The notes under the pieces: model-generated
What the model was told of the DNA's origin: nothing
The model's input: the letters and a program-made list of their open reading frames with translations, nothing else
Database searches by the model: none
In this document: in pieces, positions 1 to 48,506 of the stretch
How positions within the stretch are numbered: the stretch's first letter is position 1
Layout of the letters: each line of letters opens with the position of its first letter
Program-made: the position numbers and the translations under genes
NCBI GenBank assembly: GCA_043815345.1
Contig: JBDRJA010000131.1
Coordinates: 1 to 48,506, forward strand
DNA length: 48,506 nt
Reading direction: 5' to 3'
Source: Patescibacteria group bacterium
Lineage (GTDB): Bacteria; Patescibacteriota; Patescibacteriia; Patescibacteriales; CAYMCJ01

Positions 1-11
1 AAATAATAATC

Positions 12-755
12 TTATTTGCGAACAGCCTTTTTTTTATTAATTTTTTTAATACTAGCTTTTATTTTATTTTTATTTTTATATAATAATTCTGCCATTACCC
101 ATTCTTCTGGAGAATCTAAATCTACTGAACGCCATTTAGGGCAAACAACTGCTTTAGTCTTTTTAGTTAAAATCAATTTTTCTTTAAGCAAGGCTTCAGT
201 ATTAATAATATAGACAAAACAGCCGTTTTGCAGATAGGCCGGCTTTAATTTTTGCGTATCATTTGACCGCCCCTCCTGTCCATTTACTAAAATCATATCG
301 TTTTTAGGGCTTAGGTGATAAAGCTTTGGATGAGTCGGGCAGACTGTTAATACTGTAGTCGCGTCAGTATTTTCATACATTTCCCAGCAATCCATAATAT
401 CCTTCATCTCCCTTAAGGGGCTTGTTGTCTGTAAGATCATCACATGTGTCGGTACATAACCTTCGTCTTTTTTTAGTTTTTTTAAGACATGAAAAAGGCT
501 ATAGATATAAAGCGAGCCGTCTTGAGCTAAATGAGCCGGACGTAGGAAAGGCACTTCCGCCCCATACTTTTTGGCTATTTTAGCAATTTCAGGAGAGTTA
601 GTGTCAACCATGTAACGGTCAATAATCGGACAGGCTAAACCTTGCTCAATAGTATAAGCAATCAAAGGTTTTCCTAAAAAATCTCTGATATTTTTATTAG
701 GAATTCTTTTTGATCCGGAGCGAGCCGGAGTAATAGCTAATACTTCTTTTCGCAT
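12..755 (-). CDS. Nonulosonate (acylneuraminate) cytidylyltransferase family protein, CMP-sugar synthetase (NeuA/LegF/PseF-like)
   Basis: 247-aa ORF. The N-terminus AITPARSGSKRIPNKNIRDFLGKPLIAYTI is the signature of the CMP-NeuAc synthetase (CTP_transf_3) fold. It is the last gene of the sugar-amidotransferase module. Confidence 0.8.
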   Translation of the reverse strand: MRKEVLAITPARSGSKRIPNKNIRDFLGKPLIAYTIEQGLACPIIDRYMVDTNSPEIAKIAKKYGAEVPFLRPAHLAQDGSLYIYSLFHVLKKLKKDEGYVPTHVMILQTTSPLREMKDIMDCWEMYENTDATTVLTVCPTHPKLYHLSPKNDMILVNGQEGRSNDTQKLKPAYLQNGCFVYIINTEALLKEKLILTKKTKAVVCPKWRSVDLDSPEEWVMAELLYKNKNKIKASIKKINKKKAVRK

Positions 756-845
756 AATTTTATTTATTAATTTTTAAATATTTAAACTCTTAATAAATTA
801 AATGGATAGCTACAAGAGAAAATAAATTCCCTGCAGCTATCATGC

Positions 846-1814
846 TCATAAAACAACTTTTTCTTTTTTTTGATATAAAAACTGCCAAATATCTTCCTTA
901 ATAAGAATAAACGCTCCTAAATATAGTATCATTCCTATTAGTTGGGCTATTCCAAATGTTTCCTGTAAAAAAATTACTCCTAATAAAACGGCTAAAAAAA
1001 GAAATGTGCCTCTAACCACCAGCATCTTCATAGCGATAAATACATTCTTATATTTATAGCTAGTGATATTACATACCCACTGGCCTACTACCAGAGCGCC
1101 AAGAACAATAGATAGCATCCAGAGCAAAGGGTAGGGAGGGTCAGTGCTAACCAGTAAAGACAAGTTGCCTCTTGCTGTTAAAATTAGCAATGCCAGCATA
1201 ACTACCATTGATCCGCCGAGAATATTCATTACTAGAGGGCTAGTGGTGTCTTTTATCTTAAAACTTATTCCCTGAATAGCGGCGGCAAAAAAGGAAGCTA
1301 CAATTGACAACCAGATCCATAAAGGAAGCATCCTCATAGCATTTATCCCGCCAATTTCTGGCCAGTTAAACATAGAATAAGTAGCTAAAATAGCTACCCC
1401 AATACCTATAAATTGGCGTTTACTAAATTCTTTTTTAAACCAAAAACGATCTAAAACAGCGCCCGGAATTATAGATAAACTAAAAATAAAAGAAAAAATT
1501 ATCATCTTTCCGCCCAAGTTAAAAACAACAAATGCTAGAATATCAATAAAGAATATTACAATTCCAAACAAGCTTAACCAAAAAAAATCTCTCCTCCTGT
1601 AAAACAGTTTTTCTCCCCTGATCCAAGCAATAATTAAGCTTATTAGAACTTGAAAAAGACTTAGCGCTAGAACCATTATTATTACCTGATCAATAATTTC
1701 CATCTTCAATCCAGCTTTCTTCATTATCAGTAAAGATATAGCGCCGGCGACTGCTTCTCCCCATGCCCAGTAAATCCAAGATCCTTTAGTTTTTTTCTTT
1801 AATTTTTTATTCAT
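846..1814 (-). CDS. Polytopic membrane protein, about 10 TM helices, possibly DMT/EamA-like transporter
   Basis: 322-aa ORF made almost entirely of hydrophobic helices. Strong SD (AAGGAGGT) sits 3 nt upstream of the ATG at 1814. Family assignment is weak. Confidence 0.5.
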   Translation of the reverse strand: MNKKLKKKTKGSWIYWAWGEAVAGAISLLIMKKAGLKMEIIDQVIIMVLALSLFQVLISLIIAWIRGEKLFYRRRDFFWLSLFGIVIFFIDILAFVVFNLGGKMIIFSFIFSLSIIPGAVLDRFWFKKEFSKRQFIGIGVAILATYSMFNWPEIGGINAMRMLPLWIWLSIVASFFAAAIQGISFKIKDTTSPLVMNILGGSMVVMLALLILTARGNLSLLVSTDPPYPLLWMLSIVLGALVVGQWVCNITSYKYKNVFIAMKMLVVRGTFLFLAVLLGVIFLQETFGIAQLIGMILYLGAFILIKEDIWQFLYQKKEKVVL

Positions 1815-1853
1815 GTTACCTCCTTGTTATTTTAAAGGTCGTATATTTAAACA

Positions 1854-2843
1854 TTATCTATTTACTTTTTTAAATACTATTCTCTGATGGCTGCTAATCT
1901 TCTGTTTATCTATAACCGCCTGCATTAACGGAATAAAGTCTTTTAATTTTTCTAAATAATCATAGTTATCATCATAAACTTTCATAGACAAATAATCAAC
2001 CACGTCAAGCCCATAATAATCAATTGAATAAACTTCAAATCCAGTCTTTACTGCTAAATAATCCAAAGACTTTTTATCAAAAAAACATAAATGAATAAAA
2101 GGATATATATTATTTTGTCGTCCTTCTTGTAAAACAAAAGATAAAGAATGAATATTCGGGGTATAGGCTAAAACAAAACCGCCGGATACCAGTTTTTCAT
2201 TTAACATTTTAAACATCTTAATCGGATCTCTTAAATGCTCTAAAACATCAAACAAGGTTATAATATTATAATGATTATTGGGTTCATTTTCAAGATCGCT
2301 TTTAGCTACATTTAATTTTTTCTCTCGGCAAATATCTACTAAAAAATCCGCCAGCTCTAGGCCTTTATATTTTATTCCTTTATCTTGTAAATGATCTAAG
2401 AAATATCCCGGCCCGCAGCCTACGTCTAAAAGATTTATTTCATTTTTCGGAATTTTAATTTTTTCTAAAATATAATTTAATCTTTCAGTAGCGTAAATTT
2501 TTTTTCTATATTCATAATTATTTATAACGTCATTTTTTACATCTTCAAGGGCTGTGTCACTATCATAAACTTTCTTTTCGTCTACTAATTCTAAATTAAC
2601 ATTAGGCGACACCATCCCGCATGTTTGGCATTCAAAAAGAAAATAGTCTTTATATTTGAGAAATTCAAAGCCCTCTTTGCCGCCGCATAAAATGCATTTA
2701 AATTCATTCGGCTTTCTAACGGCATTCGTAAATAACCCCATTATATAGCGTCGATACTCAAGCGCATTTTTATAAAAATTATTATCCCTTGATTTTTTCG
2801 GATCTATATTGAAAATTTTATAACCCTTTAATATGTCTCTCAT
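1854..2843 (-). CDS. Class I SAM-dependent methyltransferase with N-terminal Cys4 zinc ribbon
   Basis: CILCGG...CQTCGM zinc ribbon is followed by the SAM motif I LLDVGCGPGYF and FDVLEHL. The architecture resembles sugar C-/O-methyltransferases found in glycan loci. Confidence 0.75.
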   Translation of the reverse strand: MRDILKGYKIFNIDPKKSRDNNFYKNALEYRRYIMGLFTNAVRKPNEFKCILCGGKEGFEFLKYKDYFLFECQTCGMVSPNVNLELVDEKKVYDSDTALEDVKNDVINNYEYRKKIYATERLNYILEKIKIPKNEINLLDVGCGPGYFLDHLQDKGIKYKGLELADFLVDICREKKLNVAKSDLENEPNNHYNIITLFDVLEHLRDPIKMFKMLNEKLVSGGFVLAYTPNIHSLSFVLQEGRQNNIYPFIHLCFFDKKSLDYLAVKTGFEVYSIDYYGLDVVDYLSMKVYDDNYDYLEKLKDFIPLMQAVIDKQKISSHQRIVFKKVNR

Positions 2844-2850
2844 AAATTTA

Positions 2851-4107
2851 TTAACTAACTTGATGTTTTAATCTCCATTCCCCGGCCTTTTTTTCCCATA
2901 AATGCGGAGAACGGAATTGATCAGCTAACTCCATAAAATAATCTCTATCCATTATCGGGTGCTTAAACATTTTTGAAGCTATAGGAAATTCATTTTTATC
3001 TATGCTTAAATATTTATATACTTCTTCGGAAAATCTTTCAGGATATTCGTGCTCAAACCTTTTTACTAAAGCCACTCCTTCTTCCCTGGTTATATCACCG
3101 GAACGAATTTCTTGGGAAGCGTCATAAGTAGCCCGGCCAATACCGAATTTTATTAAAGTTGTAAAATAATGAAAATCATCAATTTTATCATCAATACTGT
3201 TGTACTTGCTGTAAGTCCCGGAAGTTCTTTCGGGCGACGCCTGAAAATCACCATGTTCTTGAGCGTAATAATAGCAGGCTTGAGGGTGCCACTTTAAATA
3301 ATAGCCCAAATAATGAACTTCAATCTTTTTCTTTTTTAGTTCTTCTGGATTGGCTGGCATATAAGGTTGTAAATCATATTCTCCAACGCTATATTTTTCT
3401 TTTAAATCTTTCAAGGAAATTCCGCCCAAAAATATTTTTGATTTGTCTTTAGATGTAAAATAAGACCAATCGCGTAGAGCTTTTTCCATATCGGCCACTG
3501 GATTACCATACTCGGCTTCATGTTCTCCATAAAATACCAAAGGTATATTGTATAAAGCCGCCATTTTAGGCGCTAAAGATTTCTGGCCGATTATAAAGGG
3601 TTGGAAAGGATGGAAAAGATTCTGCACCGCTAATCTAGTTAAGAGACGGTGTATCTTGCCATTTGGGGTAAATAGTATATTATCTAATCCCGAATGAATC
3701 CAGGCCTGAAAATTTTGCCAGCCCCAATCAGTATAAATATGAGGCGCCCAGGTAACTGTTAAGGGGTGCATTTTATATTTATATTTTAAAATATGCGTTG
3801 TATAAAAACTATCCTTACCGCCAGACCCGGGGATAAGGCAATCGTAAGATCCGTCATCTTTACGATAACGATCGCAAAGCGCTTTTAATTCTTCTTCCCG
3901 CTCATGCCAATCAATATTTTTCTTTTTTTCAGCCACCCGGCAAGCGTCACATACTCCTTCTTCATTAAAGTTAATAGTCTGCTTCTTAGAATCTTTAGTA
4001 TGTTCATACTCAACCGCCGAATTAGGTCTTTGGTTTGAAATAACACACTTTTTACAGAATTTTACTTCGGACGGCAAGCCGTATTTTGTTTTAATTTTAT
4101 TACTCAT
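2851..4107 (-). CDS. N-acetyl sugar amidotransferase (PP-loop ATP pyrophosphatase; WbpG/WbuX/PseA family)
   Basis: 418 aa. PP-loop motif PGSGGKDS and N-terminal Cys pairs (CKKC, CDAC). Sits immediately downstream of hisH/hisF paralogues with a 4-nt ATGA overlap. Confidence 0.85.
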   Translation of the reverse strand: MSNKIKTKYGLPSEVKFCKKCVISNQRPNSAVEYEHTKDSKKQTINFNEEGVCDACRVAEKKKNIDWHEREEELKALCDRYRKDDGSYDCLIPGSGGKDSFYTTHILKYKYKMHPLTVTWAPHIYTDWGWQNFQAWIHSGLDNILFTPNGKIHRLLTRLAVQNLFHPFQPFIIGQKSLAPKMAALYNIPLVFYGEHEAEYGNPVADMEKALRDWSYFTSKDKSKIFLGGISLKDLKEKYSVGEYDLQPYMPANPEELKKKKIEVHYLGYYLKWHPQACYYYAQEHGDFQASPERTSGTYSKYNSIDDKIDDFHYFTTLIKFGIGRATYDASQEIRSGDITREEGVALVKRFEHEYPERFSEEVYKYLSIDKNEFPIASKMFKHPIMDRDYFMELADQFRSPHLWEKKAGEWRLKHQVS

Positions 4108-4748
4108 AATAAACTTATAAAATCCCTTATTATTTTAAGGCCCACTGGCCCGCTTTTTTCCGGATGAAACTGGCATCCGTAAACATTGCCCTTGCGCACA
4201 GAACTGCAGAATTTATGATCTCCGTAAATCGTAATAGATAATACATTCTTCTTCGCCACTGGTTTTAAAATATATGAATGCACAAAATATACTTGATCTT
4301 TTTCTTTTATAGATTTTAATATGGTATTAGCCCAGGCATTTTTGTCAGGTGGAGAAATTCTATTCCAGCCAATATGCGGTATTTTTTCTTCTTTAACTAA
4401 ATTAGGAAATTTAACAACCTCGCCTTTAATTATATCTAACCCGCTAACAACACCGAACTCATGACCTTTGCTTAATAGAAGTTGAGCGCCTAGGCATATG
4501 CCTAGAATAGGTTTATTCGCACTGGCGATTTCTTTTACAATCTTAACTAATCCCCTTACTTCAAGACCTCTCATGCCAGCTTTGAAAGACCCCACGCCTG
4601 GTAAAATTACTCCGTCTGCTTTCTTTATCACTTCTTCATCTTCGGAAATAATAATATCAGCGTTAAGATGCTTAAAAGCTCTAGATAAACTATATAAATT
4701 ACCTACCCCGTAATCAATAATTACAATTCTGGATTTTTTCATAGTCAT
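4104..4748 (-). CDS. hisH: Imidazole glycerol phosphate synthase HisH-like glutamine amidotransferase (glycan-locus paralogue, WbuY-like)
   Basis: IVIIDYGVGNLYSL, catalytic Cys in GICLGAQLL, and His/Glu in QFHPEKS. 4-nt overlaps with both neighbours. Confidence 0.85.
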   Translation of the reverse strand: MTMKKSRIVIIDYGVGNLYSLSRAFKHLNADIIISEDEEVIKKADGVILPGVGSFKAGMRGLEVRGLVKIVKEIASANKPILGICLGAQLLLSKGHEFGVVSGLDIIKGEVVKFPNLVKEEKIPHIGWNRISPPDKNAWANTILKSIKEKDQVYFVHSYILKPVAKKNVLSITIYGDHKFCSSVRKGNVYGCQFHPEKSGPVGLKIIRDFISLL

Positions 4749-5506
4749 GGTATTCTAACATTAATATTTTTTCTTTTCAAAAAATTCTTAATTTTTTTTA
4801 CAGTAAATTCTTTATAATGCAAAATTGATGATACGCCCAGAGCGTCCGCTCTTCCCTCTTTAACCGCCTGCTCTAAAGAATCTAAACTACCTGCTCCGCC
4901 ATGAGCTATTACTGGTATTGGCGCTAGCTGGTTAATTTTTTTTAATAAATCAATGTCGTATCCATCTCTAGTGCCATCCTTATCAATTGATGAAATTAAT
5001 ATCTCCCCGACGCCCAATTTGACTGCTCTTTTAGCCCAAGAAATTACTTCTAACCCGGTCCTTTCTCTGCCGCCGTCAGTATAGACTTCATAGCTGCCGT
5101 CAGTTTGCTTTTTAGCTTCAATAAATAAAACTATACATTGTGACCCAAACTCTCTAATGGCTTTATTAATAAACTCTGGCTCCTTTACTAGATGGGTATT
5201 AATGGCCACTTTATCGGCTCCAGATCGCAAGGCATTATTTATATCCTGGATAGTTCTTACGCCCCCGCCAGCTGTGACCGGTATAAAAATATCTTTAGTG
5301 ACTGATTTTAATAATTTGAAATCTAGATTACGTTGATACAGGCTAGCCACAATATCAAGGTAAATTATCTCGTCCGCGCCTGCTTGATAATAACGTACGG
5401 CTAGTTCTTTAGGATTACCCACAACTCGCAGCGCCTCAGTTTGTATAGGCTTAACTACATTCGGCCCCTTTATATCTAGTCTTGGAATAATTCTTATATT
5501 TTTCAT
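4745..5506 (-). CDS. hisF: Imidazole glycerol phosphate synthase HisF-like cyclase subunit (glycan-locus paralogue, WbuZ-like)
   Basis: RIIPRLDIKG...DEIIYLDI...GGGVRT...GADKVAINT...IAHGGAG are classic HisF TIM-barrel motifs. Confidence 0.85.
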   Translation of the reverse strand: MKNIRIIPRLDIKGPNVVKPIQTEALRVVGNPKELAVRYYQAGADEIIYLDIVASLYQRNLDFKLLKSVTKDIFIPVTAGGGVRTIQDINNALRSGADKVAINTHLVKEPEFINKAIREFGSQCIVLFIEAKKQTDGSYEVYTDGGRERTGLEVISWAKRAVKLGVGEILISSIDKDGTRDGYDIDLLKKINQLAPIPVIAHGGAGSLDSLEQAVKEGRADALGVSSILHYKEFTVKKIKNFLKRKNINVRIP

Positions 5507-6949
5507 TTATTTCTTAGAATTATCTCTAGTATAATGCCTAGCTCCTCTAAACTTAGTTATCTTGCCGCTATATAAATCAGCTAATTGTTGAATTAACCAT
5601 CTAGCCTCGTCCATGTCTCCTTTTGTGTGTTTATAATGATCAAGTATTAAATCAGTGTTTATCTCTAAAAGCAACTCATAGGCTTTTTTGTCCGGCATAT
5701 CCATAATATTTATTAACATCAAATCTGAATTTTTAAATTTTTTAAAAAAATCCTCTGGCCCCTTTAACTTGCCTTGATCAATTAATTTATAATACAGATC
5801 CGAACCCGGATACGGAGTTACTGGCCTAATAGTACGGCATTGATAATAGGTATTATACTCTTTTATAAATTTGACGTTTCGCCTTAAGGTGCGTTCGTCA
5901 TCCCCTAAATTATTCCAGATAAAATTTAAACCCATACCAACGCCGCCGATATCTTTAATTAATTTAAGAACTTCTATATTCTTTTTAACGGTTGTATTTT
6001 TATTCATTAATTGTAAAACTTTGTCGTCGCTTGACTCAAAACCAATACAAATAAATTGGCAACCGCACCTTTTTAAAATCTCCACAATTTCTTTATCCAT
6101 TATATCAACCCGGGCGTCACAAAGAAATTTAATTTTTAAATTATTATCTTTTAACGCTTGTTCAAATTCTAGAAGCCGTTCTTTGCTAAAAACAAATAAT
6201 TCATCCTCAAAAAGATAGCAGTTAATTCCGTATTTTTCATATAATATTTTTAATTCTTCAATTACATTCTTTATGCTCCTTGCTCTAATTCCTTTTTCCA
6301 TCCGATAACAAAAATTGCACCTATTGATACAGCCTCGGCTAGTAATTATTACCAGACTCTTTTCATGCGGCTCCTGATTATACATCCGGCTACAAGTTGT
6401 ATATTTATCCATGGGGAATATTTCCCAAAGGGGCATTGGAATTTCGTCTAAATTGGTAACTAATTTATTTTGACCGGTTAATTTTAATTCGTTATTATCT
6501 AAATACGCTATTCCTTTTACTTTAGATAAATCGCCGTTTTTGACTTTGCATTCAAGCAGGTCAACAATGGTATTTTCGGCTTCTCCTATGGCTATTATAT
6601 CGGCTTTAGTTTTTTTAAGCATATATTCGGGAATGGGCGAAGGGCCATGGCCGCCAAGGACAAACCAAGCAGTTTTCTTGTTTTCATTAATAACTTTACA
6701 TAAATCTATAATAGTCTCTTTAAATCTCGCTGCTAAAAAACCCAGGCAGATCAAATCATAATTATTTTTTTGTAAAAAATCTGCTAACTGTTGGTTAGTA
6801 TAATGGAACACATCCATGGAATAAGCTTCTACATGAGCGCCATTCTTATTAAGCATTGCCGCCAAATATGCAGGGCCTAAAGGAAAATGATTATCTTCCT
6901 GATAAAGATCATGAATTATAAATAATACTTTATTATTTTTAGTAAACAT
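5507..6949 (-). CDS. B12-binding-domain radical SAM protein (class B rSAM), paralogue 1
   Basis: N-terminal Rossmann-like B12-binding region (VLFIIHD...IAIGEAENT) and CxxxCxxC in SRGCINRCNFCY. Confidence 0.85.
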   Translation of the reverse strand: MFTKNNKVLFIIHDLYQEDNHFPLGPAYLAAMLNKNGAHVEAYSMDVFHYTNQQLADFLQKNNYDLICLGFLAARFKETIIDLCKVINENKKTAWFVLGGHGPSPIPEYMLKKTKADIIAIGEAENTIVDLLECKVKNGDLSKVKGIAYLDNNELKLTGQNKLVTNLDEIPMPLWEIFPMDKYTTCSRMYNQEPHEKSLVIITSRGCINRCNFCYRMEKGIRARSIKNVIEELKILYEKYGINCYLFEDELFVFSKERLLEFEQALKDNNLKIKFLCDARVDIMDKEIVEILKRCGCQFICIGFESSDDKVLQLMNKNTTVKKNIEVLKLIKDIGGVGMGLNFIWNNLGDDERTLRRNVKFIKEYNTYYQCRTIRPVTPYPGSDLYYKLIDQGKLKGPEDFFKKFKNSDLMLINIMDMPDKKAYELLLEINTDLILDHYKHTKGDMDEARWLIQQLADLYSGKITKFRGARHYTRDNSKK

Positions 6950-6957
6950 ACTAAATC

Positions 6958-8751
6958 TTATTTTCTTAAATTAAACATCTTATAATAATAAGATTCTTTA
7001 TCTTTCAACATCTTGTCTGGCGATCCTTCCTCTACAATTTTTCCGTCTTTTAATATCATTAACTTATCAGAATTAATAACCGTTGACAATCTGTGGGCAA
7101 TAACTAAGACAGTCACTTTATTTTTTAAATTTTCTATAACCCGCTGTATCTTAATTTCTGACTCATTATCCAAGGCGCTGGTGGCTTCGTCTAATATTAA
7201 TATTTTTGGCTGTCTGGCTAAAACCCTGGCTATTACTATGCGCTGACGCTGGCCAACCGAAAGCGACATTCCTCTTTCACCGATAACAGAAGAAAAATTA
7301 TCTGGTAAGCTTTGAATAAAATTATATATATTAGCCATCTTAGCCGCTTCTTCCATTTCTTTATTAGTAATTGATTTATCATAAAATTTAATATTATTGG
7401 CAACAGTATCATTCATTAAAAATATATCCTGCGATACATAGCCAATATTTTTCCTCCATTTTTCCATATTAATGTCGGTAATATTTCGGCTATCCAATAA
7501 AATTTCACCTATAACCGGGTCCAGCAAACGTAAAAATAAATCAACCATGGTGGTTTTCCCAGCTCCTGAAGAACCAATTAATCCGACCATCTCTCCTTTT
7601 TTAATCTTAAAATTTATACCTGATAATACTTGCCTGCCTGATGAATATGAAAAACCGACATTTTTAAATTCTAATTCATTATTAAATTTAAAATTCTCTG
7701 ACCCGCCCTTGGCTTCTTTACTTTCAAGGGCTTGTTCCTGATATTTTAAAACGCTTTTTAAATAAGGGGCGACTTCGTTTGTGGTATGCAGGTTTGCCTG
7801 CAGTTGCTGAAAATATATAAACATTCTCTGAACTAAATATATAATTACCGCCAAAGAAGCGAAGTTAAAGCCGGGCGTTTTATAAGTAAAAGCAAAAATT
7901 AAGCAAATGAAAATTAGGCTTATGGGTTGCATCATTGAACCGCTAATATTCGCCAATAAAAATATTTTAATTTTGAATTTTCTTAACTTATTAAAATACT
8001 CTTTGCCTATATTTTCTACTTTTTCGCCAATCGCCATTGCCTTAACTGTTTTCATGCCAATAATATTTTCATTTACAAAATGCGCAACTTGCTTGTTTAC
8101 AACTTCGGCTTCGGTAGATACTAACCGACTTCTATATATTAAAGGCTTAAAAACAAGAAACAAAATTCCGCCGGTAATAAAAACAATGATAGTAATATAC
8201 AAAGAAATATTAATTGCCACGATTGTATATATTGTTAAAGATGCCAAAATCGTAAGCACCGTGCCAATTTGTTCTAAAAGTATTGATCCAGTTTTAATAT
8301 TTGTCATTAATATAGTTTCTAAATATCCGACTTTTTGCTTAGATAAATACGGCCAGGCAGATTGCAGGGTGGTATGGAATATATTATTTCTTGTTTTTTC
8401 TTCATATTCAGCCGTTATTTTAATTTTTATATAACTAATTATAACTAAAGTAACTGCTCTTATAATAAACATTAATGAGATAAAAATAAGTAAATATTTG
8501 ACGCTAAAATTAATATTTAGAAATGAAAATGCGTTACCGATAAATTGCGATATTGGGTCATCGGCTACTCCACCCTGGCCACCCATAGCAATAGAAAATA
8601 AAGGAATCAACGCATTCACGCCAATTCCTTCTAAAATACCGCCAATAAAGCCTAGCCCGGTTAAAATTATAATTTGCAGCTTGTATTCGCCAAAAGCTTG
8701 CTGCGCTAGTCGTAGTATTATTACTATTCGGCTGTCTTTTAATAGTATCAT
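6958..8751 (-). CDS. ABC transporter, fused permease/ATPase half-transporter (MsbA/PglK-like exporter)
   Basis: Six N-terminal TM helices. Walker A GSSGAGKTT, signature LSVGQRQR, Walker B ILILDEATSALD. Confidence 0.9.
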   Translation of the reverse strand: MILLKDSRIVIILRLAQQAFGEYKLQIIILTGLGFIGGILEGIGVNALIPLFSIAMGGQGGVADDPISQFIGNAFSFLNINFSVKYLLIFISLMFIIRAVTLVIISYIKIKITAEYEEKTRNNIFHTTLQSAWPYLSKQKVGYLETILMTNIKTGSILLEQIGTVLTILASLTIYTIVAINISLYITIIVFITGGILFLVFKPLIYRSRLVSTEAEVVNKQVAHFVNENIIGMKTVKAMAIGEKVENIGKEYFNKLRKFKIKIFLLANISGSMMQPISLIFICLIFAFTYKTPGFNFASLAVIIYLVQRMFIYFQQLQANLHTTNEVAPYLKSVLKYQEQALESKEAKGGSENFKFNNELEFKNVGFSYSSGRQVLSGINFKIKKGEMVGLIGSSGAGKTTMVDLFLRLLDPVIGEILLDSRNITDINMEKWRKNIGYVSQDIFLMNDTVANNIKFYDKSITNKEMEEAAKMANIYNFIQSLPDNFSSVIGERGMSLSVGQRQRIVIARVLARQPKILILDEATSALDNESEIKIQRVIENLKNKVTVLVIAHRLSTVINSDKLMILKDGKIVEEGSPDKMLKDKESYYYKMFNLRK

Positions 8752-8755
8752 CTAT

Positions 8756-9004
8756 TTACCACTTATTAATTTTATTAACGACTTTTTGTTTTATATTTAA
8801 ATATGATCTTACTGCTTTTTTCTCAACCTTGGGCGACACTAGACGCAGTATTTCTTTGCCCAAAATACGATATTGCCCACCAACCTTATTAGCCCTAATA
8901 AACCCATTTTTAAGCATGCGCTTAATAGTACTATTACTTATCTTTAATAGCTCTTGAGTTTCATTAGTGGTATAGACAGCATTTGATTTTATCTCTTGGT
9001 CCAT
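8756..9004 (-). CDS. Small helix-turn-helix DNA-binding protein (excisionase/MerR-type HTH)
   Basis: TTNETQELLKISNSTIKRMLKNGFIRANKVGGQYRI matches the excisionase-family HTH pattern. ATG at 9004 is preferred over the longer ORF to 9055. The stop lies 4 nt before the ABC exporter start. Confidence 0.6.
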   Translation of the reverse strand: MDQEIKSNAVYTTNETQELLKISNSTIKRMLKNGFIRANKVGGQYRILGKEILRLVSPKVEKKAVRSYLNIKQKVVNKINKW

Positions 9005-9147
9005 ATATATTTTGTTATATATATCATTATATATTAGAAGGTCAAAAGGTGTCAATAGGTGTCAAATTCTCATTTTTTATGTAAAAAATCAGTTTATCAT
9101 TAATAAATAATGTAAATTCAAAATACAAAAAATACCAGCCATAACAA

Positions 9148-10611
9148 TCAATGTTTTTCAAGCTTAGTTATGTATTTAAAATAGAAAGGTATGTAGTGCC
9201 TAAAAGTCTTAGCTAGATTTCTCCAGCTAGACTGCTTTAAAACAGACTTATAACCATAGAAACCAAAAAATATCCAGGTGTATAACCCCGAAAGAGGAAG
9301 CGATATAAGAAGCTTGGTAAATGGTCTTAACACTGGAAACTGTACTATAATACCAAAGAGTTTGTGCAAATTTATTATTTGGCGGTTTAATTTCTTATTA
9401 CCAAAATCAAGTATTGAAGTTGTCTTATTTGAAACATGTATTTTTTCAAAATCTGAATTAAACATACCCTTTTCAATGGCTATTTGTTCTATTTCCGTTC
9501 CGGGATAGGGGTATAAAATTGAGCTCCAGGCGAACTGCGGCCTAACTTTTATATTAAAATCAAGTGTCTCAAAATCTACTTCAAGCGGGTTCTCAACTGG
9601 CAGACCTATTAAGTTTTGTGTAAAAATATTAATTTTATTTTTTCGAAGTATTTCACTTGACTGCAGTATTTGTTCATTTGTAATTGAGCGTCTGAGGATT
9701 TTATCGGCTACCTCATTATTGCCGCATTCCACTCCCATCCAAACATATTTACATCCAGCTTTTTTAAGAAGCCTCCCAATTTCTTCCTGGCACATTAGAT
9801 TTGCGCGGACATTACAGCTAAATGGCAGATTTATCTCACTAGAAAATTTTTCAGCGAATTCTTTTAGCCACCCCTTTGGCTTTAACAAAAACGTATCATC
9901 GTCAAGGCATACATTATCCAGGCCGTAGTTAGCCTTAACCTGTTTCATTTCAGCAATTAAGTTATCTACGGATCTATAACGAAGCAAAGATCCTTTACCG
10001 CGGGTCATTCTATTATAGGTATGGTTAAAGCAGTAAGTGCAATTATAGGGGCAGCCGCGCATAGCCATGAAAAGCTTGTTTCCCTTAGATGCTATTACTG
10101 GGTCAGCGCTATACATAATTTCCCTGTCGGGAAACGGCAGGCTGTCAAGGTCTTCAACGAGAGGCCCGAGTTCATTTCTAATAATAGTGCCGTCAGATTT
10201 CTTAAAGAAAAAATTATTTATGTTTAAATAATTTTCCCCATGCTCCAACTTTTCCAGAAGTTCAGGAAAAGCAATATCCCCTTCGCCCCGGCAGACAGCA
10301 TCCACGCCTTCCTTTCTAATTATTGATGGGTGGAAGGTGGCGTGGGGACCGCCAAATACAGAGAAACATTTATAATGTTTCTTTATCATTTTATTTAAAT
10401 CAAGGTGGTAATTATGCTCACCAGTCATAATGCTGTAGGCGATAACTTTAGGCGCATACTCTTTAACTTTGGCGACAATTTCCTCGTCAGAATACTCTTC
10501 GGTTAGAATTAATTTTGCTTCATGCTTCCGATCTTTTATTATGCTCGAGAGTGTCATTATTCCAAGCCGTTCTTGCATGCCCGTATTTTTCTGTAAAAAG
10601 AGGACTTTCAT
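9148..10611 (-). CDS. B12-binding-domain radical SAM protein (class B rSAM), paralogue 2
   Basis: MRGCPYNCTYCF cluster motif and VCRGEGDIAF in the B12 domain. The start at MKVLFLQ (ATG 10611) parallels the N-termini of the paralogues; the ORF track extends to 10659. Confidence 0.85.
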   Translation of the reverse strand: MKVLFLQKNTGMQERLGIMTLSSIIKDRKHEAKLILTEEYSDEEIVAKVKEYAPKVIAYSIMTGEHNYHLDLNKMIKKHYKCFSVFGGPHATFHPSIIRKEGVDAVCRGEGDIAFPELLEKLEHGENYLNINNFFFKKSDGTIIRNELGPLVEDLDSLPFPDREIMYSADPVIASKGNKLFMAMRGCPYNCTYCFNHTYNRMTRGKGSLLRYRSVDNLIAEMKQVKANYGLDNVCLDDDTFLLKPKGWLKEFAEKFSSEINLPFSCNVRANLMCQEEIGRLLKKAGCKYVWMGVECGNNEVADKILRRSITNEQILQSSEILRKNKINIFTQNLIGLPVENPLEVDFETLDFNIKVRPQFAWSSILYPYPGTEIEQIAIEKGMFNSDFEKIHVSNKTTSILDFGNKKLNRQIINLHKLFGIIVQFPVLRPFTKLLISLPLSGLYTWIFFGFYGYKSVLKQSSWRNLAKTFRHYIPFYFKYITKLEKH

Positions 10612-10733
10612 AAGTAATTTATTCTTTAATTTATATACAATACCCAAATTATGTTCCAATTAGAATGAATTTGTGAAGACATGGGGAAATAACGGTTCGC
10701 GGGCTATTTATAAATCGTATATTCTAAATAATA

Positions 10734-12560
10734 TTAAAATTTATATATAAATATATCGTTACTCTGAAATACTAATTCTGTATCTGAAAATTGATTAATA
10801 ATCTCTTCTTCCAACGGACCAGTTGATAATATATAATCCAAACGATATTTCTTTAATTCTGTTTCGAAATCTTTCGCCAAAAATTCTTGATAATCTTTCG
10901 GGAATTTTTTTAATCTTTCTTCTAGTAATGGGTCAAAAGAATCGGGAAATTGCCTTACGTTATGTATGCCTTGCCAATTAGAAGCTAGAACTCCCTGGAT
11001 TGCTCTCTTATTATCTTCTAAATATTGACTAATATTTTCACGGCCGATTCCGCCTAAACGTATATTTACCATATAATTATAATGAAGACGTTCGGAAGGC
11101 ATTAAAGAAAATCCCCAACCACCGGCATAAACATTGCAATGAGTGAAAGCGGGGATTAAATTATTTAAACCATAGCCCTCTTTTTTAGGCTCAATAACAA
11201 GAACTACGCAATCTTTCTGACGATTATTCAACCAATCAAAAGCTGGTTTATATGTTTGTAATTTAGTAAAATAATTAAAATTATTACTATAGGTTCCGGC
11301 TTGAATCCAAATACCATAAACGAAAGATGAACTAATTACTATTAGCATTATTAGCCTCCATAAATTCCAAAATTTTATTTTAATTACATTATAAATTAAT
11401 ACCAATACTACGACCATTGATAATGGTATGGTATATTGAACAAAATGGAACGGCCAAATCGTAATCCCGGTAATTATTTGCTGACTAAAAACTAAAAAAC
11501 CTCCAAAAATAAATGATAAACAAAATATACGCCAAGGTTTTAAGTTTGATAAGCTAAATTGCCCCTTAGAAATTGATCTATTATTAACAATTAATCTAAG
11601 CTTTTTGTAAAATGTGGGAACGGACAAAATGAAATAAAATAGCAAAGTAGCTAATAAAACTTTATTAAATATCGGATAATGCGTATAAAATAAGCCTGTC
11701 CTAAGAACAGACTCTTTATATAACAAACTTTTATTTGCCTGATATGACATATACCAATATGGTAAAGTTAATATAATTGTTAAAAAGCCTATCACAGCAA
11801 AACCTTTAACTATAACAAACTTCTTTAGCGCAAAATAAATAATGCTTAATACTGCTAAAATTGATAAAGCTAAGCCCCAGCTGAAAAAATAACTACCAAT
11901 CATTAAAGATAAAAAAATGCTAGCAAATATAATCAATGTTTTTTTGTATTTATTATTATTTGCAATTGACCAAAGGCATAACAAAAATGAAAATAAAAAA
12001 ATAGCTCCTAACACAGGGTTAACAGGCCTTGACCACAAAAGAAAACTACTCGCAATTCTATCCCCCGTTAAATAGATCCATAAACTTCGGTAATCCACTA
12101 AGTCATAGCCCAAAACTATGAGCAGGGCTCCGCTAATTGCATTTATTTTATTAGACAATAAATTAACATTTGCTGCGAGCTTATGAATTAAAAAATAAGC
12201 CAAAAGGAATAAAATAAAAGGTAAAATAAATTTACTGGCGATTGATACATTCGTTAATGAAATTCCAAATAATAAACTCGGAAGAGCATAAAACATCTCT
12301 CCTACGGGGGGCATTAGCGGCCACTCATCTTTATATTCAAAAAATACCGGAGATCCTAGTAGATAGTGCCCGTCTATAATATCTCTCATCCTGAATAAAT
12401 AAGCGTCTTCGTTGGCAGTGCCCATCATTGGTATGCCTTGATACTTATCTCCTAAGGACATAATACCAATAAGATGGGGCATTAAATAAATCAGGCCTAC
12501 TAAAGTTGCAAAAATTAAAGCTAAATAATGTTTCTTTAAAAAAATTTTAGTTTTATTCAT
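10734..12560 (-). CDS. Large polytopic membrane protein (about 12-14 TM plus C-terminal soluble domain), function unknown, possibly GT-C/polymerase-like
   Basis: 608-aa ORF. Hydrophobic helices run through about aa 430, followed by a ~170-aa hydrophilic tail. No diagnostic motif recognised. Confidence 0.55.
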   Translation of the reverse strand: MNKTKIFLKKHYLALIFATLVGLIYLMPHLIGIMSLGDKYQGIPMMGTANEDAYLFRMRDIIDGHYLLGSPVFFEYKDEWPLMPPVGEMFYALPSLLFGISLTNVSIASKFILPFILFLLAYFLIHKLAANVNLLSNKINAISGALLIVLGYDLVDYRSLWIYLTGDRIASSFLLWSRPVNPVLGAIFLFSFLLCLWSIANNNKYKKTLIIFASIFLSLMIGSYFFSWGLALSILAVLSIIYFALKKFVIVKGFAVIGFLTIILTLPYWYMSYQANKSLLYKESVLRTGLFYTHYPIFNKVLLATLLFYFILSVPTFYKKLRLIVNNRSISKGQFSLSNLKPWRIFCLSFIFGGFLVFSQQIITGITIWPFHFVQYTIPLSMVVVLVLIYNVIKIKFWNLWRLIMLIVISSSFVYGIWIQAGTYSNNFNYFTKLQTYKPAFDWLNNRQKDCVVLVIEPKKEGYGLNNLIPAFTHCNVYAGGWGFSLMPSERLHYNYMVNIRLGGIGRENISQYLEDNKRAIQGVLASNWQGIHNVRQFPDSFDPLLEERLKKFPKDYQEFLAKDFETELKKYRLDYILSTGPLEEEIINQFSDTELVFQSNDIFIYKF

Positions 12561-12566
12561 AGTCTA

Positions 12567-13400
12567 CTACTTTTTTCCAACAAAATAAAAACCATAAGCT
12601 ATATTTTCGCTGGTTGAAAATTTAGAAATTAAAAAATCAATTAAATTTAAGGGGGATAATATTATCAAAAAAAATAAAAAAAATATCTGTTGAATCTTGG
12701 TAAACCCCAAGCTCAAAATAGTTGCCAGCCATTCACTAAAAATATAAACCAGGGCTGACGTCGGTCCGCATCTAACCCCGCATTCAATTTCCTTAAAACT
12801 TTTTAACATCTCTCTCATGCCCAACTTAGTCCACCGATAATAATCACTAGGAGATGAGTGGAAGCTAGCCACAAATGGCACAGCTAGATATAGAATTCCT
12901 TCTGGTTTTAATACTCTATATATTTCTCGGACAATAACCTCTGGATTTTTTACATGCTCTAAAACAAATTCATTAATAACCGCATCTATTGAGTTGTCAA
13001 TAAATGGAAGCCTGGCTATATCAGCGACAATGTCAACGTTCTGAAACGGATAAAAATCAATATTAATAACATCGTCCCTAACTCTTTTTACCCCCGAACC
13101 AAGATTTAAAATTATTTTGTCTTTATTTAACTTTTCTATCGCCTTTTTGGCATTTTTACCAACAAATGATGCTCCAAGAATTATATAAACAAAAGAAAAA
13201 AAACGAGGATATTTTTTAAACAAAAGCTTTATTTTATTTACTAAAATATCCTTATTGTCCTCTGTGAAACCCCGGCCAGCATTCTTAATAAAATGGGCTT
13301 TATTATCCTTTACAAAAAAAAATTCTTCGTCCTTTTTAAGAGGAATTTCTTTATTATTTATTTGAAGGCTTAATTTACTATCTTCTTTATTAATTTTCAT
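12567..13400 (-). CDS. Class I SAM-dependent methyltransferase with C-terminal membrane anchor
   Basis: ILNLGSGV motif I and VLEHVKNPE...VLKPEGILYL. ATG at 13400 overlaps the upstream TGA stop (ATGA), so it is preferred over the start at 13427. Confidence 0.75.
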   Translation of the reverse strand: MKINKEDSKLSLQINNKEIPLKKDEEFFFVKDNKAHFIKNAGRGFTEDNKDILVNKIKLLFKKYPRFFSFVYIILGASFVGKNAKKAIEKLNKDKIILNLGSGVKRVRDDVINIDFYPFQNVDIVADIARLPFIDNSIDAVINEFVLEHVKNPEVIVREIYRVLKPEGILYLAVPFVASFHSSPSDYYRWTKLGMREMLKSFKEIECGVRCGPTSALVYIFSEWLATILSLGFTKIQQIFFLFFLIILSPLNLIDFLISKFSTSENIAYGFYFVGKK

Positions 13401-14161
13401 TTTTTTACCATTACAATCCATCCGCAATTATTTGGCGGAGGAGTAATTTTTATCTCTCTAAATTTAAGATCTTTAAACAAGGCTTGAATTTCCTCTTTTC
13501 TCCAATAGTTAGCTACTTCCGGAATTAGCTGATCAAAGACTATACTATGTATATGCCAAAATTTAAAAGTTGACAGCTGTTTTAAATAATCGCTTGGGCC
13601 CCTAAAAATTTTAATAAACATCCAGAGTGGAATTGATAAAAAATAACTCAAAAAATGAACTAAGGGCAAGGGTAACTTGGAAGTAACATTCTTTCTAATC
13701 GGATTTATGTATTTTATTATCCATCTATACCCCTCATAACTATAAACCCAAAGCAACAAAATTCCGCCTTCTTTTACTGAGTCAAGTAATTTCTTTATAG
13801 CTTGCGCGGGGTCTTTCAGGTGGTGTATGACGCCAATACTAAACACCATGTCAAATTTATTTTGCCAATCAATATCATAAATACTCTTAAATATTATATG
13901 GGCATTATTAAATTCATTTAAATTCTTTTTAGCAGCTTCTACTGATCTCTTGTCATAATCAAATGCTACTAACTCTTTCGCTCCCCACTTAAGCGGCCAG
14001 TAACTATTCCGACCCATTCCACAGCCGGCATCTAGCACTTTTCTGTCCTTAAAATCTTCTGGTCCCAGAGGATGAATCCAGTTTCTGAATTGTTTTTCAT
14101 AATTTGAATCTAAGTTGGAATATTTATCCCATTCAAATCCAAAGCGGTCGCTTGATGACAT
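13397..14161 (-). CDS. Class I SAM-dependent methyltransferase
   Basis: VLDAGCGMGRNS motif I and GVIHHLKDP...VKEGGILLLWVY. ATG at 14161 lies 1 nt after the upstream stop; the ORF track extends to 14200. Confidence 0.8.
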   Translation of the reverse strand: MSSSDRFGFEWDKYSNLDSNYEKQFRNWIHPLGPEDFKDRKVLDAGCGMGRNSYWPLKWGAKELVAFDYDKRSVEAAKKNLNEFNNAHIIFKSIYDIDWQNKFDMVFSIGVIHHLKDPAQAIKKLLDSVKEGGILLLWVYSYEGYRWIIKYINPIRKNVTSKLPLPLVHFLSYFLSIPLWMFIKIFRGPSDYLKQLSTFKFWHIHSIVFDQLIPEVANYWRKEEIQALFKDLKFREIKITPPPNNCGWIVMVKK

Positions 14162-14162
14162 A

Positions 14163-14753
14163 CTATTTTTTACAAATAAAAATAAATTCCATTTGATCAA
14201 AACCGCCTACCCAGAAACACCAAATACGGCTGCAAAAAGACGGGCTTAAATTCGCTAAAAAAGAAATTACTTTATTTAATATTTTTAAGATTTTAATCGC
14301 CGCCAGCCCATAGCCCATGCTTGGCAATAAGTGAAAAAATGACAGCCAGCTTAATTTTAGCTTTTGTAAATCAAATTCCACTCCGAAAAATCCAGATTTA
14401 GTAAAACTTTTATTAAAATAAAGCGGGAAAGTAATATCAAAACCATGAGCATGTTCGGCATGAGTAAAACCCCGGCTAAAATGCGGTACTTTAATAATTA
14501 GCTTGCCTTTTGGTTGTAAAATCCGATGTAATTCTTTCATTACTAAAAAGGGCTTATCCAAATGCTCTAAAATATGCGAAACCTGTATAAGCTCAAAGCT
14601 GTTATCAGGAAAGGGGTAAGGAAAAACATTTAAGTTATGCAGGACATCTGGATTAGTCATTTTATTCCAGTCAATATTAATGTATCCTTCTTTTCGGTCA
14701 ACTCCCGCTCCTAGATTAAGTTTTTTGATATTATCATTCATAATTATTGACAT
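14163..14753 (-). CDS. Class I SAM-dependent methyltransferase
   Basis: LNLGAGVD motif I and SHILEHLDKPF...LQPKGKLIIKVP. Confidence 0.75.
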   Translation of the reverse strand: MSIIMNDNIKKLNLGAGVDRKEGYINIDWNKMTNPDVLHNLNVFPYPFPDNSFELIQVSHILEHLDKPFLVMKELHRILQPKGKLIIKVPHFSRGFTHAEHAHGFDITFPLYFNKSFTKSGFFGVEFDLQKLKLSWLSFFHLLPSMGYGLAAIKILKILNKVISFLANLSPSFCSRIWCFWVGGFDQMEFIFICKK

Positions 14754-14822
14754 TTTAGTAGAATGTAACTAATATTATAGATATTATCGTTCATTCTATT
14801 CATATTTAAAAGGAGGTTTAAA

Positions 14823-15332
14823 TTGCAAACTTACACACATATAAATGTAGGTATATTAACAAGTTTGATATTTTTCGCGCATGACATGATATTATTTATT
14901 AGCTTCCTCATTGGTTCAGTTGCTCCTGATATAATATTTATTCCTAAATTATTATTGGATAAAATAAAAAATAAAAAACCCTTTGTTGATCAATCTAAAA
15001 TGTTTAGTTTGCTTTGTGAAATAGCTAGTTCTCTTCCTCTTTGGGTCTTGCTAACAAGAATCTTAAGCTATAATTTTACACTCTTTATTTTGTTTTTAGC
15101 TGGATCAACACATTTACTTATTGATATTTTAACCCACAGCGAGAAAAAATACAAAAAGACAGATCCTTCATATATTTGGCCAATTTATCCTTACCTGACT
15201 AACTATAAATTAAATGGAGCTTGGGAATACCGCTATGATTATGGAGTACTGGTTCCTAAACCTTTGGAGTCAATAATCTTTTTCACCACGGCAATGGCGT
15301 CACTGTATTTAGCTATTATCAAATACTACTAA
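14823..15332 (+). CDS. Membrane-bound metal-dependent hydrolase-like protein (YdjM/DUF457-like)
   Basis: The only plus-strand gene. TTG start lies 6 nt after AGGAGG (14811-14816). Motifs MQTYTHINVG, GSVAPDI and THLLIDILTHS resemble the YdjM family, with 4-5 TM helices. Confidence 0.5.
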   Translation: MQTYTHINVGILTSLIFFAHDMILFISFLIGSVAPDIIFIPKLLLDKIKNKKPFVDQSKMFSLLCEIASSLPLWVLLTRILSYNFTLFILFLAGSTHLLIDILTHSEKKYKKTDPSYIWPIYPYLTNYKLNGAWEYRYDYGVLVPKPLESIIFFTTAMASLYLAIIKYY

Positions 15333-15365
15333 TCTTGACTAAAATTACCAGTCAAGATTTTTTTA
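15332..15365. terminator. Hairpin terminator between convergent genes
   Basis: 9-bp stem ATCTTGACT (15332-15340) / AGTCAAGAT (15350-15358), 9-nt loop, then a T-run on the plus strand. Lies between the plus-strand gene stop and the asnB-like stop at 15363. Confidence 0.55.
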
Positions 15366-16742
15366 TTCCAACCATTTACTCCACCACATCTGAAAAACCA
15401 TTAAAGTCCAAATTAATTTACGATTGTCTTTTTTCTTAAGAAAATGATCATTCAAAAGCCTATTAATATAATTATAATCAAATAATCCTTGTTTTACCAA
15501 TTTTTCTCGGGAAAGTAATTTAAGCGCTAAAGGTTTTAGTTCTTTGGTCAGCCATTCAGCCATTGGTATACCAAATCCTTTTTTAGGACGATTTATTATT
15601 TCTTTAGGTAATTTATCTTCCATTAACTTTTTAAAAATATATTTAGTTTTCAACCCCTTAATTTTAAAATCCATGGGGATATTATTTACAAAATCAACTA
15701 CTTTATAATCAATTAACGGTGTCCGCACTTCTAGAGAATTGTACATGCTAGCGCGGTCCGCCTTGACTAATATATCGTCCATTAAATACATCCGCAAATA
15801 AAGGTATATTAATTGATTATAAAAATTTTCTCCTTTAACATTTTTTAAATAATTATCAATATCATTAAATTCATTTTCTGCATTTATCTTATTTAAAACG
15901 TGGGGGAGAAATAATTTCTTTTTTTGCGCAGAGGTGAAAGACCCCAGCCATCTTTGGTCTCGATATTTTTTTTCTCCATAAAAACCTTTAACAAAACTCT
16001 TGGCAGCAAAATCAAAACTTATATTTTTAAAAGACGTGGGTAAACTCAAAACAATTTTTTCAATTATTTTTTTTCTTAGCCACTCGGGTATTTTTTCATA
16101 AACTTCTGCAAACTTATGAGCTCGAAAGGTATCATAACCACAAAATAATTCATCACCGCCATCACCTGCCAGGGAAACAGTTACATGCTCCCGGGCGAAT
16201 TGCGATAAGAGATAAGTGGGCACTATCGAAGCGTCGGCCAATGGCTCGTCAAGTAAATCAGCGATCTTAGGAATTAATTCCAATAAATCGCTGGCGCTTA
16301 ATATTTTTTCATGATGTTCTGTTTTTAAATACTTGGCTACAAGTCTCGCATATTTGGATTCGTCAAAACTTTGTTCCCCGAAGCCAATCGAAAAAGTTTT
16401 TATTTTTTGTTTACTATTTTTTTGAGCATAATAGCAAATCGCACTACTATCAATTCCCCCGCTCAAAAATACTCCTAACGGTACATCACTCATCAATCTT
16501 TCTTTCACTGCCTTATCAATTTTGTCATCTAGCCTCTCTACTATGTCATTAAAATTATAATCCTTACTTTTTTCCTCAAATTTTATATCCCAGAAACATT
16601 CTTTTTTTATATTTTTCCCATCATATTTTAAGTAATGCCCCGGTTCTAATTTATATACATTTTGAAAAATTGAATTAGGGGTAGGAACATATTCATAAGT
16701 TAAATATTTATTTAATGATTCTAAATCTATTTTTTTTTTCAA
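15363..16742 (-). CDS. Asparagine synthase (glutamine-hydrolysing) family amidotransferase, C-terminal synthetase-domain fragment (AsnB/WbpS-like)
   Basis: PP-loop SGGIDSS and a conserved AsnB C-terminal domain. The ORF begins only at a TTG inside the A10 tract and has no N-terminal GATase domain of its own. Confidence 0.8.
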   Translation of the reverse strand: MKKKIDLESLNKYLTYEYVPTPNSIFQNVYKLEPGHYLKYDGKNIKKECFWDIKFEEKSKDYNFNDIVERLDDKIDKAVKERLMSDVPLGVFLSGGIDSSAICYYAQKNSKQKIKTFSIGFGEQSFDESKYARLVAKYLKTEHHEKILSASDLLELIPKIADLLDEPLADASIVPTYLLSQFAREHVTVSLAGDGGDELFCGYDTFRAHKFAEVYEKIPEWLRKKIIEKIVLSLPTSFKNISFDFAAKSFVKGFYGEKKYRDQRWLGSFTSAQKKKLFLPHVLNKINAENEFNDIDNYLKNVKGENFYNQLIYLYLRMYLMDDILVKADRASMYNSLEVRTPLIDYKVVDFVNNIPMDFKIKGLKTKYIFKKLMEDKLPKEIINRPKKGFGIPMAEWLTKELKPLALKLLSREKLVKQGLFDYNYINRLLNDHFLKKKDNRKLIWTLMVFQMWWSKWLE

Positions 16743-17238
16743 ATTGTGGATGCTCTAACAAAGCTTTTAGCTCTGACCCAAAAATAAAAGTATCTTTAAA
16801 TACTCCCCAAAAAAGTGGTTTTTTCCCCATTCGATCACGCGACAAAATTATCTTCTTCCTTTTTTTATCAAAAATAGCGATCGCAAACATTCCGTTTAGC
16901 TTAGAAAAAACCTGATCTCCTATTTCTTCATATAAATGAATAATTACTTCGGTGTCTGTTTTACTTTTAAAATTATGTTTTTCTTTAAGTTTTTCACGAA
17001 GCTCCTGAAAATTATAAATTTCCCCATTAAAAACAATCAAAACTGAACCATCTTCATTACTCATTGGCTGATGACCAGCTGAACTTAAATCAATAATGGA
17101 AAGCCTTTTGTGTCCCAAGCCAATAGTTCCGTCAAAATAAAAACCTTCATCATCAGGCCCTCTGTGATGAAGCTTATCGGTCATCTTTGCCAAAATTTCT
17201 TTATTACCCGAACCCCAAAAACCTGCTATTCCACACAT
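16708..17238 (-). CDS. Asparagine synthase family, N-terminal class II glutaminase (Ntn) domain fragment
   Basis: MCGIAGFWG (catalytic Cys2) and RGPDDEG. Terminates 10 codons after the A10 tract and overlaps the C-terminal fragment by 35 nt in another frame. Confidence 0.8.
   Translation of the reverse strand: MCGIAGFWGSGNKEILAKMTDKLHHRGPDDEGFYFDGTIGLGHKRLSIIDLSSAGHQPMSNEDGSVLIVFNGEIYNFQELREKLKEKHNFKSKTDTEVIIHLYEEIGDQVFSKLNGMFAIAIFDKKRKKIILSRDRMGKKPLFWGVFKDTFIFGSELKALLEHPQFEKKNRFRIIK
16730..16739 (-). repeat. A10 homopolymer tract (coding strand) at the asnB-like frameshift site
   Basis: T10 on the plus strand at 16730-16739. Removing one A fuses the two ORFs as ...EHPQFEKKIDLESLNKYL... Confidence 0.9.
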
Positions 17239-17241
17239 AAT

Positions 17242-18186
17242 TTATATATTTATTTTTTTCTTAATATTATAAGTTGGCTTGTCTTGGCTCTCAAAATAAT
17301 CTCTTGCTATCATCTCGGCCAATAACCCCATCAATACAAATTGCAAACTAATAATTATAAAAAATACGCTAAGTAAGGGCAAGGGGGTTTGAATTAAAGT
17401 TGCATAACCGCTAAAACGTAAATAAAGAGCGAAACTAAAACTAATTAATCCTAAAATAAAAGAAAATATGCCAACCCCGCCAAAAAAATGCATAGGGCGG
17501 GTAGAATACTTTGTTAAAAATTTAACGGTTAATAAATCTAAAGTTACTTTAAATGTCCTAAAAATTCCGTACTTAGTTTTTCCGAACCTGCGCGGGCGGT
17601 GGTTTGTAACTACTTCTGTTATTTTAGCGCCCTGCCAAACGGCTAAAGCAGGTATAAATCTATGCATTTCTCCGTATAATTTAATATTTTTAATAACATT
17701 TTTACGGTAAGCTTTCATAGTACAGCCATAATCATGTAAATTTACTTTAGTAATTTTAGAAATTATATAATTGGCTGCCCAGGAAGGAATTTTTCTTGAA
17801 ATTAAATTATCTTGACGTTTTTTTCTCCAGCCAGAAACTATGTCGTAGCCTTCTTGTATTTTATTAAGCAAAATAGGAATGTCTTTAGGATCGTTTTGCA
17901 TATCAGCATCCATTGGAATTATTATATCCCCGTTAGAATACTTAAAGCCAGCCGCCATAGCCGCCGTTTGGCCAAAATTTCTATTGAAATCTATAATTTT
18001 AACGTTGCTGTTGTTGCCCGCCTCTTCTTCTAAAATAGCCATACTTTTATCAATTGAGCCATCGTTAACGGCAATTATTTCAAACTCAATAGCCAGTCGC
18101 GAAACAACCTCAATTATTTCTTTAAATAATTTCTTTAAACTATCTTCTTCATTATATATAGGGATTACAATTGATAACTTTTGCAT
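17242..18186 (-). CDS. GT2 polyprenyl-phosphate glycosyltransferase (ArnC/GtrB/DPM1-like) with two C-terminal TM helices
   Basis: LSIVIPIYNEE, NDGSIDKS and DADMQNDP, with a C-terminal hydrophobic pair typical of GtrB/ArnC. Confidence 0.8.
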   Translation of the reverse strand: MQKLSIVIPIYNEEDSLKKLFKEIIEVVSRLAIEFEIIAVNDGSIDKSMAILEEEAGNNSNVKIIDFNRNFGQTAAMAAGFKYSNGDIIIPMDADMQNDPKDIPILLNKIQEGYDIVSGWRKKRQDNLISRKIPSWAANYIISKITKVNLHDYGCTMKAYRKNVIKNIKLYGEMHRFIPALAVWQGAKITEVVTNHRPRRFGKTKYGIFRTFKVTLDLLTVKFLTKYSTRPMHFFGGVGIFSFILGLISFSFALYLRFSGYATLIQTPLPLLSVFFIIISLQFVLMGLLAEMIARDYFESQDKPTYNIKKKINI

Positions 18187-18209
18187 AATATTTATAATTA
18201 TTTTATAGA

Positions 18210-19328
18210 CTATTTAATAATAAATTCTAAAATATTTTCAGCCCTCTTTGTCCAGGTATATTTTTTAACATCTACGTAGGCTTGTTTGGCAATCCTAGCA
18301 CCTAATTCTCTATTATGCAAAACTTTCTTTATTCCAATAGCTAGACTTTCAGGATTATCTGGCTCTACTAAAATCGCATTGTTTTCACCTAGAACCTCTC
18401 TAATAGAGGGTAAATCAGAAGCTACGATTGGGCGCTGACTACTCATATAACTAAATAATTTTAAAGGCGAAGTATAAAATTTAGAAATTTTTGTCTTTCC
18501 GCTATTTGGTAAAATTAGAACATCAGCTGCTTGTTGATTTATGGGTAACGTTTTATAAGGTAAATAGCCTAGAAAAATAACATCTGGGTACTCTTTTTTG
18601 AGTTTTTCTATTTGCTCTTTCTCTCCTCCGATCATTACTAATTGAGCTTCTTTTTTATTAAAATATTCTACGGCTTGTAGGAGCGTTAAATAGCCTTTCC
18701 ATTTATCAAAAAGGCCCGCATACATAAAAATCTTTGTATCTTCAGATAAATTTAATTTTCGTCTAGCTTCTTTTTTAGAAATATCTATATTAAATTTTTC
18801 TAAATCAACTCCGTCAGGCGCAACTAAAATTCTATTCTCGGGTAAATTATATTTTAGAAATACATTCTTAAGTCCCTTGGTAATTACGATTATTTTATTT
18901 ATATCTTTAATTAAAAATTTATAAAGCCAGCGCTTGCTCTCGGGCCAGCTATGCGCTTCAAATATAGTTTTATAACCTCTAATCTTAAACAGCCAAGCAA
19001 TTTCTGCGTCTCTGGTATAAATTATATTATCTTTTTTTATATTAATAAATAATAATTTTATCAAAAATAATAAAAGATGCAACCAATATCCTGCTCTACC
19101 TAAATATTTATTAAATTTTAAAAAATCAAAAATTTTTATTTTCTTTATTTGAAAATTATTTTTTATCCCATAGTAATTAAAAATACTTTCTGTAATATTA
19201 TTATTTCTGTCCGGAAACCACAATTCAACATTCAGGCTGTTAGCAAATTCTTCACACATTTTAGCAATCTGATAACCATGGGGTTTTTCTGTTGGTATTC
19301 GAGCATTGGAAATATATATTAATTTCAT
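18210..19328 (-). CDS. GT4-family (GT-B fold) glycosyltransferase
   Basis: 372 aa. N-terminal MKLIYISNARIPTEKPHGYQ and a C-terminal EX7E-like region (LKLFSYMSSQRPIVASD). Confidence 0.75.
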   Translation of the reverse strand: MKLIYISNARIPTEKPHGYQIAKMCEEFANSLNVELWFPDRNNNITESIFNYYGIKNNFQIKKIKIFDFLKFNKYLGRAGYWLHLLLFLIKLLFINIKKDNIIYTRDAEIAWLFKIRGYKTIFEAHSWPESKRWLYKFLIKDINKIIVITKGLKNVFLKYNLPENRILVAPDGVDLEKFNIDISKKEARRKLNLSEDTKIFMYAGLFDKWKGYLTLLQAVEYFNKKEAQLVMIGGEKEQIEKLKKEYPDVIFLGYLPYKTLPINQQAADVLILPNSGKTKISKFYTSPLKLFSYMSSQRPIVASDLPSIREVLGENNAILVEPDNPESLAIGIKKVLHNRELGARIAKQAYVDVKKYTWTKRAENILEFIIK

Positions 19329-19333
19329 GATAA

Positions 19334-19978
19334 TTATTTTGTTAAAAAAATATTATAACCACTTACTTGATTACTTTTTATCTTGCCGGTTAGTCTATCA
19401 AAAAAATAAGCTATTTTTAAAACTAATTTAAATCTTCCTAAAGGACTTATTTTTAACCAAGTTTCAATCGCTCCCCTCACTGCTCTTACTTCAATTTTAG
19501 AAAAATCTTTAAATAACAAATTAATAGTGTCTTTAGTAAAGCGCCAATAATCCTTATAATAACCTTTTTGAGCATGATAATAATACAAGAAAGGTATGTA
19601 GACAAAGCAATATCCGCCCGGTTTTAAAACTCTATATATTTCATAGCAAGCTTTAGTTGGATTCTCGACATGCTCTAAAACAGCAATGCAAATAATAGCA
19701 TCTTGTGAGTTATCAGTAAATGGCAAGTTATGGATATCGCCGATAATATCTGGGTTGTAGTCATTGACAGGATCCAGAATTTTATAATTCACTTTTTCAA
19801 GCAAAGGCAGAATCCACTCGCTCTTCTCGTTGTGCCTATTGCCTTTTTCTTTTGAAACTCTTAAGCCTCCTCCAATATCAATAATACTCTTTTTTTCATT
19901 AAAGATTTTTTTAATTTTTTCTTGGCTAAATTTATCCCAAGGTGTCATATAACAAATTTTCCTTAAACTAGCTTCCAA
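19334..19978 (-). CDS. Class I SAM-dependent methyltransferase
   Basis: IIDIGGG motif I and AVLEHVENP...VLKPGGYCFVYIP. The start is TTG 19978 or ATG 19948. Confidence 0.75.
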   Translation of the reverse strand: MEASLRKICYMTPWDKFSQEKIKKIFNEKKSIIDIGGGLRVSKEKGNRHNEKSEWILPLLEKVNYKILDPVNDYNPDIIGDIHNLPFTDNSQDAIICIAVLEHVENPTKACYEIYRVLKPGGYCFVYIPFLYYYHAQKGYYKDYWRFTKDTINLLFKDFSKIEVRAVRGAIETWLKISPLGRFKLVLKIAYFFDRLTGKIKSNQVSGYNIFLTK

Positions 19979-19999
19979 TTTAATAAAAAATAAATAATG

Positions 20000-22204
20000 T
20001 TAAATCTTCTCAACTACTAATTCATCTTTAGATAGCCTTATAATTATAATTCTTTTAAATCCCCTCTTTTCCGCAAGTAATTTAATTTCCTCGACCGTTA
20101 AATCGTTTGCTGTATAAACCGCCTCCTGATCATATCCTCCATATCCATACCATTCAATCGGTGCTCCTCCAGGAAGTTCTTGGGGAAAGCCGCCGATCAT
20201 GGCTACGCCGCTTAAAGCCGGGACAAGCAAAGGTATTTTTAAATACATTTTACTGTCATCTTTCTTGCTATAAGGCGTTTCCCAACTTCCCCAAAACAGA
20301 TTGTTGCTCTTAGGAATATAAATACAGGTCTCCTTCTTTTCAGCTATCGGCAAACGCTCGATTTCTTTAAAAATTTTTAATAATTGATATCTCTTGTTTT
20401 TTTCTAAAACATCTTGGTACGGCTGATTATATAAACTTAAAATAAAACTAACCCCCTCTTTTCCAAGAAAAGGCTTCGTTAATGTTTCCGCAATAATTAA
20501 ATTATTCTCATTTGAATCCAAGACGGCGCCTCTAGAAGCAATATTCCTTCCCATAAAAAGCTTAGCTTGCCTGAGATAATTATGAAGAAAATTATAAGTA
20601 AAGATTGATCCAAAAAATAAAACAGACACGAATATATAAATATTTAATTTTCCTCTCAGGAAAATAAAAAAATCCCTTTTATTATCAAAAAAAACCGGCA
20701 AATAAACTAATACGAAGCCAAAACAAATCCAACGTTGGAAATCAAGAAAATATATAGCGTTTCCCCCTGGTATATTAAAAATAATTCCAGGCAAAAATCC
20801 CAATAAACATAAAAGTAATAAAATTTCTAATTCCCATGCCCTTCCTTTTGTAAAAAAAGTTTTTAAGTCATCGCTAATTTTATGGCGATAAAAAAATAAT
20901 AAAATAAAAATTAATAACCAAATACTGTAAAACAAGAAAAAAATTCCATACCATTCATGTTCAACTCCCTTTAAAAATGCGCAGAACTCAATATTTCCTC
21001 CGTCTCCTCTAAGCGTGATTTTGGCTATAATAATAGAAATTAAGACATAAATAATTGTACTTAACCAAAGTTTAGTGTCTCGGTACCACTTCATCCTCAA
21101 GAATAAAAAACCATACAAAGCGCTTAGGAAAAAAAGAGCAGAATTCTTCAATAAACCTATAACAGCAAATAAAAATGGCAGGAAAAGAAAAATAAATAAA
21201 TAATCACTTTTGGAATAATTAACATCTATCCCTTGCTTTATCTTTTTTATAAATGCGAGAGTGGTACCAAATAATAAAAACACAAAACTCATTCCTAATA
21301 AGTGCGACTCGCTGGAGAAGGGCGGAAGTAAAGGCACACTAATTTCTTTCCATCCAATGGGGACAATTCCTACATAGGCAGTGAATAAAACAATATAAAA
21401 AACCAAATCAAACTGTAATAAAAATTTTTTATATTTTCTAGCTTCTACTACAAATAATAATATGCTTTTAAAATAAAAAGGGATAAATATGACCGGAAAG
21501 CCCAAATTATAAAACACCACTGAATTCACTTTGGCGAGGGCTGAAAAAAATGCAAAAACCAGGTGACTGCCCCAATGATATGGCAGATAGGACAAGCCAT
21601 CAGCTCCGATACTGGGAATATTATAGGTCTTAATTAAATTACTAATGGCCGAGTGGTATAAAGTGTCAATATGGGCGCTGCCTAAAATAATCTTTTCTAA
21701 AAATAAGGGACTAAGGACTTTCGTTCCCCAGACTGCAGCAACGACAAAAAGAGAAAAGAATATAAAAAGAACTATATAAAATATATCAACTTTTTTAAAA
21801 GAATATAAAAAATAATCTAATAAAAATAAAATCAATAATATAAAACCAAAAGGGATAAGACAGTTAACAAACAGGTTAATATTAATAACCGTTGAAATAA
21901 AGCCAGCCAAGACAAGTAAAAAAGCGGTAAAAATAGAGAGGGCAGAAGCCGAATTAAACCAATGGTTTTTCATTCTGATTTTGCTTCTGATAAGATAAGG
22001 CAATATCAGCAATATATAACTTATTGACAAAACCCGTAAAATAATGAAGGGGGAATTATCACTAAGACCATAGCGGGAAAGCCAATACGCCAACCCGAGA
22101 ATTGAAGAAATAATGACAACAAAAATGGTTATCTGGCTCTCGACCCGGCTATTTACCTTTTCTGAATTTTTTAAATAATATAAAATTTTATTTAATTTTT
22201 CCAT
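20000..22204 (-). CDS. Very large polytopic membrane protein (more than 14 TM plus ~190-aa C-terminal soluble domain), unknown function, possibly GT-C/YfhO- or polymerase-like
   Basis: 734-aa ORF, hydrophobic until about aa 540 and hydrophilic after that. No diagnostic motif recognised. Confidence 0.55.
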   Translation of the reverse strand: MEKLNKILYYLKNSEKVNSRVESQITIFVVIISSILGLAYWLSRYGLSDNSPFIILRVLSISYILLILPYLIRSKIRMKNHWFNSASALSIFTAFLLVLAGFISTVININLFVNCLIPFGFILLILFLLDYFLYSFKKVDIFYIVLFIFFSLFVVAAVWGTKVLSPLFLEKIILGSAHIDTLYHSAISNLIKTYNIPSIGADGLSYLPYHWGSHLVFAFFSALAKVNSVVFYNLGFPVIFIPFYFKSILLFVVEARKYKKFLLQFDLVFYIVLFTAYVGIVPIGWKEISVPLLPPFSSESHLLGMSFVFLLFGTTLAFIKKIKQGIDVNYSKSDYLFIFLFLPFLFAVIGLLKNSALFFLSALYGFLFLRMKWYRDTKLWLSTIIYVLISIIIAKITLRGDGGNIEFCAFLKGVEHEWYGIFFLFYSIWLLIFILLFFYRHKISDDLKTFFTKGRAWELEILLLLCLLGFLPGIIFNIPGGNAIYFLDFQRWICFGFVLVYLPVFFDNKRDFFIFLRGKLNIYIFVSVLFFGSIFTYNFLHNYLRQAKLFMGRNIASRGAVLDSNENNLIIAETLTKPFLGKEGVSFILSLYNQPYQDVLEKNKRYQLLKIFKEIERLPIAEKKETCIYIPKSNNLFWGSWETPYSKKDDSKMYLKIPLLVPALSGVAMIGGFPQELPGGAPIEWYGYGGYDQEAVYTANDLTVEEIKLLAEKRGFKRIIIIRLSKDELVVEKI

Positions 22205-22949
22205 TATTTTTAAACTCTTTTATCCTGTAAATAATTAAATTCTTAATAAATTCCAGAACGGCGGGAAATTTCACAAAGGATTTTCTCTTGTCACTTAGCT
22301 CATGAAAACAAGTGGGAATTTCCCCTATTTTAAAATTTAAACGCCTGGCTTGAATCATTATTTCTGCGTCTATAAACCAATCGTCGGATTCTAGATTTAA
22401 TTTTTTATAAATTTCTCTGGCCATAATCTTGGGCTTAGAATTAATATCCCTTGAACGTAGGCCAGGAAATAAAATATTAAAAACTAAATTATAAGTCATA
22501 TTTAAAAATTTTCGCCATTGGCTATCGCCTCTTTCCGCGCGATAAGTCTTAACTAAATCTAATTTTTCAGCTTTTATTTTTCTATACACCTTTACCAAAT
22601 CTTCAATTAGCATTTGCCCATCTCCGTCAATCACAACAATGTATTTACCTCTAGCTTGACTTAACCCGCTCCTCATATCCCAGCCCATCATACCCTGCTT
22701 TACCTTGGCTACATATAAAATTTTTGGATTTTGGCTGGCTAACTCAGCCACGACTTTGGGCGTTTTATCAGCTGAGCCCTGGTGATAATTGCCCACTAAA
22801 ACTAATTCATAATTGAATATTTTGTTAACCTCTAAAACATTTGTCGTTTTCTTGACAAATTGTCTAATCGAGTCACCCTCCTTGTAACACAAAATTACTA
22901 CGGAAATATCTGGAAAATAATAAGAATCTAATTCTTTATAATTTTGCAT
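22188..22949 (-). CDS. GT2-family glycosyltransferase
   Basis: ISVVILCYKEGDS and VVIDGDGQM (DxD-like). GT-A fold size, no TM helices. Confidence 0.7.
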   Translation of the reverse strand: MQNYKELDSYYFPDISVVILCYKEGDSIRQFVKKTTNVLEVNKIFNYELVLVGNYHQGSADKTPKVVAELASQNPKILYVAKVKQGMMGWDMRSGLSQARGKYIVVIDGDGQMLIEDLVKVYRKIKAEKLDLVKTYRAERGDSQWRKFLNMTYNLVFNILFPGLRSRDINSKPKIMAREIYKKLNLESDDWFIDAEIMIQARRLNFKIGEIPTCFHELSDKRKSFVKFPAVLEFIKNLIIYRIKEFKNNGKIK

Positions 22950-22953
22950 AGCT

Positions 22954-23496
22954 TTATTTATTTATTGGAACATATTTGGTGATTTGAGACATTTTTAAAA
23001 AAATATATTTCCTTCTATTAGGATAATAATATTTCTCAATAAGCTGGTTTATTTGTTTATATTTAGAAACATGATCATCGTGAGCGCTTGGTAGTCCGCT
23101 CAAGCGCTTAGCTATCTTAGAAACAAAGTTTTCAGTGGGCAAAGAAACTAAAAGTTCGGCTGTTGAATTCATTTTTACAAATTCTTTTAGCAAACTATCA
23201 ATTTCATCCAAATACAAATGTTCCAAGACATTAGATAATACAATCTTCTGCGGTTTTAAATTTCTATAATCGTTAATATCAGATAATTCTGGAATGATAT
23301 CATAACCCACTACATTGGGCCTATTTAATTTTATTTTTAAATGACCAAAGCCGCAACCATAATCTAAAATAAGGCCTGATTCATTTTTTAGTTTGCCAAA
23401 ATCAATAATGATTTGCAGAATTGTATTAAAATAAATTTTAGCAAACCCTTTATAATAATCTTCCCTATAATCAATGGTATTAGTATTGCGGCCCAT
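22954..23496 (-). CDS. Class I SAM-dependent methyltransferase (small)
   Basis: ILDYGCGFGHL motif I and LSNVLEHL. Confidence 0.7.
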   Translation of the reverse strand: MGRNTNTIDYREDYYKGFAKIYFNTILQIIIDFGKLKNESGLILDYGCGFGHLKIKLNRPNVVGYDIIPELSDINDYRNLKPQKIVLSNVLEHLYLDEIDSLLKEFVKMNSTAELLVSLPTENFVSKIAKRLSGLPSAHDDHVSKYKQINQLIEKYYYPNRRKYIFLKMSQITKYVPINK

Positions 23497-23666
23497 AATT
23501 ATTTTCTAAAGCTTAATAAATTTTTTACTCAAGGCTCAAAAGTAGCCCTAATTGCTGCAATTGTAACATAATATTATGAATAATAACAGGACTAGCTAAT
23601 CTTTACAAACATATATAACTGGTCAATTAATTTTTGAATAAAAAATATTTGGCGCCATTATAATAA

Positions 23667-24290
23667 TTACTTTTTTTCTAAAATAAAAAAATGATGATAA
23701 GGCGAATGAAAAGCAATATAATCTTTCTTGATATCAAAGCCTGCATTAAAAATAATCTTTTTTATTTTTTTAAGAGAATAACCTTTTTTTCCTATCTCCC
23801 AATAATGTTGGCCATTAAACTTATGCTTTATAGGCAATAAATTAAACTTAAATTGACATTTTATTCTCTTGATAAAGGGCATTTTAATATCTAAAGAAAA
23901 ATGTCTTCCCCAATGAGGCAGGCTGATAATTACATACCTTTTAGAAACTCGGCGTAATTCTCTTAAAGATTTATCAAATTTATCAAAAGGTAAATGCTCC
24001 AGTACTTCAAAAGCGCACACCATTTCATATGCTCCGTCTTCTGACTTAATACTATCAACACTGCAAACAATATCCGGATTCAAATCGGCGGCAATATCAG
24101 CGCTCTGATAATCTATATTAGTATTGTGCCGTATATAATTAGCAATAACTTTATCCCCTACCCCTATTTCTAAAATATTTTTAGGATTACGCTCTAGTAT
24201 TTCTTTCAATTGGTGCCAATAACTATGCCAACGCTCTAGATAACAATAATTTTCAAAATTATATGTATTTTTATTTACTTGTTTCTCCAT
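23667..24290 (-). CDS. Class I SAM-dependent methyltransferase
   Basis: ILEIGVGD motif I and AFEVLEHLPFDKF. Confidence 0.75.
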   Translation of the reverse strand: MEKQVNKNTYNFENYCYLERWHSYWHQLKEILERNPKNILEIGVGDKVIANYIRHNTNIDYQSADIAADLNPDIVCSVDSIKSEDGAYEMVCAFEVLEHLPFDKFDKSLRELRRVSKRYVIISLPHWGRHFSLDIKMPFIKRIKCQFKFNLLPIKHKFNGQHYWEIGKKGYSLKKIKKIIFNAGFDIKKDYIAFHSPYHHFFILEKK

Positions 24291-24302
24291 ATTTAAAATT
24301 AA

Positions 24303-25328
24303 CTAGCATATATCGCATTTTTGACACAAAGGAAACTTTCTTTCTCGCGCCATTTTTCTTCTCTTTTTTACATCCTCGCTAAACCATATATCCTTGAAAG
24401 CTGATTCTAATATATTGCCATATACATATTTTCCCTTCACGTCATAACAGCACATAATCAACTGTCCCTTGTCAAGAATAATAATTTGATTTTTTGCATT
24501 ACCACATTGAAGAGAAAAACTTTTATGCTTTATATTTCCTTTTTCTTTTTTGTATCTTGTTTTGGCGTCTTCATGCGTTGGTAAAAATTTTTCAACCAGT
24601 TCTTTTCTTGTCTCTTCTCGATAATTATATTCTCCTATGGCTAGTGATTTTATTCTGAGCCTGTCTATATTATATTTTTTAACAAAATCTTTTACCTGAG
24701 GAATTTGATTCTGATTTAACTTGGTAACAATATACTGAAGCTCAATATATGGTTTAACGAGTTTTCTGCGTTTCTTTTCTTCGCAAAAATATTTTATATT
24801 TTTAACCACAGTTTCAAATTTAGCCCCTATTCTAAAGGGTTCATAAGCTTCCTTAGTCATTCCATCAAGGCAAAGTAAAATTTCATCTAGGCCAGCGTCT
24901 AATATCTCATCAGTTTTTTTATTATCCAAAAGCATAGCATTAGTACTAATCATAGTATAAAGATTCTTCTTGTCTGCATATTGAATCATTTCAGCTAAGC
25001 CTGGATTTAAGAGTGGCTCATTAGAATAATAAAGCAACACCACATGAACATAATTTTTGACTGCCTCAATAATTTTTTTATATTCTTCAATTTTCATTAT
25101 ATTCGGTGATCTACCGATTAAATCTCTCGGGGTTGGGCAGGTTGGGCATCTTAAATTACAGGTTGTTCCTATTTCAATCATGGCCAATCGCGGACAATCA
25201 AAAAATTTATTTTTCAAAAATATTTTGGTATAATGAAAAAATTTCCCGATCTTGCCGGTAACAACTTGATTATAAACATGCCTCTTAAACAAGTAGTTTA
25301 GTGACTTAAATTTATTTTTTAATTGCAT
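24303..25328 (-). CDS. Radical SAM protein with C-terminal SPASM/twitch-type Cys-rich domain
   Basis: IEIGTTCNLRCPTCP (CxxxCxxC). C-terminal Cys pattern CGNA...MCC...CQKCDIC. Confidence 0.8.
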   Translation of the reverse strand: MQLKNKFKSLNYLFKRHVYNQVVTGKIGKFFHYTKIFLKNKFFDCPRLAMIEIGTTCNLRCPTCPTPRDLIGRSPNIMKIEEYKKIIEAVKNYVHVVLLYYSNEPLLNPGLAEMIQYADKKNLYTMISTNAMLLDNKKTDEILDAGLDEILLCLDGMTKEAYEPFRIGAKFETVVKNIKYFCEEKKRRKLVKPYIELQYIVTKLNQNQIPQVKDFVKKYNIDRLRIKSLAIGEYNYREETRKELVEKFLPTHEDAKTRYKKEKGNIKHKSFSLQCGNAKNQIIILDKGQLIMCCYDVKGKYVYGNILESAFKDIWFSEDVKKRRKMARERKFPLCQKCDIC

Positions 25329-26401
25329 AAAAAAACTATCTTTTTTATTAACTTTTTAAGATTATGATTATTAATTACAATTTTCTGTAATTTTTCAGCT
25401 ACCTCATTCGTCTTGCCTGGCGGCCATTTAATAATTCGTTCTATCTTCGTTGCTAATTCTTTATGATCGCCTTTCTTAAATAATAAATCTTTTTTATAAT
25501 CTTCCAATAATTTATAAGAAGAGTCATTACAGGAAACAACTATCAAGCCACTGGCCATAGCTTCTAAGATAGCTTTATCTAAACTGCCCGTAAGACTCAT
25601 ATGGACAAACAACTCAGCTTGGTTTAAATATTTGTAGATATCTTTATTAGGTACGGAGCCAATAAAATTTATAACCTCCCCCAGTTTTTTTTGTCCAGCC
25701 ATCTCTTTTATTTTATTAAAATATTTTTTTTGTTCAGAAGTACCTGGTCCGCCCACAATGTCCACTTGTAATTTAACACCAGCTTTATTTAATATCTCTA
25801 CTGCCTTAATTAACGTCTCATAATCCTTGCTTGGAGAAATCCTGCCAATAGTTATAATTTTAAATATTATATTATTCTTAATTTCTAATTCATAATTCTT
25901 AAATCTGCCTCCATCAATCCCATGTCCTATTATATTAACCTTATTGCTAGCCAACCTAAAACTTTCGCAAGTGGCAGTAAATATTGTATTTACCATCTTC
26001 TCAGCCAGCCATAGCTGCCAACTTACCGCCTTGTGAGCATACCATAAAGATATTTTCTTATGCCAAAGCTTCCAAAATATTCCGCCCACTAAAACATATT
26101 CTTTATTCATATGGACAAATACCTTGTCATAATTCTTTCTTTCTCCCCAAATATGCTTATAAAAACGCAATGAATAAATAAACCAGCGAAAAATTCTAAA
26201 ACTATGCCCCGGAAATCTATCAAATTCTTCCTTGCCCAAAGACAATACTTTAACATTTTTTGGTAGTTTATATTCACCTTTTTTTAAACAAATTACAATT
26301 ACCTGCTGGCAATGTTTGGAAAATTCCTCAAGCCAACCATGAAAAAAACCTAGAACATCATCATTTATATCTACTTTTTGTGTTAAAATAAGTAATTTCA
26401 T
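25319..26401 (-). CDS. GT4-family (GT-B fold) glycosyltransferase
   Basis: 360 aa, MKLLILTQKVD... C-terminal GSLDKAILEAMASGLIVVS is the EX7E-type motif region. Confidence 0.75.
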   Translation of the reverse strand: MKLLILTQKVDINDDVLGFFHGWLEEFSKHCQQVIVICLKKGEYKLPKNVKVLSLGKEEFDRFPGHSFRIFRWFIYSLRFYKHIWGERKNYDKVFVHMNKEYVLVGGIFWKLWHKKISLWYAHKAVSWQLWLAEKMVNTIFTATCESFRLASNKVNIIGHGIDGGRFKNYELEIKNNIIFKIITIGRISPSKDYETLIKAVEILNKAGVKLQVDIVGGPGTSEQKKYFNKIKEMAGQKKLGEVINFIGSVPNKDIYKYLNQAELFVHMSLTGSLDKAILEAMASGLIVVSCNDSSYKLLEDYKKDLLFKKGDHKELATKIERIIKWPPGKTNEVAEKLQKIVINNHNLKKLIKKIVFLCN

Positions 26402-26411
26402 TTTATTTAAT

Positions 26412-27812
26412 TTAATAATTCTTTAAAAGTAATTTACGCCCTCGACTTTTCAAAATATCATACAAAAAACTAATTGCAAACATTAAAATAAAAATATTAA
26501 CAGGGAAACGATAACGAGCATTAACGCCAAAGCCGACAATAGCCGTAGTAGCAACAAAATAAAACACTAAAATTATAGCTATGGCAGGATATGCGGATAA
26601 CTTCTTTTTAGCCAATATATAAAATAAATTAATAAAAAATAAAAGGCTTACTAAGATCCATAATATACGCAATAAAGCGATAAAAAATACTGAGCTAAAA
26701 ATTAACTCTCTGGCGGTCTCTAATTTTTGCGGCCAAGGCATCCTGATTATTTGTCCGACAGTTAATCCGGTTGGTTCAATTAATCCTGTAAAAGATAACA
26801 GATTAAAAGAGCCGTCATTAGTAAAAAAAGCCAAGGTGCTGATAGAGGCCGACTTCATTAAAGCTATTGGTTTATTCTTTAAAAATTCTATTGCTTTTTC
26901 CTTAAACCAATCAGCATTGCCAAGGTTTACCTCCGGATATTTGGTCAGTTTATGCGAAATAAAAAATTCTTGCTGCGCTTGTAAATAGCTTTTGCCAGTA
27001 TCTATAGCTAAAACCGAGGGCGATAAAACGCCAAAGAGCATTGCTTGCGGAAGAGAAGTTAAGCCGACCCTGCCGAATGCCCGGTAATTTCTATATAGCC
27101 ATGGGCTTAAAACTATCATGAAGCATAGAATAAAAACGATTATTTTCTTTAACATTATATCCTTTTTAGATATAAACCTATAGCCAACCCAAATTAATAT
27201 TAAAAGTATCGGCAAATAATAGGTGGTTGGCCTAAACAAAGTAGCTATACCCAATATTATACCTGCCATAATAAAAATTTTATAATTATTACCTATTACG
27301 TGAGACTTGTTATTCTTAATGATTTTAAATATTAATAAAATAAATAAATAGAAAAATAAAGTAAACCAAATCTCTGATATAAACATTAAGGATAGCCAAA
27401 TTCCCATTGGTTCAAGAGCTAAAATTACGGCTGCGGTAGTCGAAATACGGTTATTTTTTGTTATTTTTAAACATATAATTCTCCCCAGTATTGGCAAAAT
27501 TCCACTGATAATTAACTGCAAAAATAAAATAGGGAGCGCTGAATTAAAAATAGATAAACTAGCAGCAATTAAGATCGGCAGGCCAGGAGTTCTAAGAGAA
27601 GTCGGGGGAGGATTTTCCTTATCAATAATATAAGAATAGACGTTATTGTTAACTAGGTTTGTTGCTATCTGATAATAACCGTCCGGCCTTGTCTGCTCGG
27701 TAAACCCGCTTAAATTTATATTCTGTTGATCGCAAACAAAATAAATTACGGCCATCCTTAAGAGGATAGCAATCAAAAAAATAAAAATTTCAATTTTATA
27801 CTTTTTAAACAT
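26412..27812 (-). CDS. GT-C fold membrane glycosyltransferase (ArnT/PMT_2, GT39/83-like), paralogue B
   Basis: 466 aa and multi-TM. The first-loop motif RPDGYYQIATNLVNNNVY, and PWLYRNY, are shared with the paralogue at 29316-30665. Confidence 0.7.
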   Translation of the reverse strand: MFKKYKIEIFIFLIAILLRMAVIYFVCDQQNINLSGFTEQTRPDGYYQIATNLVNNNVYSYIIDKENPPPTSLRTPGLPILIAASLSIFNSALPILFLQLIISGILPILGRIICLKITKNNRISTTAAVILALEPMGIWLSLMFISEIWFTLFFYLFILLIFKIIKNNKSHVIGNNYKIFIMAGIILGIATLFRPTTYYLPILLILIWVGYRFISKKDIMLKKIIVFILCFMIVLSPWLYRNYRAFGRVGLTSLPQAMLFGVLSPSVLAIDTGKSYLQAQQEFFISHKLTKYPEVNLGNADWFKEKAIEFLKNKPIALMKSASISTLAFFTNDGSFNLLSFTGLIEPTGLTVGQIIRMPWPQKLETARELIFSSVFFIALLRILWILVSLLFFINLFYILAKKKLSAYPAIAIILVFYFVATTAIVGFGVNARYRFPVNIFILMFAISFLYDILKSRGRKLLLKNY

Positions 27813-27816
27813 TACG

Positions 27817-29292
27817 TTATTTTTTTATTTTAATTATTATTTTAACTATCTTTCTAATCAGTTTATTAAAGTAACTTTTATCGCCGCTAAAAAGATAAAT
27901 ATTTCTAAGCCTGGAAAAAAGATAAATGTCTATGGGAAAAGAAAAATTTAAATTTTTTACTCGCCATTTTAATATTCTTTTTATTATTGGAATGTTTCTC
28001 TTATAGGCCAAGGCTAGCAAATGGACTATCTTTCTTGAATATCTAACGGCTAGTTTATAATCCCAATCTATCCACTCCATCTCATAATCATTCCTCCAAC
28101 GATCAAACTTGTCCCATTCTTCAATTTTCTCAGGCTGTTTAAAACCTAATTCTTTAGCTTTTTTATATAAACCAGTGCCAGGATAAGGTAAAAACCAACC
28201 GCAAGTAAATGCTAAATTATTATTTATATCTAATAATTTTACAATAAATTCCATGCTCATCTTATATTCCTCCTTTGTTTCGGTCGGAAAACCAAAAACT
28301 ATTGAGCCAGAAACCATAATTCCCGAATCTTTCAACATTTCAATAGCTTTAATTATTCTCTCTTGATCAAAACCTTTTTTAACTACCTCTTTTAAAATCC
28401 TCTCCGAACCAGACTCAAAACCAAACATTATCTCTTGGCATTTTGTTTTTATAAGATTATCAACAAAATCCTGGTCAACATAATCTATTCTAGCTTCCGC
28501 GAAATAAGGCAAGTTCAGTTTGCTAACAATTTCAAAGGCTCGCTTTTTGTTAACAAAAAAATTATCATCTAAAATACGTAGGGCATCAATTTTATATTTT
28601 TCAATAATGGGCTTTAAATTTTCTACCATTTTTTCCGGCGAATGGCCTCTCCATCTTCTATTATTAAATTCTAAATTGTAACAAAATTGGCAATTAAAAG
28701 GGCACCCTCTTGAAGTCGTAACCGCTAAAGCTCGCTTGTATCGCCCAGAAAAATAAGGTTTTAAATAACTTTCTATGTTTATAAGCGACCAATCAATTAA
28801 ATATTTGTCAATATCTATAAAATCCCTTCGCTTATTAATTATTATGTTTCCTGATTCATCCTTAAGACCTAATCCTAAAATAGTATTATATTTTTCTGGA
28901 CTATCTAAATTATCGACTAACTCAACTAAAGTTTCTTCTCCCTCGCCAATAGCAATAAAATCAATACTTGGTTCAGCTAAAACTTCTCTGGGCAGCAATG
29001 AAGGATGAGCATTCCCCCACATTATTTTATAGTCTTTCTTTTTTAATAATCGGCTCAACTCAACATACTTTTTATTATTATAACCAGTAAAAACTGACAT
29101 GCCGACTAAATCAGGTTTATAAGCTTCTACATCTGAAACTACTTTATTATAATTATTGGCATCCTCGTGTATTATTTTTGCATCAAAGCCATTTTTCTTT
29201 AAAGCAGTGGCCAAATAAAGGCAAGCCAGCGGTGGAATGTCTTTTACTCCGCGAGAATAGAGGGATATTAAAGCTACTTTTTTAGAAATCAT
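27817..29292 (-). CDS. B12-binding-domain radical SAM protein (class B rSAM), paralogue 3
   Basis: SRGCPFNCQFCY and IAIGEGEETLVEL in the B12 domain. Confidence 0.85.
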   Translation of the reverse strand: MISKKVALISLYSRGVKDIPPLACLYLATALKKNGFDAKIIHEDANNYNKVVSDVEAYKPDLVGMSVFTGYNNKKYVELSRLLKKKDYKIMWGNAHPSLLPREVLAEPSIDFIAIGEGEETLVELVDNLDSPEKYNTILGLGLKDESGNIIINKRRDFIDIDKYLIDWSLINIESYLKPYFSGRYKRALAVTTSRGCPFNCQFCYNLEFNNRRWRGHSPEKMVENLKPIIEKYKIDALRILDDNFFVNKKRAFEIVSKLNLPYFAEARIDYVDQDFVDNLIKTKCQEIMFGFESGSERILKEVVKKGFDQERIIKAIEMLKDSGIMVSGSIVFGFPTETKEEYKMSMEFIVKLLDINNNLAFTCGWFLPYPGTGLYKKAKELGFKQPEKIEEWDKFDRWRNDYEMEWIDWDYKLAVRYSRKIVHLLALAYKRNIPIIKRILKWRVKNLNFSFPIDIYLFSRLRNIYLFSGDKSYFNKLIRKIVKIIIKIKK

Positions 29293-29315
29293 AAAATTTT
29301 ATTAATATGCAATCG

Positions 29316-30665
29316 CTATATAAACCAGCCAAGCCTTTCTCTAAATTTTTCAAAACTAAATATTAAATCAATAATACCGTTTGTAAATATTATGATGATT
29401 GACGCCCATAAAACTCGGCTTAACCACCACTTTTTATTCTGGTACAAATAAACCATAAAAAGGCCGGCAAAAATAGCTAACAGCGGGTAAATTTGAAACC
29501 GATATCTTGTTTCTACAACAGAAATAAAAATTATTAAAGGAGTAATTATAGTAAAAGCTGATAAATATTTCAATTTTTCATTTTTTGATTTAAAAAATTT
29601 TATTATACCCGCTAGGCTGAATACAAATAATATAATTGAGGCAAAAGTCGAAGAAATTAAAACTGTAAATTGGCCCCAACCGGATTGGTAAAACCAAAAT
29701 CCTATTGGCCGAATTATACTAAAATATTTATTAATGCGCAAAAAGGTCAGCTTAGTGAACTCTAGCGGATAATTAATGATAAAACTAGTAAACTGCCTTA
29801 TGGATTCGCTTGTTATTTCTGTTGCCCCGTAAGCAGTTATATATTCTCTAGCCTCTGCCGGGGCTTCTTGTTCTCCGTTAGCGCCATGATAATTTCCTAT
29901 CCAGAAATTAAAAGCTCCTGAAGTGCCGAATGGTAATAATTTATTATAAACAGAATAATTCCTAGCTGTCCAAGGCGCGAAAACTAAACTCATAGTAATA
30001 ATAAATAAAACGCAGTAAAAAAATTTTTTCTTTTTATAAAAATAGTAAATTATAATCGGAACTAAAAATAAAACTGGCGTTCGAGCTAAGGTGGCCAAAC
30101 CAAAAACTAAGCCTAATAGAATTGCTATCCAAATATTAAATTTATTAAAAAATCTAAAAAATAAATATAGAGCTAAAGCAAATAGAAATAAATAGAAAGT
30201 CTCGGTCATTAACATAGCAGAAATTTCTATTAAATCTGGGTAAAAACCAAAAATAGCCGCCGCCGCCAAACCCGTCTTTTCTTTATGTTCTTTACTTTCA
30301 AAAATTATAAGGCATATTAAATAAACCAGCCAAGCCGTTATCGCATGCATTATAGCCTGCATTATCCAGACAGCTTCGTAGTTATGCCCGAAAACAGAAT
30401 AAATTCCGGCTAAAAAAAATTCATACAATGGCCCGACTCTTTCTATTGAATTGTCATGTAATATATCTCCTTCAATACTTTCTCTATAACCGTTGCCATT
30501 AACAATATTTATTGCAATGTTATCATATCCGCGAGCATCAACTGCTGGTATAATTTTAAAGTAAAAAGAATATGATAAGCTAAAAACAAAACTAAAAAAT
30601 ATAATTAAAACTAAAATTTTATTTTTTACAAATGTCTTTCTTAATTTATTTTTTATATTTTGCAT
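29316..30665 (-). CDS. GT-C fold membrane glycosyltransferase (ArnT/PMT_2, GT39/83-like), paralogue A
   Basis: 449 aa and multi-TM. VDARGYDNIAINIVNGNGY loop motif and PWTARNY. Confidence 0.75.
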   Translation of the reverse strand: MQNIKNKLRKTFVKNKILVLIIFFSFVFSLSYSFYFKIIPAVDARGYDNIAINIVNGNGYRESIEGDILHDNSIERVGPLYEFFLAGIYSVFGHNYEAVWIMQAIMHAITAWLVYLICLIIFESKEHKEKTGLAAAAIFGFYPDLIEISAMLMTETFYLFLFALALYLFFRFFNKFNIWIAILLGLVFGLATLARTPVLFLVPIIIYYFYKKKKFFYCVLFIITMSLVFAPWTARNYSVYNKLLPFGTSGAFNFWIGNYHGANGEQEAPAEAREYITAYGATEITSESIRQFTSFIINYPLEFTKLTFLRINKYFSIIRPIGFWFYQSGWGQFTVLISSTFASIILFVFSLAGIIKFFKSKNEKLKYLSAFTIITPLIIFISVVETRYRFQIYPLLAIFAGLFMVYLYQNKKWWLSRVLWASIIIIFTNGIIDLIFSFEKFRERLGWFI

Positions 30666-32055
30666 ATAAAAATTTAAACAAAGCTAAGCCGCCTTTTACT
30701 TCTTGTATAAATTGGTCCCAACTTCTTATATTAGACAAACGGCGTAATATTATTTTTGGCCTAAAATAAAATTTTCGATGAGCTAAATTATAATAATATT
30801 GCAATTTTTCTCGATTTAAACCCGGTAATTCTAAAACTACATTGGAATAGCTATAATCATCCCAGTTAAAACTCTTAATATAACCCTTTTCCTTGGCCCA
30901 GAAAAACATCTCTGTCCCGGGGTAAGGAATAGTAATATTAAATATGGCTTCGTTCGGATCAAGCTCAATGGCAAAATCAATTGTTCTCTTTATAGTATCT
31001 TCTGTTTCTCCCTGATTGCCGAACATAAAAGAGGCCCTGGTGTCTAAACCAACTTTTTTAGCTAAATCCATAGCTTTCTTAACCTGCTTTAAAGAAATTC
31101 TTTTATTAATATTTTCTAGAATCTTTTCATCAGCTGATTCTACGCCTATTAATATAGAGTGGCAACCTGCCTTTTTCATAATTCTAAATAAATCCTCATC
31201 AACACAATCAACTCTAGTCAAACAGGACCAAGTAATATCTATCTTTTCTTCAATAACAATACGGCAAAATTCTTCCACCAAATCTCTAAAAATAGTAAAG
31301 GTATCATCATAAAAAGCAATTTCTTTTATGCCATACTTTGCCTGCAAAATATTTATCTCGTTAATAATATTTTTAGCTGATCTTTTTCGGACCCTACCTC
31401 TAAAAGTACGGTAACAATATGTGCAACGGCCCGGACAACCCCTAGTCGCCAATATTGACATTGAAGGCAGCCTCTTATAACCGCCTATTGGGGGATGATA
31501 CTTGTCTATGGGCAATAAATGATAAGCTGGAGGCGGGATATTATCCAAACTAGCGACCAATGGCCTTAAACTATTTTTAATTATCTTATTATTCTTTTTG
31601 TAATACAAGCCTAAAATATCCTCCACATTTTTACCATCAACTAGCTCTTTCATGGTTTCCTCCCCTTCGTCAATTACTAAATAATCTACATAATCTTTAG
31701 CTAAAATCTCATCTGGATAAACTGAAGCGTGAACTCCTCCGAAAACTATCTTAGCGTTAGGAAAAATTTTTTTAGATTCCTTGGCAATCGCTAAGGCATT
31801 ATTTATTAGAGGCGTAGTAGCTGTAAAACCAATAAAATCTATGCCACTATATTTATCTTCCAGTACTTTTTTAGTATCGCCAACCGTTAGCTGCTCAGCT
31901 GAACAATCTAAATAATATACTTTATGTTTAGACTGCTCCAAGACAGCCGCAATATAAGCGAGCCCTAAGCTAGGCCAGGAAGCCGCTACTTCTTTCCATA
32001 GATTCTTGTCTTCGCCTATTACCCAGGGGGGGTTAATTAGTAATACGTTTTTCAT
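30646..32055 (-). CDS. B12-binding-domain radical SAM protein (class B rSAM), paralogue 4
   Basis: TRGCPGRCTYCY and LVIDEGEETMKEL. Its 3' end overlaps the start of the downstream GT-C gene by 20 nt. Confidence 0.85.
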   Translation of the reverse strand: MKNVLLINPPWVIGEDKNLWKEVAASWPSLGLAYIAAVLEQSKHKVYYLDCSAEQLTVGDTKKVLEDKYSGIDFIGFTATTPLINNALAIAKESKKIFPNAKIVFGGVHASVYPDEILAKDYVDYLVIDEGEETMKELVDGKNVEDILGLYYKKNNKIIKNSLRPLVASLDNIPPPAYHLLPIDKYHPPIGGYKRLPSMSILATRGCPGRCTYCYRTFRGRVRKRSAKNIINEINILQAKYGIKEIAFYDDTFTIFRDLVEEFCRIVIEEKIDITWSCLTRVDCVDEDLFRIMKKAGCHSILIGVESADEKILENINKRISLKQVKKAMDLAKKVGLDTRASFMFGNQGETEDTIKRTIDFAIELDPNEAIFNITIPYPGTEMFFWAKEKGYIKSFNWDDYSYSNVVLELPGLNREKLQYYYNLAHRKFYFRPKIILRRLSNIRSWDQFIQEVKGGLALFKFLYAKYKK

Positions 32056-32057
32056 TT

Positions 32058-32771
32058 TTATAAAAATCTATTTTTGATTAAAGTCCAAACCGCGCTTGCT
32101 CCATCTTTCCAGCCAATTTTTTTTCCTGCCGCGTAATCACGAGGGTCATAGTCAATCGGCACTTCACTAATTACAAACTTATTTTTCATTAATTGCGCTG
32201 TAATTTCCGGTTCAATATTAAAACGCTCTGATTTTAGATTAAGTTTATTTAGCGCCTCTCGGGTCATCAGCTTGTAACCGGTTTCCATGTCAGTTACTTT
32301 TTGGCCATATAAAACAGTGGTAAGCATTGATAAAACTTTATTGCCAATATAGTGCCAGGGCATAAGGGTTTTCTCTTCGCCAAAAAATTTTAATTTTTTC
32401 AATGATTCGCCTAAAAACCTTGACCCATATACGACTTTCACTTCTGGTTGTTGTATTTTTCCCAATATATCCTTTAGATTTTCCGGATTGTATTCTAAAT
32501 CCGCATCATGGCAAATAATATAATCACCCGTAGCAGCGTCGTAGCCGGTGCGCATGCCCTTGCCCTTGCCGTAATTTTTATCATGATAAATAATCTTATA
32601 TTTATTTTCTAAGGTTCTTAGAAATTCTCTAGTCCCATCAGTTGAATAATCATCTACTATAATTATTTCTTTTTCAAAAGCGCTTAAGTCCACCCGCTCA
32701 ATTCTTTGTAAAATTATTTCTAAAGTTTTAATCTCATTATAAACTGGCAGGATAATAGATAATTTAGGCAT
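32058..32771 (-). CDS. GT2-family glycosyltransferase (soluble, DPM1/dolichyl-P-glucose synthase-like)
   Basis: LSIILPVYNE, VDDYSTDGT and CHDADLEYNP. Confidence 0.8.
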   Translation of the reverse strand: MPKLSIILPVYNEIKTLEIILQRIERVDLSAFEKEIIIVDDYSTDGTREFLRTLENKYKIIYHDKNYGKGKGMRTGYDAATGDYIICHDADLEYNPENLKDILGKIQQPEVKVVYGSRFLGESLKKLKFFGEEKTLMPWHYIGNKVLSMLTTVLYGQKVTDMETGYKLMTREALNKLNLKSERFNIEPEITAQLMKNKFVISEVPIDYDPRDYAAGKKIGWKDGASAVWTLIKNRFL

Positions 32772-32775
32772 AATT

Positions 32776-33603
32776 TTAATTTTTAATATTTAACTGTTTT
32801 TTTAGTCCCTCCCTAAAAGAGGTTGGGTTTATTTTAAAAATTTTCGGCCAATTATCACCCTGATAAATTTCGCTAGCCAATAATGTTCTAACCTGCCAAT
32901 ATGGCATTGGAGATATTGGAGTAAGAGAAAAAATTTTAATTAGCCAATTAAAAACAAAGGGTAAGTTTATTATTTTTAATTTATAACCTAAAGATTTTAA
33001 AGCTTTAATAATATCATAATAACTAATAGTTTCAAGTCCAACTAAATTATACTTTTGATTAACTGGCATCTTAAGACTGGCACTGATAATTTTTACTAAA
33101 TCGTCAATAAAGAGGGGCTGCATTAAAAATTTAAATACCGGTACAAGCGGCAACCTCCTTATTAAATTAAGTAAAAAGCCAAGATTTTTTTTATCGCCTG
33201 GACCAAACACCAGGTTTGGCCTAAGAATTATATAAGAAATTCCAGAATTAACTATGAGCTTTTCCGCTTCTTTTTTTGAATTAATATAGGGATCTTGAAA
33301 TCGCGATAAGACTCGGGCCGTGGAAAGAAAAATTATTCTTCCAACTTTACGTCCCTGGCAGAATTCAATTAAATTTTTTGTGCCCTCATAATTAGCCTGC
33401 CAAATTTGCTTTTTATTCCTGCCGCCAAGTTTGCCGGCCAAATGAATTACCGCTTCAATTTCTTCTTTACTATTAAACCTATCAAAATTTTCTTTTTTAG
33501 TGGTATCATCTAAAAATAAAATAATTCTTTCACCCTTGCTCTCAAGGTAGGGCTTAAGATGGGAACTTATAAATCCTTTTCTGCCTGTTATTAATATGGC
33601 CAT
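32776..33603 (-). CDS. NAD-dependent epimerase/dehydratase family (extended SDR) protein
   Basis: ILITGRKGFISSHL glycine-rich loop and a YxxxK catalytic motif (YINSKKEAE). Confidence 0.8.
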   Translation of the reverse strand: MAILITGRKGFISSHLKPYLESKGERIILFLDDTTKKENFDRFNSKEEIEAVIHLAGKLGGRNKKQIWQANYEGTKNLIEFCQGRKVGRIIFLSTARVLSRFQDPYINSKKEAEKLIVNSGISYIILRPNLVFGPGDKKNLGFLLNLIRRLPLVPVFKFLMQPLFIDDLVKIISASLKMPVNQKYNLVGLETISYYDIIKALKSLGYKLKIINLPFVFNWLIKIFSLTPISPMPYWQVRTLLASEIYQGDNWPKIFKINPTSFREGLKKQLNIKN

Positions 33604-34943
33604 AAAAATTTTTCAAATACATATTTAGGCATATGCTTCAAAATATAGGGCAATCGAAAATAATACGATACAAAGGCTTTTTCTTTTAAATTCAATAAAT
33701 CTTTTTTATCTATATTGTTATGTCGATACACCGGAGTATAAGAATCATATCTTTGCCAATTTGACTCTATAATTCTCTGCTCTTTTGATAATTTACTGTA
33801 GAATTCTGTATTAGGGTAAGGAGTACTAATAGAAAACTGAGCCACTAAAGTATTTAATTTTTGGGAATAATTGATTGTACTATTAATACTTTCCGTAGTA
33901 TCGTCTTCTAGGCCTAGTATATAAAAAGCAGCAATTGAAATACCATTTTTATGACAATATTCAATTATCTCTTCTTGGTGATTGATCTTTATAGGTAAGC
34001 GTCTTGATTTTTTAAGTATCTCTTCGCTAGAAGATTCTATCCCAATATTAAAATTTTTTAATCCAGCGCTTTTCATTGCTTTGATTAAGTCTTTATCAAG
34101 ACAATCTAGGCGAGTTTCGCAAGACCAGGTAATTTTTATTTTTTCTTTTTTTATCTTTTCACATAATTTATATATGCGCTCCTTATCTAAAGTAAAGATG
34201 GCGTCTCGAAAATCTATAGCTTTAATTTTATATTCTTTTTTTAAATATAAAATTTCTTCCATGATGTTATCTACACTTCTGGTTCGCCACATTCTACCAG
34301 CCATAATAGTATAGGGGCAATAATATCGGCAGGTATAAGGACAACCCCGGGAAGTTAGCATAGTTAAGACTGGTTTCTTGTTTAACGCCGGAGAATAGTA
34401 AAATTTATTTATATTAAAAAAATTCCAATCTGGAAAAGGCAATTTATCTATATTTCTAATTAATTCAGCTTCAAATATGCCTTCTGGAATTTTTTTATCT
34501 TCTAATATTTTTAAAATCCCTGATTCTGCCTCGCCTTTTATAACGAAATCTGCATCTTTAGAAAAATATTCAGGCACGGCTGAAGCAAAAGTACCGTAAA
34601 CTCCAACTTTTACACCTTTTTGCCTTATTTTTTTTACTATTTCTAGTTCGTTTTGACAATCTACGATTGAAGTATGTACTAAAGCCAAATCAGCCTGACT
34701 AATTTTTAGATTGTCGTCTTTCACTTCTACTAATTCTACCTCCCAACCAGCTTTCTTAAATATTGCTATTAAATAAGCTAGTGTTATATCAGGTAATATT
34801 ACGTTTCTCTTTTTTACATATTCAAAAATCCTTGCTCGCAAAGAATTACCAACCCAAGTCCTGGTCCCCATTCCTCCAGCTAAATCTTTGTTTACGCACC
34901 CTTTGTCATTTTTGGCTTGTATATCAAATAATAATACTTTCAT
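33591..34943 (-). CDS. B12-binding-domain radical SAM protein (class B rSAM), paralogue 5, with atypical Cx3Cx3C spacing
   Basis: SRGCPYTCRYYCPY and VIKGEAESGIL. ATG 34943 (MKVLLFD) is preferred; the 12-codon extension to 34979 is translation of the intergenic repeat and uses a GTG start. Confidence 0.8.
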   Translation of the reverse strand: MKVLLFDIQAKNDKGCVNKDLAGGMGTRTWVGNSLRARIFEYVKKRNVILPDITLAYLIAIFKKAGWEVELVEVKDDNLKISQADLALVHTSIVDCQNELEIVKKIRQKGVKVGVYGTFASAVPEYFSKDADFVIKGEAESGILKILEDKKIPEGIFEAELIRNIDKLPFPDWNFFNINKFYYSPALNKKPVLTMLTSRGCPYTCRYYCPYTIMAGRMWRTRSVDNIMEEILYLKKEYKIKAIDFRDAIFTLDKERIYKLCEKIKKEKIKITWSCETRLDCLDKDLIKAMKSAGLKNFNIGIESSSEEILKKSRRLPIKINHQEEIIEYCHKNGISIAAFYILGLEDDTTESINSTINYSQKLNTLVAQFSISTPYPNTEFYSKLSKEQRIIESNWQRYDSYTPVYRHNNIDKKDLLNLKEKAFVSYYFRLPYILKHMPKYVFEKFLWPY

Positions 34944-34957
34944 AAATAATACAAATG

Positions 34958-35042
34958 TACAAATAAATACAAATAACACAAATTCTGCTTTTCGAATTTT
35001 ATTTATTTGTGTTATTTGTATTTATTTGTAATTCGTAGTCTT
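34958..35042. repeat. Copy of a dispersed 38-bp AT-rich repeat, arranged as a perfect 26-bp inverted repeat (hairpin)
   Basis: TACAAATAAATACAAATAACACAAAT (34958-34983) is the exact reverse complement of 35005-35030. 35005-35042 matches the 38-bp unit at 39679 and 39724 at 35/38 positions. Confidence 0.85.
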
Positions 35043-35056
35043 ATTTAAATACAAAA

Positions 35057-35080
35057 AAATATAGACTAAAATCTATATTT
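35057..35080 (-). terminator. Candidate weak intrinsic terminator downstream of the Shedu-like gene
   Basis: 9-bp AT-rich stem AAATATAGA / TCTATATTT with a 6-nt loop, followed on the minus strand by a short T-run. Low predicted stability. Confidence 0.35.
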
Positions 35081-35182
35081 AATATTTCTACTATCTTTGT
35101 TTATTATATAATTTTTCAGGGGGGTAAGTCAATGGTGGAATCTTGATGGAAAGTAATCAATCGTATCCGAACTGAAATCTAA

Positions 35183-36394
35183 TTAATTTTGAATAGTTTC
35201 TTTATTTTCTACGATAAACTTAGCTCTTTCAAATAATTCATCATAAGTAATTATTTTTACATTTCTAGAATCTCTGCGGAATAATTCAAAACTTTTAGCC
35301 TTTATTTGACTTTCTTTTAATTCGCCAGCATATTGATTAGAATGACCAATTATTAAAATTGTTTTAGGATCAACTGTTTTCTGTCTAATAATCTCCCCCT
35401 TATCATTAAAGTTATTATTTGCGTTTGATTCAGCCTGTACTTGCCAATCAGCTTTTTGTTCCAGTATTTGAGAAAAAGAGTTAATTAAATCATTAGATAA
35501 GCACCAAGAGTTAGCTCGATTTTGGTTGTTCTTAAACAATGGGGTATTGGGTTTTTTTAATTCAACAAGTGTCGTAAACTTATTGCACCCAAGCAAAAAA
35601 TCGCCAATAACTGCATCTTTGCCTTTTAGATCAGTGTTGGAAATATGAACTTCTTTTTGCAAAATTCCTAAAAATTTATAATCTAACCCATAACCAAATA
35701 TCCAATCATTTTTATTAAAGAAATGTTGCCATGTTATTTCTATTCTAGGATCGGTTATTTGATTTTCTCTTTTATATATATTTATGTAATTAGGATCATT
35801 TAATAATTTATCAAAAATTTCTAATTCCTTCTTTCTATAACCGATATTTACAATATCAGAGGAAGTGATTAAGCCACTATTTAAAAGTTCTTCAATAATC
35901 TTTGGTCCATCTTTCTGAATCAAAAAAGTTTTAATTTTACTTTTTGTTTCATTATCTATTTCTGAAAGATCATCATTAGATAGAGCTATTTTCCTTTCAT
36001 TTATTCCTTCTAAATTTAGGTCGGAAAGAAACCTTAAAAATGCAATTAACTTCTTAAACGTAAAATAAGAAAAAGTAATTTGTTCAGTTTCAACTTCTTG
36101 CCAACCATCATTTTTGTAATGTTTAAATTTTTTAAAAGATATAGAATTAATATCTTTTTGTTTTTTTATAAATGTTAAAGTAATTTTAATACGATTTCTC
36201 TTGGGATAAGGAAAATTAATATCAATTTCCTTCGGTAAACCCGTCTCTTCATCTTCAGTTACAATATTCAAAAACTTTCCCTCTTGATTTTTGAATTCAT
36301 GAGTATAAAGTGTATCGAGATTGGAATTAAAAGCAATATCACTCTCGGATGGTTTTATCTCATTCTCTGATAATAATTTTTCTTTGTTTTCCAT
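35183..36394 (-). CDS. Shedu-like defence nuclease (SduA, DUF4263 PD-(D/E)XK domain) with an uncharacterised ~200-aa N-terminal domain
   Basis: The C-terminal half shows the DUF4263 pattern: YRKKELEIFDKLL, WQHFFNKNDWIFGYG, GDFLL...LVELKKP (D...ExK), ILIIGHS, and the terminal VKIITYDELFERAKF. Confidence 0.7.
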   Translation of the reverse strand: MENKEKLLSENEIKPSESDIAFNSNLDTLYTHEFKNQEGKFLNIVTEDEETGLPKEIDINFPYPKRNRIKITLTFIKKQKDINSISFKKFKHYKNDGWQEVETEQITFSYFTFKKLIAFLRFLSDLNLEGINERKIALSNDDLSEIDNETKSKIKTFLIQKDGPKIIEELLNSGLITSSDIVNIGYRKKELEIFDKLLNDPNYINIYKRENQITDPRIEITWQHFFNKNDWIFGYGLDYKFLGILQKEVHISNTDLKGKDAVIGDFLLGCNKFTTLVELKKPNTPLFKNNQNRANSWCLSNDLINSFSQILEQKADWQVQAESNANNNFNDKGEIIRQKTVDPKTILIIGHSNQYAGELKESQIKAKSFELFRRDSRNVKIITYDELFERAKFIVENKETIQN

Positions 36395-36415
36395 CCTATT
36401 AAAAATTAATTATAA

Positions 36416-36482
36416 GCGGAGAGTGAGGGATTCGCCCCGCCACTTCGCTGTGCTCATCGCGGGGTGCCTCACTAACTTCGGC
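36416..36482. repeat. GC-rich bulged hairpin element immediately 3' of tRNA-Ser
   Basis: GTGAGG (36423-28) pairs with CCTCAC (36467-72). CGCCCCGC (36433-40) pairs with GCGGGGTG (36459-66). Strongly GC-rich against an AT-rich background. Confidence 0.6.
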
Positions 36483-36503
36483 AAACCCAAATATTTTTCT
36501 CTG

Positions 36504-36590
36504 CGGTGAGACTGGGATTCGAACCCAGGGTGCCATTTCTGACACACATGCACTCCAAGCATGCGCCTTCGACCGCTCGGCCATCTCACC
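36504..36590 (-). tRNA. tRNA-Ser (anticodon GGA), class II with long variable arm, no encoded CCA
   Basis: Folded by hand: acceptor GGTGAGA/TCTCACC, D-arm GCC..GGC, anticodon stem CATGC/GCATG with loop TTGGAGT, 5-bp variable arm GTGTC/GGCAC, T-arm CTGGG-TTCGAAT-CCCAG, discriminator G. 87 nt. Confidence 0.93.
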
Positions 36591-36731
36591 TAATTATATA
36601 CATGTTAATGTTTGGGCTTTCCAAGTTTACTCCGCATATGAACGAAGCGAATTGTGCGGGGCAAGTGCCATAGACCCCTAAGCGAACTCTCCCAATTTAC
36701 TCTGAAGCTTAGCTTCATGTATTGCTAACAT

Positions 36732-37370
36732 TTAATATTTCAACAAGTCTACTCTCATATCTTTCAACGCTACATATACTTTAGCTAAAGGCAAACCAAT
36801 TACAGAATAAAAATCTCCTTCAATGCTTTCTATTAGAACTGCCCCCTTATTCATTAAACCATAAGCGCCAGCCATATCCATTGGCTCTCCGGTAGCTATA
36901 TAATTATCTATTTCTTCATCACTTAAATTTCTAAATTTAACTTTAGCCTCGCCATAATCATTAATTATTTTTCCACTCTTAGTATCAATCACCGCAAAAC
37001 CAGTAACCACACTATGTTCTTGGCCAGAAAAATTTCTTAATATATTTTTAGCATCTTCTTCGTCCTTGGGCTGACCAATAAACTTATTGTTAAAAATAGT
37101 GTCATTCGCACGTGCCCCATTTGTAGCGGGGCTTGCCGAAGGCAAAAACGCAAAAGTATCGGCTGATATAATTATAGCATCATCAAAATGTCTAGCCACA
37201 TCTTGCCCTTTACCCAGCGCTAAAAATTTACAAAGCTCAAAAGGGTCACTCTTGGCTTCCATATCCTCCTCATATTCACTTTCTCTAATTTCAAATTCTA
37301 GACCAATTTGCTCAAGCAATCTTTTTCTCCTTGGTGATTTAGAAGCTAAAACTATCTTTCTATCCTTCAT
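36732..37370 (-). CDS. maf: Maf-like nucleoside triphosphate pyrophosphatase (septum formation inhibitor family)
   Basis: IVLASKSPRRKRLLEQIG, ISADT, GQPKDEEDA, GAYGLMNKGAVLIESIEGDFYSVIGLP. Confidence 0.85.
   Translation of the reverse strand: MKDRKIVLASKSPRRKRLLEQIGLEFEIRESEYEEDMEAKSDPFELCKFLALGKGQDVARHFDDAIIISADTFAFLPSASPATNGARANDTIFNNKFIGQPKDEEDAKNILRNFSGQEHSVVTGFAVIDTKSGKIINDYGEAKVKFRNLSDEEIDNYIATGEPMDMAGAYGLMNKGAVLIESIEGDFYSVIGLPLAKVYVALKDMRVDLLKY
37104..37160. repeat. GC-rich palindromic patch lying in frame inside maf (about 57 nt)
   Basis: Hairpins GCCCC(37113-17)/GGGGC(37128-32) and TTGCC(37133-37)/GGCAA(37141-45). Flanked by GACACT/GATACT on the coding strand. Encodes ...LPSASPATNGARAND..., absent from the Maf sequences I recall. 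Confidence 0.5.
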
Positions 37371-37394
37371 AATAAAAAATTCTAAATTACAATC

Positions 37395-37439
37395 TCTAAT
37401 TTCTAAAAATTAATTAGAAATTATAATTTAGAAATTAGA
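37395..37439. repeat. 13-bp perfect inverted repeat in the gatA-maf intergenic region
   Basis: TCTAATTTCTAAA (37395-37407) is the reverse complement of TTTAGAAATTAGA (37427-37439), with a 19-nt loop. AT-only stem. Confidence 0.6.
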
Positions 37440-37442
37440 AAT

Positions 37443-38921
37443 TTAAATACCCGCCCTCTCCTCATGCCACTTTGTCGCTTCTTGATACTGATGTCCGATT
37501 CTAAATAACATCCCTTCATCAAACCGCTTACCAACTAATTGCATTCCGACAGGTAAACCATCCGCAAAACCACTCGGCACGGAAATGGCCGGCAAACCGG
37601 CTAACGAGGCCGGCGCCACATATAAATCTTCTAAATACATTTTTATAGGATCATCAACCTGCTCGCCGATTTTAAAAGCTGTGTCTGGCTGGGTAGGCAA
37701 AACTATCGCGTCTAATTTTTCCAATTCTTGGTCCAGCTCCTGCCTGATTATTGTTCTAACTTTCTGCGCCTGTAAATAATAAGCGTCGTAGTAGCCAGCG
37801 CTTAAGGCATAAGTACCGATCATAATTCTTCGCTTCGCTTCAGGCCCAAAACCCTTGCCTCTTGTTTTAAAATAAACATCTTTTAAATTCATAGCTCCCT
37901 CTCCTTGAGAAGGAGAGAGTTGGGGTGAGGTAGACAATCCATATTTTATTCCATCAAACCTAGCTAAATTAGAACTTATTTCTGAAGGAGTCACAATATA
38001 ATAAACCGGAATGCCATATTTAGCGTGCGGTAATTTAATCGGTACAATTTTTACTCCTAACTCTTTTAATTTTAAAACAGCCTGACTAAATATATTCTTC
38101 ACTTCCTCATCAGCATCTTTAAAAAATTCCTCTGGCAGGCCTAATTTCAAACCTTTAATATCTTTATTAAGTTCTGTTATATAATTAGGCACTTTTACTT
38201 CAGGGGTAGTTGCGTCATTTTTATCATGCCCAGCAATTGCCTTTTCTACAATCGCCGCGTCTTCTACGGTTTTAGTTATTGGTCCGGGGGTATCTGTCGA
38301 AGAACACATGGAAATAAGGCCAAATCTTGAATTCCGGCCATAAGTTGCCTTAAGCCCGGTTACTGAACAGAAACTAGCCGGGCACCTAATTGAACCGCCC
38401 GTGTCAGTGCCAATAGAAAAAAGACACATATCCGCCGCCACTGCTGCGGCCGGCCCAGAAGAAGAACCGCCAGCCACTTTTTCTAAATCCCATGGATTAC
38501 GGGTTGGCCCAAAAGCCGAATTTTCGCCAGATGCGCCATGCGCAAATTCGTCGCAATTTAATTTACCTAATAAAACAGCTCCAGCCTCTTTTAATTTTTT
38601 AATAACCGTAGCATCAAACGGGGCAGTATAATTTTCTAAAATTTTAGAGCCGGCTGTAGTCCGAATTCCCTTTGTCATTATCACGTCTTTAGCCGCAAAA
38701 GGAATTCCTAATAAATCTCCTTTTTCTTCTTTGCTAATACGTATATCAGCCTGTTTGGCAGAATCTAAAGCCTCTTTTTCACACACTGCTAAAAAAGCAT
38801 TGAGTTTCTTGTTAATTTGTTTTATTCTATCTAAATAAGCCTTGGTTAATTCTACGGAGGATATCTCTTTTTTTTGCAGTAATTCAGAGGCTTTTCTTAT
38901 TGTTAATTTATTTAATTCCAT
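37443..38921 (-). CDS. gatA: Glutamyl-tRNA(Gln)/aspartyl-tRNA(Asn) amidotransferase subunit A
   Basis: Amidase signature GGSSSGPAAAVAA, GTDTGGSIRCPASFC, and the typical N-terminus LTIRKASELLQKKEISSVELTKAYLDRI. Confidence 0.93.
   Translation of the reverse strand: MELNKLTIRKASELLQKKEISSVELTKAYLDRIKQINKKLNAFLAVCEKEALDSAKQADIRISKEEKGDLLGIPFAAKDVIMTKGIRTTAGSKILENYTAPFDATVIKKLKEAGAVLLGKLNCDEFAHGASGENSAFGPTRNPWDLEKVAGGSSSGPAAAVAADMCLFSIGTDTGGSIRCPASFCSVTGLKATYGRNSRFGLISMCSSTDTPGPITKTVEDAAIVEKAIAGHDKNDATTPEVKVPNYITELNKDIKGLKLGLPEEFFKDADEEVKNIFSQAVLKLKELGVKIVPIKLPHAKYGIPVYYIVTPSEISSNLARFDGIKYGLSTSPQLSPSQGEGAMNLKDVYFKTRGKGFGPEAKRRIMIGTYALSAGYYDAYYLQAQKVRTIIRQELDQELEKLDAIVLPTQPDTAFKIGEQVDDPIKMYLEDLYVAPASLAGLPAISVPSGFADGLPVGMQLVGKRFDEGMLFRIGHQYQEATKWHEERAGI
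37893..37935. repeat. GC-rich hairpin patch lying in frame inside gatA
   Basis: Perfect stem CTCTCCTT (37899-37906) / AAGGAGAG (37910-37917) with loop GAG, followed by GGGGTGAGG. Encodes SPQLSPSQGEGA. Confidence 0.45.
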
Positions 38922-38938
38922 AATTCTAAATTCTAAAA

Positions 38939-39232
38939 TTACTCTAACACCCTCCTCACCTTAACCTGCCCATTTTCCAATTCCGGTGCTTCCCTCAAAG
39001 CCGCCTGTCTTTCTTTATCATCCCAATCTTCCACCACATCCTCTCGCATTACATTTTCCAAACCTGTTACTTGCGCCGTTGGCTCCACTCCAGTTACATC
39101 TACCTCCTGCAATTGACTTACATAATTTAAAATATCCGACAGTTGGCTGCCGTACTTTTTTAGCTCTGCCTCGGTTAATTCAAGACGAGCTAAATTAGCT
39201 ATATGTTGAACTTGCGTCTTGGTTAGTTTCAT
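38939..39232 (-). CDS. gatC: Glutamyl-tRNA(Gln)/aspartyl-tRNA(Asn) amidotransferase subunit C
   Basis: 97 aa. VQHIANLARLELTEAELKKYGSQLSDILNYVSQLQEVDV is a typical GatC sequence. Directly upstream of gatA. Confidence 0.9.
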   Translation of the reverse strand: MKLTKTQVQHIANLARLELTEAELKKYGSQLSDILNYVSQLQEVDVTGVEPTAQVTGLENVMREDVVEDWDDKERQAALREAPELENGQVKVRRVLE

Positions 39233-39272
39233 ATATAATATTACAAATTACAAATTATTACTAATATACAAA

Positions 39273-39674
39273 TTATTCTTTTAAATTATTTGGATTAAAA
39301 ATTCTAAATATCTTAACCCCTTTTGAAGTGAAATGGGCTAAAATTGCGAGCTTCATGCCGGTCACTGCCAAATAACTCTTAATCTGCTCAATATTACTTT
39401 TTGAAAAATGATCACCTCTTTTCAACTCAAGCACAATTTTATTATCTACTATAAAATCCATATAATTTCTGCCAACAACTTCCTTGCGAAAAATTATTTT
39501 GTACGGTGCTTGCCTTACGTATTTTATTTGATAGTCTATAAAACATTTTTCTATGGCTTTTTCATAATGTTTTTCTAAATATCCGTAGCCAAGAGAATTA
39601 TATACTTCGTATAGTATTCCTACAATTCTATAACTTAACTCTTTATAAATAACTTTCCCTCCCCCTTGCTTCAT
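39273..39674 (-). CDS. GxxExxY protein (PD-(D/E)XK nuclease-like small protein family)
   Basis: 133 aa. Eponymous motif GYLEKHY (G-x-x-E-x-x-Y), then DFIVDNKIVLELK (D...ExK). Confidence 0.75.
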   Translation of the reverse strand: MKQGGGKVIYKELSYRIVGILYEVYNSLGYGYLEKHYEKAIEKCFIDYQIKYVRQAPYKIIFRKEVVGRNYMDFIVDNKIVLELKRGDHFSKSNIEQIKSYLAVTGMKLAILAHFTSKGVKIFRIFNPNNLKE

Positions 39675-39678
39675 ATAA

Positions 39679-39759
39679 ATTTGTGTAATTTGTATTTATT
39701 TGTAATTTGTAATCTTCTAAAATATTTGTGTAATTTGTATTTATTTGTAATTTGTAATC

Positions 39760-39761
<2 letters not shown>
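39679..39761. repeat. Two identical tandem copies of a 38-bp AT-rich repeat (7-nt spacer), same family as 35005-35042
   Basis: ATTTGTGTAATTTGTATTTATTTGTAATTTGTAATCTT at 39679-39716 and 39724-39761. A partial third copy (TTTGTAATCTT) follows inside the ligA 3' end. A 16-nt inverted partial copy lies at 39240-39255. Confidence 0.9.
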
Positions 39762-41958
<2,197 letters not shown>

Positions 41959-42033
41959 TTAAATCACAATGAATAACTTGCCTTAATTTAGGCAGAAGCT
42001 GTAAACTTCCTTGCCTTTTAATAAAAAGGGTAT

Positions 42034-42477
42034 TTATTGACAATCTGGATTAATGCTTCCCTGGAAACAATATTCTATTTCCACAGTTCTCTTTACATTA
42101 ATAAACTGCCCAGTTGAAGTAAAGCAAACATCAAGATCGCAAGCCTCTTCATTCTTAACCTTATAGCCGGAACCATTGCTTAAACTTTCAAAAAAAATAG
42201 TATTGCAATCAACACAAGTTGGAGTCGTAAAATCTACGCAGAAACCAGCGCATTCGCTAATATCAAACATATTTTTTCTCACCTCCCATAATATCCTCTC
42301 CGCGCCCGCTTCTGCGGCAAAATATGCTTTTGTAGAAACTGCCTGCGTACCGCTCATCTTAATTCCTGAAAAAACTAAACTAGCCGCCCCTAAGGCAACT
42401 ACTAAAATGCTTGTTAATATTAATAAGGTCATCAACAACGCGGTGCCATTAATATTTTTTTTATAAGTCTTAAACAT
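42034..42477 (-). CDS. PilX-like minor pilin/pseudopilin-like protein, Cys-rich C-terminal domain
   Basis: N-terminus NINGTALLMTLLILTSILVVALGAA resembles the PilX_N hydrophobic segment (no Glu5). There are 9 Cys in the ~90-aa C-terminal part. Confidence 0.5.
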   Translation of the reverse strand: MFKTYKKNINGTALLMTLLILTSILVVALGAASLVFSGIKMSGTQAVSTKAYFAAEAGAERILWEVRKNMFDISECAGFCVDFTTPTCVDCNTIFFESLSNGSGYKVKNEEACDLDVCFTSTGQFINVKRTVEIEYCFQGSINPDCQ

Positions 42478-42536
42478 AAATTTAAAATTTCTGGTCCCTG
42501 AAACGTTTTTTGTACAACTAACAAAATAAGTTATTA

Positions 42537-42578
42537 GTAAAACTAGTAAAAAATAATCCTTTGCTTTACTAGTTTTAC
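42537..42578. repeat. Perfect 14-bp inverted repeat between two pilin-like genes
   Basis: GTAAAACTAGTAAA (42537-42550) is the reverse complement of TTTACTAGTTTTAC (42565-42578), with a 14-nt loop. Confidence 0.7.
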
Positions 42579-42659
42579 GTATTTTACTAATTTTACAAAG
42601 TGATAGAAAAGATCATCAAATAATAAAATATTATGCGGATTACAAATATCTCTATTCAC

Positions 42660-43286
42660 TTATTCGTAATACCTTGATGAAATTGTAGTTTGTATTTTCA
42701 TTTCCTGTTTATGCATCTCTTTTCTCATTGCTCTAGCTTCCATCATAATAGTAACGCTTGGCTGAATTTCATGAAACTCGTTCGCCTCATCATCTTCAAT
42801 ATAAAATAATAATTTTTCTAAATTTAAATCATCTGGCGTAATAAAGGCTGAATTAATATCCCTATCAACTTTAAGCCTTGATATGCCTGCATCATCTTCT
42901 AAATAATATCTAACGCAATCTCCATTTTTGTTTTCAAAATAAAGTTCATCGCCAAAATTCGATGCCTCCATAGATTCACTAGTATTAAATACTTTAAAAG
43001 CGGTTGTTCCAACAGGGGAAAGGTCGCAGCTACTGCCTCCGTGTGCGCCTCTTGCCATTCTTATTTCCTTGGCCATAGTTTCAAAAGCGTACCTCATATT
43101 TTCCTGTATATTTTGGGCGGCGATTGAATTGCGCTGGCCCTCAACCACCATTGAAAAAATTTGGGTAGCGGAAAGCATCGTAACTGAAAACAAAGCCACC
43201 GCTACTAACATCTCTAATAAAGTCGCGCCTTTATTATTTTTTCTAATTTCTTTAAAAATATAATTCATATATGTTTTATGATCCAA
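42660..43286 (-). CDS. Prepilin-type N-terminal cleavage/methylation domain protein (PilW/GspJ-like minor pilin)
   Basis: KNNKG|ATLLEMLVAVALFSV is a class III signal with Glu at +5. The start may be the internal ATG at 43268. Confidence 0.7.
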   Translation of the reverse strand: MDHKTYMNYIFKEIRKNNKGATLLEMLVAVALFSVTMLSATQIFSMVVEGQRNSIAAQNIQENMRYAFETMAKEIRMARGAHGGSSCDLSPVGTTAFKVFNTSESMEASNFGDELYFENKNGDCVRYYLEDDAGISRLKVDRDINSAFITPDDLNLEKLLFYIEDDEANEFHEIQPSVTIMMEARAMRKEMHKQEMKIQTTISSRYYE

Positions 43287-43301
43287 GCTTTATGCTTCAT
43301 A

Positions 43302-43832
43302 TCACCGCCAATCATATAAAACAGTATCGGCAATATATTGATGAAACTGCCCTCTTTCTCCCCATTGTACAATGGAAGATACTGCTATGAAAGAATTGGT
43401 ATAATCATTAGTAGTTTCAATGATGCGGCTAAAATTAGTCTTTTCCCCTAAACCATGAACATAAAAATCATTATTTATTATTAATTCTGCGGCCGCATCG
43501 CTAATAATAACACCATCAGTTATCCCTATGAAATCAATGGTAAAAGTTTTAAAGTCATCTGGTTCAGCAATGCCAGTAAACACCCAGGGATTGCTCGGGT
43601 CAAGCCAACTCTTATCCCTCACATTCCTGGTTAACTCCAGGCCTTCTTGAGCTAATTGCGAGGCAATTAAATTATTTTTATTAATATATTGCACTTGCAC
43701 ATTTTGCACAATTAAAGATAGTACGCCAATTAAACCCATGGTAATAATAAAAATAGCTATTATAACCTCTAAAATACTAAAGCCGTAAATATTATCTAAT
43801 TTTAGATTTTTTTTTCTGCAAAATTTTAACAT
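43302..43832 (-). CDS. Prepilin-type N-terminal cleavage/methylation domain protein (PilV/GspI-like minor pilin)
   Basis: NIYG|FSILEVIIAIFIITMGLIG is a class III signal with Glu5. Confidence 0.7.
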   Translation of the reverse strand: MLKFCRKKNLKLDNIYGFSILEVIIAIFIITMGLIGVLSLIVQNVQVQYINKNNLIASQLAQEGLELTRNVRDKSWLDPSNPWVFTGIAEPDDFKTFTIDFIGITDGVIISDAAAELIINNDFYVHGLGEKTNFSRIIETTNDYTNSFIAVSSIVQWGERGQFHQYIADTVLYDWR

Positions 43833-43943
43833 TAAATTTAAGCTTTATTATTTAATAACTAATGCCACAACAGCCTTATCCGGCAACTATCTTTTCTTCA
43901 TAAAACCGTTTAAGAAACCACAGCTAGTATGGTATTTTGAGCT

Positions 43944-44486
43944 TTATTCACCATAATAAACTGTGCCCACTACATCAATTAAGCCAAAAAAATTTACCGT
44001 AACAATTTTACTTGAAATATTATCGGCTAACTCTATTTCGACGGTTCCACTATTATCATTGTTTATATAAGTTATCGGATCAGGAGGTAAAAATACTATG
44101 TCAACTAAAGTACCTATATTAATAGAATTTATTGTAATGCCCGCAGGCAAATCTACAACTTTACCGCCTAACTCCTCACTAGCTTCGCCTTCGTCATATT
44201 GATTATTAGCGTCAAGGTCAGCAAATACATAATAGTAGCTTTCCCCTTCACTAAAATGCGCTCCCCAGCCACCGTCTGGAATACTACCGTCATATTCAAC
44301 TGAGCCCAAGCTATTACTTTGAGCTAACCTTATGTCGCTGGCTACTTTTTGAGCGGTTATATTTAATTGCGAACGCTGGCTAGTAGCGCGATAGTTAACT
44401 AAAAATATTGCAGATAATAAACCGATAATCGATATGCTAACTAGTAATTCAATGAGGGTAAACCCCGCCGCTTTTTTACCCCGCAA
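43944..44486 (-). CDS. Type IV pilin / GspG-like (pseudo)pilin
   Basis: MRGKKAAG|FTLIELLVSISIIGLLSAI is the canonical prepilin leader if translation starts at TTG 44486, which has AAGGA 6 nt upstream. The track ORF to 44738 would give an implausible ~91-aa leader running through a GC-rich hairpin element. Confidence 0.75.
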   Translation of the reverse strand: MRGKKAAGFTLIELLVSISIIGLLSAIFLVNYRATSQRSQLNITAQKVASDIRLAQSNSLGSVEYDGSIPDGGWGAHFSEGESYYYVFADLDANNQYDEGEASEELGGKVVDLPAGITINSINIGTLVDIVFLPPDPITYINNDNSGTVEIELADNISSKIVTVNFFGLIDVVGTVYYGE

Positions 44487-44493
44487 AAAAAAT

Positions 44494-44560
44494 CCTTCTC
44501 GCCACTCTCCTTGCTCACCCTGTCCCCTTCGCGAAGGACGGGGCGAGGAATAGGGCGAAA
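44494..44560. repeat. GC-rich palindromic element in the pilin leader region
   Basis: 12-nt perfect palindrome CCTTCGCGAAGG (44526-44537), extended by CC/GG with an AC bulge. Flanked by CTCTCCTTG and CTCACCC motifs shared with the gatA patch. Confidence 0.55.
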
Positions 44561-44748
44561 AGATGCCTGCCTTTAAATACGAGAAGGTAAGATTAGCTTT
44601 CACCGCCTGTAGTCTAATTCCATTGGCAAGCAACGCCTTTCTATGGGGTTTACACATCCTGGTTTTAAATCTTCCTTCGTATTTATAAAAATTAGAGATA
44701 AATCCTTTTATATTCTTAATTATTCTAGATAATCCCATATGCTAAAGA

Positions 44749-44773
44749 AAGACGAGAGCCATCCCCTCGTCTT
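44749..44773 (-). terminator. Intrinsic terminator downstream of the 1145-aa protein gene
   Basis: Minus strand reads AAGACGAG-gggatggct-CTCGTCTT followed by TCTTT. An 8-bp GC-containing stem about 90 nt after the stop at 44862. Confidence 0.55.
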
Positions 44774-44861
44774 GTTTAAAATAACAAATTAGGCTTAATT
44801 TATTCTTGCAATTATCATCCTGCAATGTATTGAAAATAATATTTTAAAAATATTAAGAATA

Positions 44862-47800
44862 CTATTCCGCTTTAATTTCTTTCCATCGCGGCAATCTTAA
44901 CCGCGCCTCAAGCATGTACGTATTCTCGCAATAATAGCTATCTTCATCAGTAACTCTCAGGATAGCCTCTTTATTTTCTTCTGCCTTGAATTTAACAATC
45001 ATAGTTGAAGAGGCAAAAGTACCGTCTATAATTTCAATATTTTCAGGCGGATTATAGCTCCATGCCCAAATACAATTACTATCATTGTTTTCATCACTGC
45101 AAGCTACAGGCGCGGTCGGATCTTCAGCAAAGTATGTATTAGTAGTAGCTATAAATTTAACTTCTTCTTCTAAACTAATGCTCTTAGGCACCCAGGTAAA
45201 CTCTACATCAGGGAACTCATGGAGATAGGTGGTGAATGTCTTGCTATTACCATCATTATCTAAATCATCCGGATCATAAAACTGCACCCATTCTGATGAC
45301 ATATTGTATTTGTCCCAAACCTTAACCCACCAATAATATCCTTGATTATATTCAAGAGCTACATTCCTATAAATATTATTAGAAGGATAAAAACTAGTTG
45401 CCAAGCCATCAAGCTTGGGCGTTTTTAAAGGCAGTAAATTTCCAGAACCATCATTAATAGCATCTAGGTCTTCAATTAAATGATCTGCGCTATCAAAAAA
45501 TATTTGATAAGCAGTCTGAGGTTGATACGGGTCTTCTGGCTCATCAGGGTCATAAAAAGTCCAAAGTAATTGCGGATTTAGAGCGCCAAGAATTCCACAA
45601 GCGCAAGCATAATCGCAATTACCAGGATTAGCCATAGCATCGCCAGTAACTTCAGGCGCCGTATTTACATTTCCTACTACTTTATAATCATGCCCGGCGC
45701 ACCCCCCAACCTCATCATCAGCGCAATTAAAACTCATCCAGCCTACTCCAATATCAGCTATGTTATCACTATCAACATCAGCGCCATTCCAGGCCCAGCC
45801 GCTAAAATCACTAGTAGTAATATCAATTTTAACTCCTTTTCCATTCCATATCCCGACGCTGTCATCGCTCATTTTTAACCAGCCCTCATCTCCTAAAGTT
45901 AATATTTTCGCCCAGCCAGTCACGCTTCTCTTATTATAATCAGTCTCTCCATATTCATACTTTACGATTTGTTGAGGATCGCTGGGATAGGGTGGGTCAG
46001 GAGCAAAATCTATCCAACCTACATTAGAACTCCAAGCATAGCCGGAAAAAAAGCCGGTCGTAATATCAATATCAACATTATAATTATTATCAACACAGCT
46101 TCCGCCTACCGCCGAGCAATCGCTAGTATCGTCGCATATTATGCTTGAGTCATATTCGCAAACCAGGCACCAATAAACACACTCGCCCCCATTACTGGTA
46201 CAATCAGATCCTGCGCCGGCGCAGCTATAATTTATTGCCCTTTTCGTACTAGTATCCCGGCAGAGTTTATATTCATCTTTACCGCAGTCTTCTTGGCTAA
46301 AGCTAAACCAGCCAAAATTCTCGCTCCAAGCCCAGTTGGTTACATTACCGCTGCTAGCCATCTCTCCTAAGCCGCTATCATAACTATCTTCTACTTCGTC
46401 TGGTAAAAAAGCATAATTATATATTTCAACTTCGTCAATAAAGCCACTAAAAACACCCTGCGTTCCTTTGGCGTTATTAGGAGTACCGACCGTAAGATCA
46501 GTATAATCATCAGTGAAACTGGCGCTAGATTCATAAGCTGAATTATTAAGCACGCCGTTAATATAAACGGAAATTTTTCCTGTATCCTGATCAAAGGTGC
46601 ACATCACATAGGTAAATTTATCAGTAAATATTTTTCCGCTAATTACATTGGCTTGACTACTTAGTTCTTTTATACCGCATTGTATTTTTTCATCCGGCAT
46701 GATAAGCATATAAATACCCCGGCTTGAAGTTTGCGCTCCTGATGATATTATATAGCCATTATCAGTATGGTCATTAGGGTTTACCCAAGTTCCCCAGGAT
46801 ATGCTTTTGTCAGTAGGGTCTGATATTATGTTACCGCTAAAACTGCCAAAATCAACATAACTATTTTCTCCATCAAACTCTAAACAATCATCACTTACAC
46901 AGTCAATTTCATATTTCCAAGTTGGTCCATTAATTAGAGCTCCATCATTATTGTTCACCTCGTCGTCAGTTAATATTCCCGCTCCTTCGTTAAACTTCCA
47001 TTTCCCAACCAAGCGCGGCTTACTATCAAAATCAGCCCTAATTTCCTCATCGTCTAGGACATAATTATAAATTTTGACGTCGTCAACAAGACCATGGAAC
47101 GGATACGTGAAATCCGTCCGCGAACCAATGGTAACAGGACTATCCAAGGTAAAAATGCTAGCATTTGAACCTACATAAACTCCATTACTATAAAGTTTCC
47201 ATTCTGTTGCAGTTTGGACGAAAGTGGCGAAATGCCACTTGTTTACTAATAATCCAGTAATTTTTAATCCTTCTGGATTATTACCATTACTATTATGATA
47301 ACGCAAGCTAGCCGTACCATCCCCGTCATTAACAACATCAAACCCCTGCCAGTCGCTGCCATCGCCAAATATTACATTATCATTATTGCCTTGCCAAACA
47401 CCGCTGCCTGGCCTAAACCAAAATGACACCGTTCTGGTTGTGAGACCGCTAAAGCCGGGTATAGCCACATAGCCATCTACCCCGTCAAAACTCGCTACTT
47501 GCCCCATTATTTCGTCTTCAATAATATCTACTCCTCCGCTCGGTATTCCAGTATTGTTGTTAAAGCTTGAGTCAGTATAATCGCCGTCAAATTTCCAATA
47601 ACCCGAAGTAGCCTCAAATTCTTGACTATCCACTCCATAACTCTCTATCGGTGTACCTTCAGAAGGACAACCGATAATTTCTGCTTCTATGGGGTCAATA
47701 ACGCCATTTCCGTTAGTATCGCAATTCCTTGAACTAAAGCTTATCCAGCCAATTTCTTCATTCCAGGCCCAGCCGCGAAAATAATTATCTTGCTCTAAAT

Positions 47801-48299
47801 ATACTCCATAATCTGAGACGCTGCACTCCCCAACTCCATAACATCTCATTTTAATCCAACCCTCGGGATTAGCGCCGGTACAAGCGCTCGGATAATCATC
47901 CGCCATAGAACAAATACGGGCCCAGCCAGAAACTTCTCTAGACGCTAAATCTATCTTAGCTGAATAAATTGGGCTATAGCCCGCTGGAGGGGTATCAGAT
48001 GCGTTGAACCAAATATAACCAACCGCGTCTGACCAGGCATAACCTGTAAAATTACCATCTGGCTCAATATTAACTCCGTAATCATTAGCCGCGCAAGAAT
48101 CTGTATTAGTGCAATTAAAACTTATCCAACCAATATTATCATTCCATGCCCAGCCCTGGACATTATCTCCAGCTCCGGCTCGAGTGATTTTAGTAGTAAG
48201 GCTAAGATCATAAAAAAACAAAACAGCACTAAAAATTATAGCGGCCATAGTTATGCCTGCTAATATTATCCATGTTTTCTTTCTAAAAAAATCTTTCAT
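44862..48299 (-). CDS. Large secreted/anchored surface protein: two Trp-rich GWAWxxxxGWIxF repeat modules flanking two LamG/ConA-like lectin domains, C-terminal FN3/PKD-like region. Candidate pilus-associated adhesin.
   Basis: 1145 aa with an N-terminal signal anchor (WIILAGITMAAIIFSAVLFF). LamG_3-type strings FDGVDGYVAIP...VDDVKIYNY and FDGENSYVDFG...IDEVEIYNY. Eight W-rich repeats. Confidence 0.8.
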   Translation of the reverse strand: MKDFFRKKTWIILAGITMAAIIFSAVLFFYDLSLTTKITRAGAGDNVQGWAWNDNIGWISFNCTNTDSCAANDYGVNIEPDGNFTGYAWSDAVGYIWFNASDTPPAGYSPIYSAKIDLASREVSGWARICSMADDYPSACTGANPEGWIKMRCYGVGECSVSDYGVYLEQDNYFRGWAWNEEIGWISFSSRNCDTNGNGVIDPIEAEIIGCPSEGTPIESYGVDSQEFEATSGYWKFDGDYTDSSFNNNTGIPSGGVDIIEDEIMGQVASFDGVDGYVAIPGFSGLTTRTVSFWFRPGSGVWQGNNDNVIFGDGSDWQGFDVVNDGDGTASLRYHNSNGNNPEGLKITGLLVNKWHFATFVQTATEWKLYSNGVYVGSNASIFTLDSPVTIGSRTDFTYPFHGLVDDVKIYNYVLDDEEIRADFDSKPRLVGKWKFNEGAGILTDDEVNNNDGALINGPTWKYEIDCVSDDCLEFDGENSYVDFGSFSGNIISDPTDKSISWGTWVNPNDHTDNGYIISSGAQTSSRGIYMLIMPDEKIQCGIKELSSQANVISGKIFTDKFTYVMCTFDQDTGKISVYINGVLNNSAYESSASFTDDYTDLTVGTPNNAKGTQGVFSGFIDEVEIYNYAFLPDEVEDSYDSGLGEMASSGNVTNWAWSENFGWFSFSQEDCGKDEYKLCRDTSTKRAINYSCAGAGSDCTSNGGECVYWCLVCEYDSSIICDDTSDCSAVGGSCVDNNYNVDIDITTGFFSGYAWSSNVGWIDFAPDPPYPSDPQQIVKYEYGETDYNKRSVTGWAKILTLGDEGWLKMSDDSVGIWNGKGVKIDITTSDFSGWAWNGADVDSDNIADIGVGWMSFNCADDEVGGCAGHDYKVVGNVNTAPEVTGDAMANPGNCDYACACGILGALNPQLLWTFYDPDEPEDPYQPQTAYQIFFDSADHLIEDLDAINDGSGNLLPLKTPKLDGLATSFYPSNNIYRNVALEYNQGYYWWVKVWDKYNMSSEWVQFYDPDDLDNDGNSKTFTTYLHEFPDVEFTWVPKSISLEEEVKFIATTNTYFAEDPTAPVACSDENNDSNCIWAWSYNPPENIEIIDGTFASSTMIVKFKAEENKEAILRVTDEDSYYCENTYMLEARLRLPRWKEIKAE

Positions 48300-48418
48300 A
48301 TTTTACCCCAAGTACATTTATAGTGATCTTGGCGACAAGCCTTATGAACTAATATAAATTATTAGAAAATAAGGTTTAATAGACAAAATTGGTTGGTGAA
48401 AACTTTGTTTTCGTTGTA

Positions 48419-48473
48419 ATATTAGTCATACATTTATAACAAATTTAAATCTATTTGAATTTATGACTAATAT
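48419..48473. repeat. 12-bp inverted repeat upstream of the large surface protein gene
   Basis: ATATTAGTCATA (48419-48430) is the reverse complement of TATGACTAATAT (48462-48473), with a 31-nt spacer. Lies 120-175 nt upstream of the ATG at 48299. Confidence 0.5.
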
Positions 48474-48506
48474 CTCAAAAAAAACATTGTGTAAATTGTA
48501 GCGGTA

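What the first reader, a model, noticed from the sequence alone, without database searches (positions are those of the whole stretch)
5507..34979. About 30 kb single-strand glycan/glycolipid locus with five B12-binding radical SAM paralogues, a SPASM radical SAM and seven methyltransferases
Seen: 28 co-directional, often overlapping minus-strand ORFs (27 genes, counting the split asnB-like gene as one), interrupted only by one small plus-strand gene. They include five paralogous class-B-type radical SAM proteins with cluster motifs SRGCINRCNFCY, MRGCPYNCTYCF, SRGCPFNCQFCY, TRGCPGRCTYCY and GCPYTCRYYC, each with an N-terminal GEGE/GEAE-type B12-domain signature. The locus also has one SPASM radical SAM and six class I SAM methyltransferases (a seventh lies at 1854-2843). 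It has three GT2, two GT4 and two ArnT/PMT-like GT-C enzymes, and two further 608- and 734-aa polytopic membrane proteins. An AsnB-like amidotransferase, an SDR epimerase and an MsbA/PglK-like ABC exporter complete it. No Wzx/Wzy/Wzz genes were recognised. Established: characterised class B radical SAM enzymes (GenK, Fom3, HpnP, TsrM, BchE) do cobalamin-dependent methylation or rearrangement at unactivated carbons. As far as I know, ordinary O-antigen or capsule loci rarely carry even one. Inference: the locus makes a heavily radical-tailored (C-methylated?) and O/N-methylated envelope glycan or glycolipid of unknown structure. If the host is a CPR bacterium without cobalamin synthesis, the pathway would rely on scavenged B12. 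This is my top candidate for an undescribed pathway.
Basis: partly seen in the sequence, partly recalled or inferred. Interest (0 to 1): 0.78.

Follow-up and report, generated by a model that had tools for sequence, protein, structure and literature searches.

The report
Radical-SAM-tailored surface glycan gene cluster
This is a large cell-surface sugar-polymer gene cluster from an uncultured Patescibacteria bacterium in which radical enzymes are wired between the enzymes that load sugars onto a lipid carrier and those that transfer them outside the cell; one three-gene core recurs across many phyla and has never been studied.

Summary
HMM searches confirm five B12-domain-type radical SAM (rSAM) paralogues, one SPASM rSAM, six (+1) methyltransferases, three GT2, two GT4, two PMT_2 GT-C enzymes, an AsnB-like gene, an SDR and an ABC exporter, all on the minus strand.

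Corrections:
- I count 26 ORFs, not 28.
- A 99-aa HTH_17 gene was missed.
- The locus runs on past 5507 to the window's left edge (WbuX/HisH/HisF, methyltransferase, EamA, PseF-like).
- The 608-aa protein is a GT-C-fold enzyme; the 734-aa protein probably is too.

None of the five rSAMs reaches the cutoff of any named family. Their nearest relatives are HpnJ, BchE and AprD4, which are not methylases. One paralogue (33591-34979) carries AprD4's unusual CX3CX3C cluster motif, has a sub-threshold B12 domain, and overlaps an SDR gene. It looks like an AprD4/AprD3-type deoxygenation pair.

The main result is a conserved cassette: a polyprenyl-phosphate-type GT2, then an HpnJ-like rSAM, then a GT-C. 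It occurs in Patescibacteria, DPANN archaea, Elusimicrobia and other phyla. This suggests a radical tailoring step inside a three-component extracytoplasmic glycosylation system. I found no paper describing it. The chemistry and any cobalamin dependence remain unproven.

The parts
33591..34979 (-). AprD4-like radical SAM (462 aa; 450 aa from the internal Met). Has a CX3CX3C cluster motif and a degenerate N-terminal Rossmann/B12-like domain. First gene of the locus.
   Evidence: PF04055 scores 64 bits; PF02310 scores 25.8, below the cutoff. Best PDB hit is AprD4 6fd2, E=5.8e-33, with GCPYTCRYYCPY aligned to GCPYPCRFYCPY. NF033070 AprD4 scores 154 bits, below the 500 cutoff. The motif is conserved in orthologues.
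32776..33603 (-). SDR (NAD-dependent epimerase/reductase family) that overlaps the AprD4-like gene by 13 nt. Proposed reductase partner.
   Evidence: PF01370 E=1e-18. The same rSAM-SDR overlap is found in L015, L019, L021 and L087.
32058..32771 (-). GT2a, 237 aa with no TM segment. Candidate polyprenyl-phosphate sugar synthase.
   Evidence: Best PDB hits are P. furiosus Dol-P-Man synthase 5mlz (2.4e-14), ArnC and GtrB. NCBIfam hits: AglJ 106 bits, PpgS, Dol-P-hexose transferase. Invariant residues D41, D45, D89-x-D91 and D161 in 43 orthologues.
30646..32055 (-). HpnJ-like B12-domain radical SAM (469 aa), the anchor of the conserved cassette.
   Evidence: PF02310 88.6 bits and PF04055 109.6 bits. 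HpnJ TIGR03471 scores 274, below the 577.6 cutoff. 2626 homologues, with top hits at 56-77% identity.
29316..30665 (-). GT-C glycosyltransferase (PMT_2/ArnT-like, about 10 TM segments) that overlaps the rSAM gene by 20 nt.
   Evidence: PF13231 E=4e-12. Orthologues at 53-64% identity lie directly downstream of the rSAM in Patescibacteria. Invariant D43, D71, R76, D144 and E147.
27817..29292 (-). B12-domain radical SAM (491 aa).
   Evidence: PF02310 71.7 bits and PF04055 72.7 bits. Best families are BchE and HpnJ, both below cutoff. PDB hits: QCMT 9ccb and AprD4. Recurs next to a GT4 in L009, L012, L017 and L021.
26412..27812 (-). Second PMT_2 GT-C enzyme (466 aa, about 9 TM segments).
   Evidence: PF13231 scores 27.1 bits, just above the cutoff. 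TM count.
25319..26401 (-). GT4 glycosyltransferase b.
   Evidence: PF00534 E=7e-26.
24303..25328 (-). Radical SAM/SPASM enzyme (341 aa).
   Evidence: PF04055 plus PF13186. No NCBIfam cutoff is reached. Weak PDB hits to BtrN, PqqE, BlsE and DesII. A 59%-identity orthologue lies in the same module in L021, and the gene is present in L087.
22954..24290 (-). Two class I SAM methyltransferases (23667-24290 and 22954-23496).
   Evidence: PF13489.
22188..22949 (-). GT2b (253 aa), overlapping the 734-aa membrane protein gene by 17 nt.
   Evidence: PF00535. Weak best hits to PgfS and ArnC.
20000..22204 (-). 734-aa polytopic membrane protein, probably GT-C-like.
   Evidence: No Pfam match. AF2 model pLDDT 78.6, pTM 0.87. 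Foldseek best hit is AftA (3.5e-3, TM 0.35-0.41), then AglB, PglB, STT3 and ArnT. Only 11 homologues were found.
19334..19978 (-). Class I SAM methyltransferase.
   Evidence: PF08241.
18210..19328 (-). GT4 glycosyltransferase a.
   Evidence: PF00534.
17242..18186 (-). GT2c, ArnC/PgfS-like polyprenyl-phosphate glycosyltransferase with two C-terminal TM helices.
   Evidence: ArnC model NF007986 scores 228 bits over its full length; PgfS scores 168 bits. TM segments at 238-256 and 271-289.
15363..17238 (-). AsnB-like glutamine amidotransferase, split by a frameshift in a 10-base homopolymer at 16730-16739.
   Evidence: GATase_6/7 plus Asn_synthase domains. Junction sequence. An intact 623-aa homologue sits in the same context in L088.
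14823..15332 (+). Small membrane protein (weakly YdjM-like), the only plus-strand gene.
   Evidence: PF04307 scores 25.9 bits, below the cutoff. About 6 TM segments.
12567..14753 (-). Three overlapping class I SAM methyltransferases (14163-14753, 13397-14200, 12567-13427).
   Evidence: Pfam methyltransferase domains.
10734..12560 (-). 608-aa GT-C-fold glycosyltransferase of a family with no Pfam model that is widespread in Patescibacteria.
   Evidence: AF2 model pLDDT 87, pTM 0.90. Foldseek hits: PglB 5.6e-6, AglB, AftA, DPY19, ArnT, all with probability 1.0. 255 homologues, all unnamed. Flanked by methyltransferases in L085 and L086.
9148..10659 (-). B12-domain radical SAM (503 aa).
   Evidence: PF02310 55.4 bits and PF04055 81.6 bits. 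HpnJ scores 127 bits, below the cutoff. AprD4 is the best PDB hit.
8756..9055 (-).
   Evidence: PF12728 E=3.6e-11. The same HTH_17-ABC pair is present in L086.
6958..8751 (-). ABC exporter/flippase (fused TMD-NBD; HepA/MsbA/PglK-like).
   Evidence: Pfam ABC_membrane plus ABC_tran. HepA 331, MsbA 304 and PglK 234 bits, all below cutoffs.
5507..6949 (-). B12-domain radical SAM (480 aa), abutting the HisF/WbuZ-like gene.
   Evidence: PF02310 48.7 bits and PF04055 61.2 bits. BchE and HpnJ score about 125 bits, below cutoffs. AprD4 and OxsB are the best PDB hits.
2851..5506 (-). WbuX/HisH/HisF(WbuZ)-type sugar amidation (acetamidino) module.
   Evidence: WbuX TIGR03573 scores 388 bits (cutoff 203). 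HisH scores 214 (cutoff 105). HisF scores 289 and WbuZ 266, both just below their cutoffs.
12..2843 (-). Methyltransferase (1854-2843), EamA/DMT membrane protein (846-1814) and PseF-like CMP-sugar cytidylyltransferase (12-755). The locus runs off the window here.
   Evidence: Pfam. PseF TIGR03584 scores 162, below the 205.7 cutoff.

Best explanation
The locus is a modular cell-envelope glycan or glycoconjugate cluster of a Patescibacteria bacterium. It is built largely from extracytoplasmic-glycosylation modules.

Proposed core module:
1. A short GT2 (32058-32771) loads a sugar onto polyprenyl phosphate at the cytoplasmic face.
2. The HpnJ-like radical SAM enzyme (30646-32055) remodels that sugar by 5'-deoxyadenosyl-radical chemistry. 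Candidate reactions are ring contraction, C-branching/methylation, dehydration or epimerisation; which one is unknown.
3. After flipping, the GT-C enzyme (29316-30665) transfers the modified sugar to an acceptor outside the membrane.

Other proposed parts:
- The first two genes (AprD4-like rSAM with CX3CX3C motif, plus an overlapping SDR) form a dehydratase/reductase pair that deoxygenates a sugar without cobalamin.
- Three further B12-domain rSAMs and a SPASM rSAM do additional tailoring.
- So do six or seven methyltransferases, an AsnB-like amidotransferase and the WbuX/HisH/HisF amidation set.
- Two more Pren-P-type GT2s and two more GT-C-fold proteins add parallel modules.
- Two GT4s build a cytoplasmic part.
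- The ABC protein and/or the EamA protein flip or export intermediates.

Shown here: domain content, fold assignments, conserved gene order, shared motifs. Inferred: substrates, order of steps, the chemistry of each rSAM, the acceptor.
For: Core module:
- GT2a's best solved relatives are Dol-P-Man synthase, ArnC and GtrB. Its best NCBIfam hits are AglJ, PpgS and Dol-P-hexose transferase.
- GT2c matches ArnC over its full length at 228 bits and has two C-terminal TM helices.
- The order GT2, then rSAM, then GT-C, with 2-nt spacing and a 20-nt overlap, recurs elsewhere. For orthologues at 51% identity or more, a GT2 is adjacent in 26/29 loci, a polytopic membrane protein is downstream in 18/21, and both hold in 17/21.
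- These loci span Patescibacteria, Woesearchaeota/Nanoarchaeota, Elusimicrobia/Endomicrobiales and Brocadia.
- In an Endomicrobiales genome the three genes stand alone between thrS and infC.
- GT2a and the GT-C keep invariant acidic residues.

Relatives that act on already-glycosylated substrates:
- HpnJ is proposed to remodel lipid-linked glucosamine after the GT2 HpnI (PMC13459092).
- AprD4 dehydrates a sugar within a pseudodisaccharide and works with the reductase AprD3 (PMC5461906, PMC7941887).

AprD4-like pair: the cluster motif is shared with AprD4 and conserved in orthologues, and the SDR overlaps it in L015, L019, L021 and L087.

GT-C folds: 608-aa protein and 734-aa protein.

Precedent: tailoring of Und-P/Dec-P-linked sugars before GT-C transfer is established for ArnC/ArnD/ArnT (my own knowledge), DprE1/E2 and the Citrobacter ORF13 epimerase (PMC11127046).
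Against: There is no biochemical evidence. Gene order cannot show whether the rSAM acts on the lipid-linked sugar, on a nucleotide sugar, or on the finished glycan.

- No GtrA/SMR/MATE-type flippase is present next to the cassette in this window.
- No priming phosphoglycosyltransferase and no acceptor are identified.
- GT2a lacks TM helices and matches the Pren-P GT2 clade only below family cutoffs.
- Below about 47% identity (mostly Planctomycetota) the GT-C partner is absent and a GT2 is adjacent in only 9/35 loci. The cassette is therefore not a property of the whole rSAM clade.
- The 734-aa fold match is weak.
- AprD3's own sequence was not compared with the SDR here.
Confidence: 0.5

Rival explanations
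1. The five paralogues are true class B, cobalamin-dependent radical SAM methyltransferases that C-methylate sugars, as GenK and GenD1 do. The glycan is heavily C-methylated, and the cell must scavenge B12.
For: Four of the five exceed the Pfam B12-binding cutoff (48.7-88.6 bits). The GG-x-H-[AP]-[ST] stretch of that domain is intact in 30646-32055 and 9148-10659. Weaker hits exist to methylases QCMT, TokK, TsrM, CysS, HpnR and PhpK. Sugar C-methylation by class B enzymes is established in aminoglycoside pathways (PMC12931638).
Against: The top-scoring families for all five are HpnJ or BchE, followed by AprD4, ApyD or QCMT, and all scores fall below cutoffs. AprD4 is the best or second-best PDB hit for all five, and it binds no cobalamin despite a Rossmann-like N-domain (PMC12931638). 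33591-34979 has a sub-threshold B12 domain and the CX3CX3C motif. Six conventional methyltransferases already sit in the locus.
Confidence: 0.2
2. The rSAM enzymes act in the cytoplasm on nucleotide-activated sugars, before any glycosyltransferase. Their adjacency to GT2 and GT-C genes reflects only co-regulation within a sugar-specific sub-operon.
For: Most bacterial sugar tailoring (SDR, aminotransferase, WbuXYZ-type) happens at the nucleotide-sugar level. L065 places the rSAM between a UDP-GlcNAc-dehydrogenase-like enzyme, a GT2 and a PseC/ArnB-like aminotransferase. All rSAMs here are predicted soluble.
Against: The gene sits between the GT2 and the GT-C, not before the GT2, in nearly all cassettes. 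In the minimal Endomicrobiales cassette there is no nucleotide-sugar enzyme at all. The nearest characterised relatives, HpnJ and AprD4, act after glycosylation (PMC13459092, PMC5461906).
Confidence: 0.2
3. The cluster makes a secreted small oligosaccharide or aminoglycoside-like natural product rather than an envelope polymer. Alternatively, the rSAMs tailor lipids (hopanoid-, ladderane- or calditol-like head groups).
For: AprD4-like and BtrN-like (weak) rSAMs, GT4s, methyltransferases, AsnB and an ABC exporter resemble aminoglycoside clusters. Hits to the ladderane-lipid rSAM model score 74-128 bits. HpnJ and Cds remodel lipid head-group sugars (PMC13459092).
Against: The locus has four GT-C-type membrane transferases and three Pren-P-type GT2s. 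WbuXYZ and a PseF-like CMP-sugar enzyme are typical of surface glycans. No 2-deoxy-inosose synthase, aminotransferase, squalene-hopene cyclase or other lipid-synthesis gene is in the window.
Confidence: 0.07

Closest known systems
HpnI / HpnK / HpnJ (hopanoid cyclitol-ether side chain)
   Same: A GT2 attaches a hexosamine to a lipid, and then a B12-domain radical SAM enzyme is thought to remodel the lipid-linked sugar by ring contraction (PMC13459092). HpnJ is the best-scoring named family for four of the five paralogues (second, behind BchE, for the other two): 274 bits for 30646-32055.
   Different: The scores are far below the HpnJ cutoff of 577.6. No hopanoid genes are present. The partner GT2 here is of the polyprenyl-phosphate type, and a GT-C transferase follows, so the sugar is passed on rather than kept on the lipid.
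AprD4 / AprD3 (C3'-deoxygenation of paromamine in apramycin biosynthesis)
   Same: 33591-34979 shares AprD4's unusual CX3CX3C motif almost residue for residue. AprD4 is its best PDB hit (5.8e-33). It is translationally coupled to an NAD(P)-type reductase-family gene, matching the dehydratase-plus-reductase logic (PMC5461906, PMC7941887).
   Different: It scores only 154 bits against a cutoff of 500 for the AprD4 family model. The context is a surface-glycan locus in Patescibacteria, not an actinomycete aminoglycoside cluster. Homology of the SDR to AprD3 was not tested.
Three-component extracytoplasmic glycosylation systems with on-lipid tailoring (GtrA/B/C; ArnC/ArnD/ArnT; DprE1/E2 with arabinosyltransferases; Citrobacter ORF12-15)
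   Same: Both have a Pren-P-sugar synthase plus a GT-C transferase, with an auxiliary enzyme that changes the sugar between the two steps (PMC11127046). GT2c resembles ArnC over its full length, and GT2a resembles DPMS, AglJ and PpgS.
   Different: The auxiliary enzyme here is a radical SAM protein, not a deformylase or epimerase. No dedicated small flippase gene lies beside the cassette in this window.
Class B radical SAM sugar C-methyltransferases (GenK, GenD1, MoeK5)
   Same: Same two-domain architecture, and they act on carbohydrate substrates.
   Different: They are not the closest relatives by HMM or PDB search. Methyl transfer and cobalamin use are not shown here.

Membership tests
Class B (cobalamin-dependent) radical SAM enzymes | Radical SAM core with a CX3CX2C [4Fe-4S] motif | tested here: met
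   Met for four paralogues. 33591-34979 has CX3CX3C instead.
Class B (cobalamin-dependent) radical SAM enzymes | N-terminal B12-binding domain (PF02310) above the Pfam gathering score | tested here: met
   Scores are 48.7, 55.4, 71.7 and 88.6 bits against a cutoff of 32.1 for four paralogues. It is not met for 33591-34979 (25.8 bits).
Class B (cobalamin-dependent) radical SAM enzymes | The enzyme actually binds and uses cobalamin | not testable with these tools
   AprD4 and ArsL-type proteins fall in the same sequence network yet bind no cobalamin (PMC12931638). The rest of the genome is not available to check for B12 uptake genes.
HpnJ (TIGR03471) | Score at or above the curated equivalog cutoff of 577.6 bits | tested here: not met
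   Scores are 274, 172, 128, 127 and 122 bits for the five paralogues. Homologues in other phyla score 242-286 bits.
HpnJ (TIGR03471) | Hopanoid gene context (shc, hpnH, hpnI, hpnK) | tested here: not met
   None of these genes is in the window or in the neighbourhoods examined.
AprD4-family radical SAM diol dehydratase (NF033070) | CX3CX3C cluster motif | tested here: met
   GCPYTCRYYCPY in the window protein aligns with GCPYPCRFYCPY in 6fd2. The motif is conserved in five orthologues and in 38 of the 150 nearest representatives.
AprD4-family radical SAM diol dehydratase (NF033070) | Score at or above the curated cutoff of 500 bits | tested here: not met
   154.3 bits.
AprD4-family radical SAM diol dehydratase (NF033070) | Dedicated NAD(P)H reductase partner | tested here: inconclusive
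   An SDR gene overlaps by 13 nt, and the pairing recurs in at least four other loci. No AprD3 sequence was available for comparison.
Three-component extracytoplasmic glycosylation system | Polyprenyl-phosphate sugar synthase of the GT2 DPMS/GtrB/ArnC clade | tested here: met
   GT2a hits 5mlz, ArnC and GtrB and AglJ and PpgS. GT2c matches ArnC at 228 bits over its full length and has two C-terminal TM helices. This is by homology only; all scores are below equivalog cutoffs.
Three-component extracytoplasmic glycosylation system | GT-C-fold transferase genetically linked to the synthase | tested here: met
   PMT_2 proteins at 29316-30665 and 26412-27812. The 608-aa protein has a GT-C fold.
Three-component extracytoplasmic glycosylation system | Dedicated flippase for the Pren-P-sugar (GtrA, SMR or MATE type) | tested here: inconclusive
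   No GtrA, SMR or MATE domain was found in the window. An ABC exporter and an EamA/DMT protein are present. In L004 a 109-aa EamA protein and an unannotated 129-aa ORF precede the GT2-rSAM pair.
Wzx/Wzy-dependent O-antigen or capsule locus | Wzx flippase, Wzy polymerase, Wzz regulator and a priming phosphoglycosyltransferase | tested here: not met
   No Polysacc_synt, Wzy_C, Wzz, Bac_transf or Glycos_transf_4 hit in any window ORF. The window is cut at its left end, so these genes could lie beyond it.

The most novel reading that the evidence does not exclude
The GT2, HpnJ-like rSAM and GT-C cassette is an unrecognised and widespread 'radical' version of the three-component glycosylation system. 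It occurs in CPR bacteria, DPANN archaea, Elusimicrobia and other phyla. In this reading a radical SAM enzyme rewrites the carbon skeleton of a polyprenyl-phosphate-linked monosaccharide, for example ring contraction to a carbocycle, C-branching or deoxygenation, before a GT-C enzyme places it on the cell surface. The product would be surface sugars of a kind not yet described. The enzyme may do this without cobalamin in organisms that cannot make it.
Probability: 0.35. Interest if true: 0.8.

Novelty: new variant of a known kind. Interest (0 to 1): 0.62.

Why it matters
Patescibacteria and DPANN archaea are abundant, mostly uncultured, and live attached to host cells. Their surface glycans are essentially unknown, yet they probably mediate that attachment and set phage susceptibility.

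A conserved cassette that puts a radical enzyme between lipid-sugar synthesis and GT-C transfer would add a new type of tailoring step to a well-known glycosylation logic. It would also give the large, unassigned HpnJ/BchE-like part of the B12-domain radical SAM group a testable function.

The minimal three-gene version in Endomicrobiales makes the idea directly testable by heterologous expression. Whether these enzymes really need cobalamin matters for how cofactor-auxotrophic symbionts are understood.

Tried and rejected
- **Named-family assignment.** NCBIfam scans of all six rSAMs found no family cutoff reached. Planctomycete homologues that I suspected of being true HpnJ are not.
- **Sequence-only annotation of the 608- and 734-aa proteins.** Pfam gave nothing even at E up to 10, and the GT-C at 29316-30665 had no PDB sequence hit. 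Structure prediction was needed for the 608- and 734-aa proteins.
- **Literature.** Four searches for a described GT2-rSAM-GT-C system, or for B12-rSAM glycan loci in CPR bacteria, found nothing relevant. Two primary papers (AprD4/AprD3; calditol synthase) were not held.
- **Non-coding features.** Rfam and tRNA scans found only tRNA-Ser at 36503-36590, outside the locus. The promoter scan was not enriched over shuffles, although the best site lies upstream of the first gene.
- **Considered and rejected:**
  - A housekeeping BchE/HemN role, because of the GT linkage and the absence of tetrapyrrole genes.
  - A Wzy-dependent pathway, because its hallmarks are absent.
  - A uniform set of five methylases, because of the AprD4-type motif and the relatives listed above.
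- **Not attempted.** A tree against characterised class B enzymes, because their sequences could not be loaded. Family HMM scores were used as a proxy.

Full report
**1. What is in the sequence**

The window has 42 substantial ORFs, and all but one are on the minus strand.
- Five proteins with an N-terminal B12-binding-type domain and a radical SAM (rSAM) core: 5507-6949, 9148-10659, 27817-29292, 30646-32055 and 33591-34979.
- One radical SAM/SPASM protein (24303-25328).
- Six class I methyltransferases, plus a seventh at 1854-2843.
- Three GT2, two GT4 and two PMT_2 GT-C enzymes.
- An AsnB-like enzyme in two pieces, an SDR, and a fused ABC exporter.
- Two polytopic proteins of 608 and 734 aa with no Pfam match.

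The quoted iron-sulfur motifs are all present. No Wzx, Wzy, Wzz or priming phosphoglycosyltransferase domain was found.

Genes are packed with gaps mostly under 25 bp and with nine overlaps.

- I count 26 non-nested minus-strand ORFs, not 28.
- The 396-bp 'gap' at 8752-9147 holds a 99-aa HTH_17 gene.
- The asnB split is a frameshift inside a 10-base homopolymer at 16730-16739. A relative has an intact 623-aa gene in the same context.
- The locus does not end at 5507. HisF/WbuZ-like, HisH and WbuX follow with gaps of 0 or overlaps of 4 nt (WbuX scores 388 bits against a cutoff of 203). Then come a methyltransferase, an EamA protein and a PseF-like cytidylyltransferase, up to the window edge.
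- The right boundary is real. There is a 203-bp gap carrying the best promoter-like site in that region, then a Shedu gene, tRNA-Ser and housekeeping genes.
- GC content is 0.32 in the locus and 0.37 in the right flank.

**2. Host**

The exact proteins are annotated in NCBI as 'Patescibacteria group bacterium'. The nearest homologues come from Portnoybacteria, Falkowbacteria, Staskawiczbacteria and Niyogibacteria.

**3. What the radical SAM paralogues are**

They share only 25-31% identity with each other. None reaches the curated cutoff of any NCBIfam family.

Best scores are to HpnJ, BchE and AprD4:
- HpnJ: 274 bits for 30646-32055 and 172 bits for 33591-34979, against a cutoff of 577.6.
- BchE.
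- AprD4: 154 bits for 33591-34979, against a cutoff of 500.

Among solved structures, AprD4 (6fd2) is the best or second-best hit for all five. The glutamine C-methyltransferase QCMT (9ccb), OxsB, TokK, TsrM and CysS score lower.

These closest relatives are not methylases:
- HpnJ is thought to contract the ring of lipid-linked glucosamine (PMC13459092).
- BchE is a cyclase.
- AprD4 is a 1,2-diol dehydratase that works with the NADPH reductase AprD3 (PMC5461906, PMC7941887). It does not bind cobalamin despite its Rossmann-like N-domain (PMC12931638).

So the 'class B' label rests on architecture only. Cobalamin use is open.

**4. An AprD4-like deoxygenation pair**

33591-34979 differs from the other four. 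Its B12-domain score is below the Pfam cutoff (25.8 against 32.1). Its cluster motif is CX3CX3C.

In the alignment to AprD4 the motif reads GCPYTCRYYCPY against GCPYPCRFYCPY. Orthologues in L014, L015, L019, L021 and L033 keep it. An SDR gene overlaps the 3' end in L015, L019, L021 and L087, as it does here by 13 nt.

Among the 150 nearest 50%-identity cluster representatives, 38 have CX3CX3C and 103 have the canonical spacing.

I read this pair as a radical dehydratase plus ketoreductase that makes a deoxy sugar. This is inference from motif, similarity and linkage. The family cutoff is not met, and AprD3 itself was not compared.

**5. A conserved cassette: GT2, rSAM, GT-C**

30646-32055 belongs to a large and highly conserved family: 2626 hits at E<=1e-10, with the top 120 at 56-100% identity. 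Neighbourhood look-ups showed a GT2 of about 235 aa directly upstream and a membrane protein directly downstream in:
- a Portnoybacteria genome;
- a DPANN-like archaeal contig;
- an Endomicrobiales genome, where the three genes stand alone between thrS and infC.

A scan of one genome per species returned 79 loci from Patescibacteria, Woesearchaeota, Nanoarchaeota, Elusimicrobia, Planctomycetota, Brocadia, Omnitrophota and deltaproteobacterial MAGs.

For orthologues at 51% identity or more:
- a homologue of GT2 32058-32771 is adjacent upstream in 26/29 loci;
- a polytopic protein (at least 350 aa and at least 7 TM segments) follows within 2.6 kb in 18/21 loci;
- both hold in 17/21 loci.

With a GT2 HMM, adjacency on either side is 37/44 at 47% identity or more, and 9/35 below that. 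In the lower band (mostly Planctomycetota) the GT-C is missing. At least one locus still has a PpgS/AglJ-like GT2 upstream and a PseC/ArnB-like aminotransferase downstream.

**6. What the partners are**

- GT2 32058-32771 is closest to Dol-P-Man synthase (5mlz, 2.4e-14), ArnC and GtrB among structures. Among named families it is closest to AglJ, PpgS and Dol-P-hexose transferase. It keeps D41, D45, D89-x-D91 and D161 in 43 orthologues.
- GT2 17242-18186 matches ArnC over its full length (228 bits) and has two C-terminal TM helices.
- GT2 22188-22949 overlaps the 734-aa gene.
- The GT-C at 29316-30665 keeps D43, D71, R76, D144 and E147.
- The 608-aa protein models well (pLDDT 87, pTM 0.90). It matches PglB, AglB, AftA, DPY19 and ArnT with probability 1.0. 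It belongs to an unnamed family of more than 250 proteins found across Patescibacteria, always in glycan loci.
- The 734-aa protein models less well (pLDDT 78.6). Its best matches are again GT-C enzymes, but weakly (AftA 3.5e-3, TM 0.35-0.41). I call it probably GT-C-like.

The locus therefore has three Pren-P-type GT2s and up to four GT-C transferases. This points to assembly or decoration on the outer face of the membrane from lipid-phosphate-linked monosaccharides.

**7. Proposed mechanism**

- The GT2 loads a sugar on polyprenyl phosphate.
- The rSAM alters that sugar.
- The product is flipped.
- The GT-C transfers it to an acceptor.

Tailoring at the lipid-linked stage has precedents. These are ArnC/ArnD/ArnT (my own knowledge), DprE1/E2, and the SDR epimerase ORF13 of the Citrobacter three-component system (PMC11127046). 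HpnI/HpnJ is the closest analogue, with a GT2 followed by a related rSAM acting on a lipid-linked sugar (PMC13459092).

What is shown: homology, folds, motifs, gene order. What is inferred: the substrate stage, the reaction type, the acceptor and the flippase.

The other modules, also inferred:
- rSAM 27817-29292 with GT4 and SPASM, which recurs in L021 and L087.
- rSAM 9148-10659 beside the 608-aa GT-C.
- rSAM 5507-6949 beside the WbuXYZ-type amidation genes.

**8. How unusual the locus is**

Comparable loci are common in this group:
- A relative at 77% identity has the same right half at the same chromosomal site (pilin genes, ligA, gatCA upstream), without the Shedu gene and tRNA.
- Another genome shares the left-half elements and holds at least four B12-domain rSAMs in 22 kb.
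- A Portnoybacteria contig carries a comparable locus of at least 37 kb.
- 12 of the 79 loci have three or more such rSAM ORFs within about 21 kb.

The window is therefore one member of a recurring, mosaic locus type, not a one-off.

**9. Novelty and verdict**

No search term combination found a paper on this cassette or on rSAM-rich glycan loci in these phyla. The library lacks most subscription journals, so absence is not proof.

I rate it a new variant of a known kind: three-component glycosylation, or a surface-glycan locus, with a radical SAM tailoring step.

The interest is real, but it rests on inference. The minimal cassette makes the hypothesis cheap to test.

Noticed in passing
window 8756-9055 (-): A 99-aa HTH_17 (excisionase/MerR-like) gene lies in what looked like a 396-bp intergenic gap, directly upstream of the ABC exporter. 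The same HTH_17-ABC pair occurs in a Portnoybacteria locus (L086 11221-13296). It may be a locus regulator.
   Followed up: partly
window 16730-16739: The asnB-like gene is broken by a frameshift inside a 10-base A/T homopolymer. A relative (L088 17652-19523) has an intact 623-aa gene. This could be an assembly error, a pseudogene or a phase-variable tract.
   Followed up: partly
window 35183-36590 (-): A Shedu SduA defence gene (PADLOC 495 bits) and tRNA-Ser(GGA) lie between the glycan locus and maf/gatA. The syntenic relative L087 lacks Shedu, the tRNA and maf at this site and has a DsbA-like gene instead.
   Followed up: partly
window 42660-48299 (-): Three type IV pilin-like genes (N_methyl motif) and a 1145-aa secreted protein with Laminin_G_3/ConA-like lectin domains flank the region. 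Pilin-like genes lie at the same flank in L087. They are possible glycosylation targets or attachment factors.
   Followed up: no
L005 7579-11068: An Endomicrobiales genome carries only the three-gene cassette (GT2 233 aa, rSAM 468 aa, PMT_2 462 aa). It sits between thrS and infC with no other glycan genes nearby, which makes it an ideal minimal test system.
   Followed up: partly
L004 8509-13308: In a DPANN-like archaeal contig, a 129-aa ORF with no Pfam hit and a 109-aa EamA protein precede the GT2-rSAM pair; they could be an ArnE/ArnF-like flippase pair. A 618-aa membrane protein with no Pfam match follows the rSAM.
   Followed up: no
one search hits P0307, P0316, P0342, P0352, P0376, P0380: Some relatives of the AprD4-like rSAM are domains inside giant proteins of 1800-2600 aa with two to four matched stretches. 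These are multi-rSAM fusion proteins of unknown role.
   Followed up: no
window 12-34979 vs 36400-48506: The glycan locus has lower GC (0.32) than the adjacent housekeeping region (0.37). This fits a mosaic, exchangeable locus.
   Followed up: partly
L082 (Elusimicrobia), upstream of 5916-7481: WbuX-, HisH- and HisF-like genes sit directly next to an HpnJ-like rSAM, echoing the adjacency of rSAM 5507-6949 to HisF/HisH/WbuX in the window. This may link radical tailoring to sugar amidation.
   Followed up: no

Follow-up and report, generated by a model that had tools for sequence, protein, structure and literature searches.

A gene that resembles an anti-phage nuclease stands alone between a tRNA gene and a set of glycan genes in the genome of a Patescibacteria bacterium, which raises the question of what it encodes, whether any part of it is new and how it came to occupy this position. 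The initial annotation of the window (by which we mean the whole 48,506-nt stretch of DNA that was analysed) had described it as a Shedu-like DUF4263 nuclease with an unassigned N-terminal domain, possibly a new Shedu subtype, and as a one-gene defence islet inserted beside tRNA-Ser(GGA). The reading that we favour, with a probability of about 85%, is that the gene, here called sduA (Table 1), is a functional-looking type-1 Shedu nuclease of PADLOC subfamily PDLC00392 which was horizontally acquired and now stands by itself, as an accessory gene, at a variable site after tRNA-Ser(GGA) in a Patescibacteria genome.

By sequence, the gene product is a genuine Shedu nuclease (SduA) whose PD-(D/E)xK site is intact. 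Pfam family PF14082 (SduA_C, DUF4263) matched its residues 219-387 at 98.3 bits (cut-off 27; E=6.6e-28), and all of the motifs that had been quoted in favour of a DUF4263 defence nuclease are present in the translation: WQHFFNKNDWIFGYG at residues 222-236, GDFLL at 264-268, VELKKP at 277-282, ILIIGHS at 346-352 and KIITYDELF at 380-388. Among the 2023 SduA models of PADLOC, PDLC00392 (PADLOC-DB 2.0) aligned with the product from end to end (E=2.9e-149, 495.5 bits; residues 13-399 on profile positions 10-393 of 396), and 14 PADLOC SduA models matched it altogether. A search of NCBIfam with the product gave no match, and residues 1-218 matched nothing in either Pfam or NCBIfam. Five residues, E219, D265, E278, K280 and Q309, are invariant in an alignment of 86 relatives and pair, both by sequence and in hhalign, with E204, D249, E264, K266 and Q295 of the Bacillus cereus Shedu protein, which make up motifs I-IV of that enzyme (Gu et al., bioRxiv 10.1101/2023.08.10.552793); defence by the B. 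cereus protein needs D249 and E264 (Gu et al., bioRxiv 10.1101/2023.08.10.552793). The D/ExK core that had been read from the letters is thereby kept in full, five residues out of five, and its loss would have counted against the Shedu reading.

Table 1. Features of the sduA locus, in window positions (strand as given; residue numbers refer to the sduA product)
Feature	Coordinates	Strand	Details
AT-rich inverted repeat downstream of sduA	34958..35030	.	Perfect 26-bp stem, -33.9 kcal/mol, z = -10.2
Promoter-like site TTGACT-18-TATAAT	35103..35132	(-)	11/12 consensus match; between sduA and the radical-SAM gene
sduA	35183..36394	(-)	403 aa, Shedu immune nuclease, type 1 architecture, PADLOC subfamily PDLC00392; basis: ORF, PF14082 and PDLC00392
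DUF4263 PD-(D/E)xK nuclease domain	35207..35788	(-)	Residues ~203-396; E219, D265, E278, K280, Q309
Alpha-helical linker	35798..35953	(-)	Residues ~148-199; model helices 148-159, 163-172, 178-199
N-terminal putative sensor/regulatory domain	35984..36346	(-)	Residues ~17-137, beta-rich (AlphaFold2 model)
GC-rich hairpin in the tRNA-sduA spacer	36419..36475	(-)	MFE -30.8 kcal/mol, z = -2.1 (modest)
tRNA-Ser(GGA)	36503..36590	(-)	ARAGORN; Rfam RF00005, 56 bits; end of conserved gatA housekeeping block

The overall shape of the protein was predicted with AlphaFold2 on the 86-sequence alignment (mean pLDDT 82.8), a model which replaced a version built on 30 sequences that had reached only 61.5. 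It divides the chain into an N-terminal domain, a helical linker and the nuclease domain, an order that, as modelled, is the type 1 architecture of Gu et al. and the type I architecture of Loeff et al. In the N-terminal domain the model places a helix at residues 17-23, strands at 28-33, 39-48, 67-76, 81-93 and 97-100, a second helix at 110-125 and a short strand at 135-137, with pLDDT values of 80-94 everywhere except in the loop 52-64. The linker, in which the sequence alignment with B. cereus Shedu begins, agrees with the linker domains described for both solved enzymes (bioRxiv 10.1101/2023.08.10.552793 and 10.1101/2023.08.10.552762). When the model was compared with the PDB by Foldseek, the significant matches were solved Shedu structures only (the top nine all belong to 8TI8, 8TI9, 8PS4 or 8PS5, with E from 5e-10 to 3e-7), followed by a next match at E 5e-3; the same comparison with viral structures returned nothing at E <=1e-3. 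The structural comparison that the initial annotation had proposed for the N-terminal part was thus run on the whole protein, and it led to a type 1 Shedu layout.

What, then, of the N-terminal domain, which had been put forward as the possible hallmark of a new subtype? No sequence profile ties it to SduA_N, the domain that Pfam assigns to the B. cereus enzyme of known structure: PF21407 was not matched at E up to 1, and an hhalign comparison of the two full-length families aligned residues 172-396 only. With profiles of the N-terminal domains by themselves the alignment was colinear and non-significant (P=0.05, probability 1%). The order of elements predicted in the model, strand-strand-strand-strand(-strand)-helix, is compatible with a Whirly-like beta-beta-beta-beta-alpha unit; such a unit has been described for Type 1A domains (sPC4/Whirly-like) by Gu et al. 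(bioRxiv 10.1101/2023.08.10.552793). The earlier statement that the first ~200 residues match nothing holds for Pfam and NCBIfam (residues 1-218) and fails for PADLOC, where PDLC00392 covers residues 13-399. Since that match runs from end to end, these residues lack an assignment in the two former databases alone and are not new. The N-terminal part is moreover conserved alongside the rest of the protein in alignments of 30 and 86 sequences, and full-length relatives number in the hundreds and come from many phyla, the Patescibacteria copies among them already carrying Shedu names at NCBI. We therefore regard sduA as an ordinary Shedu gene in a catalogued, widespread branch, and the idea of a new subtype is unsupported.

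The extent of this branch is considerable. A search of 5.8 billion proteins recovered at least 1,954 relatives of the sduA product, the full-length matches showing 50-78% identity over 92-99% of the query, and many of them are named "Shedu immune nuclease family protein" by NCBI, from Patescibacteria, Paceibacterota, Nomurabacteria and Shapirobacteria to Rhizobium. An exhaustive search of cluster representatives (50% identity) found 1,675 clusters at E <=1e-3 and 150 at <=1e-30, with alignments that span residues ~10 to ~398 for dozens of the matching representatives. With one genome taken per species, relatives occur in at least 532 genomes, which belong to Patescibacteria lineages, Pseudomonadota, Bacteroidota, Acidobacteriota, Chlorobiota and others, and those of full length are 40-78% identical to the product. 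Phyla are intermixed in the tree of the subfamily. Relatives were also found on 71 plasmids and, by tblastn, in none of 50,697 phage records; in PHROGs it is the nuclease domain alone that matches, to one family of unknown function. As an aside on the alphaproteobacterial branch, Rhizobium-type members (P0086, P0094, P0096 and P0106) carry an extra acidic C-terminal tail, not present in the sduA product, that ends in D-Y-P-F, D-L-P-F or D-Y-P-I and is reminiscent of the SSB C-terminal tip.

The host is a CPR/Patescibacteria bacterium, as the initial annotation had supposed, and an ultrasmall one: the best named relatives of the LigA protein encoded in the window (64-68% identity) come from "Patescibacteria group bacterium" and "Candidatus Falkowbacteria", and the genome measures 1.2 Mb, with 0.7-1.4 Mb in its 60 nearest relatives. 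By marker estimate it is ~69% complete. The remark that little anti-phage defence has been characterised in this group needs to be divided. Shedu itself is not rare there, with DUF4263 above the Pfam cut-off in 23 of 401 evenly sampled Patescibacteria genomes (~6%; 26 of 401 at E <=1e-3); on the other hand, we found no experimentally tested CPR Shedu gene in the literature searched, and very few defence systems have been identified in Patescibacteria according to a 2025 paper (PMC12366544). The gene adds one more documented defence gene for Patescibacteria and has little import beyond annotation.

Within its own lineage the gene is accessory. We found no member of the subfamily in the 60 relatives (same family or order) that were compared, two of which have distant DUF4263 proteins, and the host genome holds a single copy. 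Its composition is foreign, with a GC content of 26.8% (genome median 34.6%) and a GC3 of 19.1%, values that fall in the lowest 2.3% and 1.0%, respectively, of the 523 ORFs of at least 250 aa. On one side it is flanked by genes for a radical-SAM/B12 protein, an epimerase, a GT2 glycosyltransferase and a PMT-like protein, and on the other by those for Maf, GatA, GatC, a PDDEXK_3 protein and LigA, so that it does separate a glycan locus from housekeeping genes as had been described. Its position after the tRNA gene could likewise be reproduced, with 108 intergenic nucleotides (109 in the initial annotation) between tRNA-Ser(GGA), which lies upstream on the same strand, and the start codon of sduA, and with the gene placed between the GC-rich hairpin and the AT-rich repeat hairpin.

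The two hairpins differ in kind. The GC-rich one belongs to no Rfam family and has no second copy in the genome; it is possibly a terminator or processing structure of the tRNA transcript. The AT-rich inverted repeat lies 150 nt beyond the sduA stop codon and is part of a small dispersed family that is not specific to sduA, the palindrome (26-38 bp; 34958-35042) recurring at 39679-39765, C23:11090-11129 and C43:1695-1736. Two copies of this repeat flank the PDDEXK_3 gene between gatC and ligA; it may act as a terminator, a REP-like element or a cassette border. Rfam models run over 34800-36800 detected the tRNA alone. The promoter-like site downstream of sduA is weak evidence for separate transcription of the glycan genes and sduA, and a scan for promoters and terminators yielded a total of sites in the region no higher than in shuffled sequences.

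The comparison of the tRNA-Ser locus among related genomes, which the initial annotation had recommended, revealed variable occupancy with the sduA subfamily in none of the 60, hence not a core gene. The gene order from gatA to tRNA-Ser(GGA) is kept in six relatives and the DNA that comes after the tRNA is different in each, which makes the site a synteny break point, one that is able to hold defence genes. In G013 it is followed by TspO and unrelated genes, in G010 by a second tRNA-Ser and then housekeeping genes, and in G004 by a pair of low-GC genes, one of which encodes an AbiEii toxin. In four relatives the contig (G002:C59, G007:C27, G021:C83 and G020:C149) stops only a few bases from the tRNA 3' end, which suggests that the DNA behind it is strain-variable or repetitive in several lineages. 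The pair in G004 (G004:C142, positions 186-1644 of the extracted locus L030) consists of two genes with a GC content of 27-28%, the second of which encodes the AbiEii nucleotidyltransferase toxin (PF08843, E=1.8e-18); the first has no Pfam match and may be an AbiEi-like partner. Elsewhere in the subfamily, four other members (L068, L070, L083 and L119) also come behind a tRNA gene, at a distance below 700 nt. The last of these, on MAG contig CAYXZA010000005.1 (labelled Candidatus Saccharibacteria), holds a broken copy about 340 nt after a tRNA-Ser(GGA), at 5575-6707, reduced to two ORF pieces (residues 173-194 and 221-397) that lack the N-terminal part; it is a second, independent adjacency of tRNA-Ser(GGA) and Shedu in an unrelated CPR genome.

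A different setting emerges from other relatives, which are often the last genes of restriction-modification (R-M) operons. Five close metagenomic homologues (62-78% identity; P0002, P0023, P0047, P0022 and P0041) each have a restriction gene on the same strand immediately upstream, 2-23 nt away, so that five of the six close relatives examined stand directly behind R-M genes. The upstream systems are of several types: a type III Mod-Res pair for P0002 and P0041, a type I HsdM-S-R set for P0047, an HsdR-like helicase for P0023, and two D12 methyltransferases with an AlwI-type endonuclease for P0022; a transposase, a serine recombinase or AbiEii is found near some of the five. At the locus of P0002 (L039-L044), the closest homologue with 78% identity, a Mod-Res-SduA operon with a small downstream ORF comes after tRNA-Pro(GGG) and an rve-type integrase/transposase gene. 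The P0002 protein occurs in 155 blocks of the collection, and the element seems to be abundant in some sampled environment.

The association extends beyond these five. A co-directional ORF ends at most 200 nt upstream of the gene in 44 of the 68 species-genome loci with enough upstream DNA and is missing from the other 24, and Pfam tallies for the 44 ORFs give Methylase_S 13 times, ResIII 7 times, N6_Mtase/Eco57I 7 times (MmeI 3), N6_N4_Mtase once and GmrSD_N once. From these tallies and the protein sizes we estimate that an R-M gene is the upstream neighbour in some 27-29 of the 68 loci, or ~40%. As 602 of 5,499 Shedu genes were reported within R-M systems by Gu et al. (bioRxiv 10.1101/2023.08.10.552793), the association is already known in general, and it appears to be enriched in the PDLC00392 subfamily. 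The ~40% of loci, set against that general figure, and an N-terminal domain whose fold class is tied to neither of the solved enzymes make it reasonable to choose PDLC00392 for tests of whether Shedu and R-M systems cooperate. The window gene itself is solo and has no adjoining defence gene.

How the gene came to stand alone can be read in more than one way. It could have arrived on an island or cassette that integrated site-specifically at the 3' end of tRNA-Ser, which we hold to be possible, if doubtful. The short distance from the tRNA and the low GC content speak for it, together with the variability of the site in relatives, where AbiEii occupies the matching place in G004, and with the four loci at which subfamily members likewise follow a tRNA gene closely. 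Yet no integrase or recombinase lies between the tRNA and the glycan genes, sduA being the sole ORF of at least 100 aa up to the radical-SAM gene. A 19-nt stretch at 36416-36434 that resembles the tRNA end at 36503-21 (79%, score 18) was considered as an att remnant and rejected: it was equalled by 140 of 500 shuffles and sits on the tRNA side of the gene rather than at its far border. The AT-rich repeat flanks the gene on a single side and has further copies in the genome. With L039 and L053, the closest relatives, the similarity in DNA is limited to the coding region with none in the flanks, and the transferred unit therefore cannot be delimited. With neither an integrase nor an att repeat, the locus is not a demonstrable integrated island. 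What survives of the one-gene defence islet is a lone accessory gene of atypical composition at a variable site; insertion at the tRNA, with no integrase and a copy of the tRNA 3' end at chance level, leaves the islet weakly supported.

A second explanation takes its cue from the R-M neighbourhood and holds that sduA is an orphaned accessory module of an R-M operon, its partner lost or left behind, and is now inactive, decaying or sub-optimal; members of the subfamily would normally stand at the end of R-M operons of type I, II or III, acting on restricted DNA. We think this improbable. The five metagenomic homologues immediately behind restriction genes and the ~40% of loci with a tight upstream R-M gene are in its favour, as is the host genome, in whose assembled part we found neither N6_Mtase nor N6_N4_Mtase and, by tblastn with the R-M partners of the relatives, no match. 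Still, this genome is only ~69% complete, and an R-M system could therefore have escaped assembly. The ORF shows no disruption and keeps all of its catalytic residues, and a solo arrangement occurs elsewhere too: L053, the sister in the tree with 77% identity, is also solo, flanked by genes for UDP-glucose dehydrogenase and a DUF559-type protein and near two tRNAs, and to it may be added the 24 loci that lack a close co-directional ORF upstream. The Shedu proteins of B. cereus and E. coli, moreover, defend as single genes (bioRxiv 10.1101/2023.08.10.552793; 10.1101/2023.08.10.552762). Least probable by a wide measure is a role in housekeeping or repair, as a nuclease of NucS/EndoMS type rather than a defence protein. 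The DUF4263 fold is indeed closest to EndoMS (Gu et al., bioRxiv 10.1101/2023.08.10.552793) and the gene has Maf, GatCA and LigA for neighbours, but a repair gene of this kind is hard to reconcile with a subfamily that is absent from all 60 relatives, with a strongly atypical composition, with relatives in R-M operons and on plasmids, and with a full-length match to the HMM of a defence family, PDLC00392. Our preferred reading remains that of a horizontally acquired, complete Shedu gene that stands by itself.

If sduA is such a gene, its mode of action may be sketched by analogy with the characterised enzymes, from which we infer its oligomeric state, its activating signal and its anti-phage activity in this host. 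A role in protection from phage gains some indirect backing from the accessory distribution of the gene and from the defence genes beside its relatives. The protein would form a tetramer through its DUF4263 domains, in which the N-terminal domain and helical linker would hold the PD-(D/E)xK site (E219, D265, E278/K280, Q309) inactive; in B. cereus Shedu, removal of the N-terminal domain and linker activates the enzyme (bioRxiv 10.1101/2023.08.10.552793). An encounter of the N-terminal domain with a phage-derived nucleic-acid signal would then release the nuclease, which would nick or cut the invading DNA. The signal itself is conjectural, since no kinship could be detected between the N-terminal domain and its counterparts in the two solved Shedu enzymes; free DNA ends would be the most likely candidate and single-stranded DNA an alternative, the former being the most plausible cue given the association of the subfamily with R-M systems. 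A broader and rather unlikely idea is that PDLC00392 constitutes a dedicated 'post-restriction' module, whose conserved N-terminal domain senses the DNA ends made by restriction enzymes of any type. If true, end sensing would explain why the subfamily is appended to type I, II, IIG and III operons, and solo copies would sense the ends of linear phage DNA directly, providing a minimal stand-alone immune gene for ultrasmall genomes.

Among named Shedu systems, the nearest are members of PDLC00392 itself, such as MFA6533986.1, MFO0718780.1 and MCA9353425.1, which come from Patescibacteria and carry the Shedu name at NCBI. The window protein is 60-78% identical to them over at least 95% of its length, N-terminal domain included, and does not differ from them in any substantial way, except that the window copy is solo and many members stand behind R-M genes. 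The Shedu protein of B. cereus B4264 (Type 1A, 8TI8/8TI9) shares with it the nuclease domain, the residues of motifs I-IV and the order of domains. By sequence, the match to 8TI8 has an E of 4e-15 with ~25% identity in the nuclease domain, and 8TI9 is the best Foldseek match (E=4.8e-10, TMt 0.71-0.76 for chains of the nuclease octamer, with TM normalised to target length). The two nevertheless belong to different branches: proteins of the B. cereus type combine PF21407 with PF14082 and fall under PADLOC model PDLC00399, whereas the window protein falls under PDLC00392 without PF21407, and the profile-profile alignment between them stops at the linker. The E. coli enzyme EcSduA (8PS4/8PS5; Loeff et al., bioRxiv 10.1101/2023.08.10.552762), with ~404-408 aa, an N-terminal domain at residues 1-145, a linker at 146-188 and DUF4263 at 195-408, is like the window protein in size and layout. 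Foldseek aligned the two over the whole chain (E=3.5e-8), with a TM of just 0.35-0.38, and sequence searches, including one with a profile at E up to 10, did not detect it, so that the likeness is one of fold alone. At the level of function, the DNA-end sensing of EcSduA would fit the association of PDLC00392 with R-M systems.

Follow-up and report, generated by a model that had tools for sequence, protein, structure and literature searches.

A minor-pilin gene set and its large GWAW-repeat/LamG neighbour in a Patescibacteria contig: a candidate type IV pilus priming and tip module

Lectin-like tip proteins on the type IV pili of CPR and monoderm bacteria have precedent in two described systems, TM7x PilX1/PilX2 (PMC11623550) and Streptococcus sanguinis PilC (PMC9934059). 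The latter is a modular minor pilin of a monoderm-type pilus that carries Ig-like and ConA-like lectin modules, forms part of a tip complex and binds glycans (PMC9934059). In the same source, the missing Glu5 is given as the reason why the K subunit tops the HIJK complex (PMC9934059). PilX1 and PilX2 of Nanosynbacter lyticus TM7x are large proteins from the pilus locus of a CPR bacterium; their signal peptides are non-canonical, and PilD cleavage is not predicted for them. They are described as lollipop pilins, whose lectin-like accessory domain is a jelly-roll or an RCC1 propeller, and efficient binding to the host requires PilX2 (PMC11623550).

The window analysed here is an entire Patescibacteria contig of 48,506 nt. 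Judged by their sequences, the four small genes at its end appear to be a GspH/I/J/K-like (FimU-PilVWX-like) minor-pilin set, and as in FimU-PilVWX with PilY1 (Pseudomonas, Myxococcus) and in GspHIJK, they seem to follow an H-I-J-K order; the last member lacks Glu5. Upstream lies the gene for a protein of 1145 aa, 207 nt from the contig end. All five ORFs reported by the first-pass annotation are present on the minus strand at the positions it gave. These positions are those of Table 1, except that the first pilin ORF was called as 43944-44738 (264 aa), which is over-extended at its 5′ end. No PilB/C/D/M-Q domains were found in the 44 window ORFs of at least 120 aa, in line with the same annotation, and no major pilin was found on the contig. 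A large glycan-synthesis cluster shares the contig with the pilin genes.

Table 1. Features of the minor-pilin locus, with positions counted from the first nucleotide of the window.
Feature	Position	Strand	Evidence
1145-aa GWAW-repeat/LamG surface protein	44862..48299	-	ORF, PF13385 in two stretches, homologues, synteny, AF2 model
N-terminal hydrophobic helix (aa 1-32)	48204..48299	-	AF2 helix 2-32; N-termini of 120 homologues
GWAW module 1 (aa 42-230; motifs at aa 49, 86, 176)	47610..48176	-	Motif scan
LamG / ConA-like lectin domain 1 (aa ~233-426)	47022..47603	-	PF13385 second stretch; BLASTP to P0090 LamG
LamG / ConA-like lectin domain 2 (aa 476-636)	46392..46874	-	PF13385 best stretch; Foldseek
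GWAW module 2 (aa 648-870; motifs at aa 655, 753, 834)	45690..46358	-	Motif scan
Two C-terminal Ig-like domains (aa ~907-1133): Rha78A-type, then PKD-like	44901..45581	-	Profile vs PDB, Foldseek
C-terminal tail ...RLRLPRWKEIKAE	44865..44900	-	Alignment A1; tails of 80 loci
Terminator-like hairpin + U tract, directly 3′ of large gene	44744..44771	-	Sequence, RNAfold
Leader, ~257 nt	44487..44743	-	Fold z-score -2.9
Minor pilin 1, GspH/FimU-like, MRGKKAAG↓FTLIELL, 180 aa	43944..44486	-	PF07963, TIGR02532, alignment A4
Minor pilin 2, PilV/GspI-like, ...NIYG↓FSILEV	43302..43832	-	TIGR02523 E=1e-8
Minor pilin 3, GspJ/PilW/PpdB-like, ...NNKG↓ATLLEM	42660..43286	-	PF07963 28.0 bits vs 21.2
Fourth subunit, PilX/GspK-like, G↓TALLMTLLIL, no Glu5	42034..42477	-	PilX_N, alignment A5

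A prepilin regular expression gave only three matches in the six frames of the window, and these are the motifs of pilins 1-3 that had been read earlier (G↓FTLIELL, G↓FSILEV and G↓ATLLEM). Each shows the class III features, a brief basic leader up to the Gly and then ~20 hydrophobic, helical residues that include a Glu at +5. Pilin 1 matches PF07963 at 30.8 bits (cut-off 21.2) and also exceeds the cut-off of TIGR02532; its most likely start is the TTG at 44486, with an AAGGA ribosome-binding site ahead. GspH is the top family in all 17 of its orthologues, which indicates a minor pilin, and the earlier assignment as a GspG/PilA-like pilin, which would make it a major pilin, is rejected on this ground. 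For pilin 2 the PF07963 score of 20.4 bits falls just under the cut-off, and PilV is matched in 17 of 17 orthologues. The start of pilin 3 is probably the ATG at 43268, and its 16 orthologues all match PRK10557 (PpdB) and GspJ. The fourth protein, described before as PilX-like and Cys-rich, counts 8 Cys among its 147 residues; its match to PilX_N (E=0.24) improves to as low as 6e-7 in five of 13 orthologues. This protein also gives weak N-terminal matches to GspK, tapirin and Verru_Chthon cassette protein A, and in place of a Glu5 motif the 13 orthologues share G↓(T/S/V)(A/I)LL(M/L)T. The H/I/J/K family matches all lie under the curated equivalog cut-offs and are limited to the N-terminal 50-75 residues, and PDB profile searches with three of the four pilin alignments (A4, A5, A7) returned no homologues of the globular domains.

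The 1145-aa protein has no pilin fold. The linker after its N-terminal helix is of low confidence in AF2 and ends in TRA↓GAGDNV, where the Ala (A41), just before the GWAW domain, is invariant across the family. We read this N-terminus as a signal peptide of the Sec type or, alternatively, as a signal anchor. It is not a class III prepilin signal, as MKDFFRKKTWIILAGITMAA lacks the conserved Gly-1/Glu+5 and gives no N_methyl match; the orthologues in an N-terminal comparison also lack the Gly. PF13385 (Laminin_G_3) matches two stretches at 129.1 bits, against a cut-off of 27.6, in agreement with the LamG domains proposed earlier. In Foldseek, LamG domain 2 aligns over ~150-160 columns to structures with lectin-type β-sandwich domains, comprising sialidases/trans-sialidases, pentraxins and the botulinum toxin binding domain, in keeping with the jelly-roll fold of the LamG/ConA-like superfamily. 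The LamG domains were poorly modelled by AF2 (pLDDT <50 over much of aa 230-500). They may bind carbohydrate as lectins do, although fold alone is insufficient to say so.

No Pfam or NCBIfam model covers the GWAW module, which is matched by 4667 representative clusters at E≤1e-3. The second copy shows 34% identity to the first (E=1e-13), and its Cys positions mark out an insert rich in Cys at aa ~672-737. In the C-terminal region, the first Ig domain is like the one at the N-terminus of Rha78A rhamnosidases, with a weak match to PF25788; profile searches against the PDB gave N-terminal Ig domains of rhamnosidases and PKD domains of ColH, and Foldseek gave tandem Ig folds. The tail, with the motif LPxW[KRE]E-x-x-P typical of the family, takes on no structure in the models (AF2 shows a coil for P0005) and could be a peptide for docking or sorting. 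PF05567 (PilY1) was not matched at E≤1, and PilY1 was absent among the 50 Foldseek matches listed for either model. We therefore reject homology to PilY1; the suggestion of a non-homologous analogue provides the appropriate framing.

The protein belongs to a large Patescibacteria family without a Pfam or NCBIfam model, unnamed before and defined here as the ‘GWAW-Ig-PKD-tail’ family. Its members open with a hydrophobic helix, followed by one or more GWAWxxxxGWISF β-hairpin modules, Ig-like and PKD-like domains and an LPxW(K/R/E)E-x-x-P tail, and every one of these elements is found in the 1145-aa protein (alignment A1, motif scan, tail survey, AF2, PDB profile search). It is an enlarged orthologue of the CPR family encoded between pilD and the minor pilins. 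A typical orthologue has 420-520 aa and no LamG domain; at the equivalent position, orthologue lengths lie between 417 and 1145 aa, the inserts being LamG or others. The additions in the window copy are the second GWAW module, the two ConA-like/LamG lectin domains and the Cys-rich insert. The giant size that the first-pass picture gave to the LamG protein at the head of the set is specific to this lineage. Typical orthologues lack LamG, so what is conserved and linked to the pilus is the GWAW-Ig-PKD-tail scaffold and not the lectin domains.

The first-pass proposal would have fallen had the large gene not been co-conserved with pilin genes, and a sample of 80 related Patescibacteria loci (1.17 Mb in total) speaks for the link. 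A GWAW orthologue lies directly upstream of H-I-J(-K) in 15 of these, and in 13 of the 20 closest. The sample holds 22 H-I-J clusters, 15 of which begin less than 800 nt downstream of a GWAW gene on the same strand, where ~0.6 would be expected by chance; in 45 of the 80 loci the H-I-J cluster is absent from the examined sequence. At least 10 of the 15 loci have a prepilin peptidase (PilD-like) gene directly upstream of the GWAW orthologue. Order, strand and tight spacing (intergenic gaps mostly 36-200 nt) are kept across loci labelled Parcubacteria, Falkowbacteria and Portnoybacteria, and separate look-ups of L001 and L003-L005 gave an identical arrangement.

We also see the same modules joined to prepilin N-termini. 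Between T2SSE/PilB-T2SSF/PilC and PilM genes, other CPR genomes encode P0090 and P0093, whose N-termini resemble class III signals (G↓QSLIEL and G↓QLLTEI) and which have a LamG domain (E ~1e-15 to that of the window) and GWAW repeats (49% identity, E=9e-17). Such apparent fusions provide ‘Rosetta stone’ evidence for a link to the pilus.

In the window itself, the gap between the large gene and pilin 1 is 375 nt. Within it, RNAfold predicts a hairpin at 44771-44751, with a U tract after it (44750-44744), which a simple terminator scan did not list; then comes the leader, whose ~257 nt to the likely pilin start agree with the ~260 nt reported earlier. The 3′ half of the leader is GC-rich (49%, vs 33% across the window) and folds into a stem-loop at 44557-44500, behind which lie the AAGGA ribosome-binding site and a run of U8; the leader matches no Rfam family and shows no conservation in relatives. 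With this hairpin and gap, the candidate operon of the first-pass annotation is not assured to be a single operon in this genome.

Taken together, we lean towards reading the locus as a Patescibacteria type IV pilus priming/tip module, in which H-I-J-K minor pilins are preceded by a lineage-specific non-pilin partner. The co-conserved synteny, the adjacency to pilD and the pilin fusions make a role for the 1145-aa protein as tip adhesin or pilus accessory well motivated, and this is its most likely function; we infer its physical association with the pilus, its location at the tip and its lectin activity. The partner would be exported through its Sec-type signal or anchor, and its conserved scaffold of GWAW β-hairpin module, Ig-like and PKD-like domains and LPxWKE-x-x-P tail would bind the H-I-J-K complex. 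That complex would nucleate pilus assembly and finish at the pilus tip, where, or close to which, the scaffold would display variable plug-in binding domains. What the window copy has gained, a further GWAW module, two lectin domains and an insert rich in Cys, suggests glycan ligands on a host cell. Several points weigh against this reading: the 1145-aa protein has neither a pilin fold nor a class III signal, the hairpin and gap stand between it and pilin 1, the contig shows no pilus machinery genes or major pilin, the pilin family matches stay under the curated equivalog cut-offs, and the LamG domains are poorly modelled. GWAW, found in 4667 clusters and, in 45 of the 80 loci, with no H-I-J cluster in the examined sequence, may also be a general surface or envelope module.

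Anchored in the membrane or envelope, the GWAW protein could instead be an accessory to the pilus machinery outside the fibre, as a component that spans the wall or S-layer or acts as a guide, or as a wall-binding anchor near PilD, with LamG domains that bind the cell's own envelope glycans. The spacer of ~11 residues between helix 2-32 and the conserved Ala is long for a signal-peptidase-I site, and the gene adjoins that of the prepilin peptidase. The aromatic β-hairpin repeats presumably resemble cell-wall-binding repeats, which we count in favour of this reading, as we do the glycan-synthesis cluster on the contig and the occurrence of the GWAW module in thousands of proteins outside pilin operons. 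However, a machinery part should hold its size, whereas the orthologues span 417 to 1145 aa and have their binding domains swapped. At E≤1 the 1145-aa protein matched no choline- or wall-binding repeat family, and elsewhere GWAW/LamG modules are grafted on true prepilin N-termini, so we regard an envelope accessory as unlikely. The same grafts weigh against a surface adhesin that works on its own, sharing only its location, and perhaps its regulation, with the minor pilin genes and having no physical link to the pilus. That reading draws on the hairpin, U tract and structured leader between the genes here, on the many GWAW paralogues that sit far from pilin genes, and on the LamG-rich surface proteins that are common in CPR (homologues; PMC12911398). 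It is made quite unlikely by the pilD gene on the other flank and by an arrangement that persists across differently labelled lineages.

We consider it improbable that H-I-J-K primes a short competence or secretion pseudopilus instead of an adhesive pilus, with the large protein as a ComZ-like tip receptor for DNA or another ligand, or as a secreted substrate. All four small proteins do also match ComG and T2SS pseudopilin models, ligA is syntenic with the pilin block in nine of the 15 loci, and CPR type IV pili have been discussed in connection with DNA uptake (PMC11623550). But ligA, gatC and gatA are housekeeping neighbours, the lectin, Ig and PKD domains suggest glycan or protein ligands rather than DNA, and no ComEA, ComEC or other DNA-binding domain was found in the window.

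Within the favoured priming/tip module, we tentatively raise a broader idea, which we would not yet rate as probable, that GWAW-Ig-PKD-tail proteins form a Patescibacteria-specific class of pilus tip adaptors unrelated to PilY1. The LPxWKE-x-x-P peptide or the Ig-PKD stalk would dock on H-I-J-K, and interchangeable paralogues would provide different heads. If so, paralogues with LamG, PKD, FN3 or RCC1 modules, some encoded elsewhere in the genome, would be host-recognition heads for one pilus, and the window would hold an enlarged, doubly lectin-armed tip adaptor.

The locus resembles FimU-PilVWX with PilY1 in that a large protein, itself no pilin and with an N-terminus outside class III, is encoded beside the minor pilins and may take part in priming and tip display. 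The window protein has no PilY1 sequence or fold similarity and no β-propeller or vWA domain, and its gene lies upstream of the set, beside pilD in relatives, rather than after pilX. The K-like subunit differs from GspK/PilX in being the smallest of the four rather than the largest. Thermus thermophilus ComZ, Caldicellulosiruptor tapirins and Verru_Chthon cassette protein A are likewise large, bind ligands and are encoded in or next to sets of type IV pilin genes; the 1145-aa protein is similar to none of them, and the resemblance of the fourth protein to tapirin and Verru_Chthon cassette protein A is short, N-terminal and far under cut-offs. With S. sanguinis PilC the locus, known from its genes, shares Ig-like and ConA-like lectin modules alongside minor pilins, but in PilC they form one protein with a pilin moiety that has a class III signal. 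The window protein lacks such a moiety, which P0090 and P0093 carry as PilC does. In TM7x PilX1/PilX2, by contrast with the separate genes for the small PilX-like and large GWAW proteins here, these parts are not divided in this way; likened by description, both systems have a large pilus-locus protein with a non-canonical N-terminus and lectin-like domains.

Three homologue look-ups gave a constant arrangement: immediately downstream of the homologue come three or four small genes for N_methyl proteins, and in two of the three a Peptidase_A24 (PilD) gene is directly upstream. Gene maps and HMMs made from the four pilin positions were used to analyse 80 Patescibacteria loci (one genome per species, 1.17 Mb in total). 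This sample holds 22 H-I-J minor pilin clusters, 15 of which begin within 800 nt downstream of a GWAW gene on the same strand, compared to about 0.6 expected at random placement. The first-pass annotation, which read 42034-48299 as a candidate PilY1-analogous tip adhesin operon, had made its proposal hinge on co-conservation of the large gene with pilin genes, and this is what we see at these 15 of the 80 loci, and at 13 of the 20 closest. No H-I-J cluster was found within the sequence examined at 45 of the 80 loci, and at seven the cluster lies elsewhere in the flank. At least 10 loci have a PilD-like gene directly upstream of the GWAW gene, and in nine of the 15 adjacent loci the pilin set is followed by LigA. 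The consensus block reads (major pilins) - pilD - GWAW protein - (optional 23S_rRNA_IVP) - H - I - J - K - ligA - gatC. Upstream of pilD, relatives also encode GFTLIELLVVIAIIG-type pilins 150-165 aa long, which are likely the major pilins.

Genes of the 23S_rRNA_IVP/bAvd four-helix-bundle type are recurrently inserted in the GWAW/minor-pilin block of relatives. In L004 and L005, a bAvd and reverse transcriptase pair that is likely a diversity-generating retroelement lies about 6 kb downstream; targeting of the L004 locus was rejected, as a template/variable repeat pair was not seen in the available L004 sequence. Five loci with gene content typical of Patescibacteria (L021, L013, L017, L070 and L077) are deposited as Methanoregula or as 'uncultured Gammaproteobacteria' MAGs, probably through binning or labelling errors.

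The contig is complete in the window (48,506 bp, ~33% GC), and its minus strand carries all genes except one. The five open reading frames named at first pass are all present on this strand at the positions it assigned, and Pfam scans of the 44 ORFs that are 120 aa or longer agree with it that the window holds no PilB/C/D/M-Q domains. Upstream of the large gene only 207 nt of the contig remain, AT-rich and non-coding. They contain no prepilin peptidase fragment; a perfect inverted repeat of 12 bp lies among them (ATATTAGTCATA ... TATGACTAATAT, spacer ~32 nt). Most of the contig is one long glycan/glycosylation gene cluster, which could make or decorate a cell-surface glycan, or add glycans to surface proteins, for example pilins. 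A Shedu-type defence gene and a small nuclease-family gene lie among housekeeping genes (tRNA, Maf, GatA, LigA).

Features of the window and of relatives' loci, with their positions and assignments
Feature	Locus	Position (strand)	Assignment
Glycan/glycosylation cluster	window	12-34979 (-)	CMP-sugar-type cytidylyltransferase, HisH/HisF-like pair, split asparagine synthase, epimerase, ABC exporter; six B12-binding radical SAM proteins, one radical SAM/SPASM, ~eight SAM methyltransferases; GT2/GT4 and two PMT_2-type glycosyltransferases
Shedu-type defence protein	window	35183-36394	SduA_C E=7e-28
Small nuclease-family protein	window	39273-39674	PD-(D/E)XK
Fourth protein	window	42034-42477 (-)	PilX_N E=0.24, weak N-terminal GspK/tapirin matches; orthologues PilX_N to 6e-7 in 5/13
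Pilin 3	window	42660-43286 (-)	PpdB (PRK10557) and GspJ; both in 16/16 orthologues
Pilin 2	window	43302-43832 (-)	PilV E=1e-8; orthologues PilV 17/17, GspI 8/17
Pilin 1	window	43944-44738 (-)	N_methyl / TIGR02532 above cut-off; GspH top family in 17/17 orthologues
Pilin 1 start	window	44486 (-)	TTG
Leader stem-loop	window	44557-44500	
Hairpin with U tract	window	44771-44751	
Large protein	window	44862-48299 (-)	1145 aa, GWAW modules and two LamG domains
C-terminal tail motif	window	44865-44900	LPxW[KRE]E-x-x-P
Inverted repeat	window	~48415-48476	
GWAW gene	L004	3212-4161	486-nt tandem copy
J-like minor pilin	L004	6125-7477	450 aa
23S_rRNA_IVP/bAvd-type gene	L001	9035-9400	
23S_rRNA_IVP/bAvd-type gene	L011	6580-6930	
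23S_rRNA_IVP/bAvd-type gene	L017	5698-6081	
23S_rRNA_IVP/bAvd-type gene	L021	11418-11780	
23S_rRNA_IVP/bAvd-type genes	L004/L005	~10.9-12 kb	

The motifs G/FTLIELL, G/FSILEV and G/ATLLEM are the sole matches to a prepilin regular expression in the six frames of the window. The 264-aa call for pilin 1 is over-extended, with orthologue leaders reaching at most ~30 residues, and the TTG start, preceded by AAGGA, gives MRGKKAAG/FTLIELL. The fourth protein has the N-terminus G/TALLM and lacks Glu5, an absence that is the stated reason for the K subunit topping the HIJK complex (PMC9934059). From the family matches of each gene, together with this absence, the predicted gene order of the small set is H-I-J-K, as in gspHIJK and fimU-pilVWX; all equivalog scores fall under the curated cut-offs and similarity is limited to the N-terminal 50-75 residues. 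The second and third genes had been taken as PilV-like and PilW/GspJ-like, and the family matches of their orthologues agree with this; the first had been called a GspG/PilA-like pilin, but its orthologues point instead to a minor pilin of GspH type. For three of the four pilin sets (alignments A4, A5 and A7), a profile search of the PDB found no homologues of the globular domains.

In its model, the large protein begins with a predicted helix (aa 2-32) and a low-confidence linker, and the first GWAW module, which is beta-rich, has three copies of G[WY]AW[SN]xxxG[WY]IxF at aa 49, 86 and 176. The LamG domains recognised at first pass are two Laminin_G_3 domains (129 bits). The second is the better modelled of the two, and its Foldseek matches, over ~150-160 aligned columns, are structures that include a beta-sandwich domain of lectin type: sialidases/trans-sialidases, pentraxins and botulinum toxin binding domains. 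The second GWAW module (motifs at aa 655, 753 and 834) shares 34% identity with the first, and a Cys-rich insert interrupts it. The C-terminal part comprises an Ig-like domain similar to the one at the N-terminus of Rha78A rhamnosidases, a PKD-like domain and a tail ending ...LPRWKEIKAE. A match to the NCBIfam model TafC (29.8 bits against a cut-off of 410) is irrelevant, because TafC is a haloarchaeal Tat-fimbria subunit and the match is confined to aa 352-425, inside the region of LamG domain 1. A candidate PilD cleavage site within the helix (LAG/ITMAA) was discarded, being unconserved among orthologues.

The GWAW module is covered by no model in Pfam or NCBIfam. With aa 42-230 as query, an exhaustive phmmer search returned 4,667 representative clusters (defined at 50% identity) at E≤1e-3, 1,814 of them at E≤1e-10, and the named matches are nearly all Patescibacteria. 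The AF2 model of a 633-aa orthologue, P0005, is confident (pLDDT 81): a transmembrane-like helix is followed by a disordered linker, then by GWAW modules rich in beta structure and by two Ig-like domains, and the tail is unstructured. As to the GWAW fold, Foldseek of this model against the PDB and BFVD gave only tandem Ig/FN3/PKD folds among the matches listed, and a sequence-profile search of the PDB matched Ig and PKD domains only. In most family members the GWAW domain starts a few residues past a conserved Ala (...KA/GxxDNVSGWAW), and many have a textbook Sec signal peptide. The window's protein has a spacer of ~11 residues at this point, so that an anchor and a cleaved signal are equally plausible for it. 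The motif LPxW[KRE]E-x-x-P stands at the extreme C-terminus of paralogues adjoining pilin genes and of those away from them alike (L006-L085), and is therefore a family-wide feature. As this tail is predicted to be unstructured, with no transmembrane segment after it, it is presumably unlike the known sortase/exosortase signals.

Most orthologues encoded between pilD and the pilins measure 417-526 aa and have a single GWAW module but lack LamG; the window's protein is the largest found. The predicted pilus-linked, conserved part is thus the GWAW-Ig-PKD-tail scaffold, with LamG as a lineage-specific insert. Module duplication is recurrent: the tandem copy in the GWAW gene of L004 is recent and still 80-89% identical. 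At the same locus, a J-like minor pilin has grown via three tandem 204-nt repeats, and the two together point to fast, modular evolution across the set as a whole.

Between the large gene and the TTG of pilin 1 there lie, as had been noted from the sequence, a terminator-like hairpin and a leader, here ~257 nt long. The leader is GC-rich in its 3' half, which folds into a long stem-loop directly 5' of the ribosome-binding site; a U8 run follows. The fold z-score is -2.9. The leader (44487-44771 region) is not repeated in the window and has no counterpart in relatives, where the same gap is 36-200 nt or is occupied by a 23S_rRNA_IVP gene. A known RNA family was rejected for want of an Rfam match, and a decayed 23S_rRNA_IVP gene (present at this position in L001, L017 and L021) by a negative tblastn. 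The structured leader may be an attenuator. The hairpin and this long structured leader, both specific to this genome, suggest that the large gene and the pilins may here be separately or conditionally transcribed.

On balance we lean towards a tip complex. The H-I-J-K proteins would nucleate the pilus and finish at its tip, as is established for GspHIJK and FimU-PilVWX (PMC9934059). The GWAW protein would leave the cell by the Sec pathway, its conserved scaffold would join the H-I-J-K complex, and its binding domains, here two lectin domains, would be presented to host-surface glycans. The large protein had been proposed as a non-homologous analogue of PilY1; homology is indeed rejected, with no PilY1 domain among the Pfam matches and no PilY1-like fold among the 50 Foldseek matches listed for each model, and the analogy is one that we infer. 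The strongest argument for a pilus role of the window's protein, albeit an indirect one, comes from two proteins of ~700 aa, P0090 and P0093. These have class III signal-like starts (G/QSLIELALG and G/QLLTEILVAM), a LamG domain homologous to both of those in the window's protein, and GWAW repeats (49% identity, E=9e-17), so both module types are part of a pilin there. Their genes sit between T2SSE/PilB-T2SSF/PilC and PilM genes, adjoining more N_methyl proteins.

Other readings were weighed. The GWAW protein could be an envelope-anchored accessory of the machinery, which we consider unlikely. That the large protein is an independent adhesin, only co-located with the pilins, seems less probable again. 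The reading that we find hardest to credit is a pseudopilus for competence or secretion, with a receptor like ComZ.

Most Patescibacteria have not been cultured, and they are believed to live in attachment to other microbes; we know of no account of host recognition in the large Parcubacteria-type lineages. The conserved pilD - GWAW - H-I-J-K block is a concrete, widely distributed candidate for a pilus host-recognition head. It also offers a family of about 4,700 clusters that awaits a domain model, and the scaffold-plus-insert logic could serve to predict ligand diversity from metagenomes.

That tip adhesins are encoded with minor pilins, and that lectin modules occur on pili, is already established, so the value here is a well-supported hypothesis, not a new principle. 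What seems new is a widely conserved non-pilin family whose place between pilD and H-I-J-K is constant; no description of this architecture or family was found in the literature on Parcubacteria, our coverage being of journals outside subscription. Among Patescibacteria, the importance of type IV pili with lectin-like tip proteins has been shown only in cultured Saccharibacteria (PMC11623550). There, the pilus locus of TM7x encodes large proteins that have non-canonical signals and carry lectin-like domains, and its PilX2 is required for efficient host binding (PMC11623550), so the concept of a lectin-like pilus-locus protein is already published for CPR. PilY1 with FimU-PilVWX is the nearest functional analogue, although the large protein lacks the defining propeller domain of PilY1, and the PilC of S. 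sanguinis, while itself a true modular pilin, shares the logic of Ig plus ConA-like lectin domains (PMC9934059).
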